A DNA stretch of 64,000 bases from an uncultured Bacteroidota bacterium. GTDB taxonomy: Bacteria > Bacteroidota > Rhodothermia > Rhodothermales > DATKEJ01. Made by a program: the position numbers and the translations under genes. The stretch lies in contig CAVYJC010000008.1 in NCBI GenBank assembly GCA_963768715.1, positions 19,831 through 83,830 on the forward strand. The letters are read 5' to 3'. The notes below the pieces were generated by a model. It did no database searches. It was not told where the DNA came from and saw only the letters and a list, made by a program, of their open reading frames with translations. Every line of letters begins with the position of its first letter. The stretch's first letter is position 1. Positions 1-64,000 of the stretch are shown piece after piece.

Positions 1-1086
<1,086 letters not shown>

Positions 1087-1096
1087 CGCTCCCGAT

Positions 1097-1397
1097 ATGT
1101 TGTCTTCTCTTCGAAAATTACTCCGTCGCCGGGGGACGATACTCGTCCTAGGGACTGATAATTCTCGTTTGGGTGCTCTTCCTGGACAGCCACAGCGTGC
1201 TGAACAGGATCCGCTGGCACCGGGAGGTTGATCAACTCAGAGAGGAGAATCAGAAGATGGAGGCGGTCATAACTGAAACGAAAGAAGAGTTGACCCGCCG
1301 AAATGACGAGAAGGAGATCGAGCGCATCGCTCGCGAATCCTATGGGATGCGTCGTGACGGCGAGACGGTGTATCGAGTCGAAGCAGAGAAGGACTGA
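1097..1397 (+). pseudogene. septum formation initiator (FtsB/DivIC family), N-terminal TM helix split by a frame change near 1150
   Basis: GTG 1173..1397 encodes the coiled-coil part (REENQKMEAVITETKEEL..IERIARESYGM). The expected basic N-terminus plus TM helix is split. ATG 1097 gives MLSSLRKLLRRRGTILVLG in another frame, and LIILVWVLFLD follows an in-frame TAG at 1149. Position directly after eno matches the known eno-ftsB synteny. Confidence 0.6.
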
Positions 1398-1409
1398 ACC
1401 ATTTGGAAC

Positions 1410-2373
1410 ATGACTGATCTCGCCGTCGGCGTCGATCTCGGAGGGACGTCCGTGAAGGTCGGTCTGGTCGATCGGAGCGGGAAGATCCTGAAATCGATCC
1501 ATCGGGAGACGGATGCCAAGGCCGGTCCCGAACACGTCCTTCATGAGATAATTACCGGAATAAGGAGCGTACTGGGATCCAAGAGCGACCCTCGCGCCAT
1601 CGGGATCGGTGCTCCGGGATCCGTCACGCTGGATCACACGACGGTGATCCAGCCACCGAATTTTCCAGGTTGGCAGACGGTTAACCTCAGCGAGGAGGTC
1701 GGGAGTGGCCTTGGGAATCGCTGGCCCGTCATTGTAGACAACGATGCCAACGTGGCTGCGCTGGGTTCTGCGTTCTTCGGCGCGGGCCGCGCTTTCGATT
1801 CGTTCATAATGATCACACTTGGAACCGGCGTCGGCGGTGCGATCATCTACGAGAAGAAACTCTTCCGCGGAACGACAGGGGCTGCCGGCGAAATCGGCCA
1901 CGTTTCGATCGACTATGACGGACCCGATGGCCGCTGCGGGAATACCCGGTGTTGATCGAAGCCTACGTCGGCCAGCGCTTCCTTTCGGAACATGCGCGGC
2001 TCCAATTGAAGAAATCATCCAGACAGTCTCGTCTTCAAGTTGATCGGAGGAAAGCAGCAGTGAGCTGAATCCGAAGATTCTCGCGGAAGCTGCTGAACAG
2101 GGTGACGGTCCGGCGGCTGAGATCCTTGCATGGGCAGGCCACAAGCTTGGCTGGGGCCTGGGTTCGGTCGTAAATGTGCTCGACATTCGCAAGATCGTGG
2201 TCGGCGGGGGAGTCTCGGCGGCAGGCGACTTGATACTCGGCCCCGCTCGCGCCGCGCTCGCGCAGGTAGTCATGCCGGGAATGCGCGATGGCGTGGAACT
2301 GGTTAGAGAAACCCTCGGTAACCAGGCGGGTATGTTGGGAGCCGCCCAGTTGGCGTTCGGTCACGAGGGCTAG
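1410..2373 (+). pseudogene. ROK-family sugar kinase (glucokinase-like), multiply frameshifted
   Basis: 1410..1955 has DLGGTSVK and the GHVSID..CGN ROK motif. 2176..2373 has the C-terminal VVGGGVSAAG..GAAQLA. The middle (LIEAYVGQRFLSEHARLQLKK / HPDSLVFKLIGGK / ELNPKILAEAAEQGD) is readable only by changing frame near 1952, about 2010 and about 2060. Confidence 0.8.
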
Positions 2374-2410
2374 TGCGGGAAGCCAGGCCGGGGTATGACT
2401 TGAGGCTGCT

Positions 2411-5081
2411 TTGAAAAACTCGTTGTCGGCAGTCCATAGCACGCTGAGAAAACGCCCGCTCCCCCACGCGACGCGTTGCACTGGGGCCCTGGTCGCAGGC
2501 CTCCTCTCGGCGTGCATGCTTACAACTGAGGCGCTCTGTCAATCGACACCCTCGAAAGACCGTCCACCGGGTGAGCATACAGTCCGTTTTTCGGCGCACG
2601 ATTCGCTCATCGTCATCGTCGGCGACTCGACCCGCGTCGGACGCCTCTTCGGATCGGCTAAGGTCGAAACGTCAGAAATGAACCTCAAGGCGCACCGGAT
2701 CGACATCGCGTTCAAAGAGCAGGAGATTCACGCGGAAGGGCTCTCCACGGACTCCGGGCTCGTAGATCGCCCGGAGTTCGAAAAAGGGGACGAAAAGTTC
2801 TTCGGCAATCAGCTGACGTACAATCTCGAATCCGGCAGAGGACGAGTTGTCGGTGCCCGAACGACACTCGACGAAGGCTACATATATGGTGGCGTGAGCA
2901 AACAGGAGACCGATTCGGTCCTTTACGTAAAAGACGCCATGTTCACGACCTGCGATCGCGAGGGAGATCCGCATTATCATATCTGGACCTCCAGGATGAA
3001 GATCGTAAACGGCAAATGGATCTATACGGGGCCGCTCAATCTTCGCATCCTGCACATTCCTCTCCCGATCTGGCTTCCGTTCGGCTTTCTGCCGGCGACC
3101 GAAGGAAGACGCAGCGGGCCCCTTCCGCCCAATTACGGCGAGGATAGTCGCGGATTTTTTCTGAGAGATTTCGGGTGGTATTGGGCCATTAGCGACTACA
3201 TGGACGTGCAGACTCGATTGGGGATTTGGACCAACGGGAGCTTCCAGATCGCCCCCCAATTCCGCTACAACAAGCGCTACGGCTATTCAGGTCAGGCGTC
3301 GATGGATTGGGTTCGCAGCTACAGCGGTCTGCGCGAGGATCCAGACTTCCAGCAAGCGGATACGTGGTCATTCAGAGCGAATCACACGCAGACAATCGGA
3401 TCGAACGCCACGCTGAATGCCAAGATCGACTACGCAACGTCAAACTACCTCCGGACGGTCTCGAGAGGCTACGACGACCAGGTCAGGCAGACGATCGGAT
3501 CGGACCTGCAGTTCAACCGGCGCTGGAAAGGACGCACGCTGACTGTCTATGCAAACCAGAGGCAGATTCTGACAACGGGAGAAGTCCAGATGACCCTGCC
3601 CCAGGTTTCGTTCTCACAGCAGACCTTGCGCCCGTTCGCATCGGGCGCCTCCTCGCGCTCATCGGGCCTTCTCGAGAGCATCACCGTCGGGTATCGCGGC
3701 AATGTGACGAACCGCTATCGCTTCGTCCGCGACACCTCACTGGCAGGCAGCACGGACATCAACTGGCTGGACGCTCTATTTTCAAACGACAAATACGTCA
3801 AGGCGACGGGCGACGATGCTCGGTTTGACTTTCAGGCATCGCACAGTGTGCCGATCGCAGCGAACTTTTCTGTCAACAGGATTCCCGTCATCAATAAGCG
3901 GCTTCGGCTGAATTTTGCTCCCAGCTTCCAATACAACGAGGACTGGTACCTGCGCACGCAGAATAAGAGATTCGACCCTGATTCGAGCGTCGTGATCGTA
4001 TCCAACGTCTCGGAATTTGCCGCCATTCGACAGTTTTCGACCAGCGTCAATGCCAACACGGAGTTCTACGGGACTTTCCCCTGGCGCATCGGTCCGTTCA
4101 GAACCTTTCGACATGTCGTCAGGCCCAGTGCAAGCATAACGTTCAGGCCGGATTTCTCCTCCGACACATGGGGTTACTATCGCAGCTACACGGCGAAGGA
4201 CGGCACGGTGGTTCGCTACAAAAAGGTGAACGGGACGGTCTATCAGGGAGAACAGAAGACGCTCTCACTTCGACTTGGGAAACGTATTTCAGGCAAAGCG
4301 CGCGTTGCCTGATTCGGTCGTAGCGTCATCGAGTCGGGGCGCCCAGCCGACGCAGCTCCTTTCACTCGATTTTGCATCCGCCTTCAATTTTGCCGCGGAC
4401 TCTCTGAAGTGGGATCCGCTCACTGTTTCTGCTCGAACCAGGGTGCTCGACCGCTTCGACTTCAACCTGAATGCCCGGATGTCGCCGTATGCCACCGACT
4501 CTCTCGGCGGGGATATCGATCGCTACGCATCGGGCCTCTTCCGTTTGACGAACCTGAGCTTTACGGCGAGAACTTCCTTTTCAGGCGGACGAGGAGGGAG
4601 TCCGTCTCGGCCATATTCGGGCATGGGGAGCAGTTACGGGGCGGGGAACGTGTTCTCGGGGACCGACGCAACGGCCGCCGCTCTGAGCCCATTTCGATCC
4701 GACTACCAGAACACTCCGGTTGGATACGCCGACTTCGCGATTCCCTGGTCGCTCTCGGCTGATTTCACCTACAGCCTTTCCAAGTTCCTGCTGACTACGA
4801 CGAAGCGCGCCATCGTGAACACCTCCGTCGACTTTAATCTGACACCCTTGTGGAAAGTGCAGGGAAGAACGGGCTATGATCTGGTGCGGGGCGAAATTGT
4901 GACGACCAACATCACCTTCCTGCACGATTTCCATGACTGGGAGATGGGGTTCAACTGGACTCCTTTCGGCACTTTTGCCTCCTATCAGTTCGACCTGCAT
5001 CTGAAAACCGGACCGCTGAAGGATCTCCTGCGCCTTCGCGTCCCGCAGCAGGACAATCGCTATCAGCAACTGCTCAATTGA
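2411..5081 (+). pseudogene. lptD: LPS assembly outer-membrane protein LptD (Bacteroidetes-type OstA), one frame change near 4271-4283
   Basis: ORFs 2411..4312 and 4275..5081 are contiguous halves of one large beta-barrel protein (signal peptide, OstA-like N-domain, FTTCD.., aromatic-rich C-terminus). Reading ..LSLRLG|NVFQAKRALPD.. needs a 1-nt correction around gggaaacg. Confidence 0.75.
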
Positions 5082-5125
5082 CGTGAGGCACTTCGCCTTC
5101 GCGTCCGCTGCAGACCGGCATGGGA

Positions 5126-5154
5126 TTGTACTATTGTCAAAAACCTAGTATTAT
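5126..5154 (+). promoter_or_regulatory. candidate sigma-70-type promoter (TTGTAC-N17-TATTAT)
   Basis: TTGTAC at 5126-5131, a 17-nt spacer, then TATTAT at 5149-5154. It sits in a locally AT-rich pocket about 90 nt upstream of ATG 5244. Motif match only. Confidence 0.3.
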
Positions 5155-5243
5155 CAATGCGTTAGTGATTCAACCTAGCGGAGGGTCCCCGTAGCAAACC
5201 GGACGGGGGCTGCAGTCACTCAGACACTCACAATAGGGAGGCT

Positions 5244-5540
5244 ATGGTGAGAAAAGTCTTTTGGAGGCGACCCAAACGACGCCCGGAGAAGGAGATCCTT
5301 TCTGATAAGGAGCTCGCGCGGACATTGCGTGAGCGGATCGCAGGCGAGCTGCCGGTTTCAGGACGAAATCGGCTTCGATTCTACGTGCGCGAAGGGGTCG
5401 TGACGATATACGGGTCGGTATTCGGCTCGAAGGACCGTGTATTCGTAAAGCATCTGGTCAGACACACGCCCGGCGTTGCGACTGTTTACGATCACCTGAC
5501 GGTAGAGGAGCATCGATCCGAGCCGCCTACCCACCTCTGA
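5244..5540 (+). CDS. BON domain-containing protein
   Basis: 98-aa ORF with a GGGAGG Shine-Dalgarno sequence 4 nt upstream. BON-like pattern RFYVREGVVTIYGSV..KHLVRHTPGVATVYDHLTV. Confidence 0.55.
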   Translation: MVRKVFWRRPKRRPEKEILSDKELARTLRERIAGELPVSGRNRLRFYVREGVVTIYGSVFGSKDRVFVKHLVRHTPGVATVYDHLTVEEHRSEPPTHL

Positions 5541-5925
5541 CCCAGGCATTGGTTACTTTCTCGAAGCCGAACTTCGGATAGTAGCCGGCTGATCCTGTTG
5601 AGTCGCGAAGCAGGATGTCGGTCCCGTGACAACGTTCGAGCACGGCTGATATCAGGGTCGTCCCGACGCCGACACGCTGAACGTCAGGTTCGACCGCCAG
5701 ATCGCACAAATAACTGAATAGGAGACCGTCGCTCAGAACCCGAGCTATCCCGACGAGTCGGCCGTTGAGCCAGGCGCTGAGGATGAGCGACGACTTCTCG
5801 TACATGGTCCACAGCTCGTCGAGATCTTTGACCGGGCGGAGCAGAGGGGCGCGTCGATACAGTGTGGCGATTGCTGCCGGCGACAGGTCGGTCAGACCTT
5901 CCCTTACCTCGATTTCTTTCAGCAT
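5527..5925 (-). CDS. GNAT family N-acetyltransferase
   Basis: 132 aa. Acetyl-CoA binding motif region LAVEPDVQRVGVGTTLISAVLE and C-terminal YYPKFGFEKV. Confidence 0.8.
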   Translation of the reverse strand: MLKEIEVREGLTDLSPAAIATLYRRAPLLRPVKDLDELWTMYEKSSLILSAWLNGRLVGIARVLSDGLLFSYLCDLAVEPDVQRVGVGTTLISAVLERCHGTDILLRDSTGSAGYYPKFGFEKVTNAWVRGG

Positions 5926-6060
5926 GATGTAGGTTCGTCAGTTCGTTACGCAAAAGTAGTCGTTATGCCACTCGACGCAAAACATGTCGATCGTCAGTAC
6001 CCGTTTTCTCTGAATCACGATTTCCGCTACATTGCGTCACTGCGTTAGCCCGGTCTACCC

Positions 6061-6852
6061 GTGTCAACCGATCAGATTTCCGACAATTATGCGGGGCCGC
6101 CCCGAGGACTGCTGAATCACCTGCATTTCGCGTGGGTGATTCTTTGGGCCGGACTTTCATCAATTCCGTGTGCAATCGCACAGATCGTCGGCCACCTTTT
6201 CGATCCGACGGCCCGCAACTTCCGCCGCTGGGGCGGAGCTTGGGCGCACATCACCCTCAAGATGTCGGGCTACCGCGTATCCGTAGAACGCTCTGCCAAT
6301 CTCGACGCTCACGTGCCGTACGTCTATGTGTCTAATCACCAGACGGGACTCGACATTTGGACGCATCTCGTTGGTATTCCTGGTCCCTTCGGATTCGTAG
6401 CAAAGGCCGAGTTGAAGCGCATTCCCTTTATCGGCATAGCGCTTCGCTTTTCGGCGTCACTCTTTGTCGATCGCAGCACCCCGCGTAAGGCCGTTGCGAG
6501 CATGCGTGAGGCAGCCGAGCGCATCAGGAACGGGAACTCCGTGCTCATTTATCCGGAGGGACGACGTACGTGGTCACCTGAAGTCGACCCCTTTCTCAAA
6601 GGCGCATTCCAGCTCGCCGTTGAGGCGGGCGTTCCGATTGTCCCAACGGCGCTGATCAACACCTACAGGTTATACGACGAGCGCTTCAAGTCGTCGAAAC
6701 CCGGCGTCGTTCGGCTCGTTATTGGGTCGCCGATCGAGACGGAAGGTTTGAACCGGGCGAATATTCCGGAACTGATGGAGCGCGTGAAAGACTTTATTGA
6801 GTCTGAGATACGCGCGTCGGGGATGCCTCCCTCCGATCCTGCAGGGCGTTAG
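6061..6852 (+). CDS. plsC: 1-acyl-sn-glycerol-3-phosphate acyltransferase
   Basis: HXXXXD acyltransferase motif (SNHQTGLD), FVAKAELK and YPEGRRT blocks. Confidence 0.85.
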   Translation: MSTDQISDNYAGPPRGLLNHLHFAWVILWAGLSSIPCAIAQIVGHLFDPTARNFRRWGGAWAHITLKMSGYRVSVERSANLDAHVPYVYVSNHQTGLDIWTHLVGIPGPFGFVAKAELKRIPFIGIALRFSASLFVDRSTPRKAVASMREAAERIRNGNSVLIYPEGRRTWSPEVDPFLKGAFQLAVEAGVPIVPTALINTYRLYDERFKSSKPGVVRLVIGSPIETEGLNRANIPELMERVKDFIESEIRASGMPPSDPAGR

Positions 6853-6927
6853 GCGGTGAGGCGCCGGGAAAGTATCTTCCCAACCCGTCCGGTTACAAGC
6901 GAAACCTGAACCACAAGAAGAATAACC

Positions 6928-7671
6928 TTGTCTGACCTGGTCAACTACGAAGCGTCCCGCTACGGGCACAATCTGAAGATCGCGCTCCGAGCGCTGCTGA
7001 ACCGGATCTACACGAGCGCTCAAAGGGAGAAAAGCGTTGTGGAGCAGTTTCACAAGCTCTACTACGACGCGAATCTTTTCGGAAAGACATGGCGCGAGAC
7101 GTACTGGATGGGGGCGCACGTTGCCAAGTGTCCGCTCGACCTTTGGCTGTATCAGGAGATCATCTTCCGTAATCGCCCGGACGTGATCGTTGAGTGTGGA
7201 ACGCTTCACGGAGGGTCCGCGGGTTACATGGCGTCCCTTTGTGATCTCGTTGGATCGGGTCGCATCGTCACAATCGACGTCCGCGAACGGGAGGGGAGGC
7301 CGGTCCATGACAGAATCACCTATCTGACCGGGTCGTCTACCGACGCGGAAACGGTCGCCCGGGTACGAGCCGAGATCAAGCCCGGCGAAACGGTGATGGG
7401 CATTCTCGACTCCGATCACCGCAGGGACCACGTGCTCGACGAGCTGCGGATATACAAAGACATCGTCACGCCGGGACAGTTTTTGATCGTCGAGGATACC
7501 AATTTGAACGGGCATCCAGTGGCGCCGGAGTTTGGGCCGGGTCCGATGGAGGCGTTGGAGGCCTTCCTGGAAGAGAACGACGAGTTCTTCCAGGACCGGG
7601 AGACGGGGGAGAAGTTCTATCTCACGTTCAATCCCGGTGGATACCTCGTCAAACGCAAAACCGATTCTTGA
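6928..7671 (+). CDS. CmcI/cephalosporin-hydroxylase-family SAM-dependent methyltransferase
   Basis: WMG..KCPLDLWLYQEII...PDVIVECGTLHGGSA..IVTIDV is the typical CmcI-family N-terminal signature. Confidence 0.6.
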   Translation: MSDLVNYEASRYGHNLKIALRALLNRIYTSAQREKSVVEQFHKLYYDANLFGKTWRETYWMGAHVAKCPLDLWLYQEIIFRNRPDVIVECGTLHGGSAGYMASLCDLVGSGRIVTIDVREREGRPVHDRITYLTGSSTDAETVARVRAEIKPGETVMGILDSDHRRDHVLDELRIYKDIVTPGQFLIVEDTNLNGHPVAPEFGPGPMEALEAFLEENDEFFQDRETGEKFYLTFNPGGYLVKRKTDS

Positions 7672-7678
7672 GAAAGTC

Positions 7679-7966
7679 ATGTCCGTTACGGTTGAAGAAG
7701 TGCGACATATTGCGAGGCTGGCAAGGCTCCGCTTGACGGAAGTCGAAGAAGTGGGGATGGCGGATCAGTTGTCGAAGATTCTCGACTATATCGAGCAGCT
7801 GAACGAGCTCGATACCTCCGGCGTTGAGCCCATGTCTCACGTTCTCGATCTGGTGAACGCGACGAGGGACGACATCGTCGAGCAGAGGATCTCGCACGAG
7901 GACGCGCTGAAGAACGCACCCGCGGCGGATTCCGATTACTTTCGCGTTCCGCGTTTCGTCGAATAG
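7679..7966 (+). CDS. gatC: Asp-tRNA(Asn)/Glu-tRNA(Gln) amidotransferase subunit C
   Basis: Internal ATG 7679 of ORF 7532..7966 gives a 95-aa protein MSVTVEEVRHIARLARLRLTEVE...LDTSGVEPMSHV, which is GatC-like. Confidence 0.9.
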   Translation: MSVTVEEVRHIARLARLRLTEVEEVGMADQLSKILDYIEQLNELDTSGVEPMSHVLDLVNATRDDIVEQRISHEDALKNAPAADSDYFRVPRFVE

Positions 7967-7978
7967 CGGGACGGTACA

Positions 7979-10504
7979 ATGGCATCGAAAGGCAAAGCTT
8001 CGTCGAAACGAGGCGCAAGAAGGACGAAAGGCGGGGCCGTTGTCGAACCCGCTTCTGGTGGTTTCTGGAGCCACCTCCCCGTGCGAACGCAGCATTTGAC
8101 GCTTCTCGCCGTGCTGCTTGCCGTGAGCGCGGTCTTCTTCGCGCCCGCTACCTTCGAGGGGAAGACGCTCGTCGGTTCCGATACGCTCCAAAGCCGGGCC
8201 ATGGCCAAGTCCATGGTGGACTATCACAACGAGACTGGAGAGGATGCACTCTGGGCCACGAATCTCTTTTCGGGGATGCCGGGCTACCTGATTATGTATC
8301 CGAGGGTCGCACTCCAGATCGACAACATCATGTTCTGGTTCCGGCGCCACCTCTGGCCCACCGCCCAGTTTTTCCTGCTGCTCGCAGGCGTGTACGTGTT
8401 GGTGTACACGCTCTCCTCGAATCCGCTTGCAGCGTTGATCGCGGCGCTTGGCGCGGGACTGACGACGTATATCCCGATTATTCTCGCGGTGGGTCACACG
8501 TCGAAGTTCATGGCCATCTCGTGGGCTCCATGGCTCATGACGGCTTTCGTCTACATATTGCGGAAACCCCGTTTGATCGGCGCCGCTGTCTTCGCCATTC
8601 TTCTGGCGGTGGAGCTGCGTGCAGGCCACCCGCAAATCACCTACTATGCGGCGTGGCTCTTCGGACTCTGGTGGATCGTCGAGGCCGTAGCGGCATTCCG
8701 TAGTGGAGCCTCGAAGCAATTCGTTTCCGCCTCAGCAGTCCTTGCGCTTGGAACGGTGCTGGCCATCCTGATGGTCGCCCAACCTTACTGGGCGCAATTC
8801 GAGTACAAGCAATTCTCGACCCGCGGCGGCGGTGCCGTACCCGGGGGCGAATCAACCGGTCTGGCGTGGGACTACGCCATGAATTGGAGTGAAGGCAAGG
8901 TCGAGATCCTCACGTTGTTGATCGCCGGTCTCTTCGGTGGCGGAAGTGGCACCGGCGCCTACTGGGGCGTAAAGCCGTTTACGGAGGGGCCTCACTACCT
9001 GGGAGGAATCATTCTCCTGCTTGCGCTGATTGCCATAGTGGGACGTCGAAGCCGCGCGGTATACGGCTTGACCATTGGCGCTTTCGTTCTGACGCTTTTC
9101 TCGTTCGGCAAGCATGCTGCGTGGTTCAACCGGCCGTTCTTCGATCATTTCCCACTGTTCAGTGCGTTTCGAGCCCCCGAAATGTGGTTGCATATGGTCG
9201 AGCTCAGCCTGGCTGTCCTCGCAGGACTGGGCGCAGCCTATCTCGTGGGCAAAGACAGGGACTCCAATCGAAAGAAGAACGTGCTGGTCTCGGTTGGATG
9301 CGTGCTCGGTCTGAGCCTTTTCCTGACGCTCGGAGGAAATTCGATGTTTTCCTTTGAGCGTCCAGGGGAAGGGATACGGGCGGCACAGCAGCTGGCGGCG
9401 CGACAGCAGCTCTCGCCGGGCGATCCCGCCGTTCAGCAGGCCGTGGCGCGCTACCTCGTCAACGTGAAGACGGCGCGAGAGGATCGGTTCAAGAGTGACG
9501 CCTTCCGAACGACGTTGATACTTCTCCTCGCCGCGGCACTGATCTGGCTCTACTTCCGCGGAAAAGTCAAACCGTGGGCGCTCCTGTCGGTACTTGCTCT
9601 GCTCGTGCTAATCGATCTCTGGGGCGTCGGGAAGCGCCACCTGACCGAGGCGAACTACACAGACGGGACGGTCGACGATCAAATCCAGGAATACGGGTTC
9701 GATCGGTTTATTCTCGATCGGATCGACGAGGCCGGAGGGGCCGGCCATTTTCGAGCGCTATCTCTTGAGCAGAGTCCCGTGAACTGGGCACGGCCGGCCT
9801 TCTTTTATGAGACATCAGGAGGGTATAACGCGGCGAAACTTCAGGTTTATCAAGATTTTATAGACAATATTTTCTTTGACAAGGCGACAGGGCAGCCGAC
9901 GCTTCTTGGGCTGGATCTCTCGGCCACGCGATACGTTGTGTCTGATCATCCAATTCTCGGCCTCTCCGTAGCATACAGAGATCCGTCCGGATGGCTTGTC
10001 CTCGAACGATCGGGGGGACGCGCCCGTACCGGATTCGTCGGTGAGTTCAGCGTCATCACGGACGCAGAGGAAACGTACGCAGCACTGAAGAGTGGCGTTT
10101 TCGATCCGGAACTGCAGGCCGTGGTCGCCGAGGATCCGGGGATTTCTATGGCGCCGGTAGATTCTAGCTCGACGGTGGATGTTGCGCTCGAGACCTATGG
10201 GCCGCGTGAAATTGTGTGGGACGTCGAAACGGACGCGCCGAGACTGCTCGTGACAAGCGAGGTCTTCTATCCGGCTGGCTGGAAAGCATTTGTTGATAAC
10301 TCGGAGGTTCCGATTCTTCAGACGAATCACACGTTCCGGAGTGTTGCCGTGCCTGCCGGGGCCCATCAGGTGCGGATGGTGTTTGATCCACGAGCCCACG
10401 AACTAAGCAGCTGGATTGCCATCATTGCGACGATTTTTGTCTATGGCTGGCTGGTCCTCTTCGCCGGATTTGTCTGGTTCAGGAACAAGAAGAAACACGA
10501 CTGA
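7979..10504 (+). CDS. YfhO-family polytopic membrane protein (putative glycan/lipid-linked glycosyltransferase)
   Basis: 841 aa with many predicted TM helices. N-terminal WATNLFSGMPGYLI block typical of YfhO-like proteins. Neighbours are envelope-sugar genes. Confidence 0.5.
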   Translation: MASKGKASSKRGARRTKGGAVVEPASGGFWSHLPVRTQHLTLLAVLLAVSAVFFAPATFEGKTLVGSDTLQSRAMAKSMVDYHNETGEDALWATNLFSGMPGYLIMYPRVALQIDNIMFWFRRHLWPTAQFFLLLAGVYVLVYTLSSNPLAALIAALGAGLTTYIPIILAVGHTSKFMAISWAPWLMTAFVYILRKPRLIGAAVFAILLAVELRAGHPQITYYAAWLFGLWWIVEAVAAFRSGASKQFVSASAVLALGTVLAILMVAQPYWAQFEYKQFSTRGGGAVPGGESTGLAWDYAMNWSEGKVEILTLLIAGLFGGGSGTGAYWGVKPFTEGPHYLGGIILLLALIAIVGRRSRAVYGLTIGAFVLTLFSFGKHAAWFNRPFFDHFPLFSAFRAPEMWLHMVELSLAVLAGLGAAYLVGKDRDSNRKKNVLVSVGCVLGLSLFLTLGGNSMFSFERPGEGIRAAQQLAARQQLSPGDPAVQQAVARYLVNVKTAREDRFKSDAFRTTLILLLAAALIWLYFRGKVKPWALLSVLALLVLIDLWGVGKRHLTEANYTDGTVDDQIQEYGFDRFILDRIDEAGGAGHFRALSLEQSPVNWARPAFFYETSGGYNAAKLQVYQDFIDNIFFDKATGQPTLLGLDLSATRYVVSDHPILGLSVAYRDPSGWLVLERSGGRARTGFVGEFSVITDAEETYAALKSGVFDPELQAVVAEDPGISMAPVDSSSTVDVALETYGPREIVWDVETDAPRLLVTSEVFYPAGWKAFVDNSEVPILQTNHTFRSVAVPAGAHQVRMVFDPRAHELSSWIAIIATIFVYGWLVLFAGFVWFRNKKKHD

Positions 10505-10507
10505 CCT

Positions 10508-11587
10508 GTGCGTGCGATGCGAGTTCTGGCAGTTGTCGGCGCACGTCCTCAGTTCGTAAAGGCGGCCGAGTTTGCGAGGGCATGCTCGGATGCCGGTGTT
10601 GACCACGTGCTCGTCCACACAGGGCAGCATTACGACGATGAATTGAGTCGCATCTTCTTCGAGGATCTCGGCATCCCTGACCCCGACGTAAATCTCGGCG
10701 TCGGCTCTGCCAATCATGCCAATCAGACAGCTGAGATGATGCGCGGCCTGGATGCATTTCTAAATGGTGTCGACGAGCTACCGGATTGGGTGGTCGTATT
10801 CGGCGACACAAACTCGACGCTTGCGGCGGCGCTGGTAGCGGTAAAGCGTGGTTTGCCGGTGGCACACGTCGAGGCGGGCCTGCGATCTTATGACAGCGGC
10901 ATGCCGGAAGAGATCAATCGCCTTCTTACAGACCGTATGGCGTCGGCGCTGTTTTGTCCGACCGAACAATCCGTACAGAATCTCGCCAAAGAGGGATGCG
11001 TGGACGGTGTGCACCTGACGGGTGACGTGATGTACGATTCGCTCCAAAGACACAAGGAGGCGGCTCTCGGTCGCTATGCCCATCCGATGGATGGGAAGCC
11101 GTTCAATCTTGTGACGGTTCACCGGGCGGAGAACACGGACGATCGAAACCGACTCGAGAAGATTCTGGCGTGCCTTGCCGCGTCCCCTTTGCCGGTGCTA
11201 TGGCCAGTGCATCCGCGCACCAAAGATCGCCTGGCTCAGTTCGATCTGTCGACTCCAGGGAATGTAGTCGTCGTGCCTCCTGTAGGCTATTTGGAAATGC
11301 TCGCGTGTCTTCAATATTGCGAGCGCGTTATTTCAGACTCGGGCGGTCTGCAAAAAGAGGCGTACTGGCTTGGACGGCCGTGTATCACGCTGCGATCGAC
11401 CACGGAATGGCCCGAGACGTTGGAGGGCGGCTGGAATGTTCTTGTGGACGTCGATTTGGACAGGTTCGCAAAGTATATAGCGGCGTCGCCGAGAGATTCC
11501 GGGACGATGAGCTCCAGCAAAACGCCTGCTGCCGCTGAGATGGTTCACTGTTTGGTTTCTCGGCCGGCCAACCGAAATGACGACTAA
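10508..11587 (+). CDS. wecB: UDP-N-acetylglucosamine 2-epimerase (non-hydrolysing)
   Basis: VVGARPQFVKAA.., HTGQHYD..LS..FF..L, GDTNSTLAAALVA and HVEAGLRS motifs. Confidence 0.9.
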   Translation: MRAMRVLAVVGARPQFVKAAEFARACSDAGVDHVLVHTGQHYDDELSRIFFEDLGIPDPDVNLGVGSANHANQTAEMMRGLDAFLNGVDELPDWVVVFGDTNSTLAAALVAVKRGLPVAHVEAGLRSYDSGMPEEINRLLTDRMASALFCPTEQSVQNLAKEGCVDGVHLTGDVMYDSLQRHKEAALGRYAHPMDGKPFNLVTVHRAENTDDRNRLEKILACLAASPLPVLWPVHPRTKDRLAQFDLSTPGNVVVVPPVGYLEMLACLQYCERVISDSGGLQKEAYWLGRPCITLRSTTEWPETLEGGWNVLVDVDLDRFAKYIAASPRDSGTMSSSKTPAAAEMVHCLVSRPANRNDD

Positions 11588-11596
11588 TCTGGCTGA

Positions 11597-12409
11597 TTGA
11601 CGATGCCACTCCCGTTCCATACTGATCGCCGCGCGATGTTCGAACAGCAGTTCCTGAACGCGCGTGAACACGTCGTTCCGTTTGCTGCCAAGCACCTTTC
11701 GTTGAGTGGCGCGAGGGTTCTGGACGTCGGTTCGGGAGAAGGGGGCGTCATGAAAGCGTTCGTAGAGGCCGGGGCGACGGGAATCGGCGTCGAGTTAAGT
11801 GAAGCGCGCGCCGCTTTTGCTCGGGAGACCCTCGAGCAGGAATGTGATGCGGGCGTGCTGGAGTTTGTCGCGGGCGACATCCACGATCCAAACGTGAGCA
11901 GGGGATGGGAGCATCAGTTTGACCTCGTGACGCTGAAAGACTCCATCGAGCACATCACGGAGAAAGAAGCGCTTCTTCGCAGGATTGCGACATTCCTGCA
12001 GCCCGACGGCGCCGTTTTTGTTGGATTCCCACCGTGGCGGATGCCCTTTGGCGGACACCAGCAGATCGCTGCAAGCAAGTTTGCGCGCGTACCCTACTAT
12101 CATCTTTTGCCGCAACGACTGTACACAGGGATTCTGCGGCTTCTCGGAGAGAGCCGGCGGACGATCGACGACCTCCAGGAAATCAGGGATACGCGGATCT
12201 CGATTTCGGGATTTGAGCGACTCGTCAAGGAAACCGGATTCGAGATTCTGGAACGCCGCCTATTTCTCATCAATCCGATTTACCGATACAAATTTGGCCT
12301 GCGACCGCGCATGCAGTTCGGTTTCATTAGTTCGATTCCGTGGTTTCGCGACTTTGTGACCACGACTTGCTATTATCTGATTCGACCGTCTCAACCTTCA
12401 CCCAGATGA
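11597..12409 (+). CDS. class I SAM-dependent methyltransferase
   Basis: Motif I VLDVGSGEGG and a post-I acidic residue. Stop overlaps the next start (ATGA at 12406-12409). Confidence 0.75.
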   Translation: MTMPLPFHTDRRAMFEQQFLNAREHVVPFAAKHLSLSGARVLDVGSGEGGVMKAFVEAGATGIGVELSEARAAFARETLEQECDAGVLEFVAGDIHDPNVSRGWEHQFDLVTLKDSIEHITEKEALLRRIATFLQPDGAVFVGFPPWRMPFGGHQQIAASKFARVPYYHLLPQRLYTGILRLLGESRRTIDDLQEIRDTRISISGFERLVKETGFEILERRLFLINPIYRYKFGLRPRMQFGFISSIPWFRDFVTTTCYYLIRPSQPSPR

Positions 12410-13413
12410 GCGAATCACCAAAGTCTGACTCGAAGTCGATCATATCCCACCTGTTCACTGTAGCCCGGCAGCTTTCGAGTTCCGGTGGACCGAGTTCGGG
12501 TCGAGACGGCTCGTCGAAGGGGATCGCTATTTTCTTGTCCATCGTGGCTTCCATCCTGATCTGGTTCATGATCAGCATGCGCGAGTCCTATTCGGTCGTC
12601 AGAAATTTTCCAACAACCGTCGTCAACCTTCCGGAGGATCGCGCTTTGCGTTCGCCTCCTCCGGCTGAGGTTCGTGTCCAATTGGAGGGACGAGGATGGC
12701 AGTTGCTCAAATTGATTACATCTCCGCAGAAAATTCGCCTCGACGCCTCGACGCCCACGGTAGACCTGTATCGGGCTACGGCAGAGAGTCTCCCCTCCGA
12801 CGTCCGGCCGCAGAGCGTCAACCCGCCTGAAATCCGTCTTCGAATGGAACAGCGAGCGTTTCGTCGTCTACCGGTGGAGGTCGTCGCAGACATCAAGACG
12901 GTGGAGCCATACGATCTCGTGCATCCCGTGCGGGCTTTGCCCGAGTCGGTAGCTGTTGCGGGTGCGGCCTCGATCGTTGCCAGCCTGAATTCATGGAAAA
13001 CCAAGCCGTTCGAGCGGGACAAGGTCAATGAATCTTTTACCCAGTACGTTCCACTCTCCGATACACTCAAAGGTCTGATCGATCTCGACTTCTCCAACGT
13101 CTTGCTCGAGGCCGAAGTGGTCGAGTTCACGGAAAACCAGCGTCTTCTCGACGTGAAGGTGATCGATGCGCCTGCCGCGGCAAATCGCTACGAGTTGATG
13201 CCGGATCGGGTGTCAGTACGCTACACCGTACCGATTACGCAATTCGAGGCTTCGGCTATCAGTGATTCGTTCTACGCCACGGTTCCATATCCCGTGATCG
13301 TTGCGGATACGACGGGTCGCGTCGAGCCTGACATTCACATCCCGGCCGACATGGTGGTCAAGGATTTGATCGTCGAAACGCCCCACCTGCAGTATTACGT
13401 GATACTGGAATAG
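12406..13413 (+). CDS. YbbR-like domain-containing protein
   Basis: Start taken at ATG 12406 (ORF track 12340). N-terminal TM helix followed by repeated YbbR-type beta domains (VVNLPED..EVRVQLEGRGWQL). Stop TAG at 13411-13413. Confidence 0.65.
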   Translation: MSESPKSDSKSIISHLFTVARQLSSSGGPSSGRDGSSKGIAIFLSIVASILIWFMISMRESYSVVRNFPTTVVNLPEDRALRSPPPAEVRVQLEGRGWQLLKLITSPQKIRLDASTPTVDLYRATAESLPSDVRPQSVNPPEIRLRMEQRAFRRLPVEVVADIKTVEPYDLVHPVRALPESVAVAGAASIVASLNSWKTKPFERDKVNESFTQYVPLSDTLKGLIDLDFSNVLLEAEVVEFTENQRLLDVKVIDAPAAANRYELMPDRVSVRYTVPITQFEASAISDSFYATVPYPVIVADTTGRVEPDIHIPADMVVKDLIVETPHLQYYVILE

Positions 13414-13481
13414 GTCCGTGGTCCGTGGTCCGTGGTCCGTGGTCCGAGGTCCGAGGTCCGAAGTCCGAGTCCGAAGTCCGA
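13413..13481 (+). repeat. heptanucleotide tandem array (GGTCCGT)4(GGTCCGA)3 plus 3 degenerate units
   Basis: Counted directly. The first G is the last base of the TAG stop at 13411-13413. About 10 units with a 7-nt period. Confidence 0.95.
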
Positions 13482-13545
13482 GAGCCTGCCCCGAGCGAGC
13501 GAGACGCTGCACAATCGTCGTCGTGATGTGTGCCGAGCGACGAGG

Positions 13546-13559
13546 GGTCCGAGGTCCGA
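13546..13559 (+). repeat. satellite copy of the same heptamer (GGTCCGA x2)
   Basis: ggtccgaggtccga read directly, 65 nt downstream of the main array. Confidence 0.8.
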
Positions 13560-13751
13560 AGAGTGACTAATGGACCAATGGTTGTGTGCCGGATGAAAGT
13601 GCCTCCCTTTAGGCAGATCGTGGCGAAGTCTCTCCTCAAGAACTGCCCATCTTGAGCGGTTTCGCGCATTGTGCACGTTTGCCGGCCGTCAACGACCGGC
13701 CTCAAAGCTGCGGCCGGTGGACCGGCCTTCTCTGGAGAGAACATCTGGCAA

Positions 13752-13806
13752 GCCCCGTTTACGGGGCGTCGCTTCAAGACCGGGCATCGATGCCCGGGAA
13801 TGACGG
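13752..13806 (+). repeat. conserved intergenic hairpin module (copy 1)
   Basis: Two perfect hairpins: gccccg-ttta-cggggc (13752-13767) and ccgggca-tcga-tgcccgg (13780-13797). By hand alignment the first 30 nt match the reverse complement of 33194-33238 at 27/30 positions. The 3' end CGGGAATGACGGA recurs on the minus strand at 53037-53049. Confidence 0.8.
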
Positions 13807-13894
13807 ATTGTGCCGAATGTCGAACTCACGCAAGTCCGACCCCCGAACAAACCGGCGGACACGTTCATTTGTCACATAACCACTAATGACTAAG

Positions 13895-14356
13895 TCAGGC
13901 GGGGTAGGTCGGGTCGAGGAAGTAGCTGCGCATCTGGATGATCTCCAGCTCCTTCAGGCTCCTGTCCTTACGCAATATGTCGCGTAGTGACACGACTCCG
14001 AGGATCCGTTTGCCGTCGGCCACAGGGATGTGACGGCACTTCTTCGTATCCATTAGGTGGAAGACGTCAGTTGCCCGTGTTCGGGCATCGACTACCGCGA
14101 CATCCTGCGTCATGACGTCGTCCATGAGCGTCGTGGCAGGGTTGAGATTCTTCGAAACCACGCGTTTCACGAGATCTCGTTCAGTAAAAATCCCGCAAAG
14201 CTCGGTCTTGTCGTCGAGTACAAGAACGGAACCGACATTGTGCTGGTCCATGAGTTGGACGGTCTCTTGTACAGTCGACGACGGCGTTACGAAGACGATA
14301 GCGCGGCCGCTTCGCAGCAGGTCTCCTATTCGTTCATACATGGTGGTCCTCCGCAA
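13895..14356 (-). CDS. CBS domain-containing protein
   Basis: 153 aa with a tandem CBS pair pattern (HNVGSVLVLDD...GIFTERDL; CRHIPVADG.RILGVVSLRDIL). Confidence 0.85.
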   Translation of the reverse strand: MRRTTMYERIGDLLRSGRAIVFVTPSSTVQETVQLMDQHNVGSVLVLDDKTELCGIFTERDLVKRVVSKNLNPATTLMDDVMTQDVAVVDARTRATDVFHLMDTKKCRHIPVADGKRILGVVSLRDILRKDRSLKELEIIQMRSYFLDPTYPA

Positions 14357-14445
14357 CGGAAAGGTGGATGTGATTTAAAGGGACTATATGATACCCGCCA
14401 ATCAACTTTGGGTTCACGTAATCTCCATAAAAGAATTGCCTACCG

Positions 14446-15843
14446 TCAGGATCGAGCAGGTTTTGTCGCTTCCTGAAACAGTCTTCTGCGGTCCCTCTTC
14501 GACCCATCCGCCCAGTCGGGAAGTGGCAACACGCGCTCCGGAATTTTGAAGCCGGGAAGGACCCGGGCCAGGGCGATTAGAAGCTCTTCAGGATTGTGTA
14601 AAGGCCTTACATAGGCGACGGGACGCGCCCCGAAGCGGTCGTCGGGCACTGGTACGACTATGGCAAGGTCGGCCAATCCAGTCGTCACGATTGCCTCTTC
14701 GATTTCTTCGGGATAGACGTTCTCGCCGCCCGAAATGAATTGATTGTCTCGTCGTCCCATGACAATCAAATGATCACCGTCGAGTCTTCCAAGATCGCCG
14801 GTTGCGAACCAGCCGCCCACATCGAAAGGCGTGTCCAGCCCGCCATCCTTCCAGTATCCGGCAAATCGCGTCCCCCCTCCGACGAGAATCTCGCCCTCAG
14901 CGATGCGAACCTTTCGATGGGGGAGGATGCGGCCGGCGTAGCCCGGGTGTTCGCCGGCGTCGCCACGATCCGTCGTCGCGATCTGGGAGGCCATCTCAGA
15001 CGAGCCGTAAGTAAATCTCACGGCCAGGCCGCGCGCAATTGCCTCCGACCTGAGACGGAACGGTGACGGAGCGCCCCCGACAAGGATGGTGTCCAGCGAA
15101 GACGCGAGGCCACGGTCACTACTCGCCAGCCAATCCTTAAGCTGTGTAGGGACGATGGAAACATGAGTCACTCCGAAGGCCGTCAGTGCCGACAATCCTC
15201 GCTCGCGGGGATCAGGAACCACGACCGTTCCACCGTATCGAAGGCACCGGAAGAAGATGCTCAGACCGCCCACATGATACTTCGGGATCACTGCAGCCCA
15301 TCTGGTCCCGGTCGAGACTGGGATGATCGATTGAGAGCCTTCTGCGCTGAGCCAGTGATTCCTCAGTGTGTGCAACACAGCCTTTGGACGGCCTTCCGAA
15401 CCGGAAGTGAAGACGATCGTGGCCGGAGCATCGAGATCAAGGGTATGAGGGCGCCCGTCAGGGCTTCGGGAGCGATCCTGCGTGAGCGAGCCGGGATCGA
15501 CAACCGGCAGGGCCGTCAGATTTGGGCGGTCGCTCAGCAAGAGCACGCAGCCTGTCGAACGAATTGCCTCGGTCACGGCCGACTCCGGATCTCGGTCGCT
15601 CAACAGGACGGCCGTGGCGCCAAGTCGCAGCAAGGCCCAGAGCGCAATCGAAAAGTCGAGCCCGTCGCTCACTTGCATGCCGATCCTGTCACCGCGACCC
15701 ACCCCCCGATTCCCGAGCCGGTGGGCCGCCTCGGATACCAGCTCATGGAGTTCGGCGTAAGAACAACTCCCAGAACTTGAAACGACAGCCGGGTGGTCGG
15801 GAGCCGCCCGCGACCATGCGGCGATGGGACACGGGATGCTCAT
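14446..15843 (-). CDS. menE: o-succinylbenzoate--CoA ligase
   Basis: AMP-binding enzyme (IVFTSGSEGRPKAV, GYG.SE-like and GDLG motifs). It is the last gene of the men operon, and its start overlaps the menC stop (15840-15843). Confidence 0.8.
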   Translation of the reverse strand: MSIPCPIAAWSRAAPDHPAVVSSSGSCSYAELHELVSEAAHRLGNRGVGRGDRIGMQVSDGLDFSIALWALLRLGATAVLLSDRDPESAVTEAIRSTGCVLLLSDRPNLTALPVVDPGSLTQDRSRSPDGRPHTLDLDAPATIVFTSGSEGRPKAVLHTLRNHWLSAEGSQSIIPVSTGTRWAAVIPKYHVGGLSIFFRCLRYGGTVVVPDPRERGLSALTAFGVTHVSIVPTQLKDWLASSDRGLASSLDTILVGGAPSPFRLRSEAIARGLAVRFTYGSSEMASQIATTDRGDAGEHPGYAGRILPHRKVRIAEGEILVGGGTRFAGYWKDGGLDTPFDVGGWFATGDLGRLDGDHLIVMGRRDNQFISGGENVYPEEIEEAIVTTGLADLAIVVPVPDDRFGARPVAYVRPLHNPEELLIALARVLPGFKIPERVLPLPDWADGSKRDRRRLFQEATKPARS

Positions 15844-16913
15844 CGATTCTCGGTTTCGACACTCTCAGGCGCAAAAACCAGATCAGCCTGGCGAATGACG
15901 TGTCCAATCTTCAGCTTCCGCCGTAAGACGTCGGTTTCGAGGCGGCTGTATGTGTCAAGGCCGGCCGCGGGACCCTCAGGGCACCAACGTGCCGCGAGGC
16001 ATGCCAGGATCGAAATGCCCAAACCCGATTCGTAGCAAGCGCTAACGACGGGCGTTATTCCCAACTGTTTTCCCGCCGCGATGAACGTCTCGCTCGCCGT
16101 GATTCCACCCAGAAGTGTCGGTTTGACCACGAGGTGGGTGACGAACGACCATGCTCCGAGACCGGGCGGTTCGATCTCGAGGAGTGTTTCATCCAGTGCG
16201 ATTGCCGCACCGGTTATTTCCCACAGTTTACGGGCATCCAGTGGCTCCGCCAGCGGTTCCTCGATGAACGCAGGCCGTACGGTCTGCGTCGCCTCGATGA
16301 ATTCGGCTGCCTCGTCAAGCGTCCATGCTCGATTGGCGTCCAGTCGCAACTCGACGTCGTCGCCCACCATGGCTCGGATCGCCAGTATCGTTTCGGCCTC
16401 CCGGTGGAGGTCATGTCTCCCAACCTTGATCTTCAGCGCGCGATAACCATGGTTCGCAAGGATTCGCACCCGCTCGAGGGCGCGCTCGCCCGAGCCGGTG
16501 ATGAGTCCCGCAATCTGCACGGTACTGTGCCACCCGGGCGCTATCACATCGGAGGAACGTGTCCCAAGAATGTCGGCTGTGAGGCCGGTCAGTGCCTGCT
16601 CAAGCCCGAACGTCAGCGACGGACAGGATTGCGTCCCCAGTTCGACACTCATTCGCCAGGGCTCGTTCGGATCCCAAACCAGCTTGCGCCCACCCGAAAC
16701 CTTCGCACTTAGCGCCTCCCATGACTTGTCGACGTCATCGATCGTCTCCCTGCTGAATTCCAGCAGAGGGGCCGTATCGCCCCATCCGACGTTGCCGCCG
16801 CTCGTTTCGAGTCGGACGAGTCGTCCCGTCCGCTCACGACCCGCGATGCTCCCCGCCGAGAGGCGAGTCGCATACGGAATAAGCCGAGCCGACGATATTC
16901 TTAGATCAACCAC
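15840..16913 (-). CDS. menC: o-succinylbenzoate synthase (enolase superfamily)
   Basis: Enolase-superfamily metal-ligand blocks (LKIKVG, LRLDANRAW, IEEP, ALDE). Start is uncertain: the track ORF runs to 17078, well inside menA. GTG 16913 is the first in-frame start limiting the overlap to 13 nt. Confidence 0.7.
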   Translation of the reverse strand: MVDLRISSARLIPYATRLSAGSIAGRERTGRLVRLETSGGNVGWGDTAPLLEFSRETIDDVDKSWEALSAKVSGGRKLVWDPNEPWRMSVELGTQSCPSLTFGLEQALTGLTADILGTRSSDVIAPGWHSTVQIAGLITGSGERALERVRILANHGYRALKIKVGRHDLHREAETILAIRAMVGDDVELRLDANRAWTLDEAAEFIEATQTVRPAFIEEPLAEPLDARKLWEITGAAIALDETLLEIEPPGLGAWSFVTHLVVKPTLLGGITASETFIAAGKQLGITPVVSACYESGLGISILACLAARWCPEGPAAGLDTYSRLETDVLRRKLKIGHVIRQADLVFAPESVETENR

Positions 16914-17818
16914 GTCAATGAGAATACGAGGCTGTAGACGATTGATAGCCGGCCGGTGAATCCCAACAGGGGATTCAGCGCCGCTCCATCGACGCCACCG
17001 AGAACCTTTCGAAATACTGGGAATGCCAGCACCAGCATCAAACCGGCGAGCATCGACCATGGATGGTTGCCCGTCCATGCAAACAGGCCGACCGGAACGA
17101 GCGCGGCCGCAATGACCGACGCCACATACTCCCAGCGCGCGAACCGCTCACCAAATCGAACGGCGAGTGTGCGCTTTCCCACTTTGAGGTCTTCGTCGAC
17201 GTCACGAAGATTGTTGACCGACAGCAGGGCGACTGAGAGGAGCCCCGGACCCAGACCGGCGCCCACCGCTGTCCAGGAGAGTGAGAGCGCCTGAACATAA
17301 TGCGTCCCCGCCACGGCAACCGGTCCGAAAAATAATAGCACAAAGAGATCACCTAAGCCTATATAACCTAATGGCTTAGGCCCGGCTGTATATAAAATAC
17401 CGGAGATGATTGACAGCAAGCCGACGAGGAGTATCGGCCAGCCTCCTCGGACGATAAGGTAGATTCCTGCTGCCAGCGCGATTCCGAAGGCGACGACGGT
17501 GCCTGCCAGAACCGTTCGAGGGGTGAGGAGGCCCGACTGTGTCACGCGTGTCGGTCCTTTCCGGTCGACGGTATCGGCGCCGCGGTGGAAATCTGCGTAG
17601 TCATTGACGAGATTCGTGCCGATCTGGATTCCGAGTGCTCCGACACCCGCGAGTGCCGCCGACACCCAGTGTACGCTGCCCTCTCCAAGAGCGATGGCGG
17701 TGCCGACCACCACGGGTACGAACGCAGCCCAGAGCGTCTTGGGCCGGATGGCGAGCCACCAGGACATGGCGTGGGAATTCGGCGGACTCGCGCCGCCGTC
17801 GGATAGGGTAACGCTCAC
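16901..17818 (-). CDS. menA: 1,4-dihydroxy-2-naphthoate polyprenyltransferase
   Basis: UbiA-family polytopic protein with NDYADFHRGAD and the second Asp-rich motif NNLRDVDED. Confidence 0.9.
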   Translation of the reverse strand: MSVTLSDGGASPPNSHAMSWWLAIRPKTLWAAFVPVVVGTAIALGEGSVHWVSAALAGVGALGIQIGTNLVNDYADFHRGADTVDRKGPTRVTQSGLLTPRTVLAGTVVAFGIALAAGIYLIVRGGWPILLVGLLSIISGILYTAGPKPLGYIGLGDLFVLLFFGPVAVAGTHYVQALSLSWTAVGAGLGPGLLSVALLSVNNLRDVDEDLKVGKRTLAVRFGERFARWEYVASVIAAALVPVGLFAWTGNHPWSMLAGLMLVLAFPVFRKVLGGVDGAALNPLLGFTGRLSIVYSLVFSLTWLI

Positions 17819-17821
17819 GGC

Positions 17822-18643
17822 TCAGGGATAGCGCGTGAACTGATCAAAATCGGGGTCGCGCCGCTCGTTGAACGCATTGCGTCCTTCCTGTCCCTCTTCC
17901 GTCATGTAAAACAGGAGGGTCGCGTTGCCGGCAAGTTCCTGGAGGCCGGCCTGACCGTCGCAGTCCGCATTCAGCGCCGATTTCAAGCAGCGGATGGCCA
18001 TGGGGGATTTCCTCAGAATCTCTCGACACCAGTCGACCGTCTCCTCTTCGAGCCGTTCCAATGGGACGACCGTGTTGACCAGACCCATGGCCTGCGCCTC
18101 TTGCGCGTCATAGGGACGACAAAGAAACCAGATTTCTCTGGCTTTCTTCTGGCCGACAATGCGGGCGAGGTACGAAGCCCCGTAGCCGCCGTCGAAGGAG
18201 CCGACCTTGGGTCCCGTCTGCATGAATCGTGCATTTTCGGCTGCGATCGTGAGATCACACATCACGTGCAGGACGTGACCTCCGCCGACTGCCCATCCGG
18301 CGACCATGGCGATGACGGGTTTCGGGCAGGTGCGAATCTGTCGCTGGAAATCGAGTACGTTCAGGCGCATCGTGCCCGAGCCGTCTTTGTAGCCTGCGTC
18401 GCCCCGGATTTTCTGGTCGCCGCCCGAACAGAATGCCTCGGGCCCTTGGCCGGTGAGTATTATGACGCCGACGGCAGGGTCATTTCGGGCATCCAGCAGT
18501 GCATGCGACATCTCGTCGACCGTCTGCGGTCGGAACGCGTTGCGAACATGCGGCCGGTTGATCGTGATTTTGGCGATGCCTTCCGTCTTGTGGTAGAGAA
18601 TATCCTCGAAGCGGCCGGCCTCGATCCAATCGATGGCGCTCAT
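17822..18643 (-). CDS. menB: 1,4-dihydroxy-2-naphthoyl-CoA synthase
   Basis: Crotonase fold. The translation from ATG 18643 ([41 protein letters not shown]) is MenB-like. Confidence 0.9.
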
Positions 18644-18724
18644 GATAAAGGCGATGTGTTTGGTTTGGGGCCGAAATATAGGAAGAACAGAAGTCCGCCT
18701 CACTCGAACGAGTGATCCTCAGCC

Positions 18725-20453
18725 TCATTCCGTCTGCTGCGCTTCGTCGCGGAGTCTTGCGTGCAGGCGCCGATTCTCCCGGCGATCCGTTTCGATCTCG
18801 ATGAGGGTCGCTTGGCCCGAGGCTGCGGCGCCGGCGTAGGCCGACTCGAATTCCTCCACCGTCGTCGGGTGTTCGTAACGGAGGCCGAACATGGTGGCAG
18901 CGGACTCGAACGACCAGCGGTGGGGGGTTGTGAACCAGGGTTCGAAGACTTCGGCGTGCTCGGCGATGGGAAGGAAGTTGAAGATTCCCCCTCCACGGTT
19001 ATTAATGACGACCACGATGATCGGGTGATCCGCCACAAGCGCAAGGCTGTTAAGATCATGTAACAGCGCCAGATCGCCTGTGAGCAGCGTCAGAGGAACA
19101 CCGGCGCCGAGATGATAACCGAAAGCTGAAGCGACGGTCCCGTCGATTCCCGAAGCACCCCGGTTGGCTGCGACGCGGCGGAGCGGGCCTGTCGCGGCGC
19201 CAAACATGTCGACGTCGCGAATCGGCATGCTGCTGGCAACGAACAGCGCGTGTTCCTCGGGTAACAGGCCTGTCAGGGATGCCGCGATACCCGGTTCGGA
19301 CAGCGCGGCAAGGCGGTCGATCTCCTCGTCGAGGCGCGTGGATATGCTCGTGCCGATTTCTATCCACGACATTCCCCATTCCGGATCAATGTTCGATCCG
19401 ACGTTCTCGAGCATTCGGCAAAATGACTCCGTCGAGGCGCGGATCACTTCGGCGATTCGGTGGCCGGGATCGTGCCGCTCCGGATAATCCGCATACGGAG
19501 ACAACGCGTTCATGCGCGCTATCGACGTAGCGCTGAATGTCTTTGGAGGAAATCGCGCCACCCATCCGGAGGATGATCTCGGGAGATTGCCCACCCAACA
19601 TGTGGGCGCAGGTGAAATGAGGACTCGCAACCAGCGGGGCGCCGGCGTCTCCGAGCCGCATCTGGGAAGTCACGTCGGCCAGAACCGGCCACTGAAGCCG
19701 GGTCGCAAGCGAAGAAACCGCATGCGCGATCTCGACTGACGGGAGTTCGCCGACAACGAGGAGTCCGCGTCTGGTATTCGCAAGCCGCCCTGCTAATTCC
19801 TCGAACGCGGACGGGTCAGGATCGAGTGTGCCGCCGCGGTATGTCGTATACGGCTCGTGGCTGCCTGACCAGCGCAGCGGGAGTTCCGGCATGTGCACTC
19901 CGTCGGCGGATGGCGCCAGAGGTTCGCGGTACGCACAGTTGAGATGGACTGGACCCGGTGGGGCATCCACTGCGCGGTGCACCGCTTGATCCACCGTTGA
20001 GAGCACGAAGGCCGGGTCGATATCCGCTGACGGACACGGGAGATCGAAGAACCAGCGAGCGAACGTCCCAAAAATCCGAGTCTGGTCGATCGCTTGATTG
20101 GCGCCCGTATCGCGAAGTTCGGGCGGACGATCCGCCGTCAGGGCAATGAGCGGTACGTAGGATTGAGAGGCCTCGACGAACGCCGGCAGGCCGTTGGCAA
20201 CGGCTGTCCCAGAGGTCGTTATCCAAACCGCAGGCTGCCTGGTCGCACGAGCGAACCCCAGGGCGGCAAATGCTGTGCCGCGCTCATCGAAATGGACGAT
20301 TGCCTCCGCGTGGGGATGCTGCGCGACGGCAGCTACGAGCGGCGAGCTGCGTGATCCGGGTGCGATGAAAAACCGACGGATGCCGTTGCGGATCAGTTCT
20401 TCGACGATAAGATTCGCCCAAAATCGATTGATATTCGGTGCGGGGGGGCTCAC
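18725..20453 (-). pseudogene. menD: SEPHCHC synthase MenD (ThDP-dependent), one frame change near 19490-19500
   Basis: ORFs 19386..20780 (N-terminal part) and 18725..19630 (C-terminal part) together give a MenD-length protein of about 576 aa. Start GTG at 20453 overlaps the menF stop (GTGA). The frames switch between ..YVDSAHERVVSV and ADYPERHDPGH. Confidence 0.8.
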
Positions 20454-21844
20454 GTGCCGGTCAGCGATTTCGTAAAGTCGCTGATCTTCTGCTCGATCTC
20501 CTCCCATTCCCCCTCCGGTGTGGAACCCTCGACGATCCCCGCGCCGGCGTAGAGTGAGATTCGATTGCGTTCCACGAGGGCGCTCCGGATTCCGACGGCG
20601 AATTCCGACGCGTTGGCTCCGATCCATCCAACAGGACCTGCATACCAGCCCCGATCGAAGGGTTCGTGATGGGCGATGGCTTCCATCGCAACCTTCGTCG
20701 GCACGCCGCCCACGGCGGGCGTCGGATGCAGCGCGCGCATCAAGTCCGCATCCGAGACTTTGTCGGAGAGCATCCCCCACATGCTGGAGAAGAGATGCAT
20801 CCTTCGCGTCAGGAGCATGATCGACACCTCCTCATCCTGTTGGAAAGAAGTGCAGAGGGGCGCCATAGATGCCGCCACCGACTGGCGAACATAGTTGTGC
20901 TCGCGTCGGTCCTTTTCGCTTCGAAGCAACTGATCGATCAGGGCAGCATCGCCACTTGTCGTTTCGCCGCGTGGCCGCGTTCCGGCCACCGCTTCGGTAG
21001 CGATGTAGCGGCCCGACCGGGAAAGCAGGCGCTCAGGAGTCGCTCCGATGAAGGCGACGCCCCGTTCGGGCTGGAAGAGGAAATGATAGCAGTCACTCGT
21101 GATAGGGCGAATTCTGTCCAGAAGCAGGACCGGATCGAGTCGACTCGCAAAGGAGAGGATCGTCTTTCGCGCGAGAACGATCTTCTCGAGACGCTGCTCG
21201 TCAAAAGCACGAAGCGACCAATTTATGGACGATTCCCAGTGCTCGCGGTCGGGAATGTCCTCCCGCGAAAGGGGCATGTCGCCCGAGCCATCGAGGTTTG
21301 CCGCGACACCGGCGGAAAGCTCAGACAACTCGCGAAGTACGTCAGAAATTCTGTCCGAGTCTTCAGGAAACGCCAGATTGCATATGAGCCGGGTCGCATC
21401 ACCCTGACGCTGCAACTCGAACCGTGGCAGCCAGAAGCGGTATGCGCTGAATGGAGCCCACTCACGTGATACTTCGTGGTATCGGTCGAACCGAATACCG
21501 CCGAAGTAGCGAAGGTCGCCGGGGCCGGATCCAATCGACGAACGCAGTCTTTGAAGCACGGCGTTGTAGTCGATCGGGGCCTCTTTTGACACTGTGTCGG
21601 CATATCCGACACCAGCCACTTCGAGTCCGTCGTTGCGCCCCGCCCAGTAGATGCGGACGTCGGAGGCCTGCTGCTGCAGCCATACCAGGGGATCGATGTT
21701 AGGATGCGGCAGGCCGATGCGTACCAGCTGGGCCACGTCACCAGACCGTCCGTCTGTGCGGTGTGATGCCGCCGCGTCAACGATTTGCCTGCCCAATTCG
21801 GCGTGGACGTCGGTGACTGGGGCTGTTGTTAAGGAGCTTCGCAC
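20450..21844 (-). CDS. menF: isochorismate synthase
   Basis: Chorismate-binding C-terminal domain (GATPERLL, HPTPAVGG, YAGPVGW, GAGIV.GS.PE.E). Confidence 0.85.
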   Translation of the reverse strand: MRSSLTTAPVTDVHAELGRQIVDAAASHRTDGRSGDVAQLVRIGLPHPNIDPLVWLQQQASDVRIYWAGRNDGLEVAGVGYADTVSKEAPIDYNAVLQRLRSSIGSGPGDLRYFGGIRFDRYHEVSREWAPFSAYRFWLPRFELQRQGDATRLICNLAFPEDSDRISDVLRELSELSAGVAANLDGSGDMPLSREDIPDREHWESSINWSLRAFDEQRLEKIVLARKTILSFASRLDPVLLLDRIRPITSDCYHFLFQPERGVAFIGATPERLLSRSGRYIATEAVAGTRPRGETTSGDAALIDQLLRSEKDRREHNYVRQSVAASMAPLCTSFQQDEEVSIMLLTRRMHLFSSMWGMLSDKVSDADLMRALHPTPAVGGVPTKVAMEAIAHHEPFDRGWYAGPVGWIGANASEFAVGIRSALVERNRISLYAGAGIVEGSTPEGEWEEIEQKISDFTKSLTGT

Positions 21845-21975
21845 GAGTTCGTTTCGTACGGTTTGTCTCAGTCGGCGGATGCGGCGCTTTCGTAGGAGAC
21901 GACCGTTTTTTCAGTCGCCGGAGAATCTACCGAGCGCGCCGGAGTTTTCAAAAATGGTATCGTGGAACGTTGCAC

Positions 21976-22024
21976 GGTACGTGGTACGTGGTACGTGGTA
22001 CGTGGTACTTGGTACTTGGTACTT
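21976..22024. repeat. heptanucleotide tandem array (GGTACGT)4(GGTACTT)3
   Basis: Counted directly. Lies in the 252-nt divergent region between the menF start (21844, minus strand) and ORF 22097 (plus strand). Confidence 0.95.
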
Positions 22025-22096
22025 GAGTTGCCCGTCGTAGCTGCCGTATCCGAAGTTGTGCTCGTTCTTTAACTTGATCGTAAACCTCATCGTTTC

Positions 22097-22727
22097 ATGA
22101 GCCGGTCGGGCCCTCAAGAACAATTCTTCCTCGATACTCCGCGCGGGATTCTGTCACGCGGCGGATTAATGTTTCATACGACCGTTTCCGATCTCGAGCG
22201 TCTATACGGCAAGGTGCTGGAAAAAGTGACGCTTGAGGACTTGATTGATCGAGCCGAGTTGTGGCTTACCTCGCATCGTGTGATCACGCTCTGGGTCCTT
22301 ATCCCGCTGCTGGTCTTCCTGCCCGTTTCCCTGGCGTGCATCCTGGGTCTGGTCTGTTTCATCGGGTGGAAAACGGTCGCGCCGGCTTTAGGTAATGCCG
22401 GCCTCGAGGCGCCGCTGCGGGTGCTGTCCAGCGTCGCGGCTCAACTCATTGGATACGTCGTTGCGATGAGTTGGCTGGGCGCGATGGGTGACCATGCGGC
22501 CTTGATCGCGGGACTCGCAGCCTTCGCCGCTGATACGGTGGCAGCTGCTCGACTACGCCCTGAATCCACTCACGGCATTCTTACATAGAAAACTTTACCC
22601 CCTTCCCGTTGCCGATCAGATGCTGCGTGCCGTAATTCATGCTGCGGCGCTCAAGCACAAGATCAAGCTGTCCCAGTTTCCAAGAATCAGCAGATGGATG
22701 CCGGAAGACGAAGAGGACGCGAATTGA
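22097..22727 (+). pseudogene. hypothetical membrane protein, C-terminus in a different frame
   Basis: ORF 22097..22588 has hydrophobic helices. A second frame stays open from about 22520 to TGA 22725-22727 and reads a protein-like tail (IRWQLLDYALNPLTAFLHRKLYPLPVADQMLRAVIHAAALKHKIKLSQFPRISRW). The start is uncertain (ATG 22170 is also possible). Confidence 0.45.
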
Positions 22728-23335
22728 TGGACGCTCACGACCCCAGGCCGCCAATGGCGCCCACGTTTGTACTCGTCGCGTTCCTCTTGTCCGCCGGCGG
22801 ACTCCTGTCGTCGTGTACCTACAGCGCAGACATTCCCACAGGCCAACTCGAACAGGCCCAGCGACCGGCCCTTCAGGAGGGATGGTCCGTAGCGTTGAAC
22901 ATTTCAGAGGCGGGTATGCCGCGCATCAGGATTGCTGCCTGGCACATGGAACGATACGATGACCCGGACAGCCTGTTCACGCTCTTGGACCGCAACGCCG
23001 ACGTAGCCGACGATCGTGTTCACGCCACAATCTTCGATTCGACGGGTGCACAGAGCGCTGAACTTGTTGCGGAGTCGGTTCGGTTCGACGAGGATGGCGA
23101 GAGACTGATTGCAACGGGGGATGTGCGCGTTCATTCCTCTTCGGGCAGACTGCTGCAGGCTGAAGAGCTCCACTGGGATCAGGCCAAGCGCAGGATAAAC
23201 GTGCCGGGATTTGTCTATCTCGAGACGGAAGACGAAAAGATTCGCGGGTTTGATCTGGATGCAGTTGAGGACTTGTCGGACTACGTTATTCGACGAATCA
23301 CGGGCACCGTCGTCATACGTGAGGAGAAGGAGTGA
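22727..23335 (+). CDS. lptC: LptC-like LPS export periplasmic lipoprotein
   Basis: ATG 22727 overlaps the upstream TGA (TGATG). Lipoprotein-type signal LLSAGGLLSSC. OstA/LptC-like beta-jellyroll pattern. Sits upstream of ostA-like and lptB genes. Confidence 0.5.
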   Translation: MDAHDPRPPMAPTFVLVAFLLSAGGLLSSCTYSADIPTGQLEQAQRPALQEGWSVALNISEAGMPRIRIAAWHMERYDDPDSLFTLLDRNADVADDRVHATIFDSTGAQSAELVAESVRFDEDGERLIATGDVRVHSSSGRLLQAEELHWDQAKRRINVPGFVYLETEDEKIRGFDLDAVEDLSDYVIRRITGTVVIREEKE

Positions 23336-24774
23336 AGCCTCGGATGAGAGAGAGTGTTGTCGTTTTCGTCCTCATGCTCGCTGCGGTCTCTCGCGTATGG
23401 GCGCAGGCGGAAAACGATTCCGGCGGTACCGAGCGGATCGTTGAAATCCTCAATGCCGATTCAGCCCGCTCGACTACGGTCGACGGGGAGCCGGCCGACA
23501 TCCTGACCGGCAACGTAGGTATCAGGCAGGGACAAACATTGTTGAATGCGGATCGCGCCATCCGCTTCAAGAAGAAGGATCAGATCATATTCGAAGGGGC
23601 CGTTACGATTATCGATGAAGGGGACAGTCTCTTCGCCGATCGAGTGGTCTACGAGAGTGATGTAAAAACCGGCATTGGCACGGGCGACGTAAGATGGTCC
23701 GACGGAGAGGTGGCCATCACCGCGTCGCAGGCGAAATACTTTCTGGACGACAAGGTGGCCGAGTTCGAAGAGGATGTCGTCATGCAGGATTCCACCACGA
23801 CCGTCCTCAGCCTTTACGGCACCTACGATGTTGACAGCCGGATTGCCAGGTTCCACGACGATGTATATCTGGAGCAGCGACGCCTGGCGCTGACCGCCGA
23901 CGCATTGACGCACGAGCGCGAGTCGGGGTTAACGACAGCTGCGGGCAACGTCTGGATATATCACATGACGGATCCGAACACAGACGAACAGGACGCGCGT
24001 GTCCTGCTCGTGGCCGACACGGCCAGCAGTGAGCGCGACACCGGCATCAACCGGCTGCACGGGCAGGCCGGCCTGGTACGCATCGAACCGGGCACTCCAG
24101 ACGCCGATACCCTCGTCGTGCGCTCGGCGGCAGTCGTCGTCGAGTTCGCTGACTCCACGGATGCATTTGATGCTAATACGGACGTTCGCTTCTGGAGCGG
24201 AAACCTCGCGGGTCGAGCAGACTCGCTCAGCTACACCAGCGTGTCCGACAGTTCGGAGCGCGTCTCGAACATTCGTATGCTCGGTGACCCGTTCGTGTGG
24301 AACTCGAAGGCTCAGGTCAACGGCGACACCGTCGACGTTCGGGCCGAGGATGGTAGAGCGCACAGCCTCGAGGCCTATGAGAATGCATACGTGGGATTTC
24401 AGGACTCGACCCACGATTTCGTACAGCAGCTCAAAGGACGTCGGCTCGAAGCCTTCTTCCGCGATGATTCGCTCCGCAACCTGACTGTCAGGCCGAATGC
24501 GGAGGCGCTTTACTTTGCGGTCGATTCCACGTCGGAGAACAAGCTTTCAGCCCTGCGGTTCACGTCGACGCGGATTACGCTACGATTCGCCCGCGGCGAC
24601 ATCGACCGTATTACGGCATCGAAGGACGTCGAAGGCGACATGAAGGAACTCGAAGAAGGAGCGACACCGCCGACGCTCCAGGGATTTCGCTGGCGAGCCG
24701 CCGAACGACCTCGACGCGAAGAGCTCCTCGACGCCAACATACTGGCTGCATTAAAGCGTTTTGAGGCTTTCTGA
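23332..24774 (+). CDS. OstA/LptA-family periplasmic protein (extended, 480 aa)
   Basis: Signal peptide followed by repeated OstA-like segments ([19 protein letters not shown].., [14 protein letters not shown]..). Start overlaps the lptC stop. lptB follows. Confidence 0.5.
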
Positions 24775-24844
24775 CCGGACCCAGTCCCGGGGAATTGCTA
24801 CCTTGAAGGCTGTCGCAGTATTTCGCATCGATCACCACAGGAAT

Positions 24845-25573
24845 ATGGAGCTTCGAGCAGAGGGACTCGTCAAACGATATCGGAAGCGCGCCGTGGTGAA
24901 TGACGTCCATTTGCACGTCAACACCGGTGAAATCGTGGGTTTGCTTGGGCCGAATGGCGCCGGCAAGACCACGACGTTCTACATGGTCGTCGGCATGATT
25001 CGTCCCGAAGCAGGGCGAATCTTTCTTGATGGCGAGGACATCACGGGGCTCCCCATGTACGAGAGATCCCGTAAAGGAATTGGTTATCTGGCCCAGGAAG
25101 CCTCGGTATTTCGGGAATTGACGGTCGAGGACAACATCTCTGCCGTCCTCGAGTTCAGATCGATGGCGAAAGCGGATCGTGTCCGCCGGGTCGACGAGCT
25201 CGTTGAGGAATTGGGTTTGGCGCGCGTCCGGAAATCGAAAGGCTACATGCTTTCGGGCGGTGAAAGACGACGCTGCGAAATCGCGCGGTGTCTCGCCATC
25301 CAGCCAAGATTCATTCTGCTCGACGAACCCTTTGCCGGAATCGATCCCATCGCCGTCGAAGACGTCCAGGAGATTGTCGGGCAGTTGAAGGAACGCGGCA
25401 TCGGCGTGCTCGTAACCGACCATAACGTGCACGAAACGATGGCGATCACGGATCGAGCGTATCTCCTATTTGAAGGTCGTATTATGACCCACGGGACCGC
25501 GGAGGCACTTGCCAACGACCCGGAGGTCAGAAAAAGATACCTGGGAGAAAAGTTCAGCCTGGAACGTTATTGA
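24845..25573 (+). CDS. lptB: LPS export ABC transporter ATP-binding protein
   Basis: ATG 24845 ([12 protein letters not shown]). Walker [10 protein letters not shown], signature LSGGERRR, Walker [13 protein letters not shown], LptB-type C-terminus. Confidence 0.9.
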
Positions 25574-25658
25574 GCGTCGCGCTTTGGAGCGCAGCGTAAT
25601 TGTCCCCGTGCGGGGAGTGTCCTAAATTCAACGTTTTAAGAAAGAAACGACGAGGAAC

Positions 25659-26696
25659 ATGGTCGTTGTAATGCATCCGGGCGTCAGCGAGGCGGAAATT
25701 GAGTCCGTCATCGACCGACTGAACGAGTACGGATTTGACGTACATCGATCGAGTGGCGTGAACCAGACGGTACTCGGTGCGATCGGGGTCAAGCCCGAAT
25801 TTGACATCCGCAACATTAAAGTGCTGGCGGGGGTCTCCGACGTATTTCGGGTGACCGAGCCGTACAAATTTGCCAGCCGAGCCTGGAAGTCGGAGAAGAC
25901 AGTCGTCGACGTAGGAGGGGTCACGATCGGACAGGACGCCCTCGTCGTAATGGCGGGCCCTTGCGCTGTCGAAAGCGAGGAGCAGATGGAGGAAACGGCG
26001 GCCTACGTCGCTTCGCATGGCGCTACGTTCTTGCGCGGCGGCGCCTTCAAGCCTCGATCATCTCCCTATTCATTCCAGGGACTGGGCGAAGAGGGCCTGC
26101 GTATCATGCGCGACGCCGCCAGCCGGCACGGACTGCGCGTGGTTACGGAAATTATCGAGCCGGGGCAGATTGACATGGTCATTCAGTATGCCGACGTGCT
26201 CCAAATCGGCGCCAGGAACATGCAGAACTACGCGCTGCTCAAGGAACTCGGGAAGACGGAAAAACCCATGCTCCTGAAGCGCGGCATGTCGGCCACGATC
26301 GAAGAGTGGCTGATGAGCGCCGAATACCTGATGTCGAATGGCAACCCGAACGTTGTCTTGTGCGAACGTGGCATCAGAACCTTTGAGAACTACACCAGGA
26401 ATACGCTCGATCTTTCGGCCGTTCCGGTCGTCCAGCAGCGAAGCCATCTCCCGATTATTGTGGATCCGAGCCATGGGACCGGGTTGCGGGACAAGGTGAT
26501 CCCAATGGCGCGAGCCGGGATTGCGGCAGGCGCCGACGGACTCATGGTGGAGGTTCATCCGAATCCGGCAGAAGCATTGAGCGACGGACCGCAATCGCTG
26601 TTCCTCGATCAGTTTGGCGAGCTGATGAAGCAGATTCGCCTCATCGCCGAAGCCATTGGAAGGACTGTTCAGGAGCCAGGCACAATTGCCGTTTGA
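25659..26696 (+). CDS. aroF: 3-deoxy-7-phosphoheptulonate (DAHP) synthase, type I-beta, with N-terminal ferredoxin-like regulatory domain
   Basis: AGPCAVESEEQ, LRGGAFKPRSSPYSFQG, IGARNMQN and DPSH motifs. A regulatory-type domain of about 70 aa sits at the N-terminus. Confidence 0.85.
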   Translation: MVVVMHPGVSEAEIESVIDRLNEYGFDVHRSSGVNQTVLGAIGVKPEFDIRNIKVLAGVSDVFRVTEPYKFASRAWKSEKTVVDVGGVTIGQDALVVMAGPCAVESEEQMEETAAYVASHGATFLRGGAFKPRSSPYSFQGLGEEGLRIMRDAASRHGLRVVTEIIEPGQIDMVIQYADVLQIGARNMQNYALLKELGKTEKPMLLKRGMSATIEEWLMSAEYLMSNGNPNVVLCERGIRTFENYTRNTLDLSAVPVVQQRSHLPIIVDPSHGTGLRDKVIPMARAGIAAGADGLMVEVHPNPAEALSDGPQSLFLDQFGELMKQIRLIAEAIGRTVQEPGTIAV

Positions 26697-26760
26697 CCGC
26701 GTTGTGACCGCGGTGAATTCTATCGGCTTGATGGGCTATCTGAGGGCGTGAGGGAATAGT

Positions 26761-28593
26761 ATGTGCGGCATTGTTGGCTACGTCGGCACCAGACAGGCAG
26801 ATGCAGTACTGCTTGCAGGCCTCAAGCGTCTCGAGTATCGAGGCTACGACTCAGCGGGCATTGCCGTCGTGGATGGCGGCCTCGAGTGCGTCAAGAAGCA
26901 GGGCAAGGTTGCCGATCTCGTCGCGCTTCTCGATGGGGGACTGAAAGGCGTCGTCGGCATCGGGCATACGAGGTGGGCGACGCACGGTGTCCCGAATGAC
27001 GTGAATGCACACCCGCATCTATCCTCCGATGGGCGATTTGCCCTCGTCCACAACGGGATCATCGAGAACTACGTCTCACTCCGTGAACGACTGATCCAGT
27101 CAGGCTACAAATTTCGGAGCCAGACCGATACAGAAGTTCTCGTCCATCTCATCCACGAGGTGGCCACGCAGACGGGACTCACACTTGTTGAGGCGGTGCG
27201 TCAGGCCCTGACGCAGGTGATCGGCACCTACGGCATTGCCGTTGTCTCGGCGGATGAGCCGGATATGGTAATCGCGGCCCGGAGCGGGAGTCCACTGATT
27301 CTTGGTGTCGGAGACGGCGAGTACTTTGTTGCGTCCGATGCCTCCGCAATCGTCGAACACACGAATCAGGTCGTCTACCTCAACGATGGAGAAATGGTCG
27401 TCATCAGGCCGACCGGGTTCGAGGTCACGACCATCGACAATGTCATCCTCGACAAGGAGACGCATCGTCTGGAATGGGATCTTGAGCGAATTGAAAAGGG
27501 CGGCTACGAGCATTTTATGCTCAAGGAGATCATGGAGCAGCCCGATGCTATTCGGGACTGCCTTCGCGGGCGCATCAGATCTGAGGATGCGACGATCAAA
27601 TTGGGCGGGCTTATCGACGTGCTGGATCGGTTCAAAGACGCGCGGCGCATCCTTATCTGTGCATGCGGCACGTCCTGGCATGCCGGTCTGGTCGGCGAGT
27701 ACCTTTTCGAAGAATTTGCTCGCATCCCTACGGAGGTCGAGTACGCGTCGGAGTTCCGGTATCGTAACCCGATCGTCTATTCCGATGACATCGTAATCGT
27801 GATTTCCCAGAGCGGGGAAACCGCCGATACACTCGCTGCGGTTCGTGAGGCCAAATCGAAAGGCGCCTTGGTGCTCGGCGTTTGCAATGTCGTGGGCTCC
27901 ACGATTGCCAGGGAGACCGACGCCGGAGTCTATCTGCACGCAGGCCCGGAGGTCGGCGTCGCCTCGACAAAAGCTTTCACGGCCCAGGTTGCGGTCCTCG
28001 TCATGATGGCGCTGACGGCGGCAAAAGAGCGAGGGACGATGTCTGAGGCGGAGATTGCTGCGATCCTACGCGAGCTGGAGGAGATCCCCGATAAGATTAC
28101 GTTGGTGCTCGAGACTGACGACAAAATTCTGCAGTTGGCCAAAATCAACCGCCTGGCTTCCAACTTTCTTTACATGGGTCGAGGATACAACTTTCCCGTG
28201 GCGCTGGAAGGAGCCCTGAAACTCAAGGAAATCTCCTATGTGCATGCCGAAGGATATCCTGCAGCGGAGATGAAACATGGTCCCATTGCACTCATCGACC
28301 GGTTGATGTCCGTGGTCGTAATCGCGATGAAGGACTCGACATATCCGAAGGTCGTCAGCAATATCGAAGAAGTTCGCGCCCGCGGAGGGCTCGTTTTGGC
28401 GATCACCGATCACGAAAACCACGAACTCGACGATTTGTGCGAGTTCGTGCTTCGCGTCCCGCCAACGGCAGCCTGCCTTGCGCCTCTCCTGACCGTGGTT
28501 CCGCTCCAGCTTCTTGCGTACCATATGGCGGTATTGCGCGGTTGTGACGTCGACCAGCCTCGCAATCTGGCGAAGAGTGTCACTGTCGAATGA
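26761..28593 (+). CDS. glmS: glutamine--fructose-6-phosphate aminotransferase (isomerising)
   Basis: Starts MCGIVGYVG. Two SIS domains. Ends KSVTVE. Confidence 0.97.
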   Translation: MCGIVGYVGTRQADAVLLAGLKRLEYRGYDSAGIAVVDGGLECVKKQGKVADLVALLDGGLKGVVGIGHTRWATHGVPNDVNAHPHLSSDGRFALVHNGIIENYVSLRERLIQSGYKFRSQTDTEVLVHLIHEVATQTGLTLVEAVRQALTQVIGTYGIAVVSADEPDMVIAARSGSPLILGVGDGEYFVASDASAIVEHTNQVVYLNDGEMVVIRPTGFEVTTIDNVILDKETHRLEWDLERIEKGGYEHFMLKEIMEQPDAIRDCLRGRIRSEDATIKLGGLIDVLDRFKDARRILICACGTSWHAGLVGEYLFEEFARIPTEVEYASEFRYRNPIVYSDDIVIVISQSGETADTLAAVREAKSKGALVLGVCNVVGSTIARETDAGVYLHAGPEVGVASTKAFTAQVAVLVMMALTAAKERGTMSEAEIAAILRELEEIPDKITLVLETDDKILQLAKINRLASNFLYMGRGYNFPVALEGALKLKEISYVHAEGYPAAEMKHGPIALIDRLMSVVVIAMKDSTYPKVVSNIEEVRARGGLVLAITDHENHELDDLCEFVLRVPPTAACLAPLLTVVPLQLLAYHMAVLRGCDVDQPRNLAKSVTVE

Positions 28594-28630
28594 CGGTGCG
28601 CCGCCTTTCGTTGAGCAAGTTTGGATCAAG

Positions 28631-29731
28631 ATGTTAAGTGAGTCACACCTGAAGGAGATCCGGCAGCATTTCGCCGAGCTGACCGCGGTGATGGCCCGCC
28701 CGGAGATCGCTACCGACCCCACGCGCATGGCGGAGTTGGGAAGGGAGCACGCGCGTCTCGAGCCGGTCATCGGATCGGTCGAACGATACCTCGGTCTCGT
28801 TTCCGAGCTCGAAGATCTTCGCAGCATGCGCGATACGGAGGATGCTGAATTGGTCGAGCTCGTGGCCGATGACATCGAACGCGTGGAATCCGAGCTCGAA
28901 GATCTCGAAGATCGCCTGGAAATACTGCTGCTGCCTACTGATCCGCTCGACGAAAAGAACGCAATCGTGGAGATTCGGGCGGGAACCGGCGGCGACGAGG
29001 CAAGCCTTTTCGCGGGCGATCTGTATCGTCTGTATTTGCGGTTCGGTGAAGCCAACGGATGGAAACTGGAGGTCCTGTCCAGCTCTCCGGGCACTCAGGG
29101 AGGATTCAAAGAGATCATCTTCGGACTTGCGGGAACGGGAGTATTTGGATCCATGAAATATGAAAGCGGCGTCCACCGCGTGCAGCGCGTTCCAGCGACC
29201 GAATCGAGTGGGCGCATCCATACGTCGGCGGCGACCGTGGCGGTGCTTCCCGAAGCGGCACAGGTCGACGTGAACATCAGTGCCGAAGATCTCGAGATTG
29301 ACGTCTATCGCTCCAGTGGTCCGGGCGGCCAGAGCGTAAACACGACCGACTCCGCCGTTCGCATCACCCATATTCCCTCGGGACTCGTCGTCACGTGCCA
29401 GGACGAGAAGAGCCAGTTGAAGAACAAGGACAAGGCGATGCGCGTGTTGCGTGCGCGGCTCTTCGAAATGGAACAGTCGAAGCTCGACGCAGAGCGAAGC
29501 GAAGCTCGTCGATCGATGGTGGGATCAGGCGATCGTTCGGCCAAGATCCGAACTTACAACTGGCCCCAGGGGCGAGTGACCGATCATCGACTCGAAGGCG
29601 ATGACAAGAACCATGCGCTCCAGAGGATCATCGACGGTGACCTGTCCGATATCCACCGGGCGCTCAAGCTGGCGGAAAACGCAAGAAGGCTGGCCGGAGA
29701 AGAATACCAAACGGCAAACAGCAAACAGTAA
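28631..29731 (+). CDS. prfA: peptide chain release factor 1
   Basis: ATG 28631. PAT tripeptide (VQRVPATESSGRIHTS) identifies RF1. GGQ motif (SGPGGQSVNTTDSAV). Confidence 0.95.
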   Translation: MLSESHLKEIRQHFAELTAVMARPEIATDPTRMAELGREHARLEPVIGSVERYLGLVSELEDLRSMRDTEDAELVELVADDIERVESELEDLEDRLEILLLPTDPLDEKNAIVEIRAGTGGDEASLFAGDLYRLYLRFGEANGWKLEVLSSSPGTQGGFKEIIFGLAGTGVFGSMKYESGVHRVQRVPATESSGRIHTSAATVAVLPEAAQVDVNISAEDLEIDVYRSSGPGGQSVNTTDSAVRITHIPSGLVVTCQDEKSQLKNKDKAMRVLRARLFEMEQSKLDAERSEARRSMVGSGDRSAKIRTYNWPQGRVTDHRLEGDDKNHALQRIIDGDLSDIHRALKLAENARRLAGEEYQTANSKQ

Positions 29732-29859
29732 ACTTGAGCCCGGACAGATATTTTCTGTTTCAGGTTTCAAGTTTGAATCATATCTTACTAAGCTTTAATG
29801 ACCCTGCCCCAAGCGGTCCATATTGGGGCTTCATAAACTGGAATCCACAGGGAGGACCT

Positions 29860-30237
29860 ATGGCTACAGAAGCTAAGCCACTCTACGAATTCATGTACGT
29901 CCTCGACGGTGTCTTAAGCGAAGACCAGATCGAGGAACTCGTCGGACGCATATCCAAGTACATCACCGAGAACGGTGGAGAAATTGTCGAGACCGACGAT
30001 TGGGGGATGCGTCAGTTGGCCTATCCGATAGATAATCGGAAGAACGGCTATTACGTGAATATGCACTTCAGTGCTCCACCCGACTTGCCTGCCAAGCTCG
30101 AGAGGACGCTGCGAATCGAGGAGCGTGTTCTGAGGTTCATGGTGCTTCGGCTCGACGCCAAAATGAAGCGGCATTTCGCCGGTCGCCATGAGCGCGCCGC
30201 GAACAAGGCCGCGGCTGCCGAAGCCTCGGACGCGTAA
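29860..30237 (+). CDS. rpsF: 30S ribosomal protein S6
   Basis: ATG 29860 preceded by GGAGGA at 29851-29856. YEFMYVL...WGMRQLAYPI is the S6 signature. Confidence 0.93.
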   Translation: MATEAKPLYEFMYVLDGVLSEDQIEELVGRISKYITENGGEIVETDDWGMRQLAYPIDNRKNGYYVNMHFSAPPDLPAKLERTLRIEERVLRFMVLRLDAKMKRHFAGRHERAANKAAAAEASDA

Positions 30238-30273
30238 GTGAATACTGGCCGTAAACTTTGAATTGTTAATACC

Positions 30274-30564
30274 ATGGCATACAGCCGATCAAAACAGCGA
30301 AACCAGAGAAAGCCTCTCGTGCGCAATGTCACGCCTGCAAGCCAGCGGCGTGAGAAGGGCAAGTGCGATTTATGCGAAGCCGGGGTCGAATACAGCGACT
30401 ACAAAAATACAGACCAGCTTCAGCGATACCTGAACGATCAGGGTAAAATGCTGCCGAGGCGCATCACGGGCGCTTGCGCGAAGCACCAGCGTCAATTGAC
30501 GCGTTCGGTGAAGCGTGCTCGTCACATGGCATTGATTCCATTCGTCGCGGACAACCTCCGATAG
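30274..30564 (+). CDS. rpsR: 30S ribosomal protein S18
   Basis: 96 aa. DYKNTDQLQRYLNDQGKMLPRRITG..AKHQRQLTRSVKRARHMALIPF. Confidence 0.95.
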   Translation: MAYSRSKQRNQRKPLVRNVTPASQRREKGKCDLCEAGVEYSDYKNTDQLQRYLNDQGKMLPRRITGACAKHQRQLTRSVKRARHMALIPFVADNLR

Positions 30565-30611
30565 GCGGTTTCGAACGAAGAACCAGGGGTTTCCCCGCTT
30601 TCGACTGAGAC

Positions 30612-31058
30612 ATGAAAGTCATTCTTAAGCAAGACGTAGATACACTCGGATCCACAGGCGACATCGTAAACGTCAAGAACGGTTACGGAAGGAATTTCCT
30701 CATTCCTCGAGGTCTGGCCGTGCTGGCCACGTCGTCGAACGTGAAGGTCGCCGAAGAGAACCGTAGGCAGACATCGCATAGACTGGAGCGACTCATTAAC
30801 GACGCCCAGGAACTCGCCAAACGACTCGAAAGACTCGAAATCGTCATCCCGGCTCGGGTCGGCGAAGAAAGTCGAATTTTTGGAACCGTCACGACACAAC
30901 AGATCGCCGAGGCTCTCGCAGCCAAGGGCGTAGAAATCGACCGTCGAAAAATCGAGCTGCACGAAGAAATTCGGGCGTTGGGCGTTTATCCCGCGTCTGT
31001 CAAGCTTCACGGCGACGTCGTGGCCGAAGTCAAGATTCAGGTGGTTCCCGAAGCCTGA
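30612..31058 (+). CDS. rplI: 50S ribosomal protein L9
   Basis: MKVILKQDVDTLGSTGDIVNVKNGYGRNFLIP. Confidence 0.95.
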   Translation: MKVILKQDVDTLGSTGDIVNVKNGYGRNFLIPRGLAVLATSSNVKVAEENRRQTSHRLERLINDAQELAKRLERLEIVIPARVGEESRIFGTVTTQQIAEALAAKGVEIDRRKIELHEEIRALGVYPASVKLHGDVVAEVKIQVVPEA

Positions 31059-31183
31059 ACGTCGCTCGGTCGGCGATAGAGGCAACCTCCTGCGTTCGGT
31101 TGCGTTGCAAGGCCCCAGAGAGCCGCGTAACGTTGCCGAGACAGGACGATCCAACGACCGTGAACCCGATTACAAAGTCCCGG

Positions 31184-33190
31184 ATGCGCTCGCTGCACGG
31201 CGTCTTCATCGTCGCTGCAGCAGCGATTGGCCTCGCTCTGAGCCCTATCGACGAGGTCAGATGGACGACGAATGTCCCCGAGCAGGTGACAGCCGGGGAG
31301 CATTTCGAACTGTCCCTGACCGCCGAGATCGCCGAAGGATGGTACGTCTACTCTTTGGATTCTCCGGCGGGTAAGCCGCTGGCCATCCTCTTCGATGCAC
31401 CGCCCAAAGGTATCCGGCTCGGCGAGCCCGAACAATCGAGTCCGAACGAGAAGTTCGATCCGAACTTCAAATCTGCCGTCCGCTATTTCGAGAACAGTGC
31501 ATCGGTCTCGATCCCCGTCGTCGTGGCGTCCGACGCGGCACCCGGATACTATGAGCTTACGGGCAAACTGGATTACCAGTATTGCAACGACCGGCTCTGT
31601 ATCCCGAAGATCGAGCCGTTCAGCTTCGCTTTCATTGTGCAGATGTCTGAAGGCGGCGCTGCGGCGATCACGCCACCCGCGATCTCCGAACCACCTGCTC
31701 CTCAACCTGACGATCAACCCGCCCAGGGATCTGGGACAGTCGTGCCAGATTCACGTCTCCAGGGGGTTAGTCCGACCCAGGATCTGGACGTAGCGCGTGC
31801 GGGTGGACTGCTGCCGTTTCTGCTTCTGGCTATCGGAGCGGGTCTTGCAGCGCTCTTGACGCCCTGCGTTTTTCCGATGATACCGCTGACGATCTCGTTC
31901 TTCTCCCATCAGGCGGCTACGCGGCGCAAGGCGGTCAGAATGGCACTCGTTTACGGCCTCTCGATCGTGTTGATTTTCACCGGGCTCGGCGTCCTCATGG
32001 CGGCTTTGGTGGGAGCCGCCGGTGTACAGCTCATCGCGACGAATCCATGGATCAATCTGTTTATCGGCCTGATCTTCGTCGTTTTCTCCCTTTCACTGCT
32101 CGGCTTGTTTGAGCTGCGTCTCCCGTATCGGTTCGTGAATTTCGTCAACGATCGCGGGAGCCAGAAGGGAGGCACGATCGGCGTCATTTTCATGGGGTTG
32201 ACGCTCACGCTCGTATCCTTTTCCTGCACGGCGCCGTTTGTCGGTGGATTGCTTGCCGCAACTGTAATGAATGAATGGACTTGGCCCGTTGCCGGGATGC
32301 TTGCATTCAGCATGACCTTTGCGACGCCGTTCGTTCTGTTCGCAATGTTTCCGAAGTGGTTGAGCAGCCTTCCGAAATCGGGTGCGTGGATGAAGAGCCT
32401 GACGGTGACGCTCGGTTTCGTCGAGCTCGCCGCCGCTTTCAAGTTCATTTCGAACGCCGATCTCGTTTGGGGTTGGGGCATCGTCTCTCGTACGCTCGTG
32501 ATCGCCGCGTGGATCGTGCTTTTCTTCCTTACCGGCGTGTACCTGCTCGGGAAGCTCCGGTTGTCTGAAGAGCCGCCCATCGAGACGGTTGGAACGGTCA
32601 GACTCCTGGTCGCCATGGGCTTCTTCGGACTATCGCTCTACCTGCTCCCGGGCCTGCTCGGGGCTCCGCTTAACAGCCTCGATGCCTACCTTCCTCCGCG
32701 CCAGGCAACCGACGTAAGCCTTTCGTCAATTGTCGCTCGGACGGGTGGCGCTCAAAGTGCCGACGGACTCGACTGGCGCGGAAACGACGTTGCCCCCTAT
32801 GACGCCGTCCTGGCGACGGTATTCGACGAGGCGGCGACTACCGGCAAACCCATTCTTATCGATTTCTCCGGATACACCTGCACGAATTGCCGGCAGATGG
32901 AGGCAAATGTGTTTCCGAACGAGGCCGTTTCGGGTCGACTGAGAGATGGATTCGTACTCATGCGCCTCTTCACCGATGATCCGATCGACGGTCCGGATCT
33001 GCAGCGATATCAGCTCCAGCTCACAGGCACGGTGGCCCTCCCGACATATGCAGTTGTCGATGCCGGCGGAACGCTCCTGCACCGATGGCTGGGCGTCGCG
33101 TCGCAAGAGGAGTTCAGCAGCTTTCTCGACGAAGCGAGCGACCGGTTTGCCAAGACACGGTCTTTCGAGGACCTGACCGCAAAGCGATAG
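31184..33190 (+). CDS. dsbD: thiol:disulfide interchange protein DsbD (CcdA-type TM core plus C-terminal thioredoxin)
   Basis: Start taken at ATG 31184 (signal-like MRSLHGVFIVAAAAIG). TM core with LTPCVFPMIPL and FSCTAPFVG. C-terminal thioredoxin CTNC motif. Stop TAG at 33188-33190. Confidence 0.85.
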   Translation: MRSLHGVFIVAAAAIGLALSPIDEVRWTTNVPEQVTAGEHFELSLTAEIAEGWYVYSLDSPAGKPLAILFDAPPKGIRLGEPEQSSPNEKFDPNFKSAVRYFENSASVSIPVVVASDAAPGYYELTGKLDYQYCNDRLCIPKIEPFSFAFIVQMSEGGAAAITPPAISEPPAPQPDDQPAQGSGTVVPDSRLQGVSPTQDLDVARAGGLLPFLLLAIGAGLAALLTPCVFPMIPLTISFFSHQAATRRKAVRMALVYGLSIVLIFTGLGVLMAALVGAAGVQLIATNPWINLFIGLIFVVFSLSLLGLFELRLPYRFVNFVNDRGSQKGGTIGVIFMGLTLTLVSFSCTAPFVGGLLAATVMNEWTWPVAGMLAFSMTFATPFVLFAMFPKWLSSLPKSGAWMKSLTVTLGFVELAAAFKFISNADLVWGWGIVSRTLVIAAWIVLFFLTGVYLLGKLRLSEEPPIETVGTVRLLVAMGFFGLSLYLLPGLLGAPLNSLDAYLPPRQATDVSLSSIVARTGGAQSADGLDWRGNDVAPYDAVLATVFDEAATTGKPILIDFSGYTCTNCRQMEANVFPNEAVSGRLRDGFVLMRLFTDDPIDGPDLQRYQLQLTGTVALPTYAVVDAGGTLLHRWLGVASQEEFSSFLDEASDRFAKTRSFEDLTAKR

Positions 33191-33193
33191 TAA

Positions 33194-33238
33194 GACTGGG
33201 AATGAATCCCCGGCCTTGAAGCAACGCCCCGTTAACGG
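33194..33238 (-). repeat. conserved intergenic hairpin module (copy 2, inverted relative to copy 1)
   Basis: The reverse complement ccgttaacggggcgttgcttcaaggccgggg... aligns with 13754-13783 at 27/30 positions by hand. Confidence 0.75.
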
Positions 33239-33283
33239 AGCTCGGCGATTGCATCGTCAAGGAATCGGATTTTACCCCGAGTT

Positions 33284-33336
33284 CCATCCTCCATCCTCCA
33301 TCCTCCATCCTCCATCCTCCATCCTCCATCCTCCAT
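33284..33336. repeat. heptanucleotide tandem array (CCATCCT)7 plus partial unit
   Basis: Counted directly: seven perfect units plus CCAT. There is no G on the plus strand across 53 nt. Confidence 0.95.
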
Positions 33337-33414
33337 TTAAGGTTATGTTTCGCGACATCCACGTGTCTATTGAAGGACAAGGGCCAAACTCTTTGCTCCG
33401 ATGCCTTCCGACTG

Positions 33415-34173
33415 ATGTCCCGTTTCTCTCTCGCATCCTCATTCAGTGACCTCCTCTGGCCTCGAACTTGCCTCGCTTGCGGCAGACCGGCAGTCGATCC
33501 CGTGATGTGTCCCTCTTGCCGTCAGCGCTCGAAGCGCGCTTCAACGCCGGTTGAATACACGGCTGATGGGCGGATACGTTCGGCGTTTGCCCTTTGGAAG
33601 TTTGAACGCGATGCACCCGTGCGCCTCGTGCTTCACCGGCTCAAGTATGGAAACTGTCCTTGGATCGGATTGGAGCTCGGTGAGGACCTGGCAAGGTCCG
33701 GTTCGGTCCTGCTCGAGGAACCCTGGGACGTGATCATTCCGGTTCCGCTGCACAAGCTTCGACTTCTGGAGCGTGGGTACAATCAGTCTGATTGGATCGC
33801 ACGCGGAATCGGGCGTGCAATGAATGTGCCCGTGGCTTCTCGCGAGTTGGTGCGTCAGCGGAATACAAAGTCGCAGACCGATCTGGCGCGCGATGACCGC
33901 CGGGCAAACGTCGAGAACGCTTTTGCGCTGAGGGGCGTCTGTGCGCTGGAAGGATGCCGCGTGATCCTGGTCGACGACACGCTGACTACCGGGGCCACGC
34001 TTGGCGCAGCCGCCCGTATTCTCGTCGACGCGGGAGTGGCGTTGGTTCAGCCCGTGGCAGTCGCGCATGCAACCCTCTGGCTGGATGAGGAACAACCCGA
34101 CGTCCGTTCGGTGATACCGTCGCAAACCAAGAGCGTCTCCCATGGAGCTTCCATCGTCGGCTACAATCTGTGA
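33415..34173 (+). CDS. ComF-family protein (phosphoribosyltransferase domain)
   Basis: N-terminal Cys pairs (CLACG..CPSC) and C-terminal PRTase motif VILVDDTLTTGATL. Start is ATG 33415 or TTG 33370. Confidence 0.8.
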   Translation: MSRFSLASSFSDLLWPRTCLACGRPAVDPVMCPSCRQRSKRASTPVEYTADGRIRSAFALWKFERDAPVRLVLHRLKYGNCPWIGLELGEDLARSGSVLLEEPWDVIIPVPLHKLRLLERGYNQSDWIARGIGRAMNVPVASRELVRQRNTKSQTDLARDDRRANVENAFALRGVCALEGCRVILVDDTLTTGATLGAAARILVDAGVALVQPVAVAHATLWLDEEQPDVRSVIPSQTKSVSHGASIVGYNL

Positions 34174-35071
34174 AGTCGGGCTGCGCGACGGCCTGCAGCA
34201 CGAAGAGGAGATCCTTCCGACAGCGTTTAAGATCGAGCTGATCGGTCTGCTCGTCGAGGCCGGCCTAAGAGAGATCCAGGTTGCGTCGTTCGTGCACCCG
34301 AAATGGGTACCCCAGATGGCCGATGCCGAGGCGATTTGCGCGGGGCTCGATCTGCGCAGTGACGTGAAATACACGGCGTTGGCGCTGAACATGAAAGGCG
34401 TCGAAAGAGCGCAGGCGGCGGGTATGAAGATAGTCGATCTTTCGATCTCTTCGAGTGATGCCCACAGCAGGCGCAACGCCAACATGTCGCTCGACGAGGC
34501 GGAGCGCCAAATGATCGACATGATTGATCGCTGCCTCGCACTCGGTATCGAGCCGCGCGCCGGACTCCAATGCGTTTTCGGATGTGCTCACAATGAACCC
34601 GTTCCGGTCGATCGAGTCGTGCGCCTGGCATCCCGAATTGCTGGTGCCGGGGCGGAGTCGGTCTCGCTGGCGGATTCAACGGGCGTGGCGAACCCTGTGC
34701 TGATCCGGAACGTGATCCAGGCGGTTCGTGAGGCGATAGGCGACACGCCTATCGTCCTGCACCTCCACGATACGCGTGGCCTCGGTCTCGCCAACGTCGT
34801 GGCCGGACTCGAAAGCGGCGTCACGCGCTTCGATACGGCCGTTGGTGGTATGGGAGGATGTCCGTTCCTTCCGGGGGCCAGTGGCAACATCCCAACGGAG
34901 GCTACCACTTACCTTCTCGAGTCAATGGGGGTGCAGACCGGGGTCGATTTGCACAAGGTTGCGAGGATAACGGGACTTCTCGAAGAACGGATTGGAAAGC
35001 GTTTTCCGGGATTAATTCATCGGTTGATTATCGACAGGGGAGACGAGGCCGTCCGCCCTCGGTCACGGTAA
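34142..35071 (+). CDS. hydroxymethylglutaryl-CoA lyase
   Basis: ICEVGLRDGLQ, HPKWVPQMAD, LHLHDTRGLGLAN and GGCPF motifs of the HMGL family. Confidence 0.85.
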   Translation: MELPSSATICEVGLRDGLQHEEEILPTAFKIELIGLLVEAGLREIQVASFVHPKWVPQMADAEAICAGLDLRSDVKYTALALNMKGVERAQAAGMKIVDLSISSSDAHSRRNANMSLDEAERQMIDMIDRCLALGIEPRAGLQCVFGCAHNEPVPVDRVVRLASRIAGAGAESVSLADSTGVANPVLIRNVIQAVREAIGDTPIVLHLHDTRGLGLANVVAGLESGVTRFDTAVGGMGGCPFLPGASGNIPTEATTYLLESMGVQTGVDLHKVARITGLLEERIGKRFPGLIHRLIIDRGDEAVRPRSR

Positions 35072-35101
35072 CGGGAAATGAAGTCGGAGACCGGTCGAGC
35101 C

Positions 35102-35734
35102 TCAGCGACGAAGAAAATCCTCGATCCTGAGGCTACTCTCGCACCACTCTACTTCCTGTGGTGAATTCGTAGCGAGAATGACAGCGGTACCGGAGGCCAC
35201 CTCCGACTTGATAATACCGCGCACCATGTCGACGCCGACGGCATCGAGGTTGGAGGAAGGCTCATCGAGGAGCAGAAGATCCGACCCGGCCGCGAGCGCT
35301 ACGGCGAAACGCGCGCGCTGCTTCATTCCCGAAGAAAACGTGCCGACCAGATCGTGTCCGCGATCACCGAGTGAAACACGGGTCATCAAATCGCCAACGG
35401 CTGAACCCCTGTAGGCCGATGCCCTCACACGGCTGACGAAACGGAGGTTTTCTTCGAGCGTGAGGCCATCGTAGAGCTGCAGGTAGGGCGCGACCAGCGC
35501 CACAGAGCGAGCTCGATCGTCATGGTGTACTTCGGCGCCGTTCGATTGGAGCGAGACGTTGCCCCTGGTCGGTGTCAGCACGCCGGCGAGAATCCGCACC
35601 AGTGTGGACTTGCCGCTCCCGTTGGCGCCTGTGACCGCCATGATCTGGCCCTGACCGAGCTCGAAAGAGAGATCTCGGAACAACCAGCGCGATCCGAATC
35701 GCATTGCAAGATTTGTGACCTGCAGTCGAGACAT
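35102..35734 (-). CDS. ABC transporter ATP-binding protein (CcmA-like), no adjacent permease
   Basis: Walker A GANGSGKST, signature FSSGMKQR, Walker B LLLLDEPSSNLD. Its ATG (35734) lies 1 nt after the TAG stop of the upstream T9SS cargo gene. Confidence 0.8.
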   Translation of the reverse strand: MSRLQVTNLAMRFGSRWLFRDLSFELGQGQIMAVTGANGSGKSTLVRILAGVLTPTRGNVSLQSNGAEVHHDDRARSVALVAPYLQLYDGLTLEENLRFVSRVRASAYRGSAVGDLMTRVSLGDRGHDLVGTFSSGMKQRARFAVALAAGSDLLLLDEPSSNLDAVGVDMVRGIIKSEVASGTAVILATNSPQEVEWCESSLRIEDFLRR

Positions 35735-35735
35735 G

Positions 35736-38700
35736 CTACGGAACTACGATGAGCTTACGCGACTTGTGATCGCCGCCTACTGTCAGCATGTAAATGTAGG
35801 TCCCTCCATGCAGACCGTTGACGTCGACTACAACCGAATGATATCCAGCCTCGAACGTGCCTGAGGCAAGCGTCTCGACCAGCCGCCCGGCGATGTCATA
35901 AAGATCGATTCGCGCTTGTGTCGTCGAAGGTACGGCGAATTGAATGTGAACCGTTCCGTGCGCCGGATTGGGGAAACTCTGGAACAAACCGATACTGTTT
36001 GGAGCCTCCTGACAGGCGTTGCCGACTCCGTCGAGATCGGCGTCGAGTTGATCTGAGTTGGGCACAAGCGGACAGTTGTCAGCGTCGTTTTCAACCCCGT
36101 CACCATCCCTGTCCAGATCGCACACGTCTCCTGTGCCGTCATTGTCGAAATCGGCCTGATCATCGTTTGCAACGTAGGGACAGTTGTCTAAGGCATTCGC
36201 CAGGAGATCGCCGTCGATGTCCGGATCGCAAGCATCTCCCAAGGAATCGTTGTCGACGTTCTCCTGACCCGGATTCTTCACCGCCGGGCAATTGTCCTGG
36301 TTGTCATCAATCGAGTCGCCGTCCGTATCGGGGTCGCAGGCATTGCCCGCGCCGTCTCCGTCATCGTCCGCCTGATCCGGATTCGCCACGAGGGGACAGT
36401 TGTCGGAGTCGTTCGCCAGCCCGTCGCCATCCGCGTCACTGTCGCATGCGTCGCCAGTTCCGTCGCCGTCTATATCGCTCTGGTCGGCATTGGCAATCAT
36501 CGGGCAATTGTCATTGATGTCGGTCACGCCGTCGCCGTCGATATCATCATCGCAAAGGTTTCCTATGCCATCCCCGTCGTCGTCCGCCTGGTCAAGGTTG
36601 GCCACAAGCGGGCAGTTGTCGACTTCATTCAGGATCGTATCACCGTCGATATCCGAATCACAGACATCGCCAAAAGCGTCATCATCGATGTTCCGCTGAT
36701 CGGCATTCGCGACGCCGGGACAGTTGTCTGAAGTATTGGGCACCCCGTCTCCATCGACGTCGGTATCGCAGACGTCCCCGATACCGTCGTTGTCCTGGTC
36801 GGCCTGATCGACGTTGGGAGTCCTCGGGCAGTTGTCCTCTGCGTCGTCGATGCCGTCCCCATCGACATCGAGGTCGCACACGTTGCCCCGACCGTCAAGG
36901 TCGTCATCGGCTTGATCCGGATTGGAGAGGTTGGGGCAATTGTCGACATCGTTCGCAACTCCGTCGTTGTCGATGTCGGGATCGCAAGCATCGCCCAGTC
37001 CGTCCGAATCTGTATCGAGCTGGTCCGGATTGGGAATGGCAGGACAATTGTCCGACGAATTGTCGACGAGATCGCCGTCGGCGTCGTTATCGCAAACGTC
37101 TCCGATACCGTCCCCATCGAGATCCTCCTGGCCGGGATTAAAGACGTAGGGACAGTTGTCCATATTGTTGACCAGACCGTCCCCGTCGGCCTCGTTGTCG
37201 CAGGCGTCCCCTGTGCCGTCCGAATCGGTGTCTGTCTGGTCAGGATTGGGTATGGTCGGACAATTATCCTTGCTGTCCTCGATTCCGTCGTCGTCAAGGT
37301 CCTCAAGGACTGGAATATTGTAGAAAGTGAGCAGGCCGATGCCGCGCGTATTGGCGACCCACGCGCCGCTCCCGCTGTGACCCAGGTACGAGATGCCCGT
37401 CGCAGCGGTCCCGTCGCCGGACAGCTGCATCACGACGGTCGGTCCATTCGCTCGTCCGCCGATTACCTTGACGGAGGTACCCTCAAGACGGAAGTAGTTT
37501 TCGGAGCCCGCCTCCCAGAGCATGGCGTCGTCCGGATCTCTGAATCGCAGCGTGACTTCGGAGCGAAGGGTATTCGTGAAGAGGGCCCGGTCGATATTGG
37601 GCGGGTCGATCTCGTCGGTATTGTTTGAGCCGTAGAAGTCGCGCATGACGAGGTGGAATGCCGTTTCACCGATATTCTCATAGCCGCGTTGATAGCTGAA
37701 GTGGCATCCGTCATGGCCGTTCAATCCCGTCGTGGAAATGACCTGGACGTCGGGGAAATTGTCCTCGAATCGTCGCTGCGTATCTCGAAGTTGAATGGAC
37801 GGCGTTCCGCAGCCCGCCCGGATTTGCATTACGTAAATCTTTTGGACTCCGGGATAGTCCTGGCGCAGATCGTTGTACAATGAGGCGAAGCGAGACTGAT
37901 AAACCGCGGGCGGTGTGTTCTGATCGGTGGACCCGTCGGCTTCGCCCTGATACCAGAATATGGCTCTTGCCGTCGCGGCCACGCCGGCCTTCTGGGCCCG
38001 GTAGAGCATCCGCCCGTAGGCCGTATTAAGGTCGGTGCGATTGCCATCGTTCCGCTCGAAATAGAGAATCTGCTCTCCGCCCACCGCCCCATTGATGACG
38101 TTGATAGCCACGCCTGTAGAGTCGAGCAGGAGCCGGGCCATGTGGATAGCCCACTGACCGATAAATCCTTTGCGCGCTCGATCGTCGCCCACGGCCACAT
38201 ACCACGTCAGGTCATTGGCCATATTTGCCGGCTCGGTGCTCACATTTCCGAACGTGCGGATGTTGTTGTCGACGTTTCCGTTCGCAGAGCCCGACCACAT
38301 CCAGGCAAGGGCATTCGACTGTCCGTACACGATGTACGTGTCGCCAACCATCAGTTGCGAAGCGGAATAGAGCACAGACTGGCCGCTGGAGCCCTCTCCA
38401 ACGAGCTCCAGGTCGTAGGGGGACACGCTTGCCGGTGCATCGGCCGTGATCGCGAATGGTATTTCACCCGTCTCGCGCGCTGAGGCGGAAACATCGAATT
38501 CGCGTGTCCTGATGACATTCGTTCCAGATTTGACACGCAGGACCAGGCGATCGACGGTATCGTCCTCGAGCGTGCCCTCAACCTTGAATTGGCCGAGATT
38601 GGTGGTCAGATCACGCGTGATGAATTGGCGGTCGGCCGGAGCCGTGCTAAGGGTTATGCGCGCCGTCTGGCCACGCGCCGTGAATGCCGCACATAACAGC

Positions 38701-38741
38701 ATGCAAACAGGAAGCATCCACAGGCGTACGATCTCCGTCAT
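35736..38741 (-). CDS. T9SS-secreted protein: sialate-O-acetylesterase-like domain, 12 thrombospondin type-3 repeats, Por/T9SS C-terminal sorting domain
   Basis: Start taken at ATG 38741 (signal peptide MTEIVRLWMLPVCMLLCAAFTARGQ). YGQSNA esterase-type motif. Twelve DNCP-containing calcium-binding repeats counted in the translation. C-terminus FPNPAHGTVHIQF...YIYMLTVGG..KSRKLIVV is a T9SS CTD. Confidence 0.75.
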   Translation of the reverse strand: MTEIVRLWMLPVCMLLCAAFTARGQTARITLSTAPADRQFITRDLTTNLGQFKVEGTLEDDTVDRLVLRVKSGTNVIRTREFDVSASARETGEIPFAITADAPASVSPYDLELVGEGSSGQSVLYSASQLMVGDTYIVYGQSNALAWMWSGSANGNVDNNIRTFGNVSTEPANMANDLTWYVAVGDDRARKGFIGQWAIHMARLLLDSTGVAINVINGAVGGEQILYFERNDGNRTDLNTAYGRMLYRAQKAGVAATARAIFWYQGEADGSTDQNTPPAVYQSRFASLYNDLRQDYPGVQKIYVMQIRAGCGTPSIQLRDTQRRFEDNFPDVQVISTTGLNGHDGCHFSYQRGYENIGETAFHLVMRDFYGSNNTDEIDPPNIDRALFTNTLRSEVTLRFRDPDDAMLWEAGSENYFRLEGTSVKVIGGRANGPTVVMQLSGDGTAATGISYLGHSGSGAWVANTRGIGLLTFYNIPVLEDLDDDGIEDSKDNCPTIPNPDQTDTDSDGTGDACDNEADGDGLVNNMDNCPYVFNPGQEDLDGDGIGDVCDNDADGDLVDNSSDNCPAIPNPDQLDTDSDGLGDACDPDIDNDGVANDVDNCPNLSNPDQADDDLDGRGNVCDLDVDGDGIDDAEDNCPRTPNVDQADQDNDGIGDVCDTDVDGDGVPNTSDNCPGVANADQRNIDDDAFGDVCDSDIDGDTILNEVDNCPLVANLDQADDDGDGIGNLCDDDIDGDGVTDINDNCPMIANADQSDIDGDGTGDACDSDADGDGLANDSDNCPLVANPDQADDDGDGAGNACDPDTDGDSIDDNQDNCPAVKNPGQENVDNDSLGDACDPDIDGDLLANALDNCPYVANDDQADFDNDGTGDVCDLDRDGDGVENDADNCPLVPNSDQLDADLDGVGNACQEAPNSIGLFQSFPNPAHGTVHIQFAVPSTTQARIDLYDIAGRLVETLASGTFEAGYHSVVVDVNGLHGGTYIYMLTVGGDHKSRKLIVVP
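36010..37330 (-). repeat. in-frame coding repeats (about 37-aa TSP type-3 units, x12)
   Basis: Periodic D.D.DG..D..DNCP...N.DQ.D pattern in the translation. Boundaries are approximate. Confidence 0.8.
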
Positions 38742-38900
38742 GGAAGACGGGAGCGAGCGTGATTCCGGGCGCAAGGGATTTTGTGTCGACAATTCGAAAC
38801 GCAGGAGGGTGGGGCTCCAAACTTGTTTCATTACGAAATTTCGGGGCGGAACTTACGAAGTTTTGATTGTACTCGCCGACTTATCCAGCCGTTTTTTGCC

Positions 38901-41278
38901 GTGGACTTGAGACAAGCATCTCACAACGATGAACTCGTACTCTTCGGGAAGGACCCGACTTCCAAGATCGTTGCTGTGCACGTACACCGCCTCCAGCCAT
39001 GACGTCCAGCCATCCGTCCGTATATATCGACGCGACACCTCAGGTGTCGTTGCCTCTGAAGAATTGCCCTTCTACCCGTTCTTCTTCGTTTCGGATCCTG
39101 CGGAAGTCCCCAATCTAGATTCTGAAGCCTTCAGCAAGCATCTTCTCGATGGGCCCAACCCGCTCCGCTGGCTTGTAATCGCCAAGACGCTCGACGCGTA
39201 TTGGTCAGGAGTTCGGGCCGTCAGGGCCAGGGAAAGTGCGTCGTCCGATTTTCGGTTTCATGTGATTGCGAGTCTCGAGGCTCAGTATCTGGTTCAGTCC
39301 GGCCGGACCCTCTTCAAGGAGATGTCGTTTTCCGAGCTGCACCGGCTTCAGTTCGATATCGAAGTGGCTGCGAGCCACGGGTTTCCGAACGCCCGACGGC
39401 CCGCAGATGAGGTCGTGATCATCTCGATGTGTGACAGCAGGGACTGGTCGTGCGTCCTCGACACGCGAAACGCCACGGAGGAGGACATTCTTCGTCGATT
39501 CGTCGAGATCATCCAGGAGCGCGATCCGGATGTGCTCGAGGGGCATAATGTGTACGGATTCGACATCCCGTATCTGCGCGAGCGGTGTGCGAGATATGGG
39601 ATTCCGTTTGCGATCGGAAGAGGGGGCATGGAGCCTCGATTTTTTAAGTCCAACATGCGTTTCGCCGAACGGCTGGTCGAATATGAAGTCTGCGAGATCC
39701 CCGGCCGCCACGTCGTCGACACGTACTTTCTGGCCCTCTCGTACGATGTGTTCAAGCGCGACTTGCCGAGCTATGGATTGAAGCAGGTGGCGTTGTATTT
39801 CGGGGTGGCGTCGGCAGACCGCGAGTATGTTCCGGGCGCCGAAATCGCGACGTATCTGGCGCGAGGATCCCGAGCGATTGCTCCGATACGCCCTTCACGA
39901 TGCTGAAGAGACGGGAAGAATCGCCGCCCTCTTGTCCGGATCAACGTTTTTCCTCTCCCAGATGCTTCCGATGAATTACGGCCATGCCGCAAGATCCGGG
40001 CCCGGGATGAAGATCGAGCTTCTCCTGGTTCGCGAGTATCTGCGCAATCGGCGAAGTCTCCCGACGGGCCAGCAGGGCACGCAGATGGAAGGCGGTTACA
40101 CCGACGTTTTCCTGACTGGTGTTATTGGACCCATCGTCTACGCCGACGTCGAGAGCCTCTATCCGTCCATCATGCTCCAGTATGAAATCCGTCCTCGCTC
40201 TGATGAGCTGCAGGTATTTACGCAGTTGCTCAGGCGCCTCACCAAATTGCGGCTCGAGACGAAGGAAGCCTTCCGTCAAGCATCTGACGAAAAGGAACGC
40301 GCCGAGTTGAATGCTCGACAGTCGTCCTTCAAGATTCTCATCAATAGTTTCTACGGGCTGCTGGGATTTGGGGCGGCTCTTTTCAACGATCCGGCCAAGG
40401 CGGATGCGGTGGCATCCCGTGGGCAGGAAATTCTGCGGACGATGATAGCGGCGATCGAATCGCGGAGTGGCACTGTGATCGAGGTTGACACCGACGGGGT
40501 GCTGTTTCGACCGCCATCCGACGTCGTCGGGGAAGAGGAGGAGCGAGCGTTTCTCGTGGAGGCAGCGGCCGATCTGCCCGAGGGGATCCGGGTAGGATTC
40601 GACGGCAGGTACCGCAAGATGCTGTCATACAAGAAGAAGAACTATGCGTTGCTGGCCTACGATGGGGATGTCGTCGTGAAGGGCTCATCCCTTGTTTCTC
40701 GATCCCTGGAGCCGTTCGGACGTCGATTCGTGAAGCGCGTCATCCGTCTTCTGCTCGAGGAAGATGTTTCGGGCGTTACATCGGGTTTTCTCGACGTGCG
40801 GGACGGAATCGTGAACCGAACCTGGTCTGTCGACGATTTCGCCCGAACCGAAACGCTCAAGACAAAGCCGGAGGCCTACGTCGACGCAGTGAAGGCCGGC
40901 AGGCGCCCGAGATCGGCTTTGTACGAGCTCGTCGTTCGGGAGCACCTGGAGCGTGAGCGGACGTTCAACCGAGGCGATCGCATCAGTTACTACATCGTCA
41001 GATCGGCAACGAGCGAGGGAATGATCGCCAGGTTGGCCGAGGATTGGGATCCAGCGTCGCCCGATGAAGACACATCGTACTATCTGCGACGGCTCGGCGA
41101 GTTTGCCGAGAAGTTCAGGCCGTTTTTCAGCGCGAGGTCGTTCGAAAGCGTCTTTCCGTCGGAAACCCACGGGCAGGGAAGCCTTTTCGCCGAGGAGTCG
41201 GAGGTACGACTCGTCGTCAAGCGCACCGGTAGTCACCTGCCTTCAGATTCCGACATCAGGCTCTTCGACTCAAAATGA
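38901..41278 (+). pseudogene. polB: family-B DNA polymerase (Pol II-like), at least two frame changes
   Basis: Exo I FDIEV, Exo II NVYGFDIPYL, Exo III YALHDAEET, pol motif A DVESLYPSIM, motif B KILINSFYG, motif C EVDTDGV, KKKNYA. The N-terminal DELVLFGKDPTSKIVAVHV is in a third frame (candidate GTG 38901). Frames switch near 38990 and near 39848. Track fragments are 38929..39906 and 39827..41278. Confidence 0.85.
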
Positions 41279-41312
41279 AAGGGCCCGGAAATGATATCAT
41301 CCCGAGCCCTTT
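41278..41312. terminator. bidirectional intrinsic-terminator-like hairpin between convergent polB and MIP genes
   Basis: aaagggc-c-cgg ... ccg-a-gcccttt: 10 bp with one mismatch and an A/T run on each side. It starts inside the polB stop codon. Confidence 0.55.
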
Positions 41313-41332
41313 CCAACCAGACGCATACAGGA

Positions 41333-41962
41333 TCAGCTTGTCTGACGCTTGTATACGACGGCTGCCAAGGCTCCTCCGGCGAAGGGGCCTATGAGGTAGA
41401 GGAGAATGTTCGCGAAGCTCGACACACCAAGCATGCCTCCGACGAGGATAGGGCCGAGGCCGATTGCGGGATTGAAAACACCTCCTGAAACATCACCGAC
41501 GGCGACGAAGCCGACCATGATTGCGAAACCGGTGGCGAGGCCGTAATAGGAATTTCCGGCCGTGGCGTCGTTGTAGTAGGTCTGCAGCACAGTCAATGCG
41601 AGGGCGAAGGTGAACAACAGCTCCGCCACGAATGCCTGCAGCGTCGTGATCCCGATGCCGGGAGCAGGTACGAAGGCTTCGTCGGCCAGCCAGAGAACGG
41701 CGAGTGCCGCCAGAATGGCGCCGGCGAGCTGAAACACCATATATCTGACCGCTTCACTCGACGAGATCTTGCCGCGGATCAGCACTGCCAGTGTGACGGC
41801 AGGGTTGTAGTGTGCGCCCGAAATGTGTGCTCCCATGTAGACCATCACCATGAGGACGCTGCCAATCGCCAGAGGCGCCAGATCGGAGCCACTGGCGACG
41901 CTCATTCCAAACGTCAACATGAGAAAGAATGTGCCGATGAGCTCAGTGAGATACTTGTTCAT
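41333..41962 (-). CDS. MIP-family channel (aquaporin/glycerol-facilitator-like)
   Basis: Two NPA boxes (SGAHYNPAVT, GGVFNPAIG) and six hydrophobic segments. Confidence 0.9.
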   Translation of the reverse strand: MNKYLTELIGTFFLMLTFGMSVASGSDLAPLAIGSVLMVMVYMGAHISGAHYNPAVTLAVLIRGKISSSEAVRYMVFQLAGAILAALAVLWLADEAFVPAPGIGITTLQAFVAELLFTFALALTVLQTYYNDATAGNSYYGLATGFAIMVGFVAVGDVSGGVFNPAIGLGPILVGGMLGVSSFANILLYLIGPFAGGALAAVVYKRQTS

Positions 41963-42038
41963 AGCCGGTAGAGATTAGATAGTGGCTGAGGTGATCCCGC
42001 AGTATAGCGGGCAGCAGCTACCGGCGCAATAGATCTGG

Positions 42039-42992
42039 CTATGTAGGCTGACCGCTGCCTCCTCGTCCGATCCCTTGCGTTGCGTCCAGGTCGTTGATCA
42101 GCTTCTGCGTGCGAATGCTCCGCCCCTCACGCCTCAAGTGATAGGCTGAATCGTACATGTCCTGCAATGGGAAGATGTAGTCCTCCGGTTTGGAGATAAT
42201 GGGGAATGCAAGGCCCTTGCGAAGCGTCTGATCCAACTCCCAGATCTGCTCTTTGTGACGTTCGAATTCTTGCTTGACCAGAGGCGGCCAGGTCAATAGA
42301 ACGCGGGCGCCCCGGCGGAGCGCAAATTCGTTGAAGTCGTTCAGCAGGTCGATCGACTCCTTGTGAAACGGCACGTTGTCTGGAAGCATCTGGTGCTCCT
42401 TGAAGGATGGCGCCGCGTCGAGATGGGTTACGATATCTCCATATTGATTAAATCCGCTTCGAGCGTAGACGGAGTCCTCGAGACCGACAGTTCCCTTTCG
42501 AAGGTATCCTGCGAACTTCAACTGCATGATCGGCGCAAACTTGGAGATGACTGTCTCCCATGCGCCCCATGATTTCAGGTTGGCCAAGCCTTCGGGGTAA
42601 TACTGGAGCTCCACGAGCAGTCCGTCAGATCCATAATAGAGCTCGTAGAAAAGCTCGTATTCTGGTGCGAGGATCACTATGTCGTCCTCGTCGATGTAGG
42701 GTTTGACCTCTTCCAGCATGTAGCCCAGGCCGACGCTCTTTGCAAGACCCATGTTTACGACGGGGAATCCAAACTTCTCGGAGAGCAGCTTCGAGTCCAT
42801 GCTGAACGCGAGGTTGGAACCGCCGACAAGGATGATCTTGGGAGACGGCGTTCGCTTCAGTATCTCGATCTTATCGAGCTTTGCGGCCTGATAGGCTTTC
42901 GGGTTGTTGGGTATCAATACCCAATTGATCAGGACGCACGTCGAAAGGATGAGTATGAGGAAGACGATGGTCTTTGCGATAGCCTTTCCCAT
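42039..42992 (-). CDS. membrane-anchored hypothetical protein, probable partner of the adjacent MBOAT acyltransferase
   Basis: N-terminal TM helix then a soluble domain (ILVGGSNLAFS..). Lies 7 nt downstream of the MBOAT gene. The DltD/AlgX-type role is inferred from position only. Confidence 0.4.
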   Translation of the reverse strand: MGKAIAKTIVFLILILSTCVLINWVLIPNNPKAYQAAKLDKIEILKRTPSPKIILVGGSNLAFSMDSKLLSEKFGFPVVNMGLAKSVGLGYMLEEVKPYIDEDDIVILAPEYELFYELYYGSDGLLVELQYYPEGLANLKSWGAWETVISKFAPIMQLKFAGYLRKGTVGLEDSVYARSGFNQYGDIVTHLDAAPSFKEHQMLPDNVPFHKESIDLLNDFNEFALRRGARVLLTWPPLVKQEFERHKEQIWELDQTLRKGLAFPIISKPEDYIFPLQDMYDSAYHLRREGRSIRTQKLINDLDATQGIGRGGSGQPT

Positions 42993-42999
42993 GCGTGCC

Positions 43000-44436
43000 C
43001 TAGAATTGGAAATAGATGAATGCCTGCTTCTGATTGATCACTCCGAAGAGAAGGATCGACATGGTAAACGCGTAGTACAGAACCCAGCGAACCAACGCGT
43101 GCTGCTTCCCAAGCAGCTGGTCAAAATGCTCCCTTCGCTCCAAAAGGTGCACGACCTCAAGGATAAGAATCGCACAGAAGGCCAACAACAGCTCGTAGCG
43201 GCCGAACACGGCCATCGTGATCTTCCAGCTGTCGAAGATGAACATCCGACGGACGAGCACGCCAACATCCTGTATCGAATTCGCGCGGAAGAAGATCCAC
43301 GAGAACAGGACCAGATGAAACGTCACCGCTACCGCAATCCATTGTCTGACCCGGGCGCGGATTCCGAGCCGGTGAAAGAGCCGACCGCGCAGGTCCGTCG
43401 TGGCCAGGCCGACGATCAAATACATCCCGTGCAGCGCCCCCCAAATGACGAAGGTCCAGTTCGCACCGTGCCAGAGGCCGCTGATCAGAAAGACGATGAA
43501 CAGATTATAGTACCATCGCCATTTCACGACCCTGTTGCCACCAAGCGGAATGTACAAGTAGTCTCGAAACCAGGTTGACAGCGATATATGCCACCGCCTC
43601 CAGAACTCGGCGATCGACTTCGAGAAGTACGGACGCCTGAAGTTTTCCATGAGATCGTACCCGAGGATCCTCGCCGAGCCGATGGCAATATCCGAGTAAC
43701 CTGAAAAGTCGCAGAAGATTTGAAAGGCGAAGAAATAGGTGGCGAGCACGATCGTCAGGCCGCTGTGATCACCCGGATGACTGTATACGGCGTTGACATA
43801 GGCTGCCAGCCGGTCGGCGATTACGAGCTTCTTGAAGAACCCCCAAAGCATAAGGCGCAGGCCGCCGATCGTTCGCTCGTAGGTGATCTCCCTTTTCTCG
43901 AGAAATTGGGGGAGGAGTTGCGTCGACCGCTCGATCGGCCCTGCAACCAGCTGTGGGAAGAAGGCCACATACAGTGCGAAAATACCGAGGTGCCGTTCGG
44001 CGTGCCGCTGGCCGCGGTAAACGTCAATGGTATAAGAGAGAGTCTGGAACGTATAGAACGAAATTCCTACAGGAAGAAGCACATGCAGGGCCGGGACGTC
44101 ATAGGGGACCTGGAAGGTCGCGAAGGCTATACGGAGCGACTCGTTAAAGAAATTGAAGTACTTGAACGAGAAGAGGATGCCCAGATTAGATACCAGGCTC
44201 AAGATCAGAAACAGGCGTCGCTTTTTCGGCTTGTCGGTGCCGTCCATCGCCAGCGCCGCGATGTAGTCGACCAGTGTGGACGCGATGATCAGAAGCAAGT
44301 ATTCAACACGCCAAGCGGCGTAAAAATAATAACTTGCTGCAAGTAGAAGTATCCATCTGAAGCGTGAAGGCGTGAGCAGATAGAGGCCTACGACAATCGG
44401 GAAGAACGCCAGAAAGTGGAGGGAATTGAAGAACAT
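43000..44436 (-). CDS. MBOAT-family O-acyltransferase (AlgI/DltB-like)
   Basis: 478-aa polytopic protein. Starts MFFNSLHFLAFFPIV, has FWRRWHISLSTWFRDYLYIPLGGNR, and the conserved His lies in SGLWHGANW. Confidence 0.9.
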   Translation of the reverse strand: MFFNSLHFLAFFPIVVGLYLLTPSRFRWILLLAASYYFYAAWRVEYLLLIIASTLVDYIAALAMDGTDKPKKRRLFLILSLVSNLGILFSFKYFNFFNESLRIAFATFQVPYDVPALHVLLPVGISFYTFQTLSYTIDVYRGQRHAERHLGIFALYVAFFPQLVAGPIERSTQLLPQFLEKREITYERTIGGLRLMLWGFFKKLVIADRLAAYVNAVYSHPGDHSGLTIVLATYFFAFQIFCDFSGYSDIAIGSARILGYDLMENFRRPYFSKSIAEFWRRWHISLSTWFRDYLYIPLGGNRVVKWRWYYNLFIVFLISGLWHGANWTFVIWGALHGMYLIVGLATTDLRGRLFHRLGIRARVRQWIAVAVTFHLVLFSWIFFRANSIQDVGVLVRRMFIFDSWKITMAVFGRYELLLAFCAILILEVVHLLERREHFDQLLGKQHALVRWVLYYAFTMSILLFGVINQKQAFIYFQF

Positions 44437-44480
44437 GCCGTCGGGCGTGTGGGCGGGTGGAGGTTGTTAGGTCGGGCGGG

Positions 44481-44993
44481 TCAGATTGAGGCGATCATAT
44501 CCGAGTAACTCGATGTGATCAGATCTTCGTCCTGCACGCCGAATCGTCTCATCCATTCGCGGCAGGAGGCGCGCATGCCGGCTTGATCTGCTGTATTGTT
44601 TTCGGCGATAACTTCGACTTCGACAAAACTGCCAAGGTCCGCAATGTCGTCGACGTGGATCTTCGCGTTGTCGTGAAAATAGATTTCACGCCGTTTCTTC
44701 ACGACGCAGCGTACGCCGAGGGCGACGGTAAGCAGTTCGAGCAGTTGCTCGGGTTCTGGACACGGGGCCAGCCAGACATCCGAGCGTTTGGGTGCTGCGG
44801 CGTCTTCGCGCCTGTAGAAGATCAGGTTTCTCTCCACATTTCCGCTTCGCAGCTTCAACCGGCCCGAGGGTACGTGAAAGTAGGTATCAGTCTGGTGATC
44901 GGTCACCGCAGGTTGGACCTCCATTTCCCGCAGCACCGCGCGAATTCGATCCGGTTCGGGGCATCGGGCCTTGAATTCGATGTTCAGTGGCAT
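44481..44993 (-). CDS. CYTH-domain protein / class IV adenylate cyclase-like
   Basis: Starts MPLNIEFKAR (the EXEXK motif). KLRSG..IFYRRED... and GSFVEVEV strands are typical of CyaB/CYTH. Confidence 0.75.
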   Translation of the reverse strand: MPLNIEFKARCPEPDRIRAVLREMEVQPAVTDHQTDTYFHVPSGRLKLRSGNVERNLIFYRREDAAAPKRSDVWLAPCPEPEQLLELLTVALGVRCVVKKRREIYFHDNAKIHVDDIADLGSFVEVEVIAENNTADQAGMRASCREWMRRFGVQDEDLITSSYSDMIASI

Positions 44994-45113
44994 GAATCGC
45001 AGTATTGGATGAAGAGGCGGAAGTTACGCCCTGCATTCCGAACAATTGCCGTACCTTCGGTTCTGATCACGGAGCGATTCCGTCGATCTATAGTCAAATC
45101 GGCAGTTAGTGCA

Positions 45114-45347
45114 ATGGCAGAAAGACGGGGCATGTTCATAAAGAACGTTTCCGATCATTCGGTTGATATCCGGATGAAGACGCGTACGTTGAAATTGTCA
45201 CCCGGTGACATCCAGATTATTACTGCCGAAGAAGTGCGGGACGCCGTTCTGCGCGAGCACTTGCAGGTACGTTCGGTGGCGATCGTTCGACCGGCAACCG
45301 CCGAAGAAGAGGAGGCATTTGTGAACGATACAGCTTCAGAGTCTTGA
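45114..45347 (+). CDS. small hypothetical protein (77 aa; 71 aa if ATG 45132)
   Basis: Only the part of ORF 44583..45347 that is not antisense to the CYTH gene. No recognisable motif. The coding call is tentative. Confidence 0.3.
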   Translation: MAERRGMFIKNVSDHSVDIRMKTRTLKLSPGDIQIITAEEVRDAVLREHLQVRSVAIVRPATAEEEEAFVNDTASES

Positions 45348-45402
45348 TCCGTCTCGATTCCACAGCCGCCTGCCAACGTTCAACCAATTCCGCCGCGCAC
45401 TG

Positions 45403-46557
45403 ATGAAGGTTCTCTCGCTCGAGCCGTACTACGGCGGCTCTCATCGGGCATTTCTCGAAGGACTGGACGCGCACAGCGCGCACGAAATTCAGTCCATCAC
45501 CATGACGGCACGCTTCTGGAAATGGCGAATGCAGGGTGGCGCCGTCACGCTGGCGCGAAAGGCCGAGCAGGCATGGAAGGACGGGTTTCGACCGGACCTG
45601 ATCTTTGCTTCCGACATGGTCAACCTGCCTGCGTTTCTCTCCCTGACGCGTGACATCTTTGCCAATACGCCGGTGATCCTCTTCTTCCATGAGAATCAGC
45701 TGACGTACCCGATGCGGGAAGGTGAGTCGCGAGACTTCACCTACGCCTATATCAACTATCTGAGCTGTCTCGTAGCCGATCACGTGGTGTTCAACTCCGA
45801 ATTTCACCACACCCAGTTTCTTGAGTCACTTCCTGAGTTGCTCCGGCTCTTCCCGGACTACACACACTTTCAGACGGTCCGTGGCATTGCTCGGAAGAGC
45901 AGCGTGCTGCATCTGGGGATCAAGCTTCGGGAGCACGATCGATTCTCAAAGGAGTATCCTCAGCCCAAGTGGGGGCCTGGAATGAAGCCGCCCGTGATTC
46001 TGTGGAATCAAAGATGGGAGTACGACAAGAATCCGACGGCGTTCTTTCGCCTGATGAATCGGCTGGACGACGTCGGCTGTCGCTTCCGGTTGATCCTGGC
46101 GGGTGAGCATTTTGAGGAACAGCCTGAGGAATTCAACCTGGCCTTTCAGCGATATGCCGACCGGATTCTCCACTATGGCTATGCGGAGGATTTTGAGGAA
46201 TACAGCCGTCTTCTGCATCGATCGAACATTATCGTTTCGACGTCGATCCACGAGTTTTTCGGCATCGCTATCATGGAAGCCATCTACTGCGGGTGTCATC
46301 CGCTGCTTCCGGACCGCCTCACCTACCCAGAGTTGATTCCCGAGCATCTCCATCGTCCGCTGCTTCATGCACCGGTGCTCTATGACTCGGAGGATGAGCT
46401 GTTCGAAATTCTGTCGTCGATTCTCAAGGGAGACCAGCGTCCGCTGCCATCCGAAACGCTCAGGGGGATCCCCGAACATCTCGACTGGAACAGGCACGCA
46501 GCCGAATTCGATGCGCTCTTCGAGTCGGTTGTCGCCGGACGCACCGTCACTTCATAG
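45403..46557 (+). CDS. DUF3524 plus GT1 glycosyltransferase, homolog of eukaryotic GTDC1/QTMAN (tRNA-queuosine mannosyltransferase family)
   Basis: Blocks EPYYGGSHRAFLEGL, FFHENQLTYP, RDFTYAYINYLSCLVADHVVFNSEFH, WNQRWEYDKNPTAFF and HEFFGIAIMEAIYCGCHPLLPDRLTYPELIP match my recollection of the human GTDC1 sequence almost block for block. Confidence 0.7.
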   Translation: MKVLSLEPYYGGSHRAFLEGLDAHSAHEIQSITMTARFWKWRMQGGAVTLARKAEQAWKDGFRPDLIFASDMVNLPAFLSLTRDIFANTPVILFFHENQLTYPMREGESRDFTYAYINYLSCLVADHVVFNSEFHHTQFLESLPELLRLFPDYTHFQTVRGIARKSSVLHLGIKLREHDRFSKEYPQPKWGPGMKPPVILWNQRWEYDKNPTAFFRLMNRLDDVGCRFRLILAGEHFEEQPEEFNLAFQRYADRILHYGYAEDFEEYSRLLHRSNIIVSTSIHEFFGIAIMEAIYCGCHPLLPDRLTYPELIPEHLHRPLLHAPVLYDSEDELFEILSSILKGDQRPLPSETLRGIPEHLDWNRHAAEFDALFESVVAGRTVTS

Positions 46558-46563
46558 AGGCGA

Positions 46564-47361
46564 CTAGAGACGTCCGAACATCTGGCGAAACCGAAGTTCC
46601 CAGACAATCAAGGCGGCCTCTTTGACGATAGAGCGATTCATTTTCGAAGTTCCCTCGACTCTTTCGGTGAAGACAATGGGAACCTCGACGATTGAAAATC
46701 CCTTCTTCCACGTTCGATAATGGAGCTCCACCTGAAACGAGTAGCCGTTCGACCTGATGCGTTCGAGGTCAACTCCCTCGAGAACACGACGATGGATGCA
46801 TTTGAAGCCGGCGGTGACGTCCCGGATCGGCATCCCGGTAATGAGTCGTGTGTACACGGAAGCGCCATACGACAAAATGAGTCTCGACAGTGGCCAGTTC
46901 ACGACACGAACACCGTCGCGGTATCGGGAGCCTATGGCCATGTCCGCTCCCTGTCGGACAGCATCCACGAGTCGGGGTAAGTCTGCGGGATCATGAGAAA
47001 AATCGGCGTCCATCTGGCAGATCAACTGGAATCCGAGCTCGATCGCTCTGCTGAATCCGGCGAGATAGGCGGTTCCGAGGCCGCCCTTCCCGTTTCTTTC
47101 GATCAGGTGAACGCGTCTTGGAAACCGCTCGTGCATCTGGCTCACGAGTCTCCCGGTGCCGTCCGGGGAGCCATCGTCAACCACGATCACCGTGTAGCTG
47201 CCCGCAATTGACAGGACGCTCTCGAGGATTGCGGTGATGTTTCGTGCCTCGTTGTAGGTAGGGATGACGACCACCACGTCGTTCGACTGGCCCGGCACGA
47301 ATCTGCGGCGGTCCTCTTCCTCAACAGGAGCGTCAATTGTATGATCGACGAGGCCGGTCAT
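46564..47361 (-). CDS. polyprenol-phosphate mannosyltransferase-like GT2 (Dpm1/PpmA-like)
   Basis: VVIPTYNEARNI, VVDDGSPDGTG, QMDADFSHDP and the C-terminal GYSFQVE block. Confidence 0.8.
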   Translation of the reverse strand: MTGLVDHTIDAPVEEEDRRRFVPGQSNDVVVVIPTYNEARNITAILESVLSIAGSYTVIVVDDGSPDGTGRLVSQMHERFPRRVHLIERNGKGGLGTAYLAGFSRAIELGFQLICQMDADFSHDPADLPRLVDAVRQGADMAIGSRYRDGVRVVNWPLSRLILSYGASVYTRLITGMPIRDVTAGFKCIHRRVLEGVDLERIRSNGYSFQVELHYRTWKKGFSIVEVPIVFTERVEGTSKMNRSIVKEAALIVWELRFRQMFGRL

Positions 47362-47494
47362 GCGGGCGAAGAGCCGTTGAAAGGATGGTTACCTGGTGGA
47401 TCTTGGCGCCGAAGTTAGCGATCGGTGGACGATTTTGGCAGTGCGTTGCGGACACGATCATCGGCACGGCCTCTCCTAACCCATTTCACTCTGG

Positions 47495-47776
47495 TCAAGA
47501 ATCGCGAACTCCAAGCGAATCACGAAGGAATTCACAGGTCATATCGGCCAGCTCGGGCGGTGGCTCGGGAGCGGGCATATCCTTCAACATGCGGAGCGTC
47601 TCCCTGTACTGCTGGAGATAGCGTTCGCAGTTCGGACACATCGCGATGTGCTCTTCGAACTTGTGAACGGTCTTTTCGCTGAGCCGGCCTTCGAGATAAT
47701 CGGCCAGGAATGCCGCTACCGTCCGACACGTCGGCAGTCCACGGACCATATGGGTAAGCTTCTTCAACATTGTCAA
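47495..47776 (-). CDS. anti-sigma factor, zf-HC2 type
   Basis: H-x3-C-x2-C motif (EEHIAMCPNCERY). Start overlaps the stop of the ECF sigma gene. Confidence 0.75.
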   Translation of the reverse strand: MTMLKKLTHMVRGLPTCRTVAAFLADYLEGRLSEKTVHKFEEHIAMCPNCERYLQQYRETLRMLKDMPAPEPPPELADMTCEFLRDSLGVRDS

Positions 47777-48351
47777 TCAGTCATACTTCGATCCAGCACC
47801 GCGCGCAGCGCTTGCCGAGCCCGGTGGAGGCGTACTCGGACGGCGCCCTCGCTGACTTTGAGTATCTCTGCAACCTCCTGTGTGCTCAACTCTTCGAGGT
47901 CACGAAGGACAACGACGGTGCGGTAGTCGTCGGGAAGACGATCCAGCGCATCTTGGATGAGCCGCACACGCTCTTCCTGCTCCGTGTATTCCTCAGGTTG
48001 CCATTCTCTATGCGTTTCGCGACCCTGCCCGAACAGGTCGAATGTCGGGAGCAGGCCTTCCAGGTCCTCCTCCTCCATAGCCTGATAACGGCGCGCCTTT
48101 CTCAGGTGAGCCCTCGCCAGATTGATGGCGATGGAACACAGCCACGTGGAGACTTTGGCCTCCCCACGGAAGGAATCGATGTTCTGTATTGCCTGCAGAA
48201 ACGTCTCCTGCGTCAGATTCCGCACCTCATCCTCGTCGCGAATCATGCGGCCTACGCAACGATAGACGCGTCCGCTCTCTTCGCGAACGAGACGATCCAA
48301 CGCGGCCGGATCTCGCGCTTTCAGTGCCTTTATGTCGTGTGATTCAGCCAA
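47773..48351 (-). CDS. ECF-subfamily RNA polymerase sigma-70 factor
   Basis: Region 2 (VRNLTQETFLQA..FRGEAKVSTWLCSIAIN) and region 4 (DLEELSTQEVAEILKVSEGAVRVRLHRAR). Confidence 0.9.
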   Translation of the reverse strand: MAESHDIKALKARDPAALDRLVREESGRVYRCVGRMIRDEDEVRNLTQETFLQAIQNIDSFRGEAKVSTWLCSIAINLARAHLRKARRYQAMEEEDLEGLLPTFDLFGQGRETHREWQPEEYTEQEERVRLIQDALDRLPDDYRTVVVLRDLEELSTQEVAEILKVSEGAVRVRLHRARQALRAVLDRSMTD

Positions 48352-48563
48352 CGGAAACTTGTTACAGGCTGTGCCTCTATTGATTCCTCGCGAAGAAACT
48401 ATGAGGCGGCGTGATCCAAGACAACAATGGTTTAATGTAGGGCGCCGGATTCGTCCAATTGTTCGAACGATTCCGTTGAATGACGTATCTTAACCAGTCT
48501 ATCCCGGATGCGGAATTGACCCTGCGATCCGGCGAACACCACGGCAAACGAGATACCTCATCT

Positions 48564-49706
48564 ATGGCAACCACGAAGACGAGCGATAAGAAAGGCGCCA
48601 AGGGTTCGAACGGATCGAAGGCTGGAGTCGAGCAAAACGGTCGCGACGTACTCACGGAAAAGGAAACGTACGAGTTCCGGAAGTATTTCGGGACTTTTGA
48701 CCCGTCTGATCTCGGGTTGAGCGTCGACGATTTGATCGCGATGTATCGGAGCATGCTGCTGCAGCGTCGATTCGAAGAGCGAGCCGCTCAAATGTACGGC
48801 CGCCAGAAGATCGCGGGATTCCTGCATCTGTACATAGGTCAGGAAGCCGTTTCCACCGGGTGCGTCAGCGCCATCAGAGAGACCGACTACGTTATTACCG
48901 CCTATCGCGATCACGGCATCGCGCTTGCGATGGGGATGAACGCGAACGAGTGTATGGCCGAGTTGTACGGGAAGATCGACGGCTGCTCACGCGGAAAAGG
49001 CGGCTCGATGCATTTCTTCTCGGCGGAGAAAAATTTTCTGGGTGGACACGGCATCGTCGGCGGACAAATTGCAGTCGGCGTCGGCGTTGCTTTTGCTCAA
49101 AAGTACAAGGAGACCGGCAATGTTTGTCTCTGCTTCTTCGGCGACGGCGCCATTCAGCAGGGATCATTTCACGAGGCAGCCAACCTGGCCGGGCTTCTGA
49201 ATCTGCCTGTCATTCTCGTATGTGAGAACAATCAGTATGGGATGGGGACGGCCGTCGAGCGGTCATCCGCCACCACAGAGCTTTTCAAACGCGCAACGTC
49301 CTACGACATCCATGGGGCCGTAGCGGATGGAATGAACGCGTTTGCCATGGTGAAAGCATTTCAGGATCTGGTCGAACTGGCCCGCAAAGGCGAGCCCTCG
49401 CTGCTTGAAGTGCGTACGTACCGTTATCGCGGCCATTCGATGAGTGACCCGGCGAAGTATAGGACGGCGGAAGAGCTCGAAGCCCGCAAGGAGAAGGATC
49501 CGATTCTGCAGTTGAAGCACTACCTGCTCGAGACGGTAGGAAAGGACCTCGAAGAGCTCGATGCGATCGACGAAGAGGTCAAGCAGGAAGTGCTCGACAG
49601 CGTCGAGTTCGCCGAGAACAGCCCGGTCCCGCCCCTCGAGACGATCTACGAGGATATCTACGCGCAGAAAGATTATCCCTTCCTTACCGGTCCCAACGCG
49701 AAATGA
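48564..49706 (+). CDS. pdhA: pyruvate dehydrogenase E1 component subunit alpha
   Basis: Start taken at ATG 48564. ThDP motif FFGDGAIQQGSFHEAANLA...VCENNQYGMGT and YRYRGHSMSDP. Confidence 0.9.
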   Translation: MATTKTSDKKGAKGSNGSKAGVEQNGRDVLTEKETYEFRKYFGTFDPSDLGLSVDDLIAMYRSMLLQRRFEERAAQMYGRQKIAGFLHLYIGQEAVSTGCVSAIRETDYVITAYRDHGIALAMGMNANECMAELYGKIDGCSRGKGGSMHFFSAEKNFLGGHGIVGGQIAVGVGVAFAQKYKETGNVCLCFFGDGAIQQGSFHEAANLAGLLNLPVILVCENNQYGMGTAVERSSATTELFKRATSYDIHGAVADGMNAFAMVKAFQDLVELARKGEPSLLEVRTYRYRGHSMSDPAKYRTAEELEARKEKDPILQLKHYLLETVGKDLEELDAIDEEVKQEVLDSVEFAENSPVPPLETIYEDIYAQKDYPFLTGPNAK

Positions 49707-49744
49707 CTTTTGGGCTTTGAGCTCGACTAACCAGTTTTTCAGAT

Positions 49745-50731
49745 ATGGCAGAACTTCAGCTTAGAGAGGCGCTCCGCGCGGCGATGGTCGAGGAGATGGA
49801 GCGCGACGAGACCGTGTTCCTTTGCGGCGAGGAGGTCGCCGAATACGACGGCGCCTATAAAGTCAGCCAGGGCATGCTCGAAAAGTTCGGTTCGAAACGT
49901 GTGATCGATACACCGATCAGCGAGTCCGGCTTCTCAGGTCTCGGAATCGGTGCGGCTATGGTCGGCTTGCGGCCCATCGTCGAGTTCATGACATGGAACT
50001 TCTCCTTCGTCGCGTTCGATCAGATCATGTCGAACGCGTCAAAGATTCGCTACATGTCGGGTGGCCAGTTCAAGATCCCAATCGTCTTCAGGGGAGCAAA
50101 CGGCGCCGCCGGACAGCTGGCCGCTACACACTCCAACTCCACGGAGTCGCTCTACGCCACGATTCCCGGCCTCAAAGTGATCAGCATTTCTAACCCGGAC
50201 GACGCAAAAGGCCTGTTGAAGTCTGCGATCCGCGATGATGACCCGGTTCTTTTCATGGAAAGCGAGTTGATGTACGGACTCAAGGGCGAGGTTTCGGACG
50301 AAGAGGACTACATCATCCCTATCGGGAAAGGCCGACTCGCTCGCGAAGGCGACGACGTCACCATCGTCGCGCACAACAAGAGCTACTGGATCGCCATGGA
50401 AGCCGCGGAAGAGTTGGCAAAGCAAGGTTACGAGGCGGAAGTCATCGATCCCAGGACGATTCGTCCGCTCGACATCGATATGATTCTCGAGTCGGTCCGC
50501 AAAACGAATCGGCTTGTCGTCGTCGACGAAAGCAACCCCTTCGCGAGTATCGCCTCGGAGATCGGATTTCAGGTGCAGCAGAAAGCTTTCGACTATCTAG
50601 ACGCGCCAATTGCACGCGTGACAACGAAAGACACGCCGGCGCCCTATGCCAAGAATCTGATCGAACACTTCATGCCGTCTGCCGACGAGACGATCGCTGC
50701 GTGCAAGCGTGTGATGTACATCAAGGACTGA
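49745..50731 (+). CDS. pdhB: pyruvate dehydrogenase E1 component subunit beta
   Basis: GEEVAEYDGAYKVSQG..FG..RVIDTPISE and the transketolase C-terminal domain. Confidence 0.93.
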   Translation: MAELQLREALRAAMVEEMERDETVFLCGEEVAEYDGAYKVSQGMLEKFGSKRVIDTPISESGFSGLGIGAAMVGLRPIVEFMTWNFSFVAFDQIMSNASKIRYMSGGQFKIPIVFRGANGAAGQLAATHSNSTESLYATIPGLKVISISNPDDAKGLLKSAIRDDDPVLFMESELMYGLKGEVSDEEDYIIPIGKGRLAREGDDVTIVAHNKSYWIAMEAAEELAKQGYEAEVIDPRTIRPLDIDMILESVRKTNRLVVVDESNPFASIASEIGFQVQQKAFDYLDAPIARVTTKDTPAPYAKNLIEHFMPSADETIAACKRVMYIKD

Positions 50732-50758
50732 TGATCCAAACCACTGACTTTATTAGAC

Positions 50759-52033
50759 ATGGCGATTGCAGTTGAAATGCCGAAAATGAGTGACACCATG
50801 GAAGAAGGTGTCCTCGTCTCGTGGCTGGTTAAAGAGGGTGCGGAGGTCTCGGCGGGCGATATCATCGCGCAGGTCGAAACCGACAAGGCAACGATGGATC
50901 TCGAAGTCTACGACGACGGTGTGCTGCTCAAGATTGTTTCCGAAGAGGGGGCGTCGGTTCCCATTGGGGGACTGATTGCGGTTCTCGGTGAGAAAGGTGA
51001 GGATATCTCCGGCGTCCTCGAAAAGTATCGAGGGGACGGGGCCCCGAGCGAAAAGGCATCCGAACCCGAACCGGCGTCGGCCGATGAGGAGAAAACCGCA
51101 TCGCGCGAAGCCCCGGAGCCGAGCGGTGACGGCGCCGTCAGCAGCGCAAACGGGAGGCTGAAGGCTTCTCCGCTCGCCCGGCGAATGGCGGCGGACAAGA
51201 AACTCGATCTCAGCGGGGTCACGGGATCGGGTCCTGAAGGACGCATTATCAAGCGGGACATCGAGGCGGCGCTCGAGCGTAAGGCAACGGGCGCTCCCGC
51301 GGCAATTTCCAAGGCGCCCGCAATCAAGGGAGAGGGCGAGTACGAAGCGATTCCGATTTCGCAGATGCGTAAGACGATCGCACGTCGCCTCGGAGAGAGC
51401 AAGTTCACATCGCCGCACTTTTATCTCAATGTCGACATTGACATGGAGCGTGCGATGGCCGCTCGGGCATCGATCAATGAAGCGGCGGAGGGGACGGATC
51501 GCCCCAAAGTTTCTTTCAACGACCTGATCGTCAAAGCTTGTGCGATGGCGCTCCGTCTGCATCCGGCCGTAAATGCCTCCTGGGTAGCGAGTGAGGGAGA
51601 GATGCGTCGCTACAGCGACATCCACGTGGCTGTCGCCGTCGCAATCGACGACGGACTGGTGACCCCGGTGATTCGGAACGCGGATCGGAAGGGACTCGCG
51701 CAGATCGCCGTTGAAAGCAAGGATCTTTCAACGCGTGCGCGCGAGCGAAAGCTCGATCTGGAAGAAATGGAAGGATCGACGTTTACGACGAGCAATCTCG
51801 GGATGCTCGGCATCGATCATTTCACGGCCATTATCAACCCGCCGAATTCCTGTATCCTCGCGATCGGGGCGATTCGGGACGTACCGGTGGTAAAGGGTGG
51901 CGCCGTCGTACCCGGCAAGCGGATGACGGTGACATTGTCGTGCGATCATCGAATTGTCGATGGAGCTACCGGAGCTCGCTTCCTGGCAACCGTGAAGCAG
52001 TTTCTCGAAGAGCCGACTACCATGCTCCTTTAA
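50759..52033 (+). CDS. pdhC: dihydrolipoamide acetyltransferase (PDH E2)
   Basis: Lipoyl domain (VETDKATMDLE), E3-binding domain (ASPLARRMAADKKLDL), catalytic DHRIVDGA. Confidence 0.92.
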   Translation: MAIAVEMPKMSDTMEEGVLVSWLVKEGAEVSAGDIIAQVETDKATMDLEVYDDGVLLKIVSEEGASVPIGGLIAVLGEKGEDISGVLEKYRGDGAPSEKASEPEPASADEEKTASREAPEPSGDGAVSSANGRLKASPLARRMAADKKLDLSGVTGSGPEGRIIKRDIEAALERKATGAPAAISKAPAIKGEGEYEAIPISQMRKTIARRLGESKFTSPHFYLNVDIDMERAMAARASINEAAEGTDRPKVSFNDLIVKACAMALRLHPAVNASWVASEGEMRRYSDIHVAVAVAIDDGLVTPVIRNADRKGLAQIAVESKDLSTRARERKLDLEEMEGSTFTTSNLGMLGIDHFTAIINPPNSCILAIGAIRDVPVVKGGAVVPGKRMTVTLSCDHRIVDGATGARFLATVKQFLEEPTTMLL

Positions 52034-52152
52034 TTCGAACCGTCCGCATCCGGCGACGATTCACATTCCGACAATCCAAATGCGCAGCTTCGGACGAAAG
52101 GGCGTGCGGAACCACGGACTCTGGACGACTGACAACGGACCAGGGACGTGAC

Positions 52153-52947
52153 ATGGTCGTCGCCCACGTGTCAGATATCCATTTCGGCCGTCTTTCGACA
52201 GAAAATATCGTAGGGGCTCTCCTCGCCGATATCGACGACCACGATCCGTCGCTCGTTGTCATGAGCGGCGATCTCACGCAGCGCGCCCGCGTTTCCCAAT
52301 TCCAGGCTGCCGCCGAAATGATCTCCCAACTGAAGGCGCCCGTCATGGTGGTGCCTGGCAACCATGACATCCCAGCCTGGTATCGGCCCTATACGCGGCT
52401 TTTCAATCCGGTCGGACGATATGTTCGCTACATAACGCCCGAGCTGCAGCCCACATTTCAGAGCGACAAGCTCGCTGTGGCAGGCATCAATACCGCTCAT
52501 GGCCTGACGATCAAAGGTGGGCGGATCCGCGATGAGCAGGCCGCCTTTCTGAGAGGATTCTTCCACCAGGTTGCGCCGCGAGCATTTAAGATCCTCGTTC
52601 TGCATCACCACTTGGTCAAGATGGCCAAATTGGGCGTCCACGACGTCGCACGGTCTGCCCGGAGTGCGCTGGATGTAATCGGCGAGGAAGAGGTGGATCT
52701 GGTTCTGTGCGGCCACCTGCACATTTCAAGCGTTCAGTCGTTCCCGGTTCACGGGGGCAAGCATCATATGGTTGTCGCGAGTGCCGGGACGGCGACCAGC
52801 TCGCGAGGTCGCGGGAAGGACCGCCGTGAGAACTTCTACAACATTGTGCATATAGCAGACGACCACTTCGTCGTCGAGGAACGCGCGATGGCCGACGACG
52901 GGAAAACGTTCACCTTCGTGAGGGAACATCCGTTTTCTAGGGACTAG
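52153..52947 (+). CDS. metallophosphoesterase
   Basis: ATG 52153. VSDIHFG, SGDLTQRA, GNHD, HHH and GHLH motifs. Stop TAG at 52945-52947. Confidence 0.8.
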   Translation: MVVAHVSDIHFGRLSTENIVGALLADIDDHDPSLVVMSGDLTQRARVSQFQAAAEMISQLKAPVMVVPGNHDIPAWYRPYTRLFNPVGRYVRYITPELQPTFQSDKLAVAGINTAHGLTIKGGRIRDEQAAFLRGFFHQVAPRAFKILVLHHHLVKMAKLGVHDVARSARSALDVIGEEEVDLVLCGHLHISSVQSFPVHGGKHHMVVASAGTATSSRGRGKDRRENFYNIVHIADDHFVVEERAMADDGKTFTFVREHPFSRD

Positions 52948-52951
52948 TTTC

Positions 52952-53043
52952 GTCCGAAGGTCGAAGGTCGAAGATCGAAGGTCGAAGGTCGAAGGTCGAT
53001 GATCGAAGGTCGAAGGTCGAAGGTCGAAGGTCCGAAGTCCGTC
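52952..53043 (+). repeat. heptanucleotide tandem array: GTCCGAA, then 10 GGTCGAA-type units (incl. GATCGAA x2, GGTCGAT x1), then GGTCCGAA GTCCGTC
   Basis: Counted directly. Begins 4 nt after the TAG of the metallophosphoesterase gene. Confidence 0.95.
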
Positions 53044-53063
53044 ATTCCCGCGAAGGCGGGAAT
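53044..53063. repeat. REP-like perfect hairpin attcccgc-gaag-gcgggaat
   Basis: 8-bp stem with a 4-nt loop, read directly. The flanking GTCATTCCCG is the reverse complement of CGGGAATGAC at 13795-13804. Confidence 0.8.
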
Positions 53064-53160
53064 CCAGGATAAGTCTTCGAATCTTCAGGTCGGGAACGAA
53101 GAAGGCTGGTCGTTCAGCTCAGAATGAATCTCGGATGGGTCGACTCACCGCCTGCGCCAC

Positions 53161-53231
53161 GGACCGGACTCGGACGGACGGACCCCGGACTCCGGACGAC
53201 GGACCCCGGACCCCGGACCCCGGACCCCGGA
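53161..53231 (-). repeat. heptanucleotide tandem array; the minus strand reads T(CCGGGGT)4 followed by about 6 degenerate GTCCGNN units
   Basis: Four perfect ACCCCGG units on the plus strand at 53203-53230. The array abuts the TAG stop (53234-53232) of the minus-strand cation-transporter-like gene. Confidence 0.95.
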
Positions 53232-53952
53232 CTATTCATGACACTCACACGTCTCGCCCTTTAACGCTTCGATCCCTTCGTTCGTGATGATCGGAACCAT
53301 GATGAGCGCCGCTGCGGGATCAGCCCACCACCATCCAAAGAGCGCATTCAAGCCCAGTCCGATGAGTAGAATCGCCGAGAGGTACATGCAGAGGTCCGTC
53401 TGACGGGAATCGGCCTCGAGCGCGCGGCTGTTGATGGATCGGGCCACCTTGCGCTTTGCGTTCGCCAGGACTGGCATCACGACAAGCGAGACGGCAGCTA
53501 CGATGATTCCGACCAGACTTTCATCCGGCGCCTCCTGGAGCCAGAGGGCTTTCCCAGCGTCCAGGGCCACATAGGCAGCTAAGAGAAGGAAGGATACGCC
53601 TACAAGCTGAAGGGCGCGTTTTTCGCGTTTCTCGGCTTCCTCTCCGTCCTGCAGGCGCCAGAGCAGCACCCCGCCCGAAGAGCTTTCGATGGCCGAGTCG
53701 ATTCCGAACCCGATGAGTGCTGTGCTACCGGCGACGACGCCGCTCCCAACCGCGACCACCGCCTCCAGCAGGTTCCAGCCGATAGTGAAGTACTCGAGGC
53801 GACGACCCCGCCGGACCAGGTTCGTGTTCTTGGTCCTTCTCCCTGGTTCCTCGTCGGTGGGGGAACGGAGCCGTCATTTCCGTGGGGCTGGAATCCGGAT
53901 CGTTGAGCGCAGGTGTGGGCTCCGGGATTTGGTTCTCCGTCGACGGACTCAT
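53232..53952 (-). pseudogene. small cation-transporter-like membrane protein (CDF-like TM region), frame change at a G5/C5 run (53859-53863)
   Basis: ORF 53232..53759 continues upstream without a start codon (..RRGRRLEYFTIGWNLLEAVVAVG). ATG 53952 (MSPSTENQ..) is in another frame. The two frames meet at gttcccccacc. Confidence 0.5.
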
Positions 53953-54051
53953 CTCCTTGATGTCCCCTTGGTTGTGGCAGTCGTCAATGAACGCTAAACG
54001 CAAAACGCTAAACTACTTCGTCAGGTCATGCCTGGCACGCATTCTCGTGCG

Positions 54052-54082
54052 CTCGGACCCCGGACCCCGGACCTATCCAGAC
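54052..54082 (-). repeat. short heptamer array; the minus strand reads GTCTGGA TAG GTCCGGG GTCCGGG GTCCGAG
   Basis: Read directly. It starts at the base following the pckA TAG stop (54085-54083). Confidence 0.85.
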
Positions 54083-55675
54083 CTATTCCCTCGGCCCGGC
54101 GCGTCTGACCGCCTCGTCCACGCGGCCTGCATACCGCTCGAAGTTCGCCTTGAACATGCCGGCCAGTTTTCGGGCCTGTCGGTCGTAGGCATCCGCGTCG
54201 CCCCATGTGTTCCGGGCTGAGAGAACGCGAGACGGCACGCCGCTGACCTTCTTGGGTACTCGAAGGCCGAAGAAGGATTCGGCCGTGACAGGCACGTCGT
54301 CGAGCCTGCCGTCGAGGATGGCATCGAGCATGGCCCTCGTATGGTCGAGTTTCATGCGTGAACCGACGCCGTACGGTCCGCCTGTCCAGCCTGTATTCAC
54401 CAGCCAGCACGTCGATCCATGCTTACGGATGCGCGCCGCGAGCATTTCGGCGTACTCGACCGGGTCGAGCACCATAAAAGGCTCTCCGAAGCACGCGCTG
54501 AATGTGGCCTGAGGTTCCGTGACGCCCTTTTCGGTGCCTGCGACCTTCGCCGTGTATCCAGAAAGAAAATGATACATCGTCTGCTCGACGGTGAGCCGGG
54601 AGACGGGCGGCAAGACGCCAAATGCGTCGGCGGTGAGCATGATCACGTTCTTGGGGTGACCGCAGTGGCCGCGACCGGACGCATTCGGGATGAAATGAAT
54701 TGGATACGCGGCCCGGGTGTTTTCAGTGATGGAGTCGTCGTTGAAATCGATCTCCCGCGTCTGCTCGTCCAGCACCACATTTTCGGCAACGGTGCCGAAT
54801 CGTCGCGTCGTTGCGTAGATCTCGGGCTCGCCATCCTGTGAGAGCCTTATGAGTTTTGCGTAGCAGCCACCCTCGAAGTTGAAGATCCCCTCATTGCTCC
54901 AGCCGTGTTCGTCGTCGCCAATGAGCGTCCTCGACGGATCGGCCGATAGCGTCGTCTTGCCGGTTCCGGACAGGCCGAAGAAGATCGCTGCGCCGCCGTC
55001 GCCGTCGTTCGCCGAACAGTGCATCGGAAGAACGCCGTGTCCGGGGAGGAGGTAGTTCAGCGCCGAGAAAACGGATTTCTTAATCTCCCCGGCGTAGCCC
55101 GTTCCTCCGATGATGACGAGTCTCCGCTCAAGGTTGAGAATAATGAAGGCTTCCGACTGCGTGCCGTCGGTTTTCGGATCCGCCTTGAACCCACTGAAGT
55201 TCAGCACGGTCAGTCGCGGCTCAAATTCACGCAGATCCGCAGGCTCCGGTCGCAGGAACATGTTGTGGACGAAGAGATTGTGCCACGCCTGTTCGTTTAC
55301 GACTCGAACAGGCAATCTGTATCGCGGATCGGCGCAGGCGAAGACGTCCCGGACGAAAAACTCGCGGTCCTTGGCATATCTCGCCATCTTTGAGAGGAGG
55401 TGGTCGAACGCATCTTCGGTGATCTCCACGTTCACCGCCCCCCAAGCGACGCGGTCAGACGATTCGCCCGCATCTACGACGAAACGATCATTCGGCGACC
55501 GGCCGGTGTAGGGCTGCGTGACGGACACGAGCGGTCCCGCAGCGGCCAGACGTGATTCTCCCCGCTTGATCGCCAGTTCATACAATGCAGGCGGAGACTC
55601 GCAGTAGTGGAGCTTGCTTGCCGGGAGGAATCCGAGCGACTCGAGATGGGTAATAACGTGATTCGGGATGTTCAT
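54083..55675 (-). CDS. pckA: phosphoenolpyruvate carboxykinase (ATP)
   Basis: ATG 55675 (MNIPNHVITHLESLG). Kinase-1a GLSGTGKTTLS. IGDDEHGW and NTGWTGGPYG motifs. Confidence 0.95.
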   Translation of the reverse strand: MNIPNHVITHLESLGFLPASKLHYCESPPALYELAIKRGESRLAAAGPLVSVTQPYTGRSPNDRFVVDAGESSDRVAWGAVNVEITEDAFDHLLSKMARYAKDREFFVRDVFACADPRYRLPVRVVNEQAWHNLFVHNMFLRPEPADLREFEPRLTVLNFSGFKADPKTDGTQSEAFIILNLERRLVIIGGTGYAGEIKKSVFSALNYLLPGHGVLPMHCSANDGDGGAAIFFGLSGTGKTTLSADPSRTLIGDDEHGWSNEGIFNFEGGCYAKLIRLSQDGEPEIYATTRRFGTVAENVVLDEQTREIDFNDDSITENTRAAYPIHFIPNASGRGHCGHPKNVIMLTADAFGVLPPVSRLTVEQTMYHFLSGYTAKVAGTEKGVTEPQATFSACFGEPFMVLDPVEYAEMLAARIRKHGSTCWLVNTGWTGGPYGVGSRMKLDHTRAMLDAILDGRLDDVPVTAESFFGLRVPKKVSGVPSRVLSARNTWGDADAYDRQARKLAGMFKANFERYAGRVDEAVRRAGPRE

Positions 55676-55843
55676 CAGGTCGAATTTGGGTGGCTCGGAC
55701 GAGCAATCGTTTCGGTAGCGCTTCCGGAAACGTGCGTCCTCGGATCGCAATGAATGCAAATTACGGCGGATGACCCGACCAATCGGCCTGTTTTATAAAC
55801 AATTGACATAGTTTCCCACGGGGGTCACGTCAACGCCGGACAT

Positions 55844-57082
55844 ATGCAATTAGAGAAAATTTCCTTCGAAAACGAGCGGGGAGACACCTTGTCGGCCAGT
55901 CTCGATCTTCCTCTGGGGGGCGAACCCCGGGCATGGGCGATTCTGGCGCATTGTTTCACCTGCTCGAAGGACCTTCGCGCGCTCCGAAACATAAGCAACG
56001 CGATGAACCGGGCAGGAATCGGCGTGCTTCGGTTCGACTTCACCGGGTTGGGAGAAAGCGAGGGGGAGTTCGCCGAAACGAATTTTTCCACGAACGTCTC
56101 GGATCTGGTCGCAGCCGCCTCCTGGCTCGACCGGAACCGTGGCAGCGTCCAGCTTCTCGTCGGCCATTCATTCGGTGGATCCGCCGTCCTCAAGGCGGCC
56201 GAGTCGCTGGATGACGTCCGAGCCGTGGCTACCATTGCGGCGCCGGCGCATCCCGATCACGTAGCGCACCTCTTTGTCGAGGACTACCGGGAGATCGCCA
56301 TGACAGGTGAGACGGAGGTCGAAATCGCCGGCCGCAAATTCCCCGTTCGTCGCCAGTTCCTCGAGGATATTCAGGATGCCTCGATGCGTGATACACTCGA
56401 GAACCTGCGGAAACCGGTACTCGTTTTGCATGGGCCTTTGGACAACGTCGTCGGCATCGACAATGCACGATTGATTTTCGAGCCCCTCCACCATCCGAAG
56501 AGCTACGTATCGCTCGACCAGGCCGATCACCTGCTTTCGAATCCCGCCGACTCACGCTACGTGGGAAGCGTGATCGCCAGTTGGGCGTCACGGTATCTCG
56601 ATCGGTGGGATTCCGAGGTGCACCCGTTGACCGGCGACCGAGTGGTTGTGGGAATCGGCGAAGATCGCTACCGGTCAGATATCTGGGCACGAGGCCACCG
56701 TTGCGTCGCCGACGAGCCCCCGTCGAAGGGAGGGCAGGGGATGGGGCCGACTCCGTACGACTTCCTCATCGGTTCGCTTGGCGCCTGCACAACGATGACG
56801 CTGCGGATGTACGCGGATCGGAAAGAGTGGCCGCTCGAGGCGGTGCGCGTCCGGCTCCGCCACCAGAAAGTGCATGCAGACGACAGCGACGAATTCGAGA
56901 AATCGTCGGCCCTCGTCGATCGTGTAGAACGGGAGATCGAGATTTATGGTGATCTGTCGGATGAACAACGTGCACGGCTCATGGAGATCGCCGACCGCTG
57001 TCCGGTCCATCGTACCCTGAAAGGTGACATTTCCATCGTGACCACCGAGGCTGCGATGGATGCCCAACTGGAAGCGAACTGA
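55844..57082 (+). CDS. bifunctional alpha/beta-hydrolase / OsmC-family protein
   Basis: N-terminal hydrolase with nucleophile elbow GHSFGG. C-terminal OsmC fold (MGPTPYDFLIGSLGACTTMTLRMYA..CPVHRTL). Confidence 0.8.
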   Translation: MQLEKISFENERGDTLSASLDLPLGGEPRAWAILAHCFTCSKDLRALRNISNAMNRAGIGVLRFDFTGLGESEGEFAETNFSTNVSDLVAAASWLDRNRGSVQLLVGHSFGGSAVLKAAESLDDVRAVATIAAPAHPDHVAHLFVEDYREIAMTGETEVEIAGRKFPVRRQFLEDIQDASMRDTLENLRKPVLVLHGPLDNVVGIDNARLIFEPLHHPKSYVSLDQADHLLSNPADSRYVGSVIASWASRYLDRWDSEVHPLTGDRVVVGIGEDRYRSDIWARGHRCVADEPPSKGGQGMGPTPYDFLIGSLGACTTMTLRMYADRKEWPLEAVRVRLRHQKVHADDSDEFEKSSALVDRVEREIEIYGDLSDEQRARLMEIADRCPVHRTLKGDISIVTTEAAMDAQLEAN

Positions 57083-57088
57083 GAGCCG

Positions 57089-57748
57089 ATGGCCTACAAT
57101 CCGATCCCTCTTGACTTTAAGGAGTATCCCCCGGAGACGATGATCGACCGAGCTCGCGCGTTCCGAAGTGAGATGGAGCGGCGTCGATCGGTCCGGTTCT
57201 TTTCGGATCGCGATGTGCCGCGTGTTTTGATCGAGGAGGCCGTTCGAACGGCTTCGGCCGCACCGAGCGGCGCCAACCGGCAACCCTGGCGATTTGTCGC
57301 GGTCGGTGATCCGGAATGCAAACGAACGATCCGTGTTCGAGCCGAGCAGGAGGAGAAGGGGAGCTATGAAGGTCGGATGCCGCCGGACTGGCTCGAGGCA
57401 CTGAAGGATCTTGGTACGGACTGGCACAAGCCGTTCCTCGAGACGGTTCCATGGGTCGTGGTCTGCTTTGCGGAGTTATTCGGGGAGGGCGATTCGGGCA
57501 GACAAAAGAACTACTATGTCCAGGAGAGCTGCGGCATTGCTTGTGGACTATTCATCGCTGCCGTTCACAACATGGGCCTGGCGACGCTGACGCACACGCC
57601 GAGTCCAATGGGGTTCCTCAACGAGATCCTCGATCGGCCCAAAAATGAGCGGCCGTTCATGCTCTTTCCGGTCGGGTATCCGGCGGATGACGCGACCGTG
57701 CCTGACATACCGAAGAAGGAACTCCGCGAAGTGCTCATTCTGAAGTGA
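57089..57748 (+). CDS. nitroreductase-superfamily flavoprotein, iodotyrosine-deiodinase-like subgroup
   Basis: RRSVRFFSDRDVP..APSGANRQPWRFVAV is the FMN-binding N-terminus. The lid region EEEKGSYEGRM..LKDLGTDWHKPFLETVPW resembles the IYD E/Y/K lid. Confidence 0.7.
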   Translation: MAYNPIPLDFKEYPPETMIDRARAFRSEMERRRSVRFFSDRDVPRVLIEEAVRTASAAPSGANRQPWRFVAVGDPECKRTIRVRAEQEEKGSYEGRMPPDWLEALKDLGTDWHKPFLETVPWVVVCFAELFGEGDSGRQKNYYVQESCGIACGLFIAAVHNMGLATLTHTPSPMGFLNEILDRPKNERPFMLFPVGYPADDATVPDIPKKELREVLILK

Positions 57749-57939
57749 TGAACGCGTAATCATCCACATCAGACAGCAGCCATAAGGCTTTTCCGGCGTA
57801 GCGTGCCATTGCGCCCCCTATTTCTAAGTTTGCCGTTTGAAGTTTATTCAGCGTTATTTCTCGCCCGAAACCGGCGTGACTGTTAGTGGTTTCACGTGGT
57901 CGCCGTACCTTATCAAGTTACCGGCAAATCGACAGCTGC

Positions 57940-58392
57940 ATGAAGGTTACAGTTCGGCCACAACGCATTCGCACGATCGCCCTGCTATTGACGGGGGTGC
58001 TGCCGCTGGCTGCCCAGCCGGCTGCGCTCGCGGGCCAGCTTGCGACGTCGCGGTACGTAGATCGAATGGTCGGCGACCTGCCCGGCAAACTGTCGATCGA
58101 CGATCTCCTCCGGCTTCTTGATGAATCGTCGGATGCGGATGGGCGCGATGCTGACGCCCTGGGCCGCGACATGATATCCGTCCTTATTCAGTGCAGGCTT
58201 CTGTCGCTGTTTTCGGACACGGCGCTGCTCCAGGCGCCGGATCTGGACTCGAGGCCGGTCGCGATGGGGCCTTTGTCCATCGTCCATTCCGTATCCGTTC
58301 AGACTGTTGCAGTCGACCAGGCGGAGTATCCTGTCACGACGGAACGGCCGTCAAGGCGCAGGCTTAGTGACGAGCAGCCGCTCGGGCCGTAG
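57940..58392 (+). CDS. hypothetical secreted protein
   Basis: Start taken at ATG 57940 (signal-like MKVTVRPQRIRTIALLLTGVLPLAAQPAA). No recognisable domain. The coding call is tentative. Confidence 0.35.
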   Translation: MKVTVRPQRIRTIALLLTGVLPLAAQPAALAGQLATSRYVDRMVGDLPGKLSIDDLLRLLDESSDADGRDADALGRDMISVLIQCRLLSLFSDTALLQAPDLDSRPVAMGPLSIVHSVSVQTVAVDQAEYPVTTERPSRRRLSDEQPLGP

Positions 58393-58477
58393 CTATTCGA
58401 CGTTGCGTCTCTCAGGGCGACCGCACCTTCCGCGCGTCGCACGCCACCGATCCCCCAGTCACAAAGACTTAAGAATA

Positions 58478-60391
58478 ATGTTGCAAGGAAACGGACTTAA
58501 GGTCCTGACCGTCTCGTTCTTTCTGATTCTTTCGGGCTACTACCTGTACCCGACGATCAGCAACTACAGGATTCAGAAGAAGCTTGACTCCATGAGTCAA
58601 GAGGAAAAGGCCGCCTACAATCAGGAGAATTTCGGCCATATACAGTGGGTTCGCGAAAAGACTCTCAAATTGGGTCTCGACCTGCAGGGCGGCATGCTCG
58701 TCGTACTCGAAGTGCGGGTTGATCAGCTCGTTCGCGAGCTGGCGAACGACAAGGACGATGCATTTAGCGAAGTGATGACGGCGGCGCAGGCGAACGCCAC
58801 CGCTTCGACTGCGTCGTTTGTCGATGCGTTTGCCGAAGCCTTCACCAGTCGCGATCCGAATGCACGGCTTTCGCGCTATTTTCGTAACTCCGACAGAGGC
58901 ATTACCCGTCGTTCGACGAATTCCGAGGTGGTTGCCTACCTAAAAGAGGAGGCCAGCGGTGCCGTCGATCGAGCCGTCGAGATCATCCGTGATCGGGTTG
59001 ACCGCTTCGGTGTGACCGAACCGTCGATTCAAAAGCAGGGCACCAGGCGCATCATCGTCGAGCTTCCCGGTGTCGATGAGCCCGAACGGGTCCGAAAACT
59101 TCTTCGAGGTACCGCGCGACTCGAATTTCACCTGATGATCGACCCCCGTGAGATGGCGCCGTTCGTTCAGGCCGTGATCGACCACTACGAGGAATCAGCG
59201 GAGCCGGCCGATACGTCGGCACGCGTCCTCGACGGTCCGCCTCCGGCCGATTCGGCGGCAGCGGATACCGGGGCTTCCGATTCGACCTTCGACGTGGCCG
59301 AGCTCTTGGATCAGGAAAACGAGGACAAGGGCTCGACGAACAAGCTGCTCGACATTTTTAGACCTTACGGACAGGACGTCATCGTTGGTTCGGCCTTTGC
59401 CCAGGACACGGCGAAAGTGATGAAGATGCTGATGGCGCCTGAGGTGGCCAATCTTCTTCCGCGCGACGTCGAGATTCTGTGGACGGCAAATCCTGTCAAT
59501 ACAACCGAGGACGGCCACCAGGAGTTTTTTGCGCTGGGCGTGAGGAAGACGGTTGAGCTGACTGGAGACGTCATCACCGAGGCGACAGCCAACTTTGATC
59601 AGATCAGCAACCAACCGAAAGTCTCGATCACGATGAACTCGGACGGGGCCAGGACCTGGTCGAGGCTCACGGGCGCCAATGTTGGCAAGAAGATTGCCAT
59701 TGTGCTCGACAACGTGGTCTACTCGTATCCGAACGTGAATGAGAAGATCAGTGGCGGGCGTTCGGAGATATCCGGGCTCGATTCGTTTGAAGAGGCCAAA
59801 GACGTTGTAACCGTGCTCAAATCAGGGGCCTTGCCGGCGCCGGTCGACATTGAGGCCGAGGAGACGGTTGGGCCGAGTCTTGGCGCTGCCTCCATCCGCG
59901 CCGGTACGATTTCGCTGATTCTCGGATTGACGCTGGTAGTCGTCTTCATGATCATGTACTACCAGACTGCCGGTTTCGTAGCCGACCTGGCGTTGTTCCT
60001 CAACATCCTGTTTATCTTTGGAATCCTGGCCGGATTTCAGGCGACACTGACGCTCCCGGGTATTGCAGGTATCGTGTTGACCATCGGTATGGCTGTCGAT
60101 GCGAACGTACTCATCTTTGAACGAGTCCGTGAGGAACAAGCGACCGGGAAGACGCTCAAGGCGGCGATTTCCGGTGGGTATTCCAATGCCCTGAGCGCCA
60201 TCCTCGACGCCAATATTACCACGTTCCTCGTCGGAGCTATCCTCTACTCGTTCGGAAAGGGTCCCATTCAGGGATTCGCCGTGACCTTGATGGCGGGCAT
60301 CATCTCGTCACTGTTCACAGCGATCTTTGTCACGCGGATCGTCTTCGACTGGATGGTCGGCAAGCGACGAATGCACGTTTCCTACGGTTGA
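58478..60391 (+). CDS. secD: protein translocase subunit SecD
   Basis: ATG 58478. LGLDLQGG, a large periplasmic loop, and a C-terminal 6-TM core (GIAGIVLTIGMAVDANVLIFERVREE). Confidence 0.93.
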   Translation: MLQGNGLKVLTVSFFLILSGYYLYPTISNYRIQKKLDSMSQEEKAAYNQENFGHIQWVREKTLKLGLDLQGGMLVVLEVRVDQLVRELANDKDDAFSEVMTAAQANATASTASFVDAFAEAFTSRDPNARLSRYFRNSDRGITRRSTNSEVVAYLKEEASGAVDRAVEIIRDRVDRFGVTEPSIQKQGTRRIIVELPGVDEPERVRKLLRGTARLEFHLMIDPREMAPFVQAVIDHYEESAEPADTSARVLDGPPPADSAAADTGASDSTFDVAELLDQENEDKGSTNKLLDIFRPYGQDVIVGSAFAQDTAKVMKMLMAPEVANLLPRDVEILWTANPVNTTEDGHQEFFALGVRKTVELTGDVITEATANFDQISNQPKVSITMNSDGARTWSRLTGANVGKKIAIVLDNVVYSYPNVNEKISGGRSEISGLDSFEEAKDVVTVLKSGALPAPVDIEAEETVGPSLGAASIRAGTISLILGLTLVVVFMIMYYQTAGFVADLALFLNILFIFGILAGFQATLTLPGIAGIVLTIGMAVDANVLIFERVREEQATGKTLKAAISGGYSNALSAILDANITTFLVGAILYSFGKGPIQGFAVTLMAGIISSLFTAIFVTRIVFDWMVGKRRMHVSYG

Positions 60392-60449
60392 AAATCCGGC
60401 GACTGTTGCATGATGCGTTATCGCACATCGCCATACAGACATTACAGAC

Positions 60450-61364
60450 ATGCGCATATTTGAAAACGCCAACTACGGTTTCACCACGAACTGGACGAAG
60501 GCCTTCTTCTTCTCCGCCAGCCTCATCGTTATAAGTCTGGTCGGGCTCGTGACAAGAGGCATCACGCTGGGCATCGATTTCCTGGGTGGAAGCGAGTTCA
60601 TCATTCAGACCGCCACGCCGCTCGACGTGTCGGCAGTCAGGGGAGACTTGGAAGAATCGCTCGGGATGGCTCCCGAGGTGAAACTCTACGGATCTCCGAC
60701 CACGATTCTTGTACGTTCGGCCGTCGGCGGCGACATCAACGATATCGAATCGAAGGTCCTGCAGACAATCGCGTCCTCGTATCCTGATTCGAACCCGGAA
60801 ATCGAGAAGACAGATTCTGTTGGGCCTCGGTTTGCGGAGGACCTCAAGAGGGGGGCGTTCCTTTCGGTTCTGTTCGCCCTCGTGGTGATCTTCATCTACA
60901 TCATGGTTCGTTTCGAGTGGCGGTTCGGCGTGGGCGCCGTTGTCGCGCTCGCCCATGACGTCACGATTACGCTCGGGCTGTTCGCGCTGCTTCATGATCT
61001 TGTGCCGTTCTCACTGCAGATCGACCAGGCCATCATCGCTGCGTTTCTGACTATCGTCGGCTACTCGCTGAACGACACCGTGGTGGTATTCGACAGAATC
61101 AGGGAGTATGCCGCCGTGTTCAAGACCGAGGCGTATGAGGTCGTAGTAAACAAGTCGATCAACAGCACGCTGAGCCGAACTATCATCACCTCGGGCACGA
61201 CGCTCATCGTGATGGTAGTCCTCTTCGTGACTGGTGGAGAGGTCCTGCGCGGGTTTGCATTTGCTCTCATAGTTGGTATCTTGATCGGCACCTATTCATC
61301 CATTTTTGTGGCCGCTCCGGTTGTGCTTCAGTTGCGCTCAGCTGGTCGGAAGCAGTCTCGCTGA
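60450..61364 (+). CDS. secF: protein translocase subunit SecF
   Basis: LGIDFLGG.., and the TM core with AFLTIVGYSLNDTVVVFDRIRE. Confidence 0.93.
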   Translation: MRIFENANYGFTTNWTKAFFFSASLIVISLVGLVTRGITLGIDFLGGSEFIIQTATPLDVSAVRGDLEESLGMAPEVKLYGSPTTILVRSAVGGDINDIESKVLQTIASSYPDSNPEIEKTDSVGPRFAEDLKRGAFLSVLFALVVIFIYIMVRFEWRFGVGAVVALAHDVTITLGLFALLHDLVPFSLQIDQAIIAAFLTIVGYSLNDTVVVFDRIREYAAVFKTEAYEVVVNKSINSTLSRTIITSGTTLIVMVVLFVTGGEVLRGFAFALIVGILIGTYSSIFVAAPVVLQLRSAGRKQSR

Positions 61365-61391
61365 AAAGAGTCGTTCAAAGGAGTTACCTGA

Positions 61392-61751
61392 ATGAATTTC
61401 AAGGTTGAGGAACGGTACAACGCCGTTGTCATCGAGTTGAAGGGAAATGTGATGGGCGGGCCGGACGGAGCCAGCTTGCTGGATTCGCTTCGGGAGTTGA
61501 AGGATAACGGTAAGAACAACGTCGTTGTCGACCTTTCGAAGGTCAAGTTCATGAATTCGAGTGGACTGGGCATGCTGATCAGTGCCATGACGACTATGCG
61601 GAATGCCGGGGGCGACCTTCGGCTGGCCAACGTAGCAGATCGCATTCGCTCGCTGCTCATGATTACCAAATTGATTACCGTCTTCAAGCATTATGAGTCA
61701 GTCGGTCAGGCGGCTGAGAGCTTCGACGCCGACCCACCGGCGGGTGCCTGA
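61392..61751 (+). CDS. STAS-domain anti-sigma-factor antagonist
   Basis: 119 aa. VVDLSKVKFMNSSGLGMLISA is the SpoIIAA-type motif with the phosphorylatable Ser. Confidence 0.8.
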   Translation: MNFKVEERYNAVVIELKGNVMGGPDGASLLDSLRELKDNGKNNVVVDLSKVKFMNSSGLGMLISAMTTMRNAGGDLRLANVADRIRSLLMITKLITVFKHYESVGQAAESFDADPPAGA

Positions 61752-61783
61752 ATCGACGAAGTTATAGTTTCGTATCAGACTGA

Positions 61784-63121
<1,338 letters not shown>

Positions 63122-63184
63122 TCGGTTTGCCTCGGACCGCCGCCGCTAACCCGGCGTTTCTCATCATCCTCTCCCGAGGCGGAC

Positions 63185-64000
63185 ATGACCCCATACTCCT
63201 CAACGGTCAAGCTGAAGCTTGGTCTAATCGTTGCTGCCGTCATCATCGCGCTGGCCTCCCTATGGTATTCGAACCAGCTTGCGAACCGGATTCATGACAG
63301 GGAGCTCGACTACGTGCGACTGTGGACAAGCGCACTCGAATACCAGTATGAATCGCAGGCAACCTCGATCAACCCGTACCAGGAATTATTCGTTCAGCTC
63401 GAGCAAGCCGTTCGCGACGGCAAGCTGGCAGATTCCGGCCTCGAACGCCAGCAGCTCATCCAGGCCTTGCGATGGGCGCGCTCCATGCCCCCGCCTGGTG
63501 AAACAATATTCGTCTCGAACGAAATTGTCATCCCGAACCGATTCGAGGTGCCGACCATTGTCACCGATACGACAGGCGACCAAATCGTCTCCTTCCGGAA
63601 TACGAGACTGGATACCGTCGTCACAGCGGCGGATTCTGCCGAGATTCGCTCTATTGCAGCCGATCTCGACAAGGAGTATCGACCGCTTCGAATTAATCTC
63701 GCCATCGGCCCGTATCGCCTCGCCCAGGTCGTCCACTATGGCGAATCGAGCCTCGTAAAACAACTCCGCTACTTCCCGACGGTACAGCTATTCTTCTTCG
63801 CCCTCTTTGTGTTCGTGGGCTACATGGGATTCTCCCACGTGCGCCGCAACGAACAGAGTAATCTGTGGGTCGGCATGGCGAAGGAGGCGGCCCATCAGTT
63901 GGGGACACCCATTTCGAGCATGCTGGGATGGATCGAAATGCTTCGCCTGAAGGGGGGTGAAACCAGCCAGCGCGTTGCCACGGAGCTCGAGCGCGACGTG
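63185..64000 (+). CDS. sensor histidine kinase, 3' end outside window
   Basis: The frame stays open from ATG 63185 to the window end. N-terminal TM helix, a periplasmic-type domain, a second TM helix, then the H-box EAAHQLGTPISSMLGWIEML. Confidence 0.75.
   Translation, partial: MTPYSSTVKLKLGLIVAAVIIALASLWYSNQLANRIHDRELDYVRLWTSALEYQYESQATSINPYQELFVQLEQAVRDGKLADSGLERQQLIQALRWARSMPPPGETIFVSNEIVIPNRFEVPTIVTDTTGDQIVSFRNTRLDTVVTAADSAEIRSIAADLDKEYRPLRINLAIGPYRLAQVVHYGESSLVKQLRYFPTVQLFFFALFVFVGYMGFSHVRRNEQSNLWVGMAKEAAHQLGTPISSMLGWIEMLRLKGGETSQRVATELERDV

Follow-up and report, generated by a model that had tools for sequence, protein, structure and literature searches.

Heptanucleotide arrays of a Rhodothermales genome, and of a sample that spans many phyla, share a polar rule of placement, in which the G-rich strand has its 5′ end next to a gene boundary. 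We regard them, probably, as slippage-driven simple-sequence repeats with a polar placement, whose orientation is filtered by mRNA structure. They are of the same general kind as the STRR of cyanobacteria and the GGGAATC repeats of Xanthomonas, here in a genome with several unit families. Their link to TAG stop codons is a tendency, not a rule.

The window, that is the whole 64,000-nt stretch of DNA analysed, contains four arrays with a GTCCG core, although array B is a GGTCGAA array in which GTCCG is confined to the end units (Table 1). Read directly from the sequence, all four lie where a preliminary description had placed them. Each starts 0-4 nt 3′ of a TAG (4/4), has the reading GTCCG on the upstream gene's strand (4/4) and is thus co-oriented with it. 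Dimers of GTCCGNNGTCCG occur 19 times in the window against 0.48 expected; since all 19 are inside these TAG-following arrays, the claim that no GTCCG array follows TGA or TAA holds there. There are 10 exact period-7 runs in the window, compared with 0-1 for periods 6 and 8-12, and one in 800 kb of unrelated metagenome DNA. No spacers separate the units, so the arrays are indeed not CRISPR. Array C has five GGGG tracts, four of them in perfect units with a spacing of 3 nt. Arrays A and D are without an inverted partner.

Table 1 Repeat arrays, adjoining stop codons and neighbouring features, in window coordinates.
Feature	Position	Strand	Description
YbbR-like gene stop	13411..13413	+	TAG; ends ORF 12340-13413; AG/G common to stop and first unit
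Array A	13413..13482	+	(GGTCCGT)4(GGTCCGA)3, then degenerate AGTCCG(A) units; begins with the G of TAG
Non-repeat segment splitting array A	13483..13545	+	~65 nt
Distal remnant of array A	13546..13562	+	GGTCCGAGGTCCGAAG
Divergent promoter region array	21976..22025	+	(GGTACGT)4(GGTACTT)3
RF1 (prfA) tail array	29708..29733	+	(CAAACAG)3.7; encodes the C-terminal tail and contains the TAA stop
Perfect (TCCATCC)7.7 array	33283..33336	+	mRNA strand G-free
Metallophosphoesterase stop	52945..52947	+	TAG
Array B	52952..53041	+	TTTC after TAG, GTCCGAA, ~10 GGTCGAA-type units, end GGTCCGAAGTCCG at ~53041
Palindrome	53044..53063	.	ATTCCCGCGAAGGCGGGAAT; between convergent arrays B and C
Array C including stop	53164..53234	-	TAGTCCG(GGGTCCG)4 and degenerate units to ~53164; 3′ of CDF-like gene; stop TAG 53234-53232
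Second array in pckA-CDF spacer	53990..54013	-	(TAGCGTT)3.4 on gene strand
Array D including stop	54052..54085	-	TAG GTCTGGA TAG (GTCCGGG)2 GTCCGAG; 3′ of pckA; stop TAG 54085-54083, repeat part 54082-54052

Pfam matches (PEPCK_ATP, Metallophos and Cation_efflux) uphold the gene identities first assigned; for the first gene, the YbbR-like domain PF07949 is found in its distant homologues. Judged by alignment, the genes natively end at the stops on the array side. The C-terminus of PckA, ending in AGPRE, aligns with those of relatives, and the CDF-like protein is 84% identical to a 203-aa relative over 195 aligned residues, up to the last residue. A 264-aa database protein is 100% identical to the phosphoesterase.

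The source of the window is a Rhodothermales MAG with many heptamer repeats of several unit families, and the 7-nt period prevails in the window, in loci of the lineage and in other phyla alike. The array of the divergent promoter region shares its unit family with (ACCAAGT)n of locus L279. The (TCCATCC)7.7 array lies 93 nt past the TAG of dsbD and 34 nt ahead of the next ORF.

Comparison of related genomes shows that arrays arise and change length in place by slipped-strand mispairing. At orthologous loci, near-identical strains differ in copy number and in the two variable bases. A comparison of unit number between strains, suggested in the preliminary description, revealed such differences; the L279 and L280 spacers, for example, are distinguished solely by a 21-nt (3-unit) indel. 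The window and a 97% relative have largely conserved flanks at array D and differ within it by a 19-nt indel. Array A has orthologues in L281 and L282: in the 93% and 83% relatives its position, TAG and GTCCG core are kept and NN and copy number differ, and the segment that splits it is missing in the 93%-identical L281. Over relatives 81-93% identical, the core and its position are kept at sites A and D, with varying NN. Array B has 12 units; the homologous site of close relatives holds a 3-unit TCGATGA proto-array, and sequence divergence there starts exactly at the stop codon. The adjacent palindrome is missing in close relatives. The array C site carries a reverse CGGACCA array in L285, and site D carries unrelated heptamers in an 87% relative. 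After pckA, the unit families GTCCGNN, TGCATGG and TTCTTAG swap among relatives, and the core itself varies (GTCAGAA, GGTCGAA). Because array B is absent in close relatives and site D is replaced in the 87% relative, selection for any single array is weak.

Strand-locking to the upstream gene and stop abutment, first described for the window, reappear in relatives at the orthologous sites, and also in the sample that spans phyla. Our census covered many phyla and comprised 181 intergenic heptamer arrays, among the matches listed, at loci seeded by a GTCCG pattern; ORFs were called crudely, from open frames and a GC-frame test. Among these 181 arrays, 34 had the G-rich strand's 5′ end at most 15 nt from a co-oriented stop, against 8 with the opposite geometry (p = 7e-5), and co-orientation thereby generalises among the matches listed. 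On the start side (≤50 nt) the corresponding counts were 36 and 18, and for by-catch arrays of non-GTCCG type they were 16 and 2, again among the matches listed. The inverted array pairs found among these matches comprised 17 convergent and 0 divergent ones. Within 50 nt after any stop, the sense strand was G-rich in 13 of the arrays listed, intermediate in 23 and C-rich in none. As the G-rich 5′ end adjoins the gene boundary, a G/U-rich strand is present in the mRNA right after stops; directly before a start codon, the mRNA carries the C-rich strand. The polarity had been tied to the GTCCG reading but tracks G-richness instead, and (GCGGACG)n follows TAG in the CGGAC orientation. Across phyla, GTCCGNN arrays use all 16 NN.

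The two strands differ in their folding as RNA. Among the matches listed, 151 of 203 arrays had a G-rich strand that folded better than the complementary one, at -0.24 versus -0.16 kcal/mol/nt; the same was true of 3/3 window arrays folded on both strands. Compared with dinucleotide shuffles, sense arrays show no extra stability (z between -1.3 and +0.7); for the whole convergent spacer, z was +0.4 for one strand and -2.2 for the opposite one. A terminator-like hairpin with a T-run was sought in the array-bearing spacers and not found, in agreement with the earlier statement that these are not classical terminators; the sole consensus match, at 53812-53824, falls within the CDF-like ORF and does not exceed what chance would give. 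G3-4 tracts with G-quadruplex potential occur only in (GTCCGGG)n arrays, and A and B have none. In high-GC bacteria, terminators tend to combine a long stem with a short U-tract, and the 3′ ends of transcripts peak ~50 nt past stops (PMC13613805).

We propose that the orientation filter acts at the RNA level. A G/U-rich transcript could pair with itself, GGUCC with GGUCC, using G-U pairs, and where convergent genes supply an inverted partner array, a long hairpin would result. Such a structure may be tolerated or useful right after a stop, where it could serve as a 3′-end barrier or as a terminator devoid of a U-tract; a role as terminator or stabiliser is suggested. Beside start codons, the structured version would be selected against and the unstructured C-rich version tolerated, and directly after a stop an unstructured C-rich array would be avoided. 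The TAG link would be secondary. Because NN is free in the NN+GTCCG unit, repeats can extend into the stop codon, so that AG or G belongs to both TAG and array; a second contributor may be that TAG is generally commoner ahead of G-rich sequence.

An element specific to TAG, which seeds or inserts at these stops or works with UAG/RF1 termination, is by comparison a decidedly improbable explanation. In its favour, TAG is found at 4/4 window arrays (p ~0.004-0.008 for a TAG usage of ~25-30%, in a post hoc test) and at 7/11 stop-abutting arrays of the lineage, and other relatives have TAG within (TAGTCAT)n and (TTCTTAG)n arrays. Across phyla, 19/34 stop-abutting arrays follow TAG against a background of 0.26, and 16/36 compared with 188/735 gives an odds ratio of 2.3 (p=0.019), both among the matches listed. 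The enrichment next to arrays is only ~2-fold, however, and TAA and TGA arrays exist among the same matches; under another array definition, these matches show no TAG enrichment (8/23, p=0.23). TAG exclusivity already fails within the lineage: in one relative, pckA is followed by TAA, 3 nt and a GTCAGAA/GTCCGAG array, and its CDF stop is a TGA within (GATGATY)n. The phosphoesterase stop in close relatives is TGA. In other phyla too, arrays follow TGA and TAA stops. Moreover, TAG is commoner ahead of array-less G-rich sequence (31% vs 20%), composition accounting for only part of the residual 2-fold excess, and over-use of NN=TA was sought in GTCCGNN arrays and not found. The idea of insertion at TAG is not supported: no insertion signatures are present, flanks are collinear and strain differences are unit indels.

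The arrays could also be neutral, role-less and prone to slippage, lying next to stops as the first unconstrained DNA and expanding up to the coding sequence. This is possible but unlikely. It suits the rapid loss or replacement among close relatives, the many unrelated unit families in the same spacers, the divergence that starts exactly at the stop codon and the non-significant folding z-scores. Yet it predicts equal orientations, at odds with 34 vs 8, 16 vs 2 and 17 vs 0 and with 0 C-rich arrays after stops, among the matches listed; core and position are, besides, kept at sites A and D across the 81-93% relatives while NN varies. Rho is an improbable cause, whether it would load on the sense array and end the transcript of the gene or, through the C-rich complement, load on antisense or convergent RNA that has not yet reached the gene. 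Intrinsic terminators are not found nearby, antisense array RNA is C>G and weakly structured, and among the matches listed ORF-bound transcription yields the C-rich version in every case, at starts as well as at stops. The sense RNA, by contrast, is structured with G≥C, the opposite of a rut site, and no C-rich-sense array follows stops among the matches listed. Rho subunits engage 5 nt with linkers of 4-5 nt, a period of ~9-10 compared with 7 in the arrays, and C exceeds G in rut sites (PMC12360218). It is highly improbable that the arrays are a platform whose 5-nt core is read every 7 nt by a HutP/TRAP-like RNA-binding protein, ring-shaped or cooperative, or by a DNA-binding protein. The core kept beside a drifting 2-nt spacer at orthologous sites, the full set of 16 NN and the usual copy numbers of 3-8 would agree with it, but unrelated families swap at the same sites, the core has variants, and no candidate protein was identified. 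That polarity holds for arrays of any sequence argues against one sequence-specific reader. Finally, contigs of L282, L283, L285 and L287 end inside arrays, so arrays do disturb assembly; an artefact of repetitive short reads is nonetheless extremely improbable, as independent assemblies from different samples and pipelines share array sites and conserved flanks.

Polar, slippage-driven repeats have several counterparts. The REP/BIME elements of enterobacteria are extragenic palindromes in 3′ untranslated spacers, often between convergent genes, with inverted pairs able to form hairpins and proposed roles in mRNA stabilisation or termination; REPs are imperfect palindromes of 20-40 nt spread by RAYT transposases. 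The 3′ spacer location and the inverted pairs at convergent genes are common to both systems, but REPs are not head-to-tail heptamers changing by slippage. The STRR (short tandemly repeated repetitive) heptanucleotides of heterocystous cyanobacteria were reportedly described by Mazel et al. in 1990; to our knowledge, their definition includes no polar layout anchored at stops. The STRR-like nature proposed in the preliminary description is supported. Both systems have several spacer-less tandem heptamer families scattered through the non-coding DNA of one genome; phylum and unit sequences differ.

That description knew of no stop-anchored precedent. The stop-adjacent layout with the G-rich strand in the mRNA is, however, already known from Xanthomonas and Nostoc, as the available text of Rehm et al. 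2015 (PLoS One, PMC4692102) makes clear; it also cites three heptanucleotides in Calothrix PCC 7601. According to this text, the G-rich heptamers GGGAATC (Xanthomonas) and GGGGA(C/T)T (Nostoc), commonly in ~4 copies, are mostly intergenic and far closer to the 5′-side ORF (mean 28 nt) than to the downstream ORF. [quoted passage not shown] Their position is conserved between species and their length is not, and transcript ends or starts are more frequent in the repeats than in controls (PMC4692102). The 7-nt units, ~4 copies, intergenic location, closeness to the 5′-side ORF, stop-side layout, convergence and the conserved position with changing length are all reproduced here. The differences lie in the unit sequence, the Rhodothermales lineage, the several unit families that share the behaviour and the restriction of G-quadruplex-capable tracts to (GTCCGGG)n; a stop-codon preference is not mentioned in the available text of PMC4692102.

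Geobacter metallireducens has 49 copies of four-heptamer elements, GGACCGG / GGGACCG, annotated as a putative regulatory RNA element and located also within genes, in the available text of Aklujkar et al. 2009 (PMC2700814). Both systems consist of a GC-rich GGWCC+GG heptamer in about four tandem copies, the Geobacter unit being nearly GGTCCGG, the unit of (GTCCGGG)n; the central base is A there and T here, and that text mentions neither polarity nor stop adjacency. In Beggiatoaceae, cyanobacteria and Bacteroidetes, TAACTGA direct repeats (MacGregor 2015, PMC4679880) are likewise abundant intergenic heptamers, strongly oriented with respect to the ORF next to them, with 7-nt length steps between strains and possible stop overlap. 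They lie mostly just 5′ of start codons and carry stops in all frames (PMC4679880), whereas GTCCG units carry none; the (TAGTCAT)n, (TTCTTAG)n and (GATGATY)n units of relatives do carry stop codons, as TAACTGA does.

The GTCCG-type arrays of the window are heptanucleotide simple-sequence repeats that obey a polar rule at gene boundaries, a conclusion we hold with high confidence. Arrays A, B, C and D follow a YbbR-like gene, a metallophosphoesterase gene, a CDF-like (Cation_efflux) gene and pckA, respectively. Direct reading of both regions bore out the preliminary description of all four. Their 7-nt units lie head to tail with no spacers, which sets them apart from CRISPR, with its repeats of 20-50 nt and unique spacers, as had been stated. 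The sequence GTCCGNNGTCCG occurs 19 times in the window against 0.48 expected, and all 19 copies fall within the four arrays.

Heptamer arrays of the window, with the stop codon or the array coordinates.
Feature	Position	Strand	Sequence and setting
Array A	TAG 13411-13413	+	end of the 12340-13413 ORF; the stop's G opens (GGTCCGT)4(GGTCCGA)3
Array B	TAG 52945-52947	+	then TTTC, GTCCGAA, ~10 GGTCGAA-type units
Array C	TAG 53234-53232	-	reads TAGTCCG(GGGTCCG)4, degenerate units after
Array D	TAG 54085-54083	-	then GTCTGGA TAG (GTCCGGG)2 GTCCGAG
(GGTACGT)4(GGTACTT)3	21976-22025		between divergent genes
(CAAACAG)3.7	29708-29733		encodes the RF1 tail, includes its TAA stop
(TCCATCC)7.7	33283-33336		perfect; G-free on the plus strand, repeated CCTCC inside
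(AACGCTA)3.4	53990-54013		

Pfam matches to PEPCK_ATP, Metallophos and Cation_efflux were found in the genes preceding the arrays, and the YbbR-like domain PF07949 is present in distant homologues of the ORF ahead of array A. The stops before the arrays are native gene ends. The C-terminus of PckA lines up with its relatives, and a 264-aa database protein matches the phosphoesterase at 100% identity. Truncation of the CDF-like gene by array C was suspected, since the Pfam match spans profile positions 73-187 alone and a C-terminal domain is lacking; it was ruled out by a syntenic 203-aa relative that aligns, with 84% identity over 195 residues, through the last residue of the window protein. 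The alignment with this relative begins at residue 8. At the homologous start (window 53760-53840, minus strand) the frame has no ATG, GTG or TTG, the first canonical start being a GTG at 53759, and the gene may have a non-canonical start or be decaying. The phosphoesterase shares a 90% cluster with MGA7305600.1, labelled "MAG: Rhodothermales bacterium", and named PckA relatives belong to Rubricoccaceae, Longibacter, Rubricoccus and Rubrivirga.

Exact period-7 runs number 10 in the window, against 0-1 for periods 6 and 8-12 (TRF and exact-run count), and the loci fetched from the lineage gave 37 TRF rows with period 7. The background held one such run in 800 kb of unrelated metagenome DNA; this sample came from a metagenome scan with PckA, whose relatives of 53-60% identity have almost no heptamer arrays. 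Several unit families are involved. The (TCCATCC)7.7 array lies 34 nt 5' of a ComF-like ORF and 93 nt past the dsbD stop, which fits the pattern of C-rich arrays ahead of start codons. The (CAAACAG) array encodes the last residues ...EEYQTANSKQ and the TAA of prfA (window 28514-29731; release factor 1, PAT motif), with rpsF directly next; RF1 is the factor that reads UAG.

The array between divergent genes belongs to an ACCAAGT/CACCAAG family (equivalent to AAGTACC), also seen in the fetched loci L279 (11751-11793 and 7784-7797) and L280 (1380-1414). The sites of this family in the two genomes are unrelated, but all precede a gene start on the mRNA strand, and in L279 the array stops 4 nt short of the CDF ATG. 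[quoted passage not shown]

Syntenic contigs of relatives were found by protein searches and exact-gene look-ups; percentages below are identities of the relatives. At the position of array A (site A), the 93% relative L281 has TAG (GTCCGGG)2(GTCCGAG)3 GTCCAAT, which then continues into sequence ~65 nt farther on in the window. From this alignment, the second window array at 13546-13562 is the tail of array A, separated by an insertion. The non-repeat segment of ~65 nt that splits array A (13483-13545) is missing in L281. In an 83% relative the site reads TAG GTCCGTG GTCCGTC GTCCGTG..., the contig ending in the array.

At site D, what follows pckA varies. The 97% relative L277 has just TAG GTCCGA GTCCGAG with conserved flanks, a 19-nt indel within the array relative to the window. 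An 87% relative has TAG and (TGCATGG)2; an 81% relative has TAA, 3 nt and seven GTCAGAA/GTCCGAA/GTCCGAG units, the remainder of the spacer being two further heptamer-based arrays; and a 69% relative has TAA, without an array. In the 79% relative (L287 5960-6021) a (TTCTTAG)n array contains the TAG stop. PckA ends in ...GGPILGS there, and the protein appears to have taken four extra C-terminal residues from an array that overran the original stop. At site B, relatives of at least 90% identity carry TGA and a 3-unit TCGATGA proto-array, which aligns with the 12-unit GGTCGAA array of the window, and in a 78% relative (TAGTCAT)3 opens with the triplet that serves as the TAG stop. At site C, the TGA stop of the 81% relative lies inside (GATGATY)4-5, and close relatives retain a reverse CGGACCA array.

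Altogether, what is general in this lineage is that an array starts at the stop; unit family and stop codon differ from case to case, and individual arrays are gained and lost between close relatives. The arrays change in place, by whole units, and are resized by slippage. Copy number differs between strains accordingly: L279 and L280, whose PckA proteins are identical, have one spacer in which the sole difference is an indel of three (CTTGGTG)n units, 21 nt long. Since the arrays are found in independent assemblies, they are real. Contigs of four relatives (L282, L283, L285 and L287) end within heptamer arrays, which are breakpoints for short-read metagenome assembly.

The preliminary description had the arrays anchored at TAG. 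This part does not stand, given the TAA before the GTCAGAA/GTCCGAG array after the pckA of the 81% relative and the TGA within (GATGATY)4-5. In the window, four of four arrays at TAG correspond to p ~0.004-0.008, a post hoc value that takes TAG as ~25-30% of the window's stops by a crude count; in the lineage, TAG is found at 7 of 11 stop-abutting arrays, also counted post hoc. Among the matches listed from the search across phyla described below, the first definition, that of GTCCG arrays, gave TAG at 8/23 stops, no significant departure from the background of 0.26. Arrays detected by TRF and oriented by G-richness gave 19/34 among these matches (p=2e-4), and any period-7 run at most 50 nt past a stop gave 16/36 against 188/735 (odds ratio 2.3, p=0.019). 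Array-free stops of the matches listed are TAG in 31% of cases ahead of G-rich sequence, against 20% ahead of C-rich sequence. TAG is a moderate preference, partly compositional, and no anchor. The tight abutment of arrays and stops has a simple structural reason in the two free bases of the unit: since NN in NN+GTCCG is free, the first unit can be AG-GTCCG preceded by T, as at sites A and D, or TA-GTCCG, as at site C. An ancestral, TAG-carrying form (TAGTCCG)n of the GTCCG arrays was rejected, NN=TA not being over-used.

We scanned one genome per species for (GTCCGNN)x4 and obtained at least 117 loci, a sample seeded by this single pattern. The arrays seen among the matches listed come from Bacteroidota, Acidobacteriota, Planctomycetota, Verrucomicrobiota, Chloroflexota, Actinomycetota, Myxococcota and others; the window and its relatives add Rhodothermales. 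Genes were called crudely, as open frames of at least 100 codons passing a GC-frame test, and starts are proxies, namely the first start codon past the array in an open frame. With these calls, the 5' end of a GTCCG array lies at most 15 nt from a co-oriented stop in 23 cases among the matches listed, and the opposite geometry occurs in 7. TRF found 203 heptamer arrays at the loci among the matches listed, 181 of them intergenic.

Distances from TRF arrays, oriented by their G-rich strand, to stops and proxy starts, among the matches listed.
Distance	5' end to co-oriented stop	3' end to stop on other strand	5' end to start of divergent ORF	3' end to downstream co-oriented start
<=15 nt	34	8	17	10
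16-50 nt	12	7	19	8
51-100 nt	12	13	12	17
101-300 nt	12	22	12	29

The stop-side contrast in the first row has p=7e-5. Among the matches listed, it is 16 against 2 for the 95 arrays that are not of the GTCCG type and hence were not selected by the search pattern. Arrays at most 50 nt past any stop are, on the sense strand, G-rich in 13 cases, intermediate in 23 and C-rich in none among these matches. Some arrays with a CGGAC core, (GCGGACG)n, come after TAG in the reverse core orientation, because there NN renders that strand G-rich. Polarity is set by G-richness and not by the reading direction of GTCCG. Strand-locking to the upstream gene, as previously described, survives as co-orientation, while (GCGGACG)n after TAG removes GTCCG direction as its determinant. 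In a scan of viral contigs, which are heterogeneous and poorly annotated, 87 arrays showed weak stop association (8 vs 8); they were left out of the further analysis.

Inverted pairs of GTCCG arrays are convergent in 17 cases and divergent in none among the matches listed, although gene ends could be recognised on both flanks in just 2 of these 17. In the window, arrays B and C are a convergent pair of this kind. Several convergent pairs (L023, L054, L061, L083, L124 and L140; some from Planctomycetota) have a common inner palindrome, GTCCGTTGC...GCAACGGAC, which suggests a distinct family of hairpin elements with heptamer arrays as arms. Between B and C, at 53044-53063, lies a perfect palindrome ATTCCC-N8-GGGAAT (ATTCCCGCGAAGGCGGGAAT), the sole copy in the window, within a ~175-nt block missing from close relatives. 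In form, this motif matches the Neisseria dRS3 repeat.

An open translation initiation region is a well-established need, with which C-rich arrays before starts are consistent. Polarity would reflect mRNA structure: by the observed rule, the repeat is present in its structured version downstream of stops and in a C-rich version with little structure upstream of starts. Such placement would fit structure being beneficial, or at least tolerated, at the 3' end of the transcript. In 151 of the 203 arrays among the matches listed, the G-rich strand gives the better-folding RNA of the two (-0.24 vs -0.16 kcal/mol/nt). Three window arrays folded on both strands gave -22.7 vs -14.7, -40.6 vs -30.8 and -27.6 vs -22.5 kcal/mol, the G-rich strand being lower each time. 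Two points argue against a specific structural role: arrays fold no better than their dinucleotide shuffles, and single arrays are gained and lost between close relatives. As for G3+ tracts, a trait of the Xanthomonas/Nostoc-type repeats that could allow a G-quadruplex, array C contains five GGGG tracts, with 3-nt loops between the four that lie in perfect units; array D contains two, and arrays A and B have GG only. High-GC bacteria tend to long terminator stems with short U-tracts, and transcript 3' ends peak ~50 nt past stops (PMC13613805). We regard a terminator or stabiliser role of the arrays as possible rather than probable.

In the array-bearing spacers, a search for terminator and promoter consensus found none, and no GC-rich hairpin with a U-tract occurs there, in agreement with the earlier statement that these are not classical intrinsic terminators. 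A single terminator-like match (53812-53824) lies inside the CDF-like ORF and is within chance expectation. Across the whole window Rfam gave no match at gathering score, and no tRNA or tmRNA was found. For the window, a long hairpin between arrays is not a convincing bidirectional terminator (z=+0.38 for the plus and -2.2 for the minus strand). Rho loading on the sense RNA was rejected on composition and period: a rut site is weakly structured RNA with C>G on the transcript to be terminated (PMC12360218), whereas the sense RNA here has G>=C and is more structured than its complement. The unit register also mismatches, by hand reasoning, the elemental RNAP pause. The consensus of that pause is G-10, Y-1, G+1.

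In a broader reading, heptamer arrays of any sequence would be cross-phylum polar elements of gene boundaries, G/U-rich after stops, preferentially UAG, and C-rich before starts, with an active role in 3'-end formation or stability and with copy number as a dial. The G/U-rich strand would define the 3' end or its stability, e.g. as a structure- or R-loop-based terminator without a U-tract, and the C-rich strand before start codons would leave the initiation region unobstructed. In that case, slippage in copy number would be a tunable, heritable dial on the expression of single genes. We consider this reading, taken whole, unlikely. The polar rule itself is simple and common to the phyla and unit sequences covered: G-rich strands have their 5' end against the gene boundary, and all inverted pairs among the matches listed converge. 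Were it to reflect an RNA-level function, the arrays would be a widespread and fast-evolving means by which GC-rich bacteria without canonical terminators set mRNA 3' ends. For MAG annotation it is relevant that the arrays break short-read assemblies and can alter stop codons and C-terminal residues.

Since 2007, many bacterial genomes have been known to be enriched in heptamer repeats; the classical example from cyanobacteria is STRR, with STRR1-3 units in heterocystous hosts. The likeness to STRR proposed earlier holds in a broad sense: spacer-free heptamers, several families, mostly non-coding position and whole-unit variation. It does not extend to STRR sensu stricto, the host here being a Rhodothermales MAG and the units GTCCGNN, GGTCGAA and others. 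The REP/BIME unit, an imperfect palindrome of 20-40 nt that goes with a RAYT transposase in the genome, is a poor fit to tandem heptamers. TAACTGA repeats have a comparable orientation rule, but mainly at start codons (PMC4679880). In Geobacter metallireducens, 49 elements have four GGACCGG units each (PMC2700814), one base off GGTCCGG, the unit of (GTCCGGG)n.

The closest precedent is given by the Xanthomonas repeat GGGAATC and the Nostoc repeat GGGGAYT (Rehm et al. 2015, PMC4692102). [quoted passage not shown] The stop-anchored, strand-locked version that the preliminary description did not know from this lineage thus has a precedent in its geometry; for the lineage itself, our literature search found no report on Rhodothermales heptamers, and a search for follow-up on GGGAATC returned primer sequences only. 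What may be new is a rule shown to be independent of unit sequence and to hold across phyla, with a modest TAG excess. The geometry of the 2015 paper, with the G-rich 5' end next to the ORF and stop-proximal copies on the coding strand, recurs in the window, in its relatives and in other phyla, as does convergent pairing (arrays B and C; 17:0 among the matches listed). The arrays are a further case of a known repeat type, to which they add a new lineage, Rhodothermales.

Follow-up and report, generated by a model that had tools for sequence, protein, structure and literature searches.

A bacterial relative of the animal tRNA-queuosine mannosyltransferase in Rhodothermales and its conserved 77-residue upstream partner

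Bacteria make queuosine themselves, and bacterial GluQRS (YadB) glutamylates queuosine-34 of tRNA-Asp. Acting in bacteria on the cyclopentenediol of this nucleoside, GluQRS would be a functional analogue of the glycosyltransferase described here, but it has an unrelated fold, that of a truncated aminoacyl-tRNA synthetase, and uses other chemistry. The mannosyl and galactosyl derivatives of queuosine are regarded as tRNA modifications specific to animals, and their physiological purpose is still debated.

The mannosyltransferase QTMAN is reported to use GDP-mannose as its donor and to form an α-glycoside (Zhao et al. 2023, Cell). The product, manQ, is documented at position 34 in vertebrates and in Aedes, both of which possess QTMAN orthologues, and QTMAN-type enzymes modify tRNA-Asp in vertebrates but tRNA-Tyr in a mosquito. 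In a compendium of 2020 (PMC7694415), ManQ and GalQ are entered as absent from Bacteria, and the model bacteria behind this entry may simply lack the QTMAN family. The searchable literature yielded no study of any bacterial DUF3524/QTMAN member, in agreement with the first-pass annotation of this DNA, which knew of no characterised bacterial activity.

The 64-kb stretch of Rhodothermales DNA analysed here (the window) encodes such a bacterial family member. The features on which the following argument is built are:

45403..46557, plus strand: QTMAN/GTDC1-family glycosyltransferase gene, an ATG-initiated open reading frame (ORF) of 384 aa with PF12038 and PF00534
45406..45921, plus strand: N-terminal half of the enzyme, QTMAN_N, residues 2-173, a full-length PF12038 match
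45964..46347, plus strand: C-terminal half, GT1-type nucleotide-sugar-binding, residues 188-315, a PF00534 match
45114..45347, plus strand: conserved 77-aa ORF, the upstream partner in the transcription unit of the glycosyltransferase, recognised by tblastn conservation and a coding signature
46564..47361, minus strand: GT2 gene, convergent with the glycosyltransferase
43000..44436, minus strand: MBOAT (DltB-like) gene, about 1 kb from the glycosyltransferase

The 384-aa ORF was found where the first-pass annotation had placed it, and the profile search proposed there gave a full-length match to PF12038, which is named QTMAN_N in Pfam and was formerly DUF3524. Residues 2-173 correspond to profile positions 1-168 of 168 with 209.8 bits (E = 3.1e-62), the gathering cutoff being 25 bits, and PF00534 (Glycos_transf_1) covers residues 188-315 with E = 9e-12; none of the NCBIfam equivalog models came near its cutoff for this protein. 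The protein had been described as a DUF3524 N-domain fused to a GT1 C-domain. Both profiles are indeed present, but the notion of a fusion is wrong, as PF12038 represents the Rossmann-like N-terminal half, specific to this family, of a single GT-B enzyme. This follows from a weak Glyco_trans_4_4 match to residues 44-141 together with a GT-B model of the whole protein that resembles GT4/GT5 structures. Judging from other GT-B enzymes, the N-terminal half would be the one that binds the acceptor.

The comparison with the vertebrate enzyme was made against P0121, a database protein identical to the human GTDC1 bait sequence, whose 96%-identical neighbours from macaques and other monkeys are named tRNA-queuosine alpha-mannosyltransferase or GTDC1. 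In BLASTP searches the N-terminal half aligned to P0121 with 35% identity over 181 aa (E = 7e-30) and the C-terminal half with 37% identity over 144 aa (E = 1e-33), while macaque QTMAN was matched in a single alignment with E = 7e-55. The pairwise alignment to human GTDC1 that had been set as a test is therefore significant over the N-domain, and the motif blocks that the earlier annotation had named (YGGSH, FHENQL.YP, RDF.Y.Y...LSCLVAD.VVFNS.F, W..RWE.DK.P..FF and HEFFG.A..EA.YCGC.PL.P..L.YPE) are all visible in it. With both Pfam matches and 35-37% identity of the two halves to primate QTMAN, the description of the protein as a full-length bacterial homologue of GTDC1/QTMAN stands, and the ORF product is confirmed as a member of the family of the animal enzyme. 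Vertebrate QTMAN has the same Pfam architecture as the bacterial protein and shares with it all family motifs and nearly the whole of the bacterially conserved core. By contrast, a linker of about 100 aa separates the halves of the vertebrate enzyme and is missing from the bacterial proteins, nine residues following YPE..P occur only in the bacterial proteins, and vertebrates lack the 77-aa protein encoded together with the Rhodothermales enzyme.

The bacterial family is large, with 1,031 clusters at 50% identity (E <= 1e-30) from many phyla; E. coli, a queuosine producer, is not known to have a member. The window protein is 63-92% identical to members from Rhodothermales and 38-54% identical to members from Desulfuromonadales, Chloroflexota, Flavobacteriales, Spirochaetota and Latescibacterota, all of which have its length and architecture. 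Its exact sequence has no database record, but it is otherwise a typical bacterial “DUF3524 domain-containing protein” that differs from the others in nothing essential. This is the name used by NCBI, while the UniRef name “tRNA-queuosine alpha-mannosyltransferase” was assigned automatically. The scan of genome collections used a single-protein query and returned Rhodothermales only, where a profile query would reach a broader taxonomy. An origin of the gene on mobile elements was considered and rejected, with no copies among 72,556 plasmids and 50,697 phage records. A possible Dus fusion in one database protein (P0063) was also dropped, as the additional PF01207 match was weak and the gene context added nothing.

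Transfer of function between domains of life at 35% identity would not be safe. Family-specific invariant motifs of the N-terminal half are G12-S13-H14, W39-x-W41-R42, H96-E97-N98-Q99 and F130-N131-S132. In the C-terminal half R204 and K209 are invariant, and E284-x7-E292 lies within HEFFGIAIMEA, with D at position 284 in many bacteria. Between Rhodothermales and vertebrates 95 alignment columns are invariant, and 45 columns remain so in a set of 76 sequences that spans many bacterial phyla as well as vertebrates. When conservation was counted over 266 bacterial sequences, with a position regarded as kept if it was identical in at least 90% of the vertebrate sequences, vertebrates retained, among the positions with a bacterial conservation of at least 95%, 15 of 18 in the N-terminal half and all 19 in the C-terminal half. 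The N-terminal half of such enzymes normally diverges when the acceptor changes. Here it is as conserved as the donor half and gives no sign of a changed acceptor, and the retention of its core from bacteria to vertebrates argues for the same acceptor chemistry.

The most likely function of the 384-aa enzyme, proposed with middling confidence, would be the glycosylation of queuosine-34 in tRNA, and bacteria may also make a sugar-decorated queuosine that has so far gone unreported in them. In such a reaction the C-terminal half would bind a nucleotide sugar, by homology GDP-mannose, through R204, K209 and E/D284-x7-E292, and the N-terminal half with its YGGSH, W-K-W-R and H-E-N-Q motifs would present the acceptor. 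The sugar would then be transferred, with its configuration retained, to a hydroxyl of the cyclopentenediol ring of queuosine-34 in a tRNA with a GUN anticodon.

The confident AlphaFold2 model of the presumably cytoplasmic enzyme (pLDDT 93.5, pTM 0.92) has two Rossmann-like domains in a retaining GT-B fold, which fits the α-mannoside product of QTMAN. A Foldseek search of the PDB gave 406 matches with E <= 1e-3, led by GlgM, glycogen synthase, sucrose-phosphate synthase, MshA and BshA, at TM scores of 0.64-0.70 and about 15% identity. A solved structure of a QTMAN-family member was not found in the PDB by sequence search, and searching by fold gave only generic GT-B enzymes. The fact that the nearest solved structures (GlgM, MshA, BshA, sucrose-phosphate synthase) use small soluble acceptors could suggest that the bacterial enzyme does the same, acting on free queuine, queuosine, a 7-deazaguanine precursor, a cyclitol or another metabolite, and that the tRNA activity of the vertebrate enzyme is a later specialisation. 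This is the strongest of the alternatives but is considered rather unlikely. At about 15% identity and TM scores of about 0.7, the structural matches show a shared fold only. The GT4-type enzymes MshA, BshA, GlgM and sucrose-phosphate synthase do share the diphosphate-binding R/K pair and the E-x7-E motif, whereas W-K-W-R and H-E-N-Q occur only in the N-terminal half of the QTMAN family and define PF12038. The 15 of 18 core positions kept in this half also speak against a different, small acceptor.

A small-molecule acceptor would be in keeping with the mild acidity of the enzyme, which has a pI of 5.85 (family median 6.15) and therefore no obvious global charge for nucleic-acid binding, even if charge by itself told nothing about RNA binding, as well as with the fact that manQ, the product of vertebrate QTMAN, and glycosylated queuosine in general are unreported in bacteria. 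It would also agree with the gene neighbourhood with respect to queuosine: the 64-kb window contains neither queuosine-pathway genes (tgt, queA, queG/queH) nor tRNA genes, and neither tgt, queA, queG nor other tRNA or tRNA-modification genes are neighbours at the 80 Rhodothermales and 8 distant loci. The lack of linkage counts only weakly against queuosine, since genes for tRNA modification frequently occur unlinked. On the other hand, none of the lineages examined has biosynthetic genes of a metabolite pathway linked to the glycosyltransferase gene either.

The window itself also invites an explanation based on the cell envelope, in which the enzyme would work as a glycosyltransferase for an envelope glycan or glycolipid together with the GT2 and the MBOAT pair. 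The first-pass annotation had raised such a role as an alternative on account of these neighbours, both of which exist: the convergent GT2 has its best NCBIfam matches among polyprenyl-phosphate sugar synthases such as AglJ, PpgS and ArnC, and the MBOAT/DltB-like gene is close by. In addition, JGI automatically annotates relatives of the enzyme as “glycosyltransferase involved in cell wall biosynthesis”, but this is a generic label. The argument from context fails because the MBOAT gene and its partner are found at none of 80 related Rhodothermales loci and the GT2 is directly adjacent at none of the 65 related loci with enough downstream sequence to be counted. At 31 of these 65 the GT2 is missing and at another 31 it lies 0.3-6 kb away, always on the opposite strand where present, and the usual downstream gene at the related loci is isocitrate dehydrogenase. 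Over these 80 loci and seven distant ones, there is no conserved linkage to genes for glycan synthesis, flippases or acyltransferases. In the distant lineages (Desulfuromonas, Flavobacteriales, Anaerolineae and four more distant contigs) it is a stand-alone gene surrounded by unrelated ones and is never part of a glycan-synthesis cluster, a context that is typical of tRNA-modification genes. As the secondary structure of the model also shows no apparent signal peptide or membrane segment, a role in the envelope is judged improbable.

Least probable of all is a different nucleic-acid target, either a further modified base of tRNA or rRNA that bears a hydroxyl or, in DNA, a derivative of 7-deazaguanine: the variation of the tRNA target within animals (Asp in vertebrates, Tyr in a mosquito) implies that substrate choice in the QTMAN family is flexible, but dpd-type DNA-modification or restriction genes are not linked at the 80 Rhodothermales and the distant loci, and copies are lacking in phages and plasmids, where DNA hypermodification genes are common.

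If bacteria do glycosylate queuosine-34, the inventory of bacterial tRNA modifications needs to be revised and the origin of animal QTMAN becomes clear. The biochemistry of the reaction would then be accessible through small, thermostable and easily expressed bacterial proteins, as the compact enzyme occurs in cultured organisms such as Rhodocaloribacter litoris (P0061) and Desulfuromonas soudanensis (P0408, CP010802). If the acceptor is not queuosine, the large DUF3524 family has been mislabelled by the automatic transfer of a UniRef name, a result that would have its own value.

The 77-aa ORF is the one partner of the glycosyltransferase that is strictly conserved, a new linkage that the first-pass annotation had missed. 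In tblastn searches it is found directly upstream on the same strand at 80 of 81 loci (E = 2e-26 to 5e-11), and a scan of metagenomes that started from the small ORF has the glycosyltransferase as the next gene at 68 of 69 informative loci, which gives adjacency at 148 of 150 loci for both scans together. The ORF is coding, as seen from its entropy by codon position (0.99 / 0.66 / 1.67) and a frame that is intact in 80 loci. The encoded protein has no sequence match in Pfam, NCBIfam or the PDB; modelling from the single sequence gave a structure of moderate quality (pLDDT 72.5) that had no significant Foldseek match (best E = 0.19). A profile search found no fusion of the small protein to the glycosyltransferase among 512 family proteins. 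Outside the Rhodothermales, neither in Anaerolineae nor at a second distant locus is the gene preceded by a similar ORF, and no counterpart was found in vertebrates or other bacterial phyla, which could point to a lineage-specific role.

In Rhodothermales the 77-aa protein would be made together with the enzyme, probably as a partner for its specificity, stability or regulation, and such a conserved partner would offer a new handle on the targeting or regulation of the enzyme. A fuller proposal, in which this family makes glycosylated queuosine in many bacterial phyla, animal QTMAN is of bacterial descent, and the Rhodothermales enzyme acts together with a dedicated, hitherto undescribed and translationally coupled 77-aa partner, is put forward tentatively, with somewhat less than an even chance of being right. 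The spacing of the two genes varies within the order: in 20 loci the stop codon of the small ORF lies in a 4-bp overlap with the start of the glycosyltransferase gene, the median gap amounts to 9 bp, and in the window the two genes are 55 bp apart.

The QTMAN-like glycosyltransferase is encoded at exactly the position, on the strand and with the length given in the first-pass annotation:

45403..46557, + strand: QTMAN-like glycosyltransferase, ATG start, 384 aa

A Pfam search matches the entire PF12038 profile to residues 2-173 (E = 3.1e-62, 209.8 bits with the cutoff at 25) and PF00534 (Glycos_transf_1) to residues 188-315 (E = 9e-12). PF12038 is the former DUF3524, now named QTMAN_N, "tRNA-queuosine alpha-mannosyltransferase N-terminal"; an NCBIfam search gave no equivalog model near its cutoff. 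The reference for comparison was P0121, a 458-aa database protein identical to the human GTDC1 sequence that served as bait to retrieve it; its neighbours at 96% identity, from macaques and other monkeys, carry the name tRNA-queuosine alpha-mannosyltransferase or GTDC1. In BLASTP, the N-half of the window protein aligns to P0121 with 35% identity over 181 aa (E = 7e-30) and the C-half with 37% over 144 aa (E = 1e-33), and macaque QTMAN gives one single alignment (E = 7e-55). The full-length GTDC1/QTMAN homology proposed from the sequence alone is thus borne out, N-domain included, and all motif blocks quoted as near-identical are found in the alignment. What needs revision is the idea of a domain fusion, as the N-domain is the N-terminal Rossmann-like half of one GT-B enzyme. 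The gene is, with practical certainty, a true bacterial representative of the family over its full length; it adds another member to a family that Pfam, NCBI and UniRef already list.

At E <= 1e-5 the databases contain more than 6,300 relatives, labelled "DUF3524 domain-containing protein" by NCBI and, by automatic transfer, "tRNA-queuosine alpha-mannosyltransferase" by UniRef. Among 1.84 billion cluster representatives, searched exhaustively, 1,031 clusters reach E <= 1e-30, almost all with lengths of 360-390 aa. The closest relatives (66-92% identity) come from Rhodothermales and related Bacteroidota metagenome-assembled genomes, and all 80 loci returned from a species-representative genome collection are from Rhodothermales (63-75% identity), which assigns the window to that order. 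The family is also carried by the cultured Desulfuromonas soudanensis, in a complete genome, and by Desulfuromonadales, Chloroflexota/Anaerolineae, Flavobacteriales, Spirochaetota and Latescibacterota. Plasmid and phage collections hold zero copies of the QTMAN-like gene. A menaquinone cluster in the window (14446..21844, - strand), with a MenE-like AMP-binding enzyme, a MenC-like protein, a MenB-like enoyl-CoA hydratase, a MenD-like TPP enzyme and a MenF-like chorismate-binding enzyme, belongs to normal housekeeping surroundings and marks the window as chromosomal.

The acceptor site of GT-B enzymes usually lies in the N-half, which diverges when the acceptor changes. Between Rhodothermales and vertebrates, 95 invariant columns are spread across both halves, and 45 columns are invariant among 76 sequences from many bacterial phyla and vertebrates. 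When 266 bacterial sequences are aligned with 36 from vertebrates, the positions with at least 95% conservation among the bacteria number 18 in the N-half and 19 in the C-half, and vertebrates retain 15 and 19 of them, respectively. Both groups share the family-specific N-half motifs G12-S13-H14, W39-K-W41-R42, H96-E97-N98-Q99 and F130-N131-S132. The bacterial N-half has therefore not diverged in this way from that of vertebrates, and it is chiefly for this reason that we infer a conserved acceptor in bacteria and animals. Since vertebrate QTMAN shares 33-35% identity with the window protein and homologues in other bacterial phyla share 38-54%, the animal proteins seem to be ordinary members of a single family, at a somewhat greater distance.

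A confident AlphaFold2 model of the window protein, built on 76 sequences (mean pLDDT 93.5, pTM 0.92), resembles in fold the retaining GT-B glycosyltransferases GlgM, archaeal glycogen synthase, sucrose-phosphate synthase, MshA and BshA, its nearest solved structures (TM ~0.7, identity ~15%); no structure of a true QTMAN-family member was found in the PDB. The protein is accordingly predicted to be a single GT-B enzyme, of retaining type by structural likeness. R204 and K209, invariant in every alignment made, and the conserved acidic-x7-E motif E284...E292 within HEFFGIAIMEA are its donor-side hallmarks. The formation of an alpha-mannoside from GDP-mannose by QTMAN (Zhao et al. 2023, as cited by a later paper) fits a retaining enzyme.

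According to papers citing Zhao et al. 2023, QTMAN puts alpha-mannose on Q34 of tRNA-Asp in vertebrates. In Aedes aegypti mannosyl-queuosine is on tRNA-Tyr, with QTMAN orthologues in Diptera (PMC11705514), so that the tRNA target can differ within the family. A 2020 compendium gives mannosyl- and galactosyl-queuosine for eukaryotes and not for Bacteria (PMC7694415). In agreement with the earlier statement that no characterised bacterial activity is known, a literature search found no paper on bacterial members, on which Zhao et al. 2023 may comment. The best-supported mechanism for the window protein would be glycosylation of queuosine-34 in tRNA, to which we give about even chances. The main rival, in which the acceptor is a soluble small molecule, is clearly the less probable, if still to be taken seriously.

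A role in envelope glycan synthesis had been suggested by the convergent GT2 and the nearby MBOAT gene. The features concerned are:

46564..47361, convergent with the QTMAN-like gene: GT2
43000..44436: MBOAT/DltB-like acyltransferase gene
42039..42992: partner of the MBOAT gene, no family match
35736..38831: T9SS-sorted thrombospondin-repeat/esterase protein, 1031 aa, 12 thrombospondin type-3 repeats and a SASA esterase domain
35102..35734: CcmA-like ABC ATPase, usual divergent neighbour of the QTMAN-like locus

This role is unlikely, as neither the MBOAT pair (0/80 related loci) nor an adjacent GT2 (0/65 with enough downstream sequence) recurs, and seven contigs from distant lineages carry the QTMAN-like gene alone amid unrelated genes, with no glycan-synthesis cluster around it. 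Of the same 65 loci, 31 have GT2 0.3-6 kb off, on the other strand, and 31 lack it. Downstream of the QTMAN-like gene there is usually isocitrate dehydrogenase (23 loci), a PRA-PH/MazG-like gene (14) or another GT4 (3). The CcmA-like ATPase is directly upstream in 63/80 loci and is separated from the window's QTMAN-like locus by a block of ~9.3 kb (35736..44993). The block holds the T9SS-sorted protein (0/80), a split family-B DNA polymerase (PolB), an aquaporin (1/80), the MBOAT pair and a CYTH/CyaB-like protein (2/80); it is not wholly lineage-specific, since the PolB halves recur upstream in 16-19 related loci. Another nucleic-acid target as acceptor is possible, at a slim probability.

No queuosine or tRNA gene is linked to the QTMAN-like gene in any locus compared. 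This counts weakly against the queuosine hypothesis, since genes for tRNA modification are often dispersed over the genome. The window has secD and secF (58307..61364, + strand) without queA-tgt-yajC, which precede them in E. coli, so tgt is missing from the only spot where analogy might have led one to expect it.

None of these four explanations (Q34, small molecule, envelope, other nucleic acid) accounts for a tightly coupled partner in Rhodothermales, a new observation that the first-pass annotation did not mention:

45114..45347, + strand: 77-aa small ORF, MAERRGMFIKNVSDHSVDIRMKTRTLKLSPGDIQIITAEEVRDAVLREHLQVRSVAIVRPATAEEEEAFVNDTASES, within the 410 bp that precede the QTMAN-like gene

By tblastn it lies immediately upstream on the same strand in 80/81 loci (79 Rhodothermales genome loci and the further locus L088; E = 2e-26 to 5e-11), the sole miss, L072, being without upstream sequence. 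It is truly coding, as its frame is intact in 80/80 loci and the three codon positions have entropies of 0.99, 0.66 and 1.67. Overlaps of 4 bp between its stop and the glycosyltransferase start in 20 loci and a median gap of 9 bp (55 bp in the window) indicate co-transcription, often with translational coupling. Conversely, a metagenome scan with only the small ORF as its seed returned 80 further loci; 69 of them extend at least 150 bp downstream, and 67 of these were scored as having the glycosyltransferase next. One apparent exception (L124), in a poor assembly, has the pair on inspection, and the real one (L095:513-740) has the small ORF without the glycosyltransferase, so that the pair is present in 148/150 loci examined and 148/149 informative ones. 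L095 is a very GC-rich contig, and the place of the glycosyltransferase is taken there by a convergent 597-aa ORF containing a Walker A (P-loop) motif.

The small protein has no match in Pfam, NCBIfam or the PDB; its single-sequence model, of moderate confidence (pLDDT 72.5), has four strands, a helix, a strand and a helix, and a structure search with it gave nothing significant. It is fused to the family protein in 0/512 sampled and was not seen upstream of the QTMAN-like gene in the other phyla compared. In one non-Rhodothermales lineage (L085:6119-9131 and L087:4369-6250), the QTMAN-like gene comes after same-strand genes for an HI0933-like flavoprotein and a small protein with an ABM (antibiotic biosynthesis monooxygenase-like) domain, with overlaps of 1-4 nt in L085; these may be another lineage-specific operon partner. 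In L086 and L087, a 187-aa ORF without Pfam match lies just downstream on the same strand.

The PolB halves in the window, exonuclease (38929..39906, + strand) and polymerase (39827..41278, + strand), are in differing frames with an 80-nt overlap. As both are in one frame in 18/18 related loci having them, the split is a frameshift, and either the gene is a pseudogene or the assembly is wrong here. LptD is also apparently split, 2411..4312 (+ strand) matching the LptD_2 profile at 1-406 and 4275..5081 (+ strand) at 399-464. Two essential-looking genes broken in one window hint at indel errors in the assembly, and MenD (18725..19630 and 19386..20780) is perhaps another such gene.

Follow-up and report, generated by a model that had tools for sequence, protein, structure and literature searches.

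The 284-nt gap that separates two convergent genes of a Rhodothermales MAG, a metallophosphoesterase gene (+) and a Cation_efflux gene (-), is probably a composite spacer made of two hypervariable, STRR-like heptamer arrays and one NTS/SRM hairpin, in which the arrays would turn over by slippage, would be tolerated, and would owe their polarity to the gene boundaries. Both arrays lie inside this non-coding gap, within a window of 64 kb (the whole stretch of DNA that was analysed). The layout given by the sequence-only reading, namely two convergent genes each ending in TAG, a gap of this length, the arrays and a hairpin, was confirmed (Table 1). From 52948 to 53231 the order is array 1, the NTS hairpin, a sequence missing in sister alleles, a short spacer common to these alleles and array 2. 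The metallophosphoesterase gene ends with TAG at 52945-52947, and its ORF matches the Pfam family Metallophos (E=2.8e-19); the product is identical to a 264-aa protein (P0001), and the gene is also called in L001, a sister allele whose flanks are 98.6-99% identical to those of the window at the nucleotide level. The minus-strand ORF matches the Pfam family Cation_efflux (E=3.3e-11). Its frame is broken upstream in the window compared to the 256-aa gene of L001: in the alignment the two regions are 99% identical and differ by two 1-nt deletions.

Table 1. Coordinates of the genes, arrays and hairpin in the 64-kb window.
Feature	Position	Strand	Description
Metallophosphoesterase gene	52153..52947	+	start as called in relatives; open frame from 51940
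Array 1	52952..53039	+	GTCCGAA, then 10 GGTCGAA-type heptamers, then GGTCCGAA and GTC
NTS/SRM hairpin CGTCATTCCCGCGAAGGCGGGAATCCAG	53040..53067	+	28/28 match to the published NTS consensus CGTCATTCCCGCGMAVGCGGGAATCYRG (PMC11893778)
Sequence missing from sister alleles	53068..53145		gap in the alignment to L001
Short spacer CACCGCCTGCGCCA	53146..53159		common to sister alleles: CACCCTGCCAGACC in L001, CGCCCTGCCAGACC in L248-L250
Array 2	53161..53231 (start about 53157/53161)	-	TRF and sequence; 71 nt
Cation_efflux (CDF) gene, 3' part	53232..53759	-	stop TAG 53234-53232; Pfam
Third GTCCG array	54052..54082	-	directly after the PEPCK stop: TAG GTCTGGA TAG GTCCGGG GTCCGGG GTCCGAG
Fourth GTCCG array	13414..13482	+	after TAG 13411-13413 of ORF 12340-13413

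Array 1 begins 4 nt after the metallophosphoesterase TAG and is richer in G than in C on the sense strand of that gene. Its 10 GGTCGAA-type units include GATCGAA twice and GGTCGAT once, and TRF gave it a score of 136 with a period of 7 and 11.7 copies. The array had been thought to extend to 53043; however, the last 4 nt of that interval (CGTC, 53040-53043) are already part of the 28-nt NTS motif. On the minus strand, array 2 reads TAG, four TCCGGGG units, TCCGTCG, TCCGGAG, TCCGGGG, TCCGTCC and GTCCGAG, followed by TCCGGTCCGTGG / TCCGGTCC (TRF scores 87/92, period 7, 7.7 copies). It overlaps the Cation_efflux stop, the G of TAG being the G of the first GTCCG, and has more G than C on the sense strand of the Cation_efflux gene. 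The two arrays had been described as using different units and as not complementary to each other; in fact 72-79% of the positions are complementary over stretches of 19-29 nt, and a GTCCG core is common to both. Read in the sense of its own gene, each of them falls in the GTCCGNN family, and elsewhere the head-to-head layout forms true inverted repeats. As had been proposed, each array abuts the stop of the gene whose transcription enters it and has the orientation of this gene, and the same is true of the arrays at 13414-13482 and 54052-54082, the former being built of four GTCCGTG units, two GTCCGAG units and then GTCCGAA/GTCCGAG. In total, seven period-7 arrays with a TRF score of at least 40 (units AGGTCCG, GGTACGT, TCCATCC, CGAAGGT, CGGACCC and AACGCTA) are present in the window, compared to none in 20 dinucleotide-preserving shuffles.

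The element that follows array 1 had been called a REP-like hairpin. The perfect 8-bp stem with its 4-nt loop at 53044-53063 (ATTCCCGC-GAAG-GCGGGAAT, the dRS3 core) is indeed there, but it is more specifically the published NTS/SRM motif, as the match includes the oriented, non-palindromic flanks CGTC and CYRG. NTS/dRS3/SRM repeats are the targets of Ssn GIY-YIG single-strand DNA endonucleases (Nat Commun 2025, PMC11893778), and the window hairpin, an NTS/SRM motif by its sequence, is thus a predicted Ssn target. When the exact hairpin sequence was searched for in the literature, a Neisseria primer was the only match. The 24-nt NTS core is present in at least 140 exact copies in 120 metagenome contigs, where the copies are dispersed, are commonly arranged as NTS-spacer-inverted NTS and sometimes adjoin GIY-YIG ORFs (for example at locus L204). 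The window itself contains one perfect NTS copy and two variant SRM-like hairpins, and a motif scan, which is a weak test, found no GIY-YIG-like ORF in its 64 kb. The hairpin is missing in one sister allele, L001, and inverted in another, L123. The 97 nt that follow the hairpin had been regarded as unique; they include the 14-nt spacer common to sister alleles, and the stretch CTGG-N12-GAATGA at 53106-53127 may be a decayed inverted NTS partner.

Comparison with the orthologous gene ends revealed that both arrays are kept in sister alleles, with units and copy number that vary, and that they are missing in distant relatives. The window allele has a GGTCGAA array after a TAG metallophosphoesterase stop; the sequence-only reading suggested that this unit may have arisen from a GGTCCGA-like ancestor. 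At the array-1 site, the sister alleles carry other units: L001 has a GATCGAT/GATCGGAT array, a TAA stop and no hairpin, and L248-L250, which belong to the same 90% protein cluster, have an array of TCGATGA units and a TGA stop. Array 2 differs as well, being shorter and of different unit order in L001 and made of GTCCGTG-type units in L249/L250. The PEPCK array reads TAG, three GTCCGGG units and GTCCGAG in L001, i.e., a difference of +3 nt and a substitution compared to the window. Among more distant relatives, L122 (78% aa) has TAG followed by three TCATTAG units, L124 (61% aa) has an 8/16-mer array, and L245 and L246 (61-63% aa) have spacers of 17 and 9 nt without arrays, ruling out that arrays are conserved here in all relatives.

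As units, copy number and stop codons differ between the window, L001 and L248-L250, whose flanks are at least 98.6% identical, these data indicate that the arrays turn over quickly, even if some of the copy-number differences could correspond to short-read assembly collapse. This rapid turnover is most simply explained by slippage. It should be mentioned that the length differences between alleles are multiples of 7 only in part and that array 1 of the window resembles a block replacement rather than an expansion; together with the possible assembly collapse, these observations count against a slippage model. The notion that the arrays are anchored at TAG holds for the window, where both genes end with this codon, but not among alleles at least 90% identical in protein, in which the metallophosphoesterase stop is TAG, TAA or TGA; TAG as a required anchor was therefore rejected for array 1. 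The sequence-only reading did not regard the arrays as one mobile insertion, and this view was upheld: sister alleles keep both arrays while lacking the hairpin and most of the stretch called unique. Because both arrays are present in hairpin-less alleles and no duplication flanks the variable block, a single mobile insertion with target-site duplications was rejected.

The orientation of such arrays was analysed in a cross-phylum set of 1.6 Mb from more than 10 phyla, the counts being samples among the matches listed. Gene orientation was assigned by a flank-window coding-strand classifier built for this analysis, which was correct for 7 of 7 test genes (6 of them Pfam-verified) and reached 96-100% in cross-validation, in a test that is partly circular. 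Among the matches listed, the 5' gene end was co-oriented with GTCCG arrays in 30 cases and anti-oriented in 10 (p=0.002), and the sense strand had more G than C in 70 versus 26 of the period-7 arrays located at most 40 nt after gene ends. This excess was also found for the non-GTCCG arrays after gene ends (40:9, p=9e-6) and was reversed for arrays before gene starts (20:56), again among the matches listed. Within the same matches, the G-rich strand is directed away from the coding side in a ratio of 105:55, and intragenic control arrays have no strand bias (14:13). Adjacent arrays are ordered G-rich then C-rich in 41 of the pairs listed and the other way round in 8; for inverted GTCCG pairs, the listed matches gave 14 loci versus 0, regardless of the orientation of the flanking genes. 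Convergent genes alone were rejected as the cause of this order, since the pairs also occur at divergent and tandem junctions. Gene-end arrays among the matches listed begin 0-10 nt after stop codons and have a median length of 34 nt. TAG stands beside 43 of 101 listed arrays, compared to a background of 28% (p=0.003, about 1.5-fold), a modest enrichment that probably arises because units starting with G can overlap or abut TAG. The orientation read from a single locus is thus, in the sampled matches, a statistically supported property of the heptamer repeat class across phyla: the G-rich strand runs outward, from the boundary of the gene to the spacer, and the rule published for Xanthomonas and Nostoc is recovered. 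As this polarity is found across many phyla and unit types and at both gene ends, the possible explanations are narrowed to processes that sense the coding boundary.

As cited in PMC4692102, Mazel reportedly described in 1990 the STRR heptanucleotides of heterocystous cyanobacteria, and Mrazek is said to have found in 2007 that heptamer SSRs are over-represented in bacterial intergenic DNA. The arrays studied here resemble STRR in that one genome has several heptamer units, which form tandem arrays, often next to each other, in its non-coding DNA, and an Anabaena locus (L012) was recovered directly with a pattern of four GTCCGNN units; however, STRR are defined for cyanobacteria, and both the phylum and the units are different here. 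Intergenic G-rich heptamers are also known from Xanthomonas (GGGAATC) and Nostoc PCC 7120 (GGGGAYT), where those upstream of genes are on the non-coding strand, inverted pairs are found between convergent ORFs, and close relatives differ in repeat length and sequence, with no function found (Rehm et al. 2015, PMC4692102). The window arrays share with them the 7-nt tandem intergenic units, the orientation rule and the variation in length and sequence, and they lie 0-50 nt downstream of a stop with the G-rich strand as the coding strand, as expected of this class. They differ in their units (GTCCGNN and GGTCGAA), in their host, a Rhodothermales MAG, and in that G-quadruplex potential is limited to one allele of one array, without preference for four units. 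Two further systems are comparable: the four tandem GGACCGG/GGGACCG heptanucleotides of Geobacter metallireducens, present in 49 copies (PMC2700814), and the TAACTGA repeats of Beggiatoaceae, cyanobacteria and Bacteroidetes (PMC4679880). Like the arrays described here, both are multi-copy, mostly intergenic and of defined orientation relative to genes; they differ between strains by indels in 7-nt steps, and the GGACC core of the Geobacter unit resembles the core found here. In contrast, the Geobacter elements have a fixed number of four copies and also occur within genes, and the TAACTGA repeats are located mainly just upstream of start codons and have stop codons in all frames.

The hairpin shares with the NTS/dRS3/SRM system the 28/28 consensus match with oriented flanks and, in metagenomes, a dispersed distribution, often as inverted pairs, but only one perfect copy and no ssn (GIY-YIG_unchar_3) gene were seen in the window, and the host is neither a Neisseria nor a described SRM-rich symbiont. 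The spacer also recalls REP/BIME elements, as a palindromic intergenic repeat in a 3' spacer, although neither a RAYT (REP-associated tyrosine transposase) nor a REP consensus is found here. Its arrays further recall phase-variable contingency SSRs, which are hypermutable tandem repeats. A phase-variable contingency locus was nevertheless rejected, as the arrays lie downstream of stops and no promoter-like site is present in the region; being outside coding sequence and recognisable promoters, they cannot switch a reading frame by changing length. Since both repeat types have already been described in bacteria, the locus illustrates them clearly but does not represent a novel type of element. 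What is new is the Rhodothermales example, the sequences of the units and the extended range of NTS/SRM.

In the composite spacer that we favour, one array would consist of units of the GTCCGNN family and the second of GGTCGAA units derived from that family. Each lies at the 3' boundary of a convergent gene, whose sense strand carries the G-rich sequence. Independently of the arrays, the NTS hairpin would have been gained by insertion or would have disappeared from sister alleles. The arrays would be created and turned over by slipped-strand mispairing in 7-nt steps, together with local replacement or recombination, and would persist in the untranslated 3' spacer because they are tolerated there; they would act at most as a 3'-UTR or spacer between two converging transcripts. 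The orientation bias would reflect a constraint that transcription or translation imposes at gene boundaries and not a sequence-specific function. A neutral model alone does not predict a polarity as strong as that of the array pairs (41:8; 14 versus 0), which leaves room for function or for directional mutation.

One such function would be that of a bidirectional 3'-end element, in which head-to-head arrays, paired or single, would form RNA structures that end or stabilise the converging transcripts. We consider it unlikely, even though the same layout gives long inverted repeats, (GTCCGNN)n-loop-(NNCGGAC)n, in other genomes, arrays start within 10 nt of stop codons, and the window arrays are partly complementary and are paired in the minus-strand MFE structure. 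The 301-nt spacer does not fold significantly better than shuffles (z=+0.91 for the plus strand, z=-1.59 for the minus strand), and the NTS stem is the sole helix retained in the centroid structure of the plus-strand fold. A terminator and promoter scan of 52500-54300 returned none in the spacer (52948-53231). The NTS hairpin is preceded by GUCCGUC and followed by CCAGGAUAAG, without the U/A-tract pattern of a bidirectional terminator; as no terminator-like site is present in 52948-53231, an intrinsic Rho-independent bidirectional terminator was rejected. Over the whole window, no Rfam family reached its gathering score, the only match at E<=1 being a chance-level one to FtrB (21 bits versus a gathering score of 66), and no tRNA genes were found. 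Furthermore, neither the unit type nor the complementarity is kept between alleles, relatives manage with a spacer of 9-17 nt, and array pairs are found elsewhere in front of gene starts and between tandem genes as well. We give almost no credence to an action through a G-quadruplex in the DNA or the 3' UTR, which has been proposed for the GGGAATC/GGGGAYT repeats (PMC4692102). The sense strand of array 2 does contain a canonical four-tract motif (GGGG-TCC-GGGG-TCC-GGGG-TCC-GGGG); however, array 2 of L001 contains no more than three GGGG tracts, separated from each other, and the GTCCGTG-type units of L249/L250 have GG only, so that a conserved G-quadruplex was rejected. G3+ tracts are missing from array 1 and from the 13414 array, and the published study found no regulatory role for these repeats (PMC4692102).

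The polarity bears more directly on two other explanations, both of which we judge very improbable. The arrays could be polar insulators: read inward, they would yield a C-rich, G-poor, rut-like RNA that stops transcription entering the gene, whether antisense transcription at 3' ends or read-through at 5' ends, and the outgoing transcript of the gene itself, being G-rich, would be stopped only by the array of the neighbour. Among the matches listed, polarity is tied to the coding boundary and not to gene direction (105:55; 70:26; 56:20) and paired arrays are ordered G-rich then C-rich (41:8), as this would require, and a sequence-independent selection on composition would suit many unit types. 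Array 1 read antisense is UUCGACC, with 43% C and 14% G, and rut sites have a size range comparable to the 92 nt of array 1, in its original definition, and the 71 nt of array 2. However, the median gene-end array among the matches listed is far shorter, at 34 nt, array 2 read antisense still has 29% G, the bias is 2-3:1 and not absolute, and the 7-nt period is left unexplained. Perfectly complementary pairs would moreover fold into hairpins, structured RNA being a poor Rho substrate, and the C-rich array located 15 nt upstream of a start codon in L021 would attenuate the mRNA of the gene that follows. Alternatively, the polarity could result from a directional mutational process and not from selection, either by an expansion that is stimulated in arrays whose G-rich strand serves as non-template strand in outward transcription (driven by R-loops or G-structures), or by addition to, or fold-back copying of, G-rich 3' ends, with (G-rich)n-loop-(C-rich)n pairs as the expected product. 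The polarity statistics, including the 14 versus 0 loci of inverted GTCCG pairs among the matches listed, and the rapid turnover between alleles are compatible with such a process, but intragenic arrays are also transcribed and have no strand bias (14:13 among the matches listed), and no enzyme or template was identified. Our estimate for the broader proposal that heptamer arrays are polar, gene-boundary-anchored elements in more than 10 bacterial phyla, with a G-rich strand that leaves the coding boundary towards the spacer irrespective of gene direction and with pairs that always meet G-strand to G-strand, owing to an undescribed directional mechanism (composition-based, Rho-type insulation against incoming transcription, or repeat-making driven by transcription or at 3' ends), is likewise low, and we put it forward very tentatively; if true, the locus would be a textbook two-sided example.

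Taken alone, the locus has little weight, as one more member of a known repeat class. Arrays and hairpins break short-read assemblies and drive a much more rapid evolution of 3' spacers than of the neighbouring genes, to the point of changing the stop codon. The contigs of five relatives terminate inside an array or the NTS, one of them inside the NTS motif, as expected of a repeat.

The layout of the 284-nt spacer that separates the metallophosphoesterase and Cation_efflux (CDF) stop codons in the window is as the sequence-only reading described it, with two arrays adjoining the stop codons and a hairpin between them. TRF scores were 136 for array 1 and 87–92 for array 2. The extent proposed for array 1 was accurate except for its last four bases, which are part of the NTS, a hairpin repeat with a dRS3 core. 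The view that the arrays have different units and are not complementary was only partly right: each contains a GTCCG core on the sense strand of the gene that it follows (array 1 at the edges only), and the two are 72–79% complementary to each other over 19–29 nt. Two 1-nt deletions (~53842 and ~53888), relative to a 256-aa gene on L001, a contig of a relative, split the CDF gene into a 175-aa ORF and a 92-aa ORF in a different frame. Either the gene is a pseudogene or the long-read assembly has homopolymer errors here; as the deletions may be such errors, single-base details of the window are to be treated with care.

Features of the spacer and related repeats in the window
Feature	Position	Strand	Description
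Metallophosphoesterase ORF	stop TAG 52945-52947	+	Pfam Metallophos E=2.8e-19
Array 1	52952-53043	+	GTCCGAA, ten GGTCGAA-type units, then GGTCCGAA GTCCGTC
Hairpin	53044-53063		perfect 8-bp stem, ATTCCCGC-GAAG-GCGGGAAT
Stretch between hairpin and array 2			~97 nt, without internal repeat
Array 2		-	TAG, then TCCGGGG x4, TCCGTCG, TCCGGAG, TCCGGGG, TCCGTCC, GTCCGAG, TCCGGTCCGTGG
Cation_efflux ORF	stop TAG 53234-53232	-	Pfam Cation_efflux E=3.3e-11
GTCCG array	13414-13482		directly after TAG of ORF 12340-13413, co-oriented with it
Heptamer array	21976-22022		
Heptamer array	29708-29733		
Heptamer array	33283-33336		
Heptamer array	53990-54013		
GTCCG array	54052-54082		directly after TAG of PEPCK gene, co-oriented with it
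Variant SRM-like hairpin	13775-13805	-	CGTCATTCCCGGGCATCGATGCCCGG; in long spacer also holding the 13414 array
Variant SRM-like hairpin	53872-53898	+	CGTCATTTCCGTGGGG-CTGGAATCCGG; inside annotated N-terminal part of CDF gene

Arrays 1 and 2 belong to a genome-wide habit of heptamer arrays. Seven period-7 arrays with a TRF score of at least 40 were found in the window, versus none in 20 dinucleotide-preserving shuffles, and six arrays beyond the pair comprise at least five unit types, the units other than GTCCG including GGTACGT, TCCATCC, CAAACAG and AACGCTA. ORF 28514–29731 overlaps at its end with the CAAACAG array, the final unit of which provides the ORF's TAA stop codon. The TCCATCC array (x7.7) sits upstream of the next gene, at a distance of 34 nt, and its C-rich strand is the sense strand of that gene.

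When the orthologous loci of relatives were compared, as the earlier reading had proposed, unit type, copy number (possibly under-reported by short-read contigs) and presence or absence of the arrays all varied. L001, a 9.9-kb contig of MAG GCA_049579085.1 encoding an E1-beta protein identical to that of the window, has 98.6–99.0% nucleotide identity to the window on either side of the spacer; its spacer is 127 nt, the metallophosphoesterase stop is TAA, the array 1 units are GATCGAT/GATCGGAT, it lacks the hairpin and the greater part of the "unique" stretch, and its array 2 is shorter and orders its units differently. In three contigs that fall into the same 90% protein cluster (L248–L250), the stop is TGA, about five degenerate TCGATGA units are present, the short spacer CGCCCTGCCAGACC is retained, and array 2, in which all three contigs terminate, is made of GTCCGTG-type units. 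L122 (78% identical) reads TAG, TCATTAG x3, then TAAGAAC units; L123 (85%) has no array and carries the same hairpin inverted relative to the window, the contig stopping in the hairpin; and L124 (61%) has an 8/16-mer array (ACGTCCCG...) within a 66-nt gap, and GTCCCAC/GTCCCGG heptamers also follow its E1-beta stop codon. In L245 and L246 (61–63%), the metallophosphoesterase gene directly meets a convergent PEPCK gene, across gaps of 17 and 9 nt that hold no repeats. Judged from these alleles, the arrays evolve much faster than the genes and are not required at this site. The same comparison rules out one insertion with target-site duplications, and array 1 has no conserved TAG anchor, the stop being TAA or TGA in some alleles. 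Gene content at the junction also varies: no gene intervenes in L245 (3609–3627) or L246 (2482–2492), an AMP-binding gene lies between metallophosphoesterase and PEPCK in L124 (5795–7648), and in the window's clade that place is taken by the CDF gene. Five short-read contigs (L122, L123, L248, L249, L250) end in a heptamer array or NTS just after the metallophosphoesterase gene. Heptamer arrays and NTS evidently fragment assemblies, and MAGs may contain too few of them.

A GTCCGNN x4 pattern search matched at least 117 stretches; among the matches listed were Acidobacteriota, Verrucomicrobiota, Planctomycetota, Chloroflexota, Myxococcota, Actinomycetota, Bacteroidota, Cyanobacteriota, Pseudomonadota, Gemmatimonadota, Rhodothermales relatives and others. 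Orientation counts across phyla are samples among the matches listed, and gene strands were assigned by a coding-strand classifier that we built on 300-nt flanks (cross-validation 96–100%; 7/7 window test genes correct, six with Pfam hits). Among the matches listed, GTCCG arrays with a gene ending within ~40 nt on their 5′ side were co-oriented with it in 30 cases versus 10 anti-oriented (p=0.002). In a period-7 set (315 arrays in 1.6 Mb, among the matches listed), arrays lying no more than 40 nt past a gene end had more G than C on the sense strand by 70:26, and by 40:9 for non-GTCCG units (p=9e-6); these gene-end arrays start mostly −2 to +10 nt from the stop codon. Among the matches listed, the stop codon adjoining an array was TAG in 43/101 cases versus a 28% background (p=0.003). 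Also among the matches listed, the bias was reversed before gene starts (20:56) and absent from intragenic arrays (14:13), and where just one flank was coding, the G-rich strand pointed away from that flank (105:55, p=1e-4). A complementary CGGAC array lay downstream of the GTCCG array in 14 of the loci listed and upstream in 0; among the matches listed, inverted pairs pooled across unit types ran G-rich then C-rich by 18:3 and all adjacent pairs by 41:8, and such pairs were not limited to convergent genes. A near-perfect (GTCCGTC)4-loop-(CGGACNN)4 hairpin in contig L021 (6847–6911) precedes the ATG start codon of a P-loop (GxxGxGKT) gene by only ~15 nt, so array pairs occupy 5′ leaders as well as 3′ spacers. 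The array 1 unit GGTCGAA recurs as AAAGTCG/AAGGTCG in a MAG of an unrelated phylum, Acidobacteriota (L105, 2314–2512), with an inverted TTCGACC partner ~120 nt off.

Orientation rules are already published for the GGGAATC repeats of Xanthomonas and the GGGGAYT repeats of Nostoc, which lie on the non-coding strand upstream of genes and on the coding strand 0–50 nt downstream, stop-codon overlap included, form inverted pairs between convergent ORFs, and vary in length and sequence between close relatives; that study found no function for them, and cites the over-representation that heptamer SSRs show across bacteria generally, along with the idea of polymerase-footprint slippage (PMC4692102). 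Related cases are the Geobacter GGACCGG x4 elements (PMC2700814) and the TAACTGA repeats of Beggiatoaceae, cyanobacteria and Bacteroidetes (PMC4679880). Given these rules and related repeats, the window arrays belong to a known class; our orientation statistics carry the published rule to further phyla and unit types.

The best-supported explanation is that the arrays are slippage-prone heptamer repeats that would be tolerated at 3′ gene boundaries, beside an NTS hairpin that would have been inserted independently of them; constraints at gene boundaries would then give rise to the orientation bias. Neutrality alone does not account for so strong a polarity, and we therefore retain three alternatives as minority readings. 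The arrays might act as a structural 3′-end element. They might instead be a composition-based insulator of the Rho type. The third reading would derive the polarity itself from a directional mutational process. Searches for a specific function gave negative results: RNA folding was no better than that of shuffles (z=+0.91 and −1.59), no Rfam family matched, and no terminator-like site was found. A conserved G-quadruplex was rejected, the four-tract motif of array 2 being absent from sister alleles.

The hairpin, previously called REP-like, is indeed perfect, and its identity is that of an NTS: all positions of 53040–53067 (CGTCATTCCCGCGAAGGCGGGAATCCAG) agree with the 28-nt consensus CGTCATTCCCGCGMAVGCGGGAATCYRG. 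The NTS motif includes the Neisseria dRS3 palindrome, and the GIY-YIG nuclease SsnA has been shown to bind the motif and cleave it in single-stranded form; a wide distribution is reported for Ssn-related motifs and for ssn genes (PMC11893778). At least 140 exact copies of the 24-nt core were found in at least 120 metagenome contigs; among the matches listed, the contigs came from many projects, including activated-sludge and TARA records, and many copies formed inverted pairs 10–60 nt apart. On one contig (L204) a GIY-YIG ORF starts 13 nt from an NTS copy. The NTS is single in the window, and we infer that CTGG-N12-GAATGA at 53106–53127 may be its decayed inverted partner. The variant hairpin within the CDF gene is intact in L001, with a compensatory stem change (ATTTCCGT/ACGGGAAT). 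There are hints that NTS and heptamer arrays co-occur in spacers beyond this window alone. On metagenome contig L199, heptamer-like arrays that are inverted relative to each other flank NTS copies, and on L159 and L217 partial copies of the 5′ half of the NTS stand in tandem in front of it.
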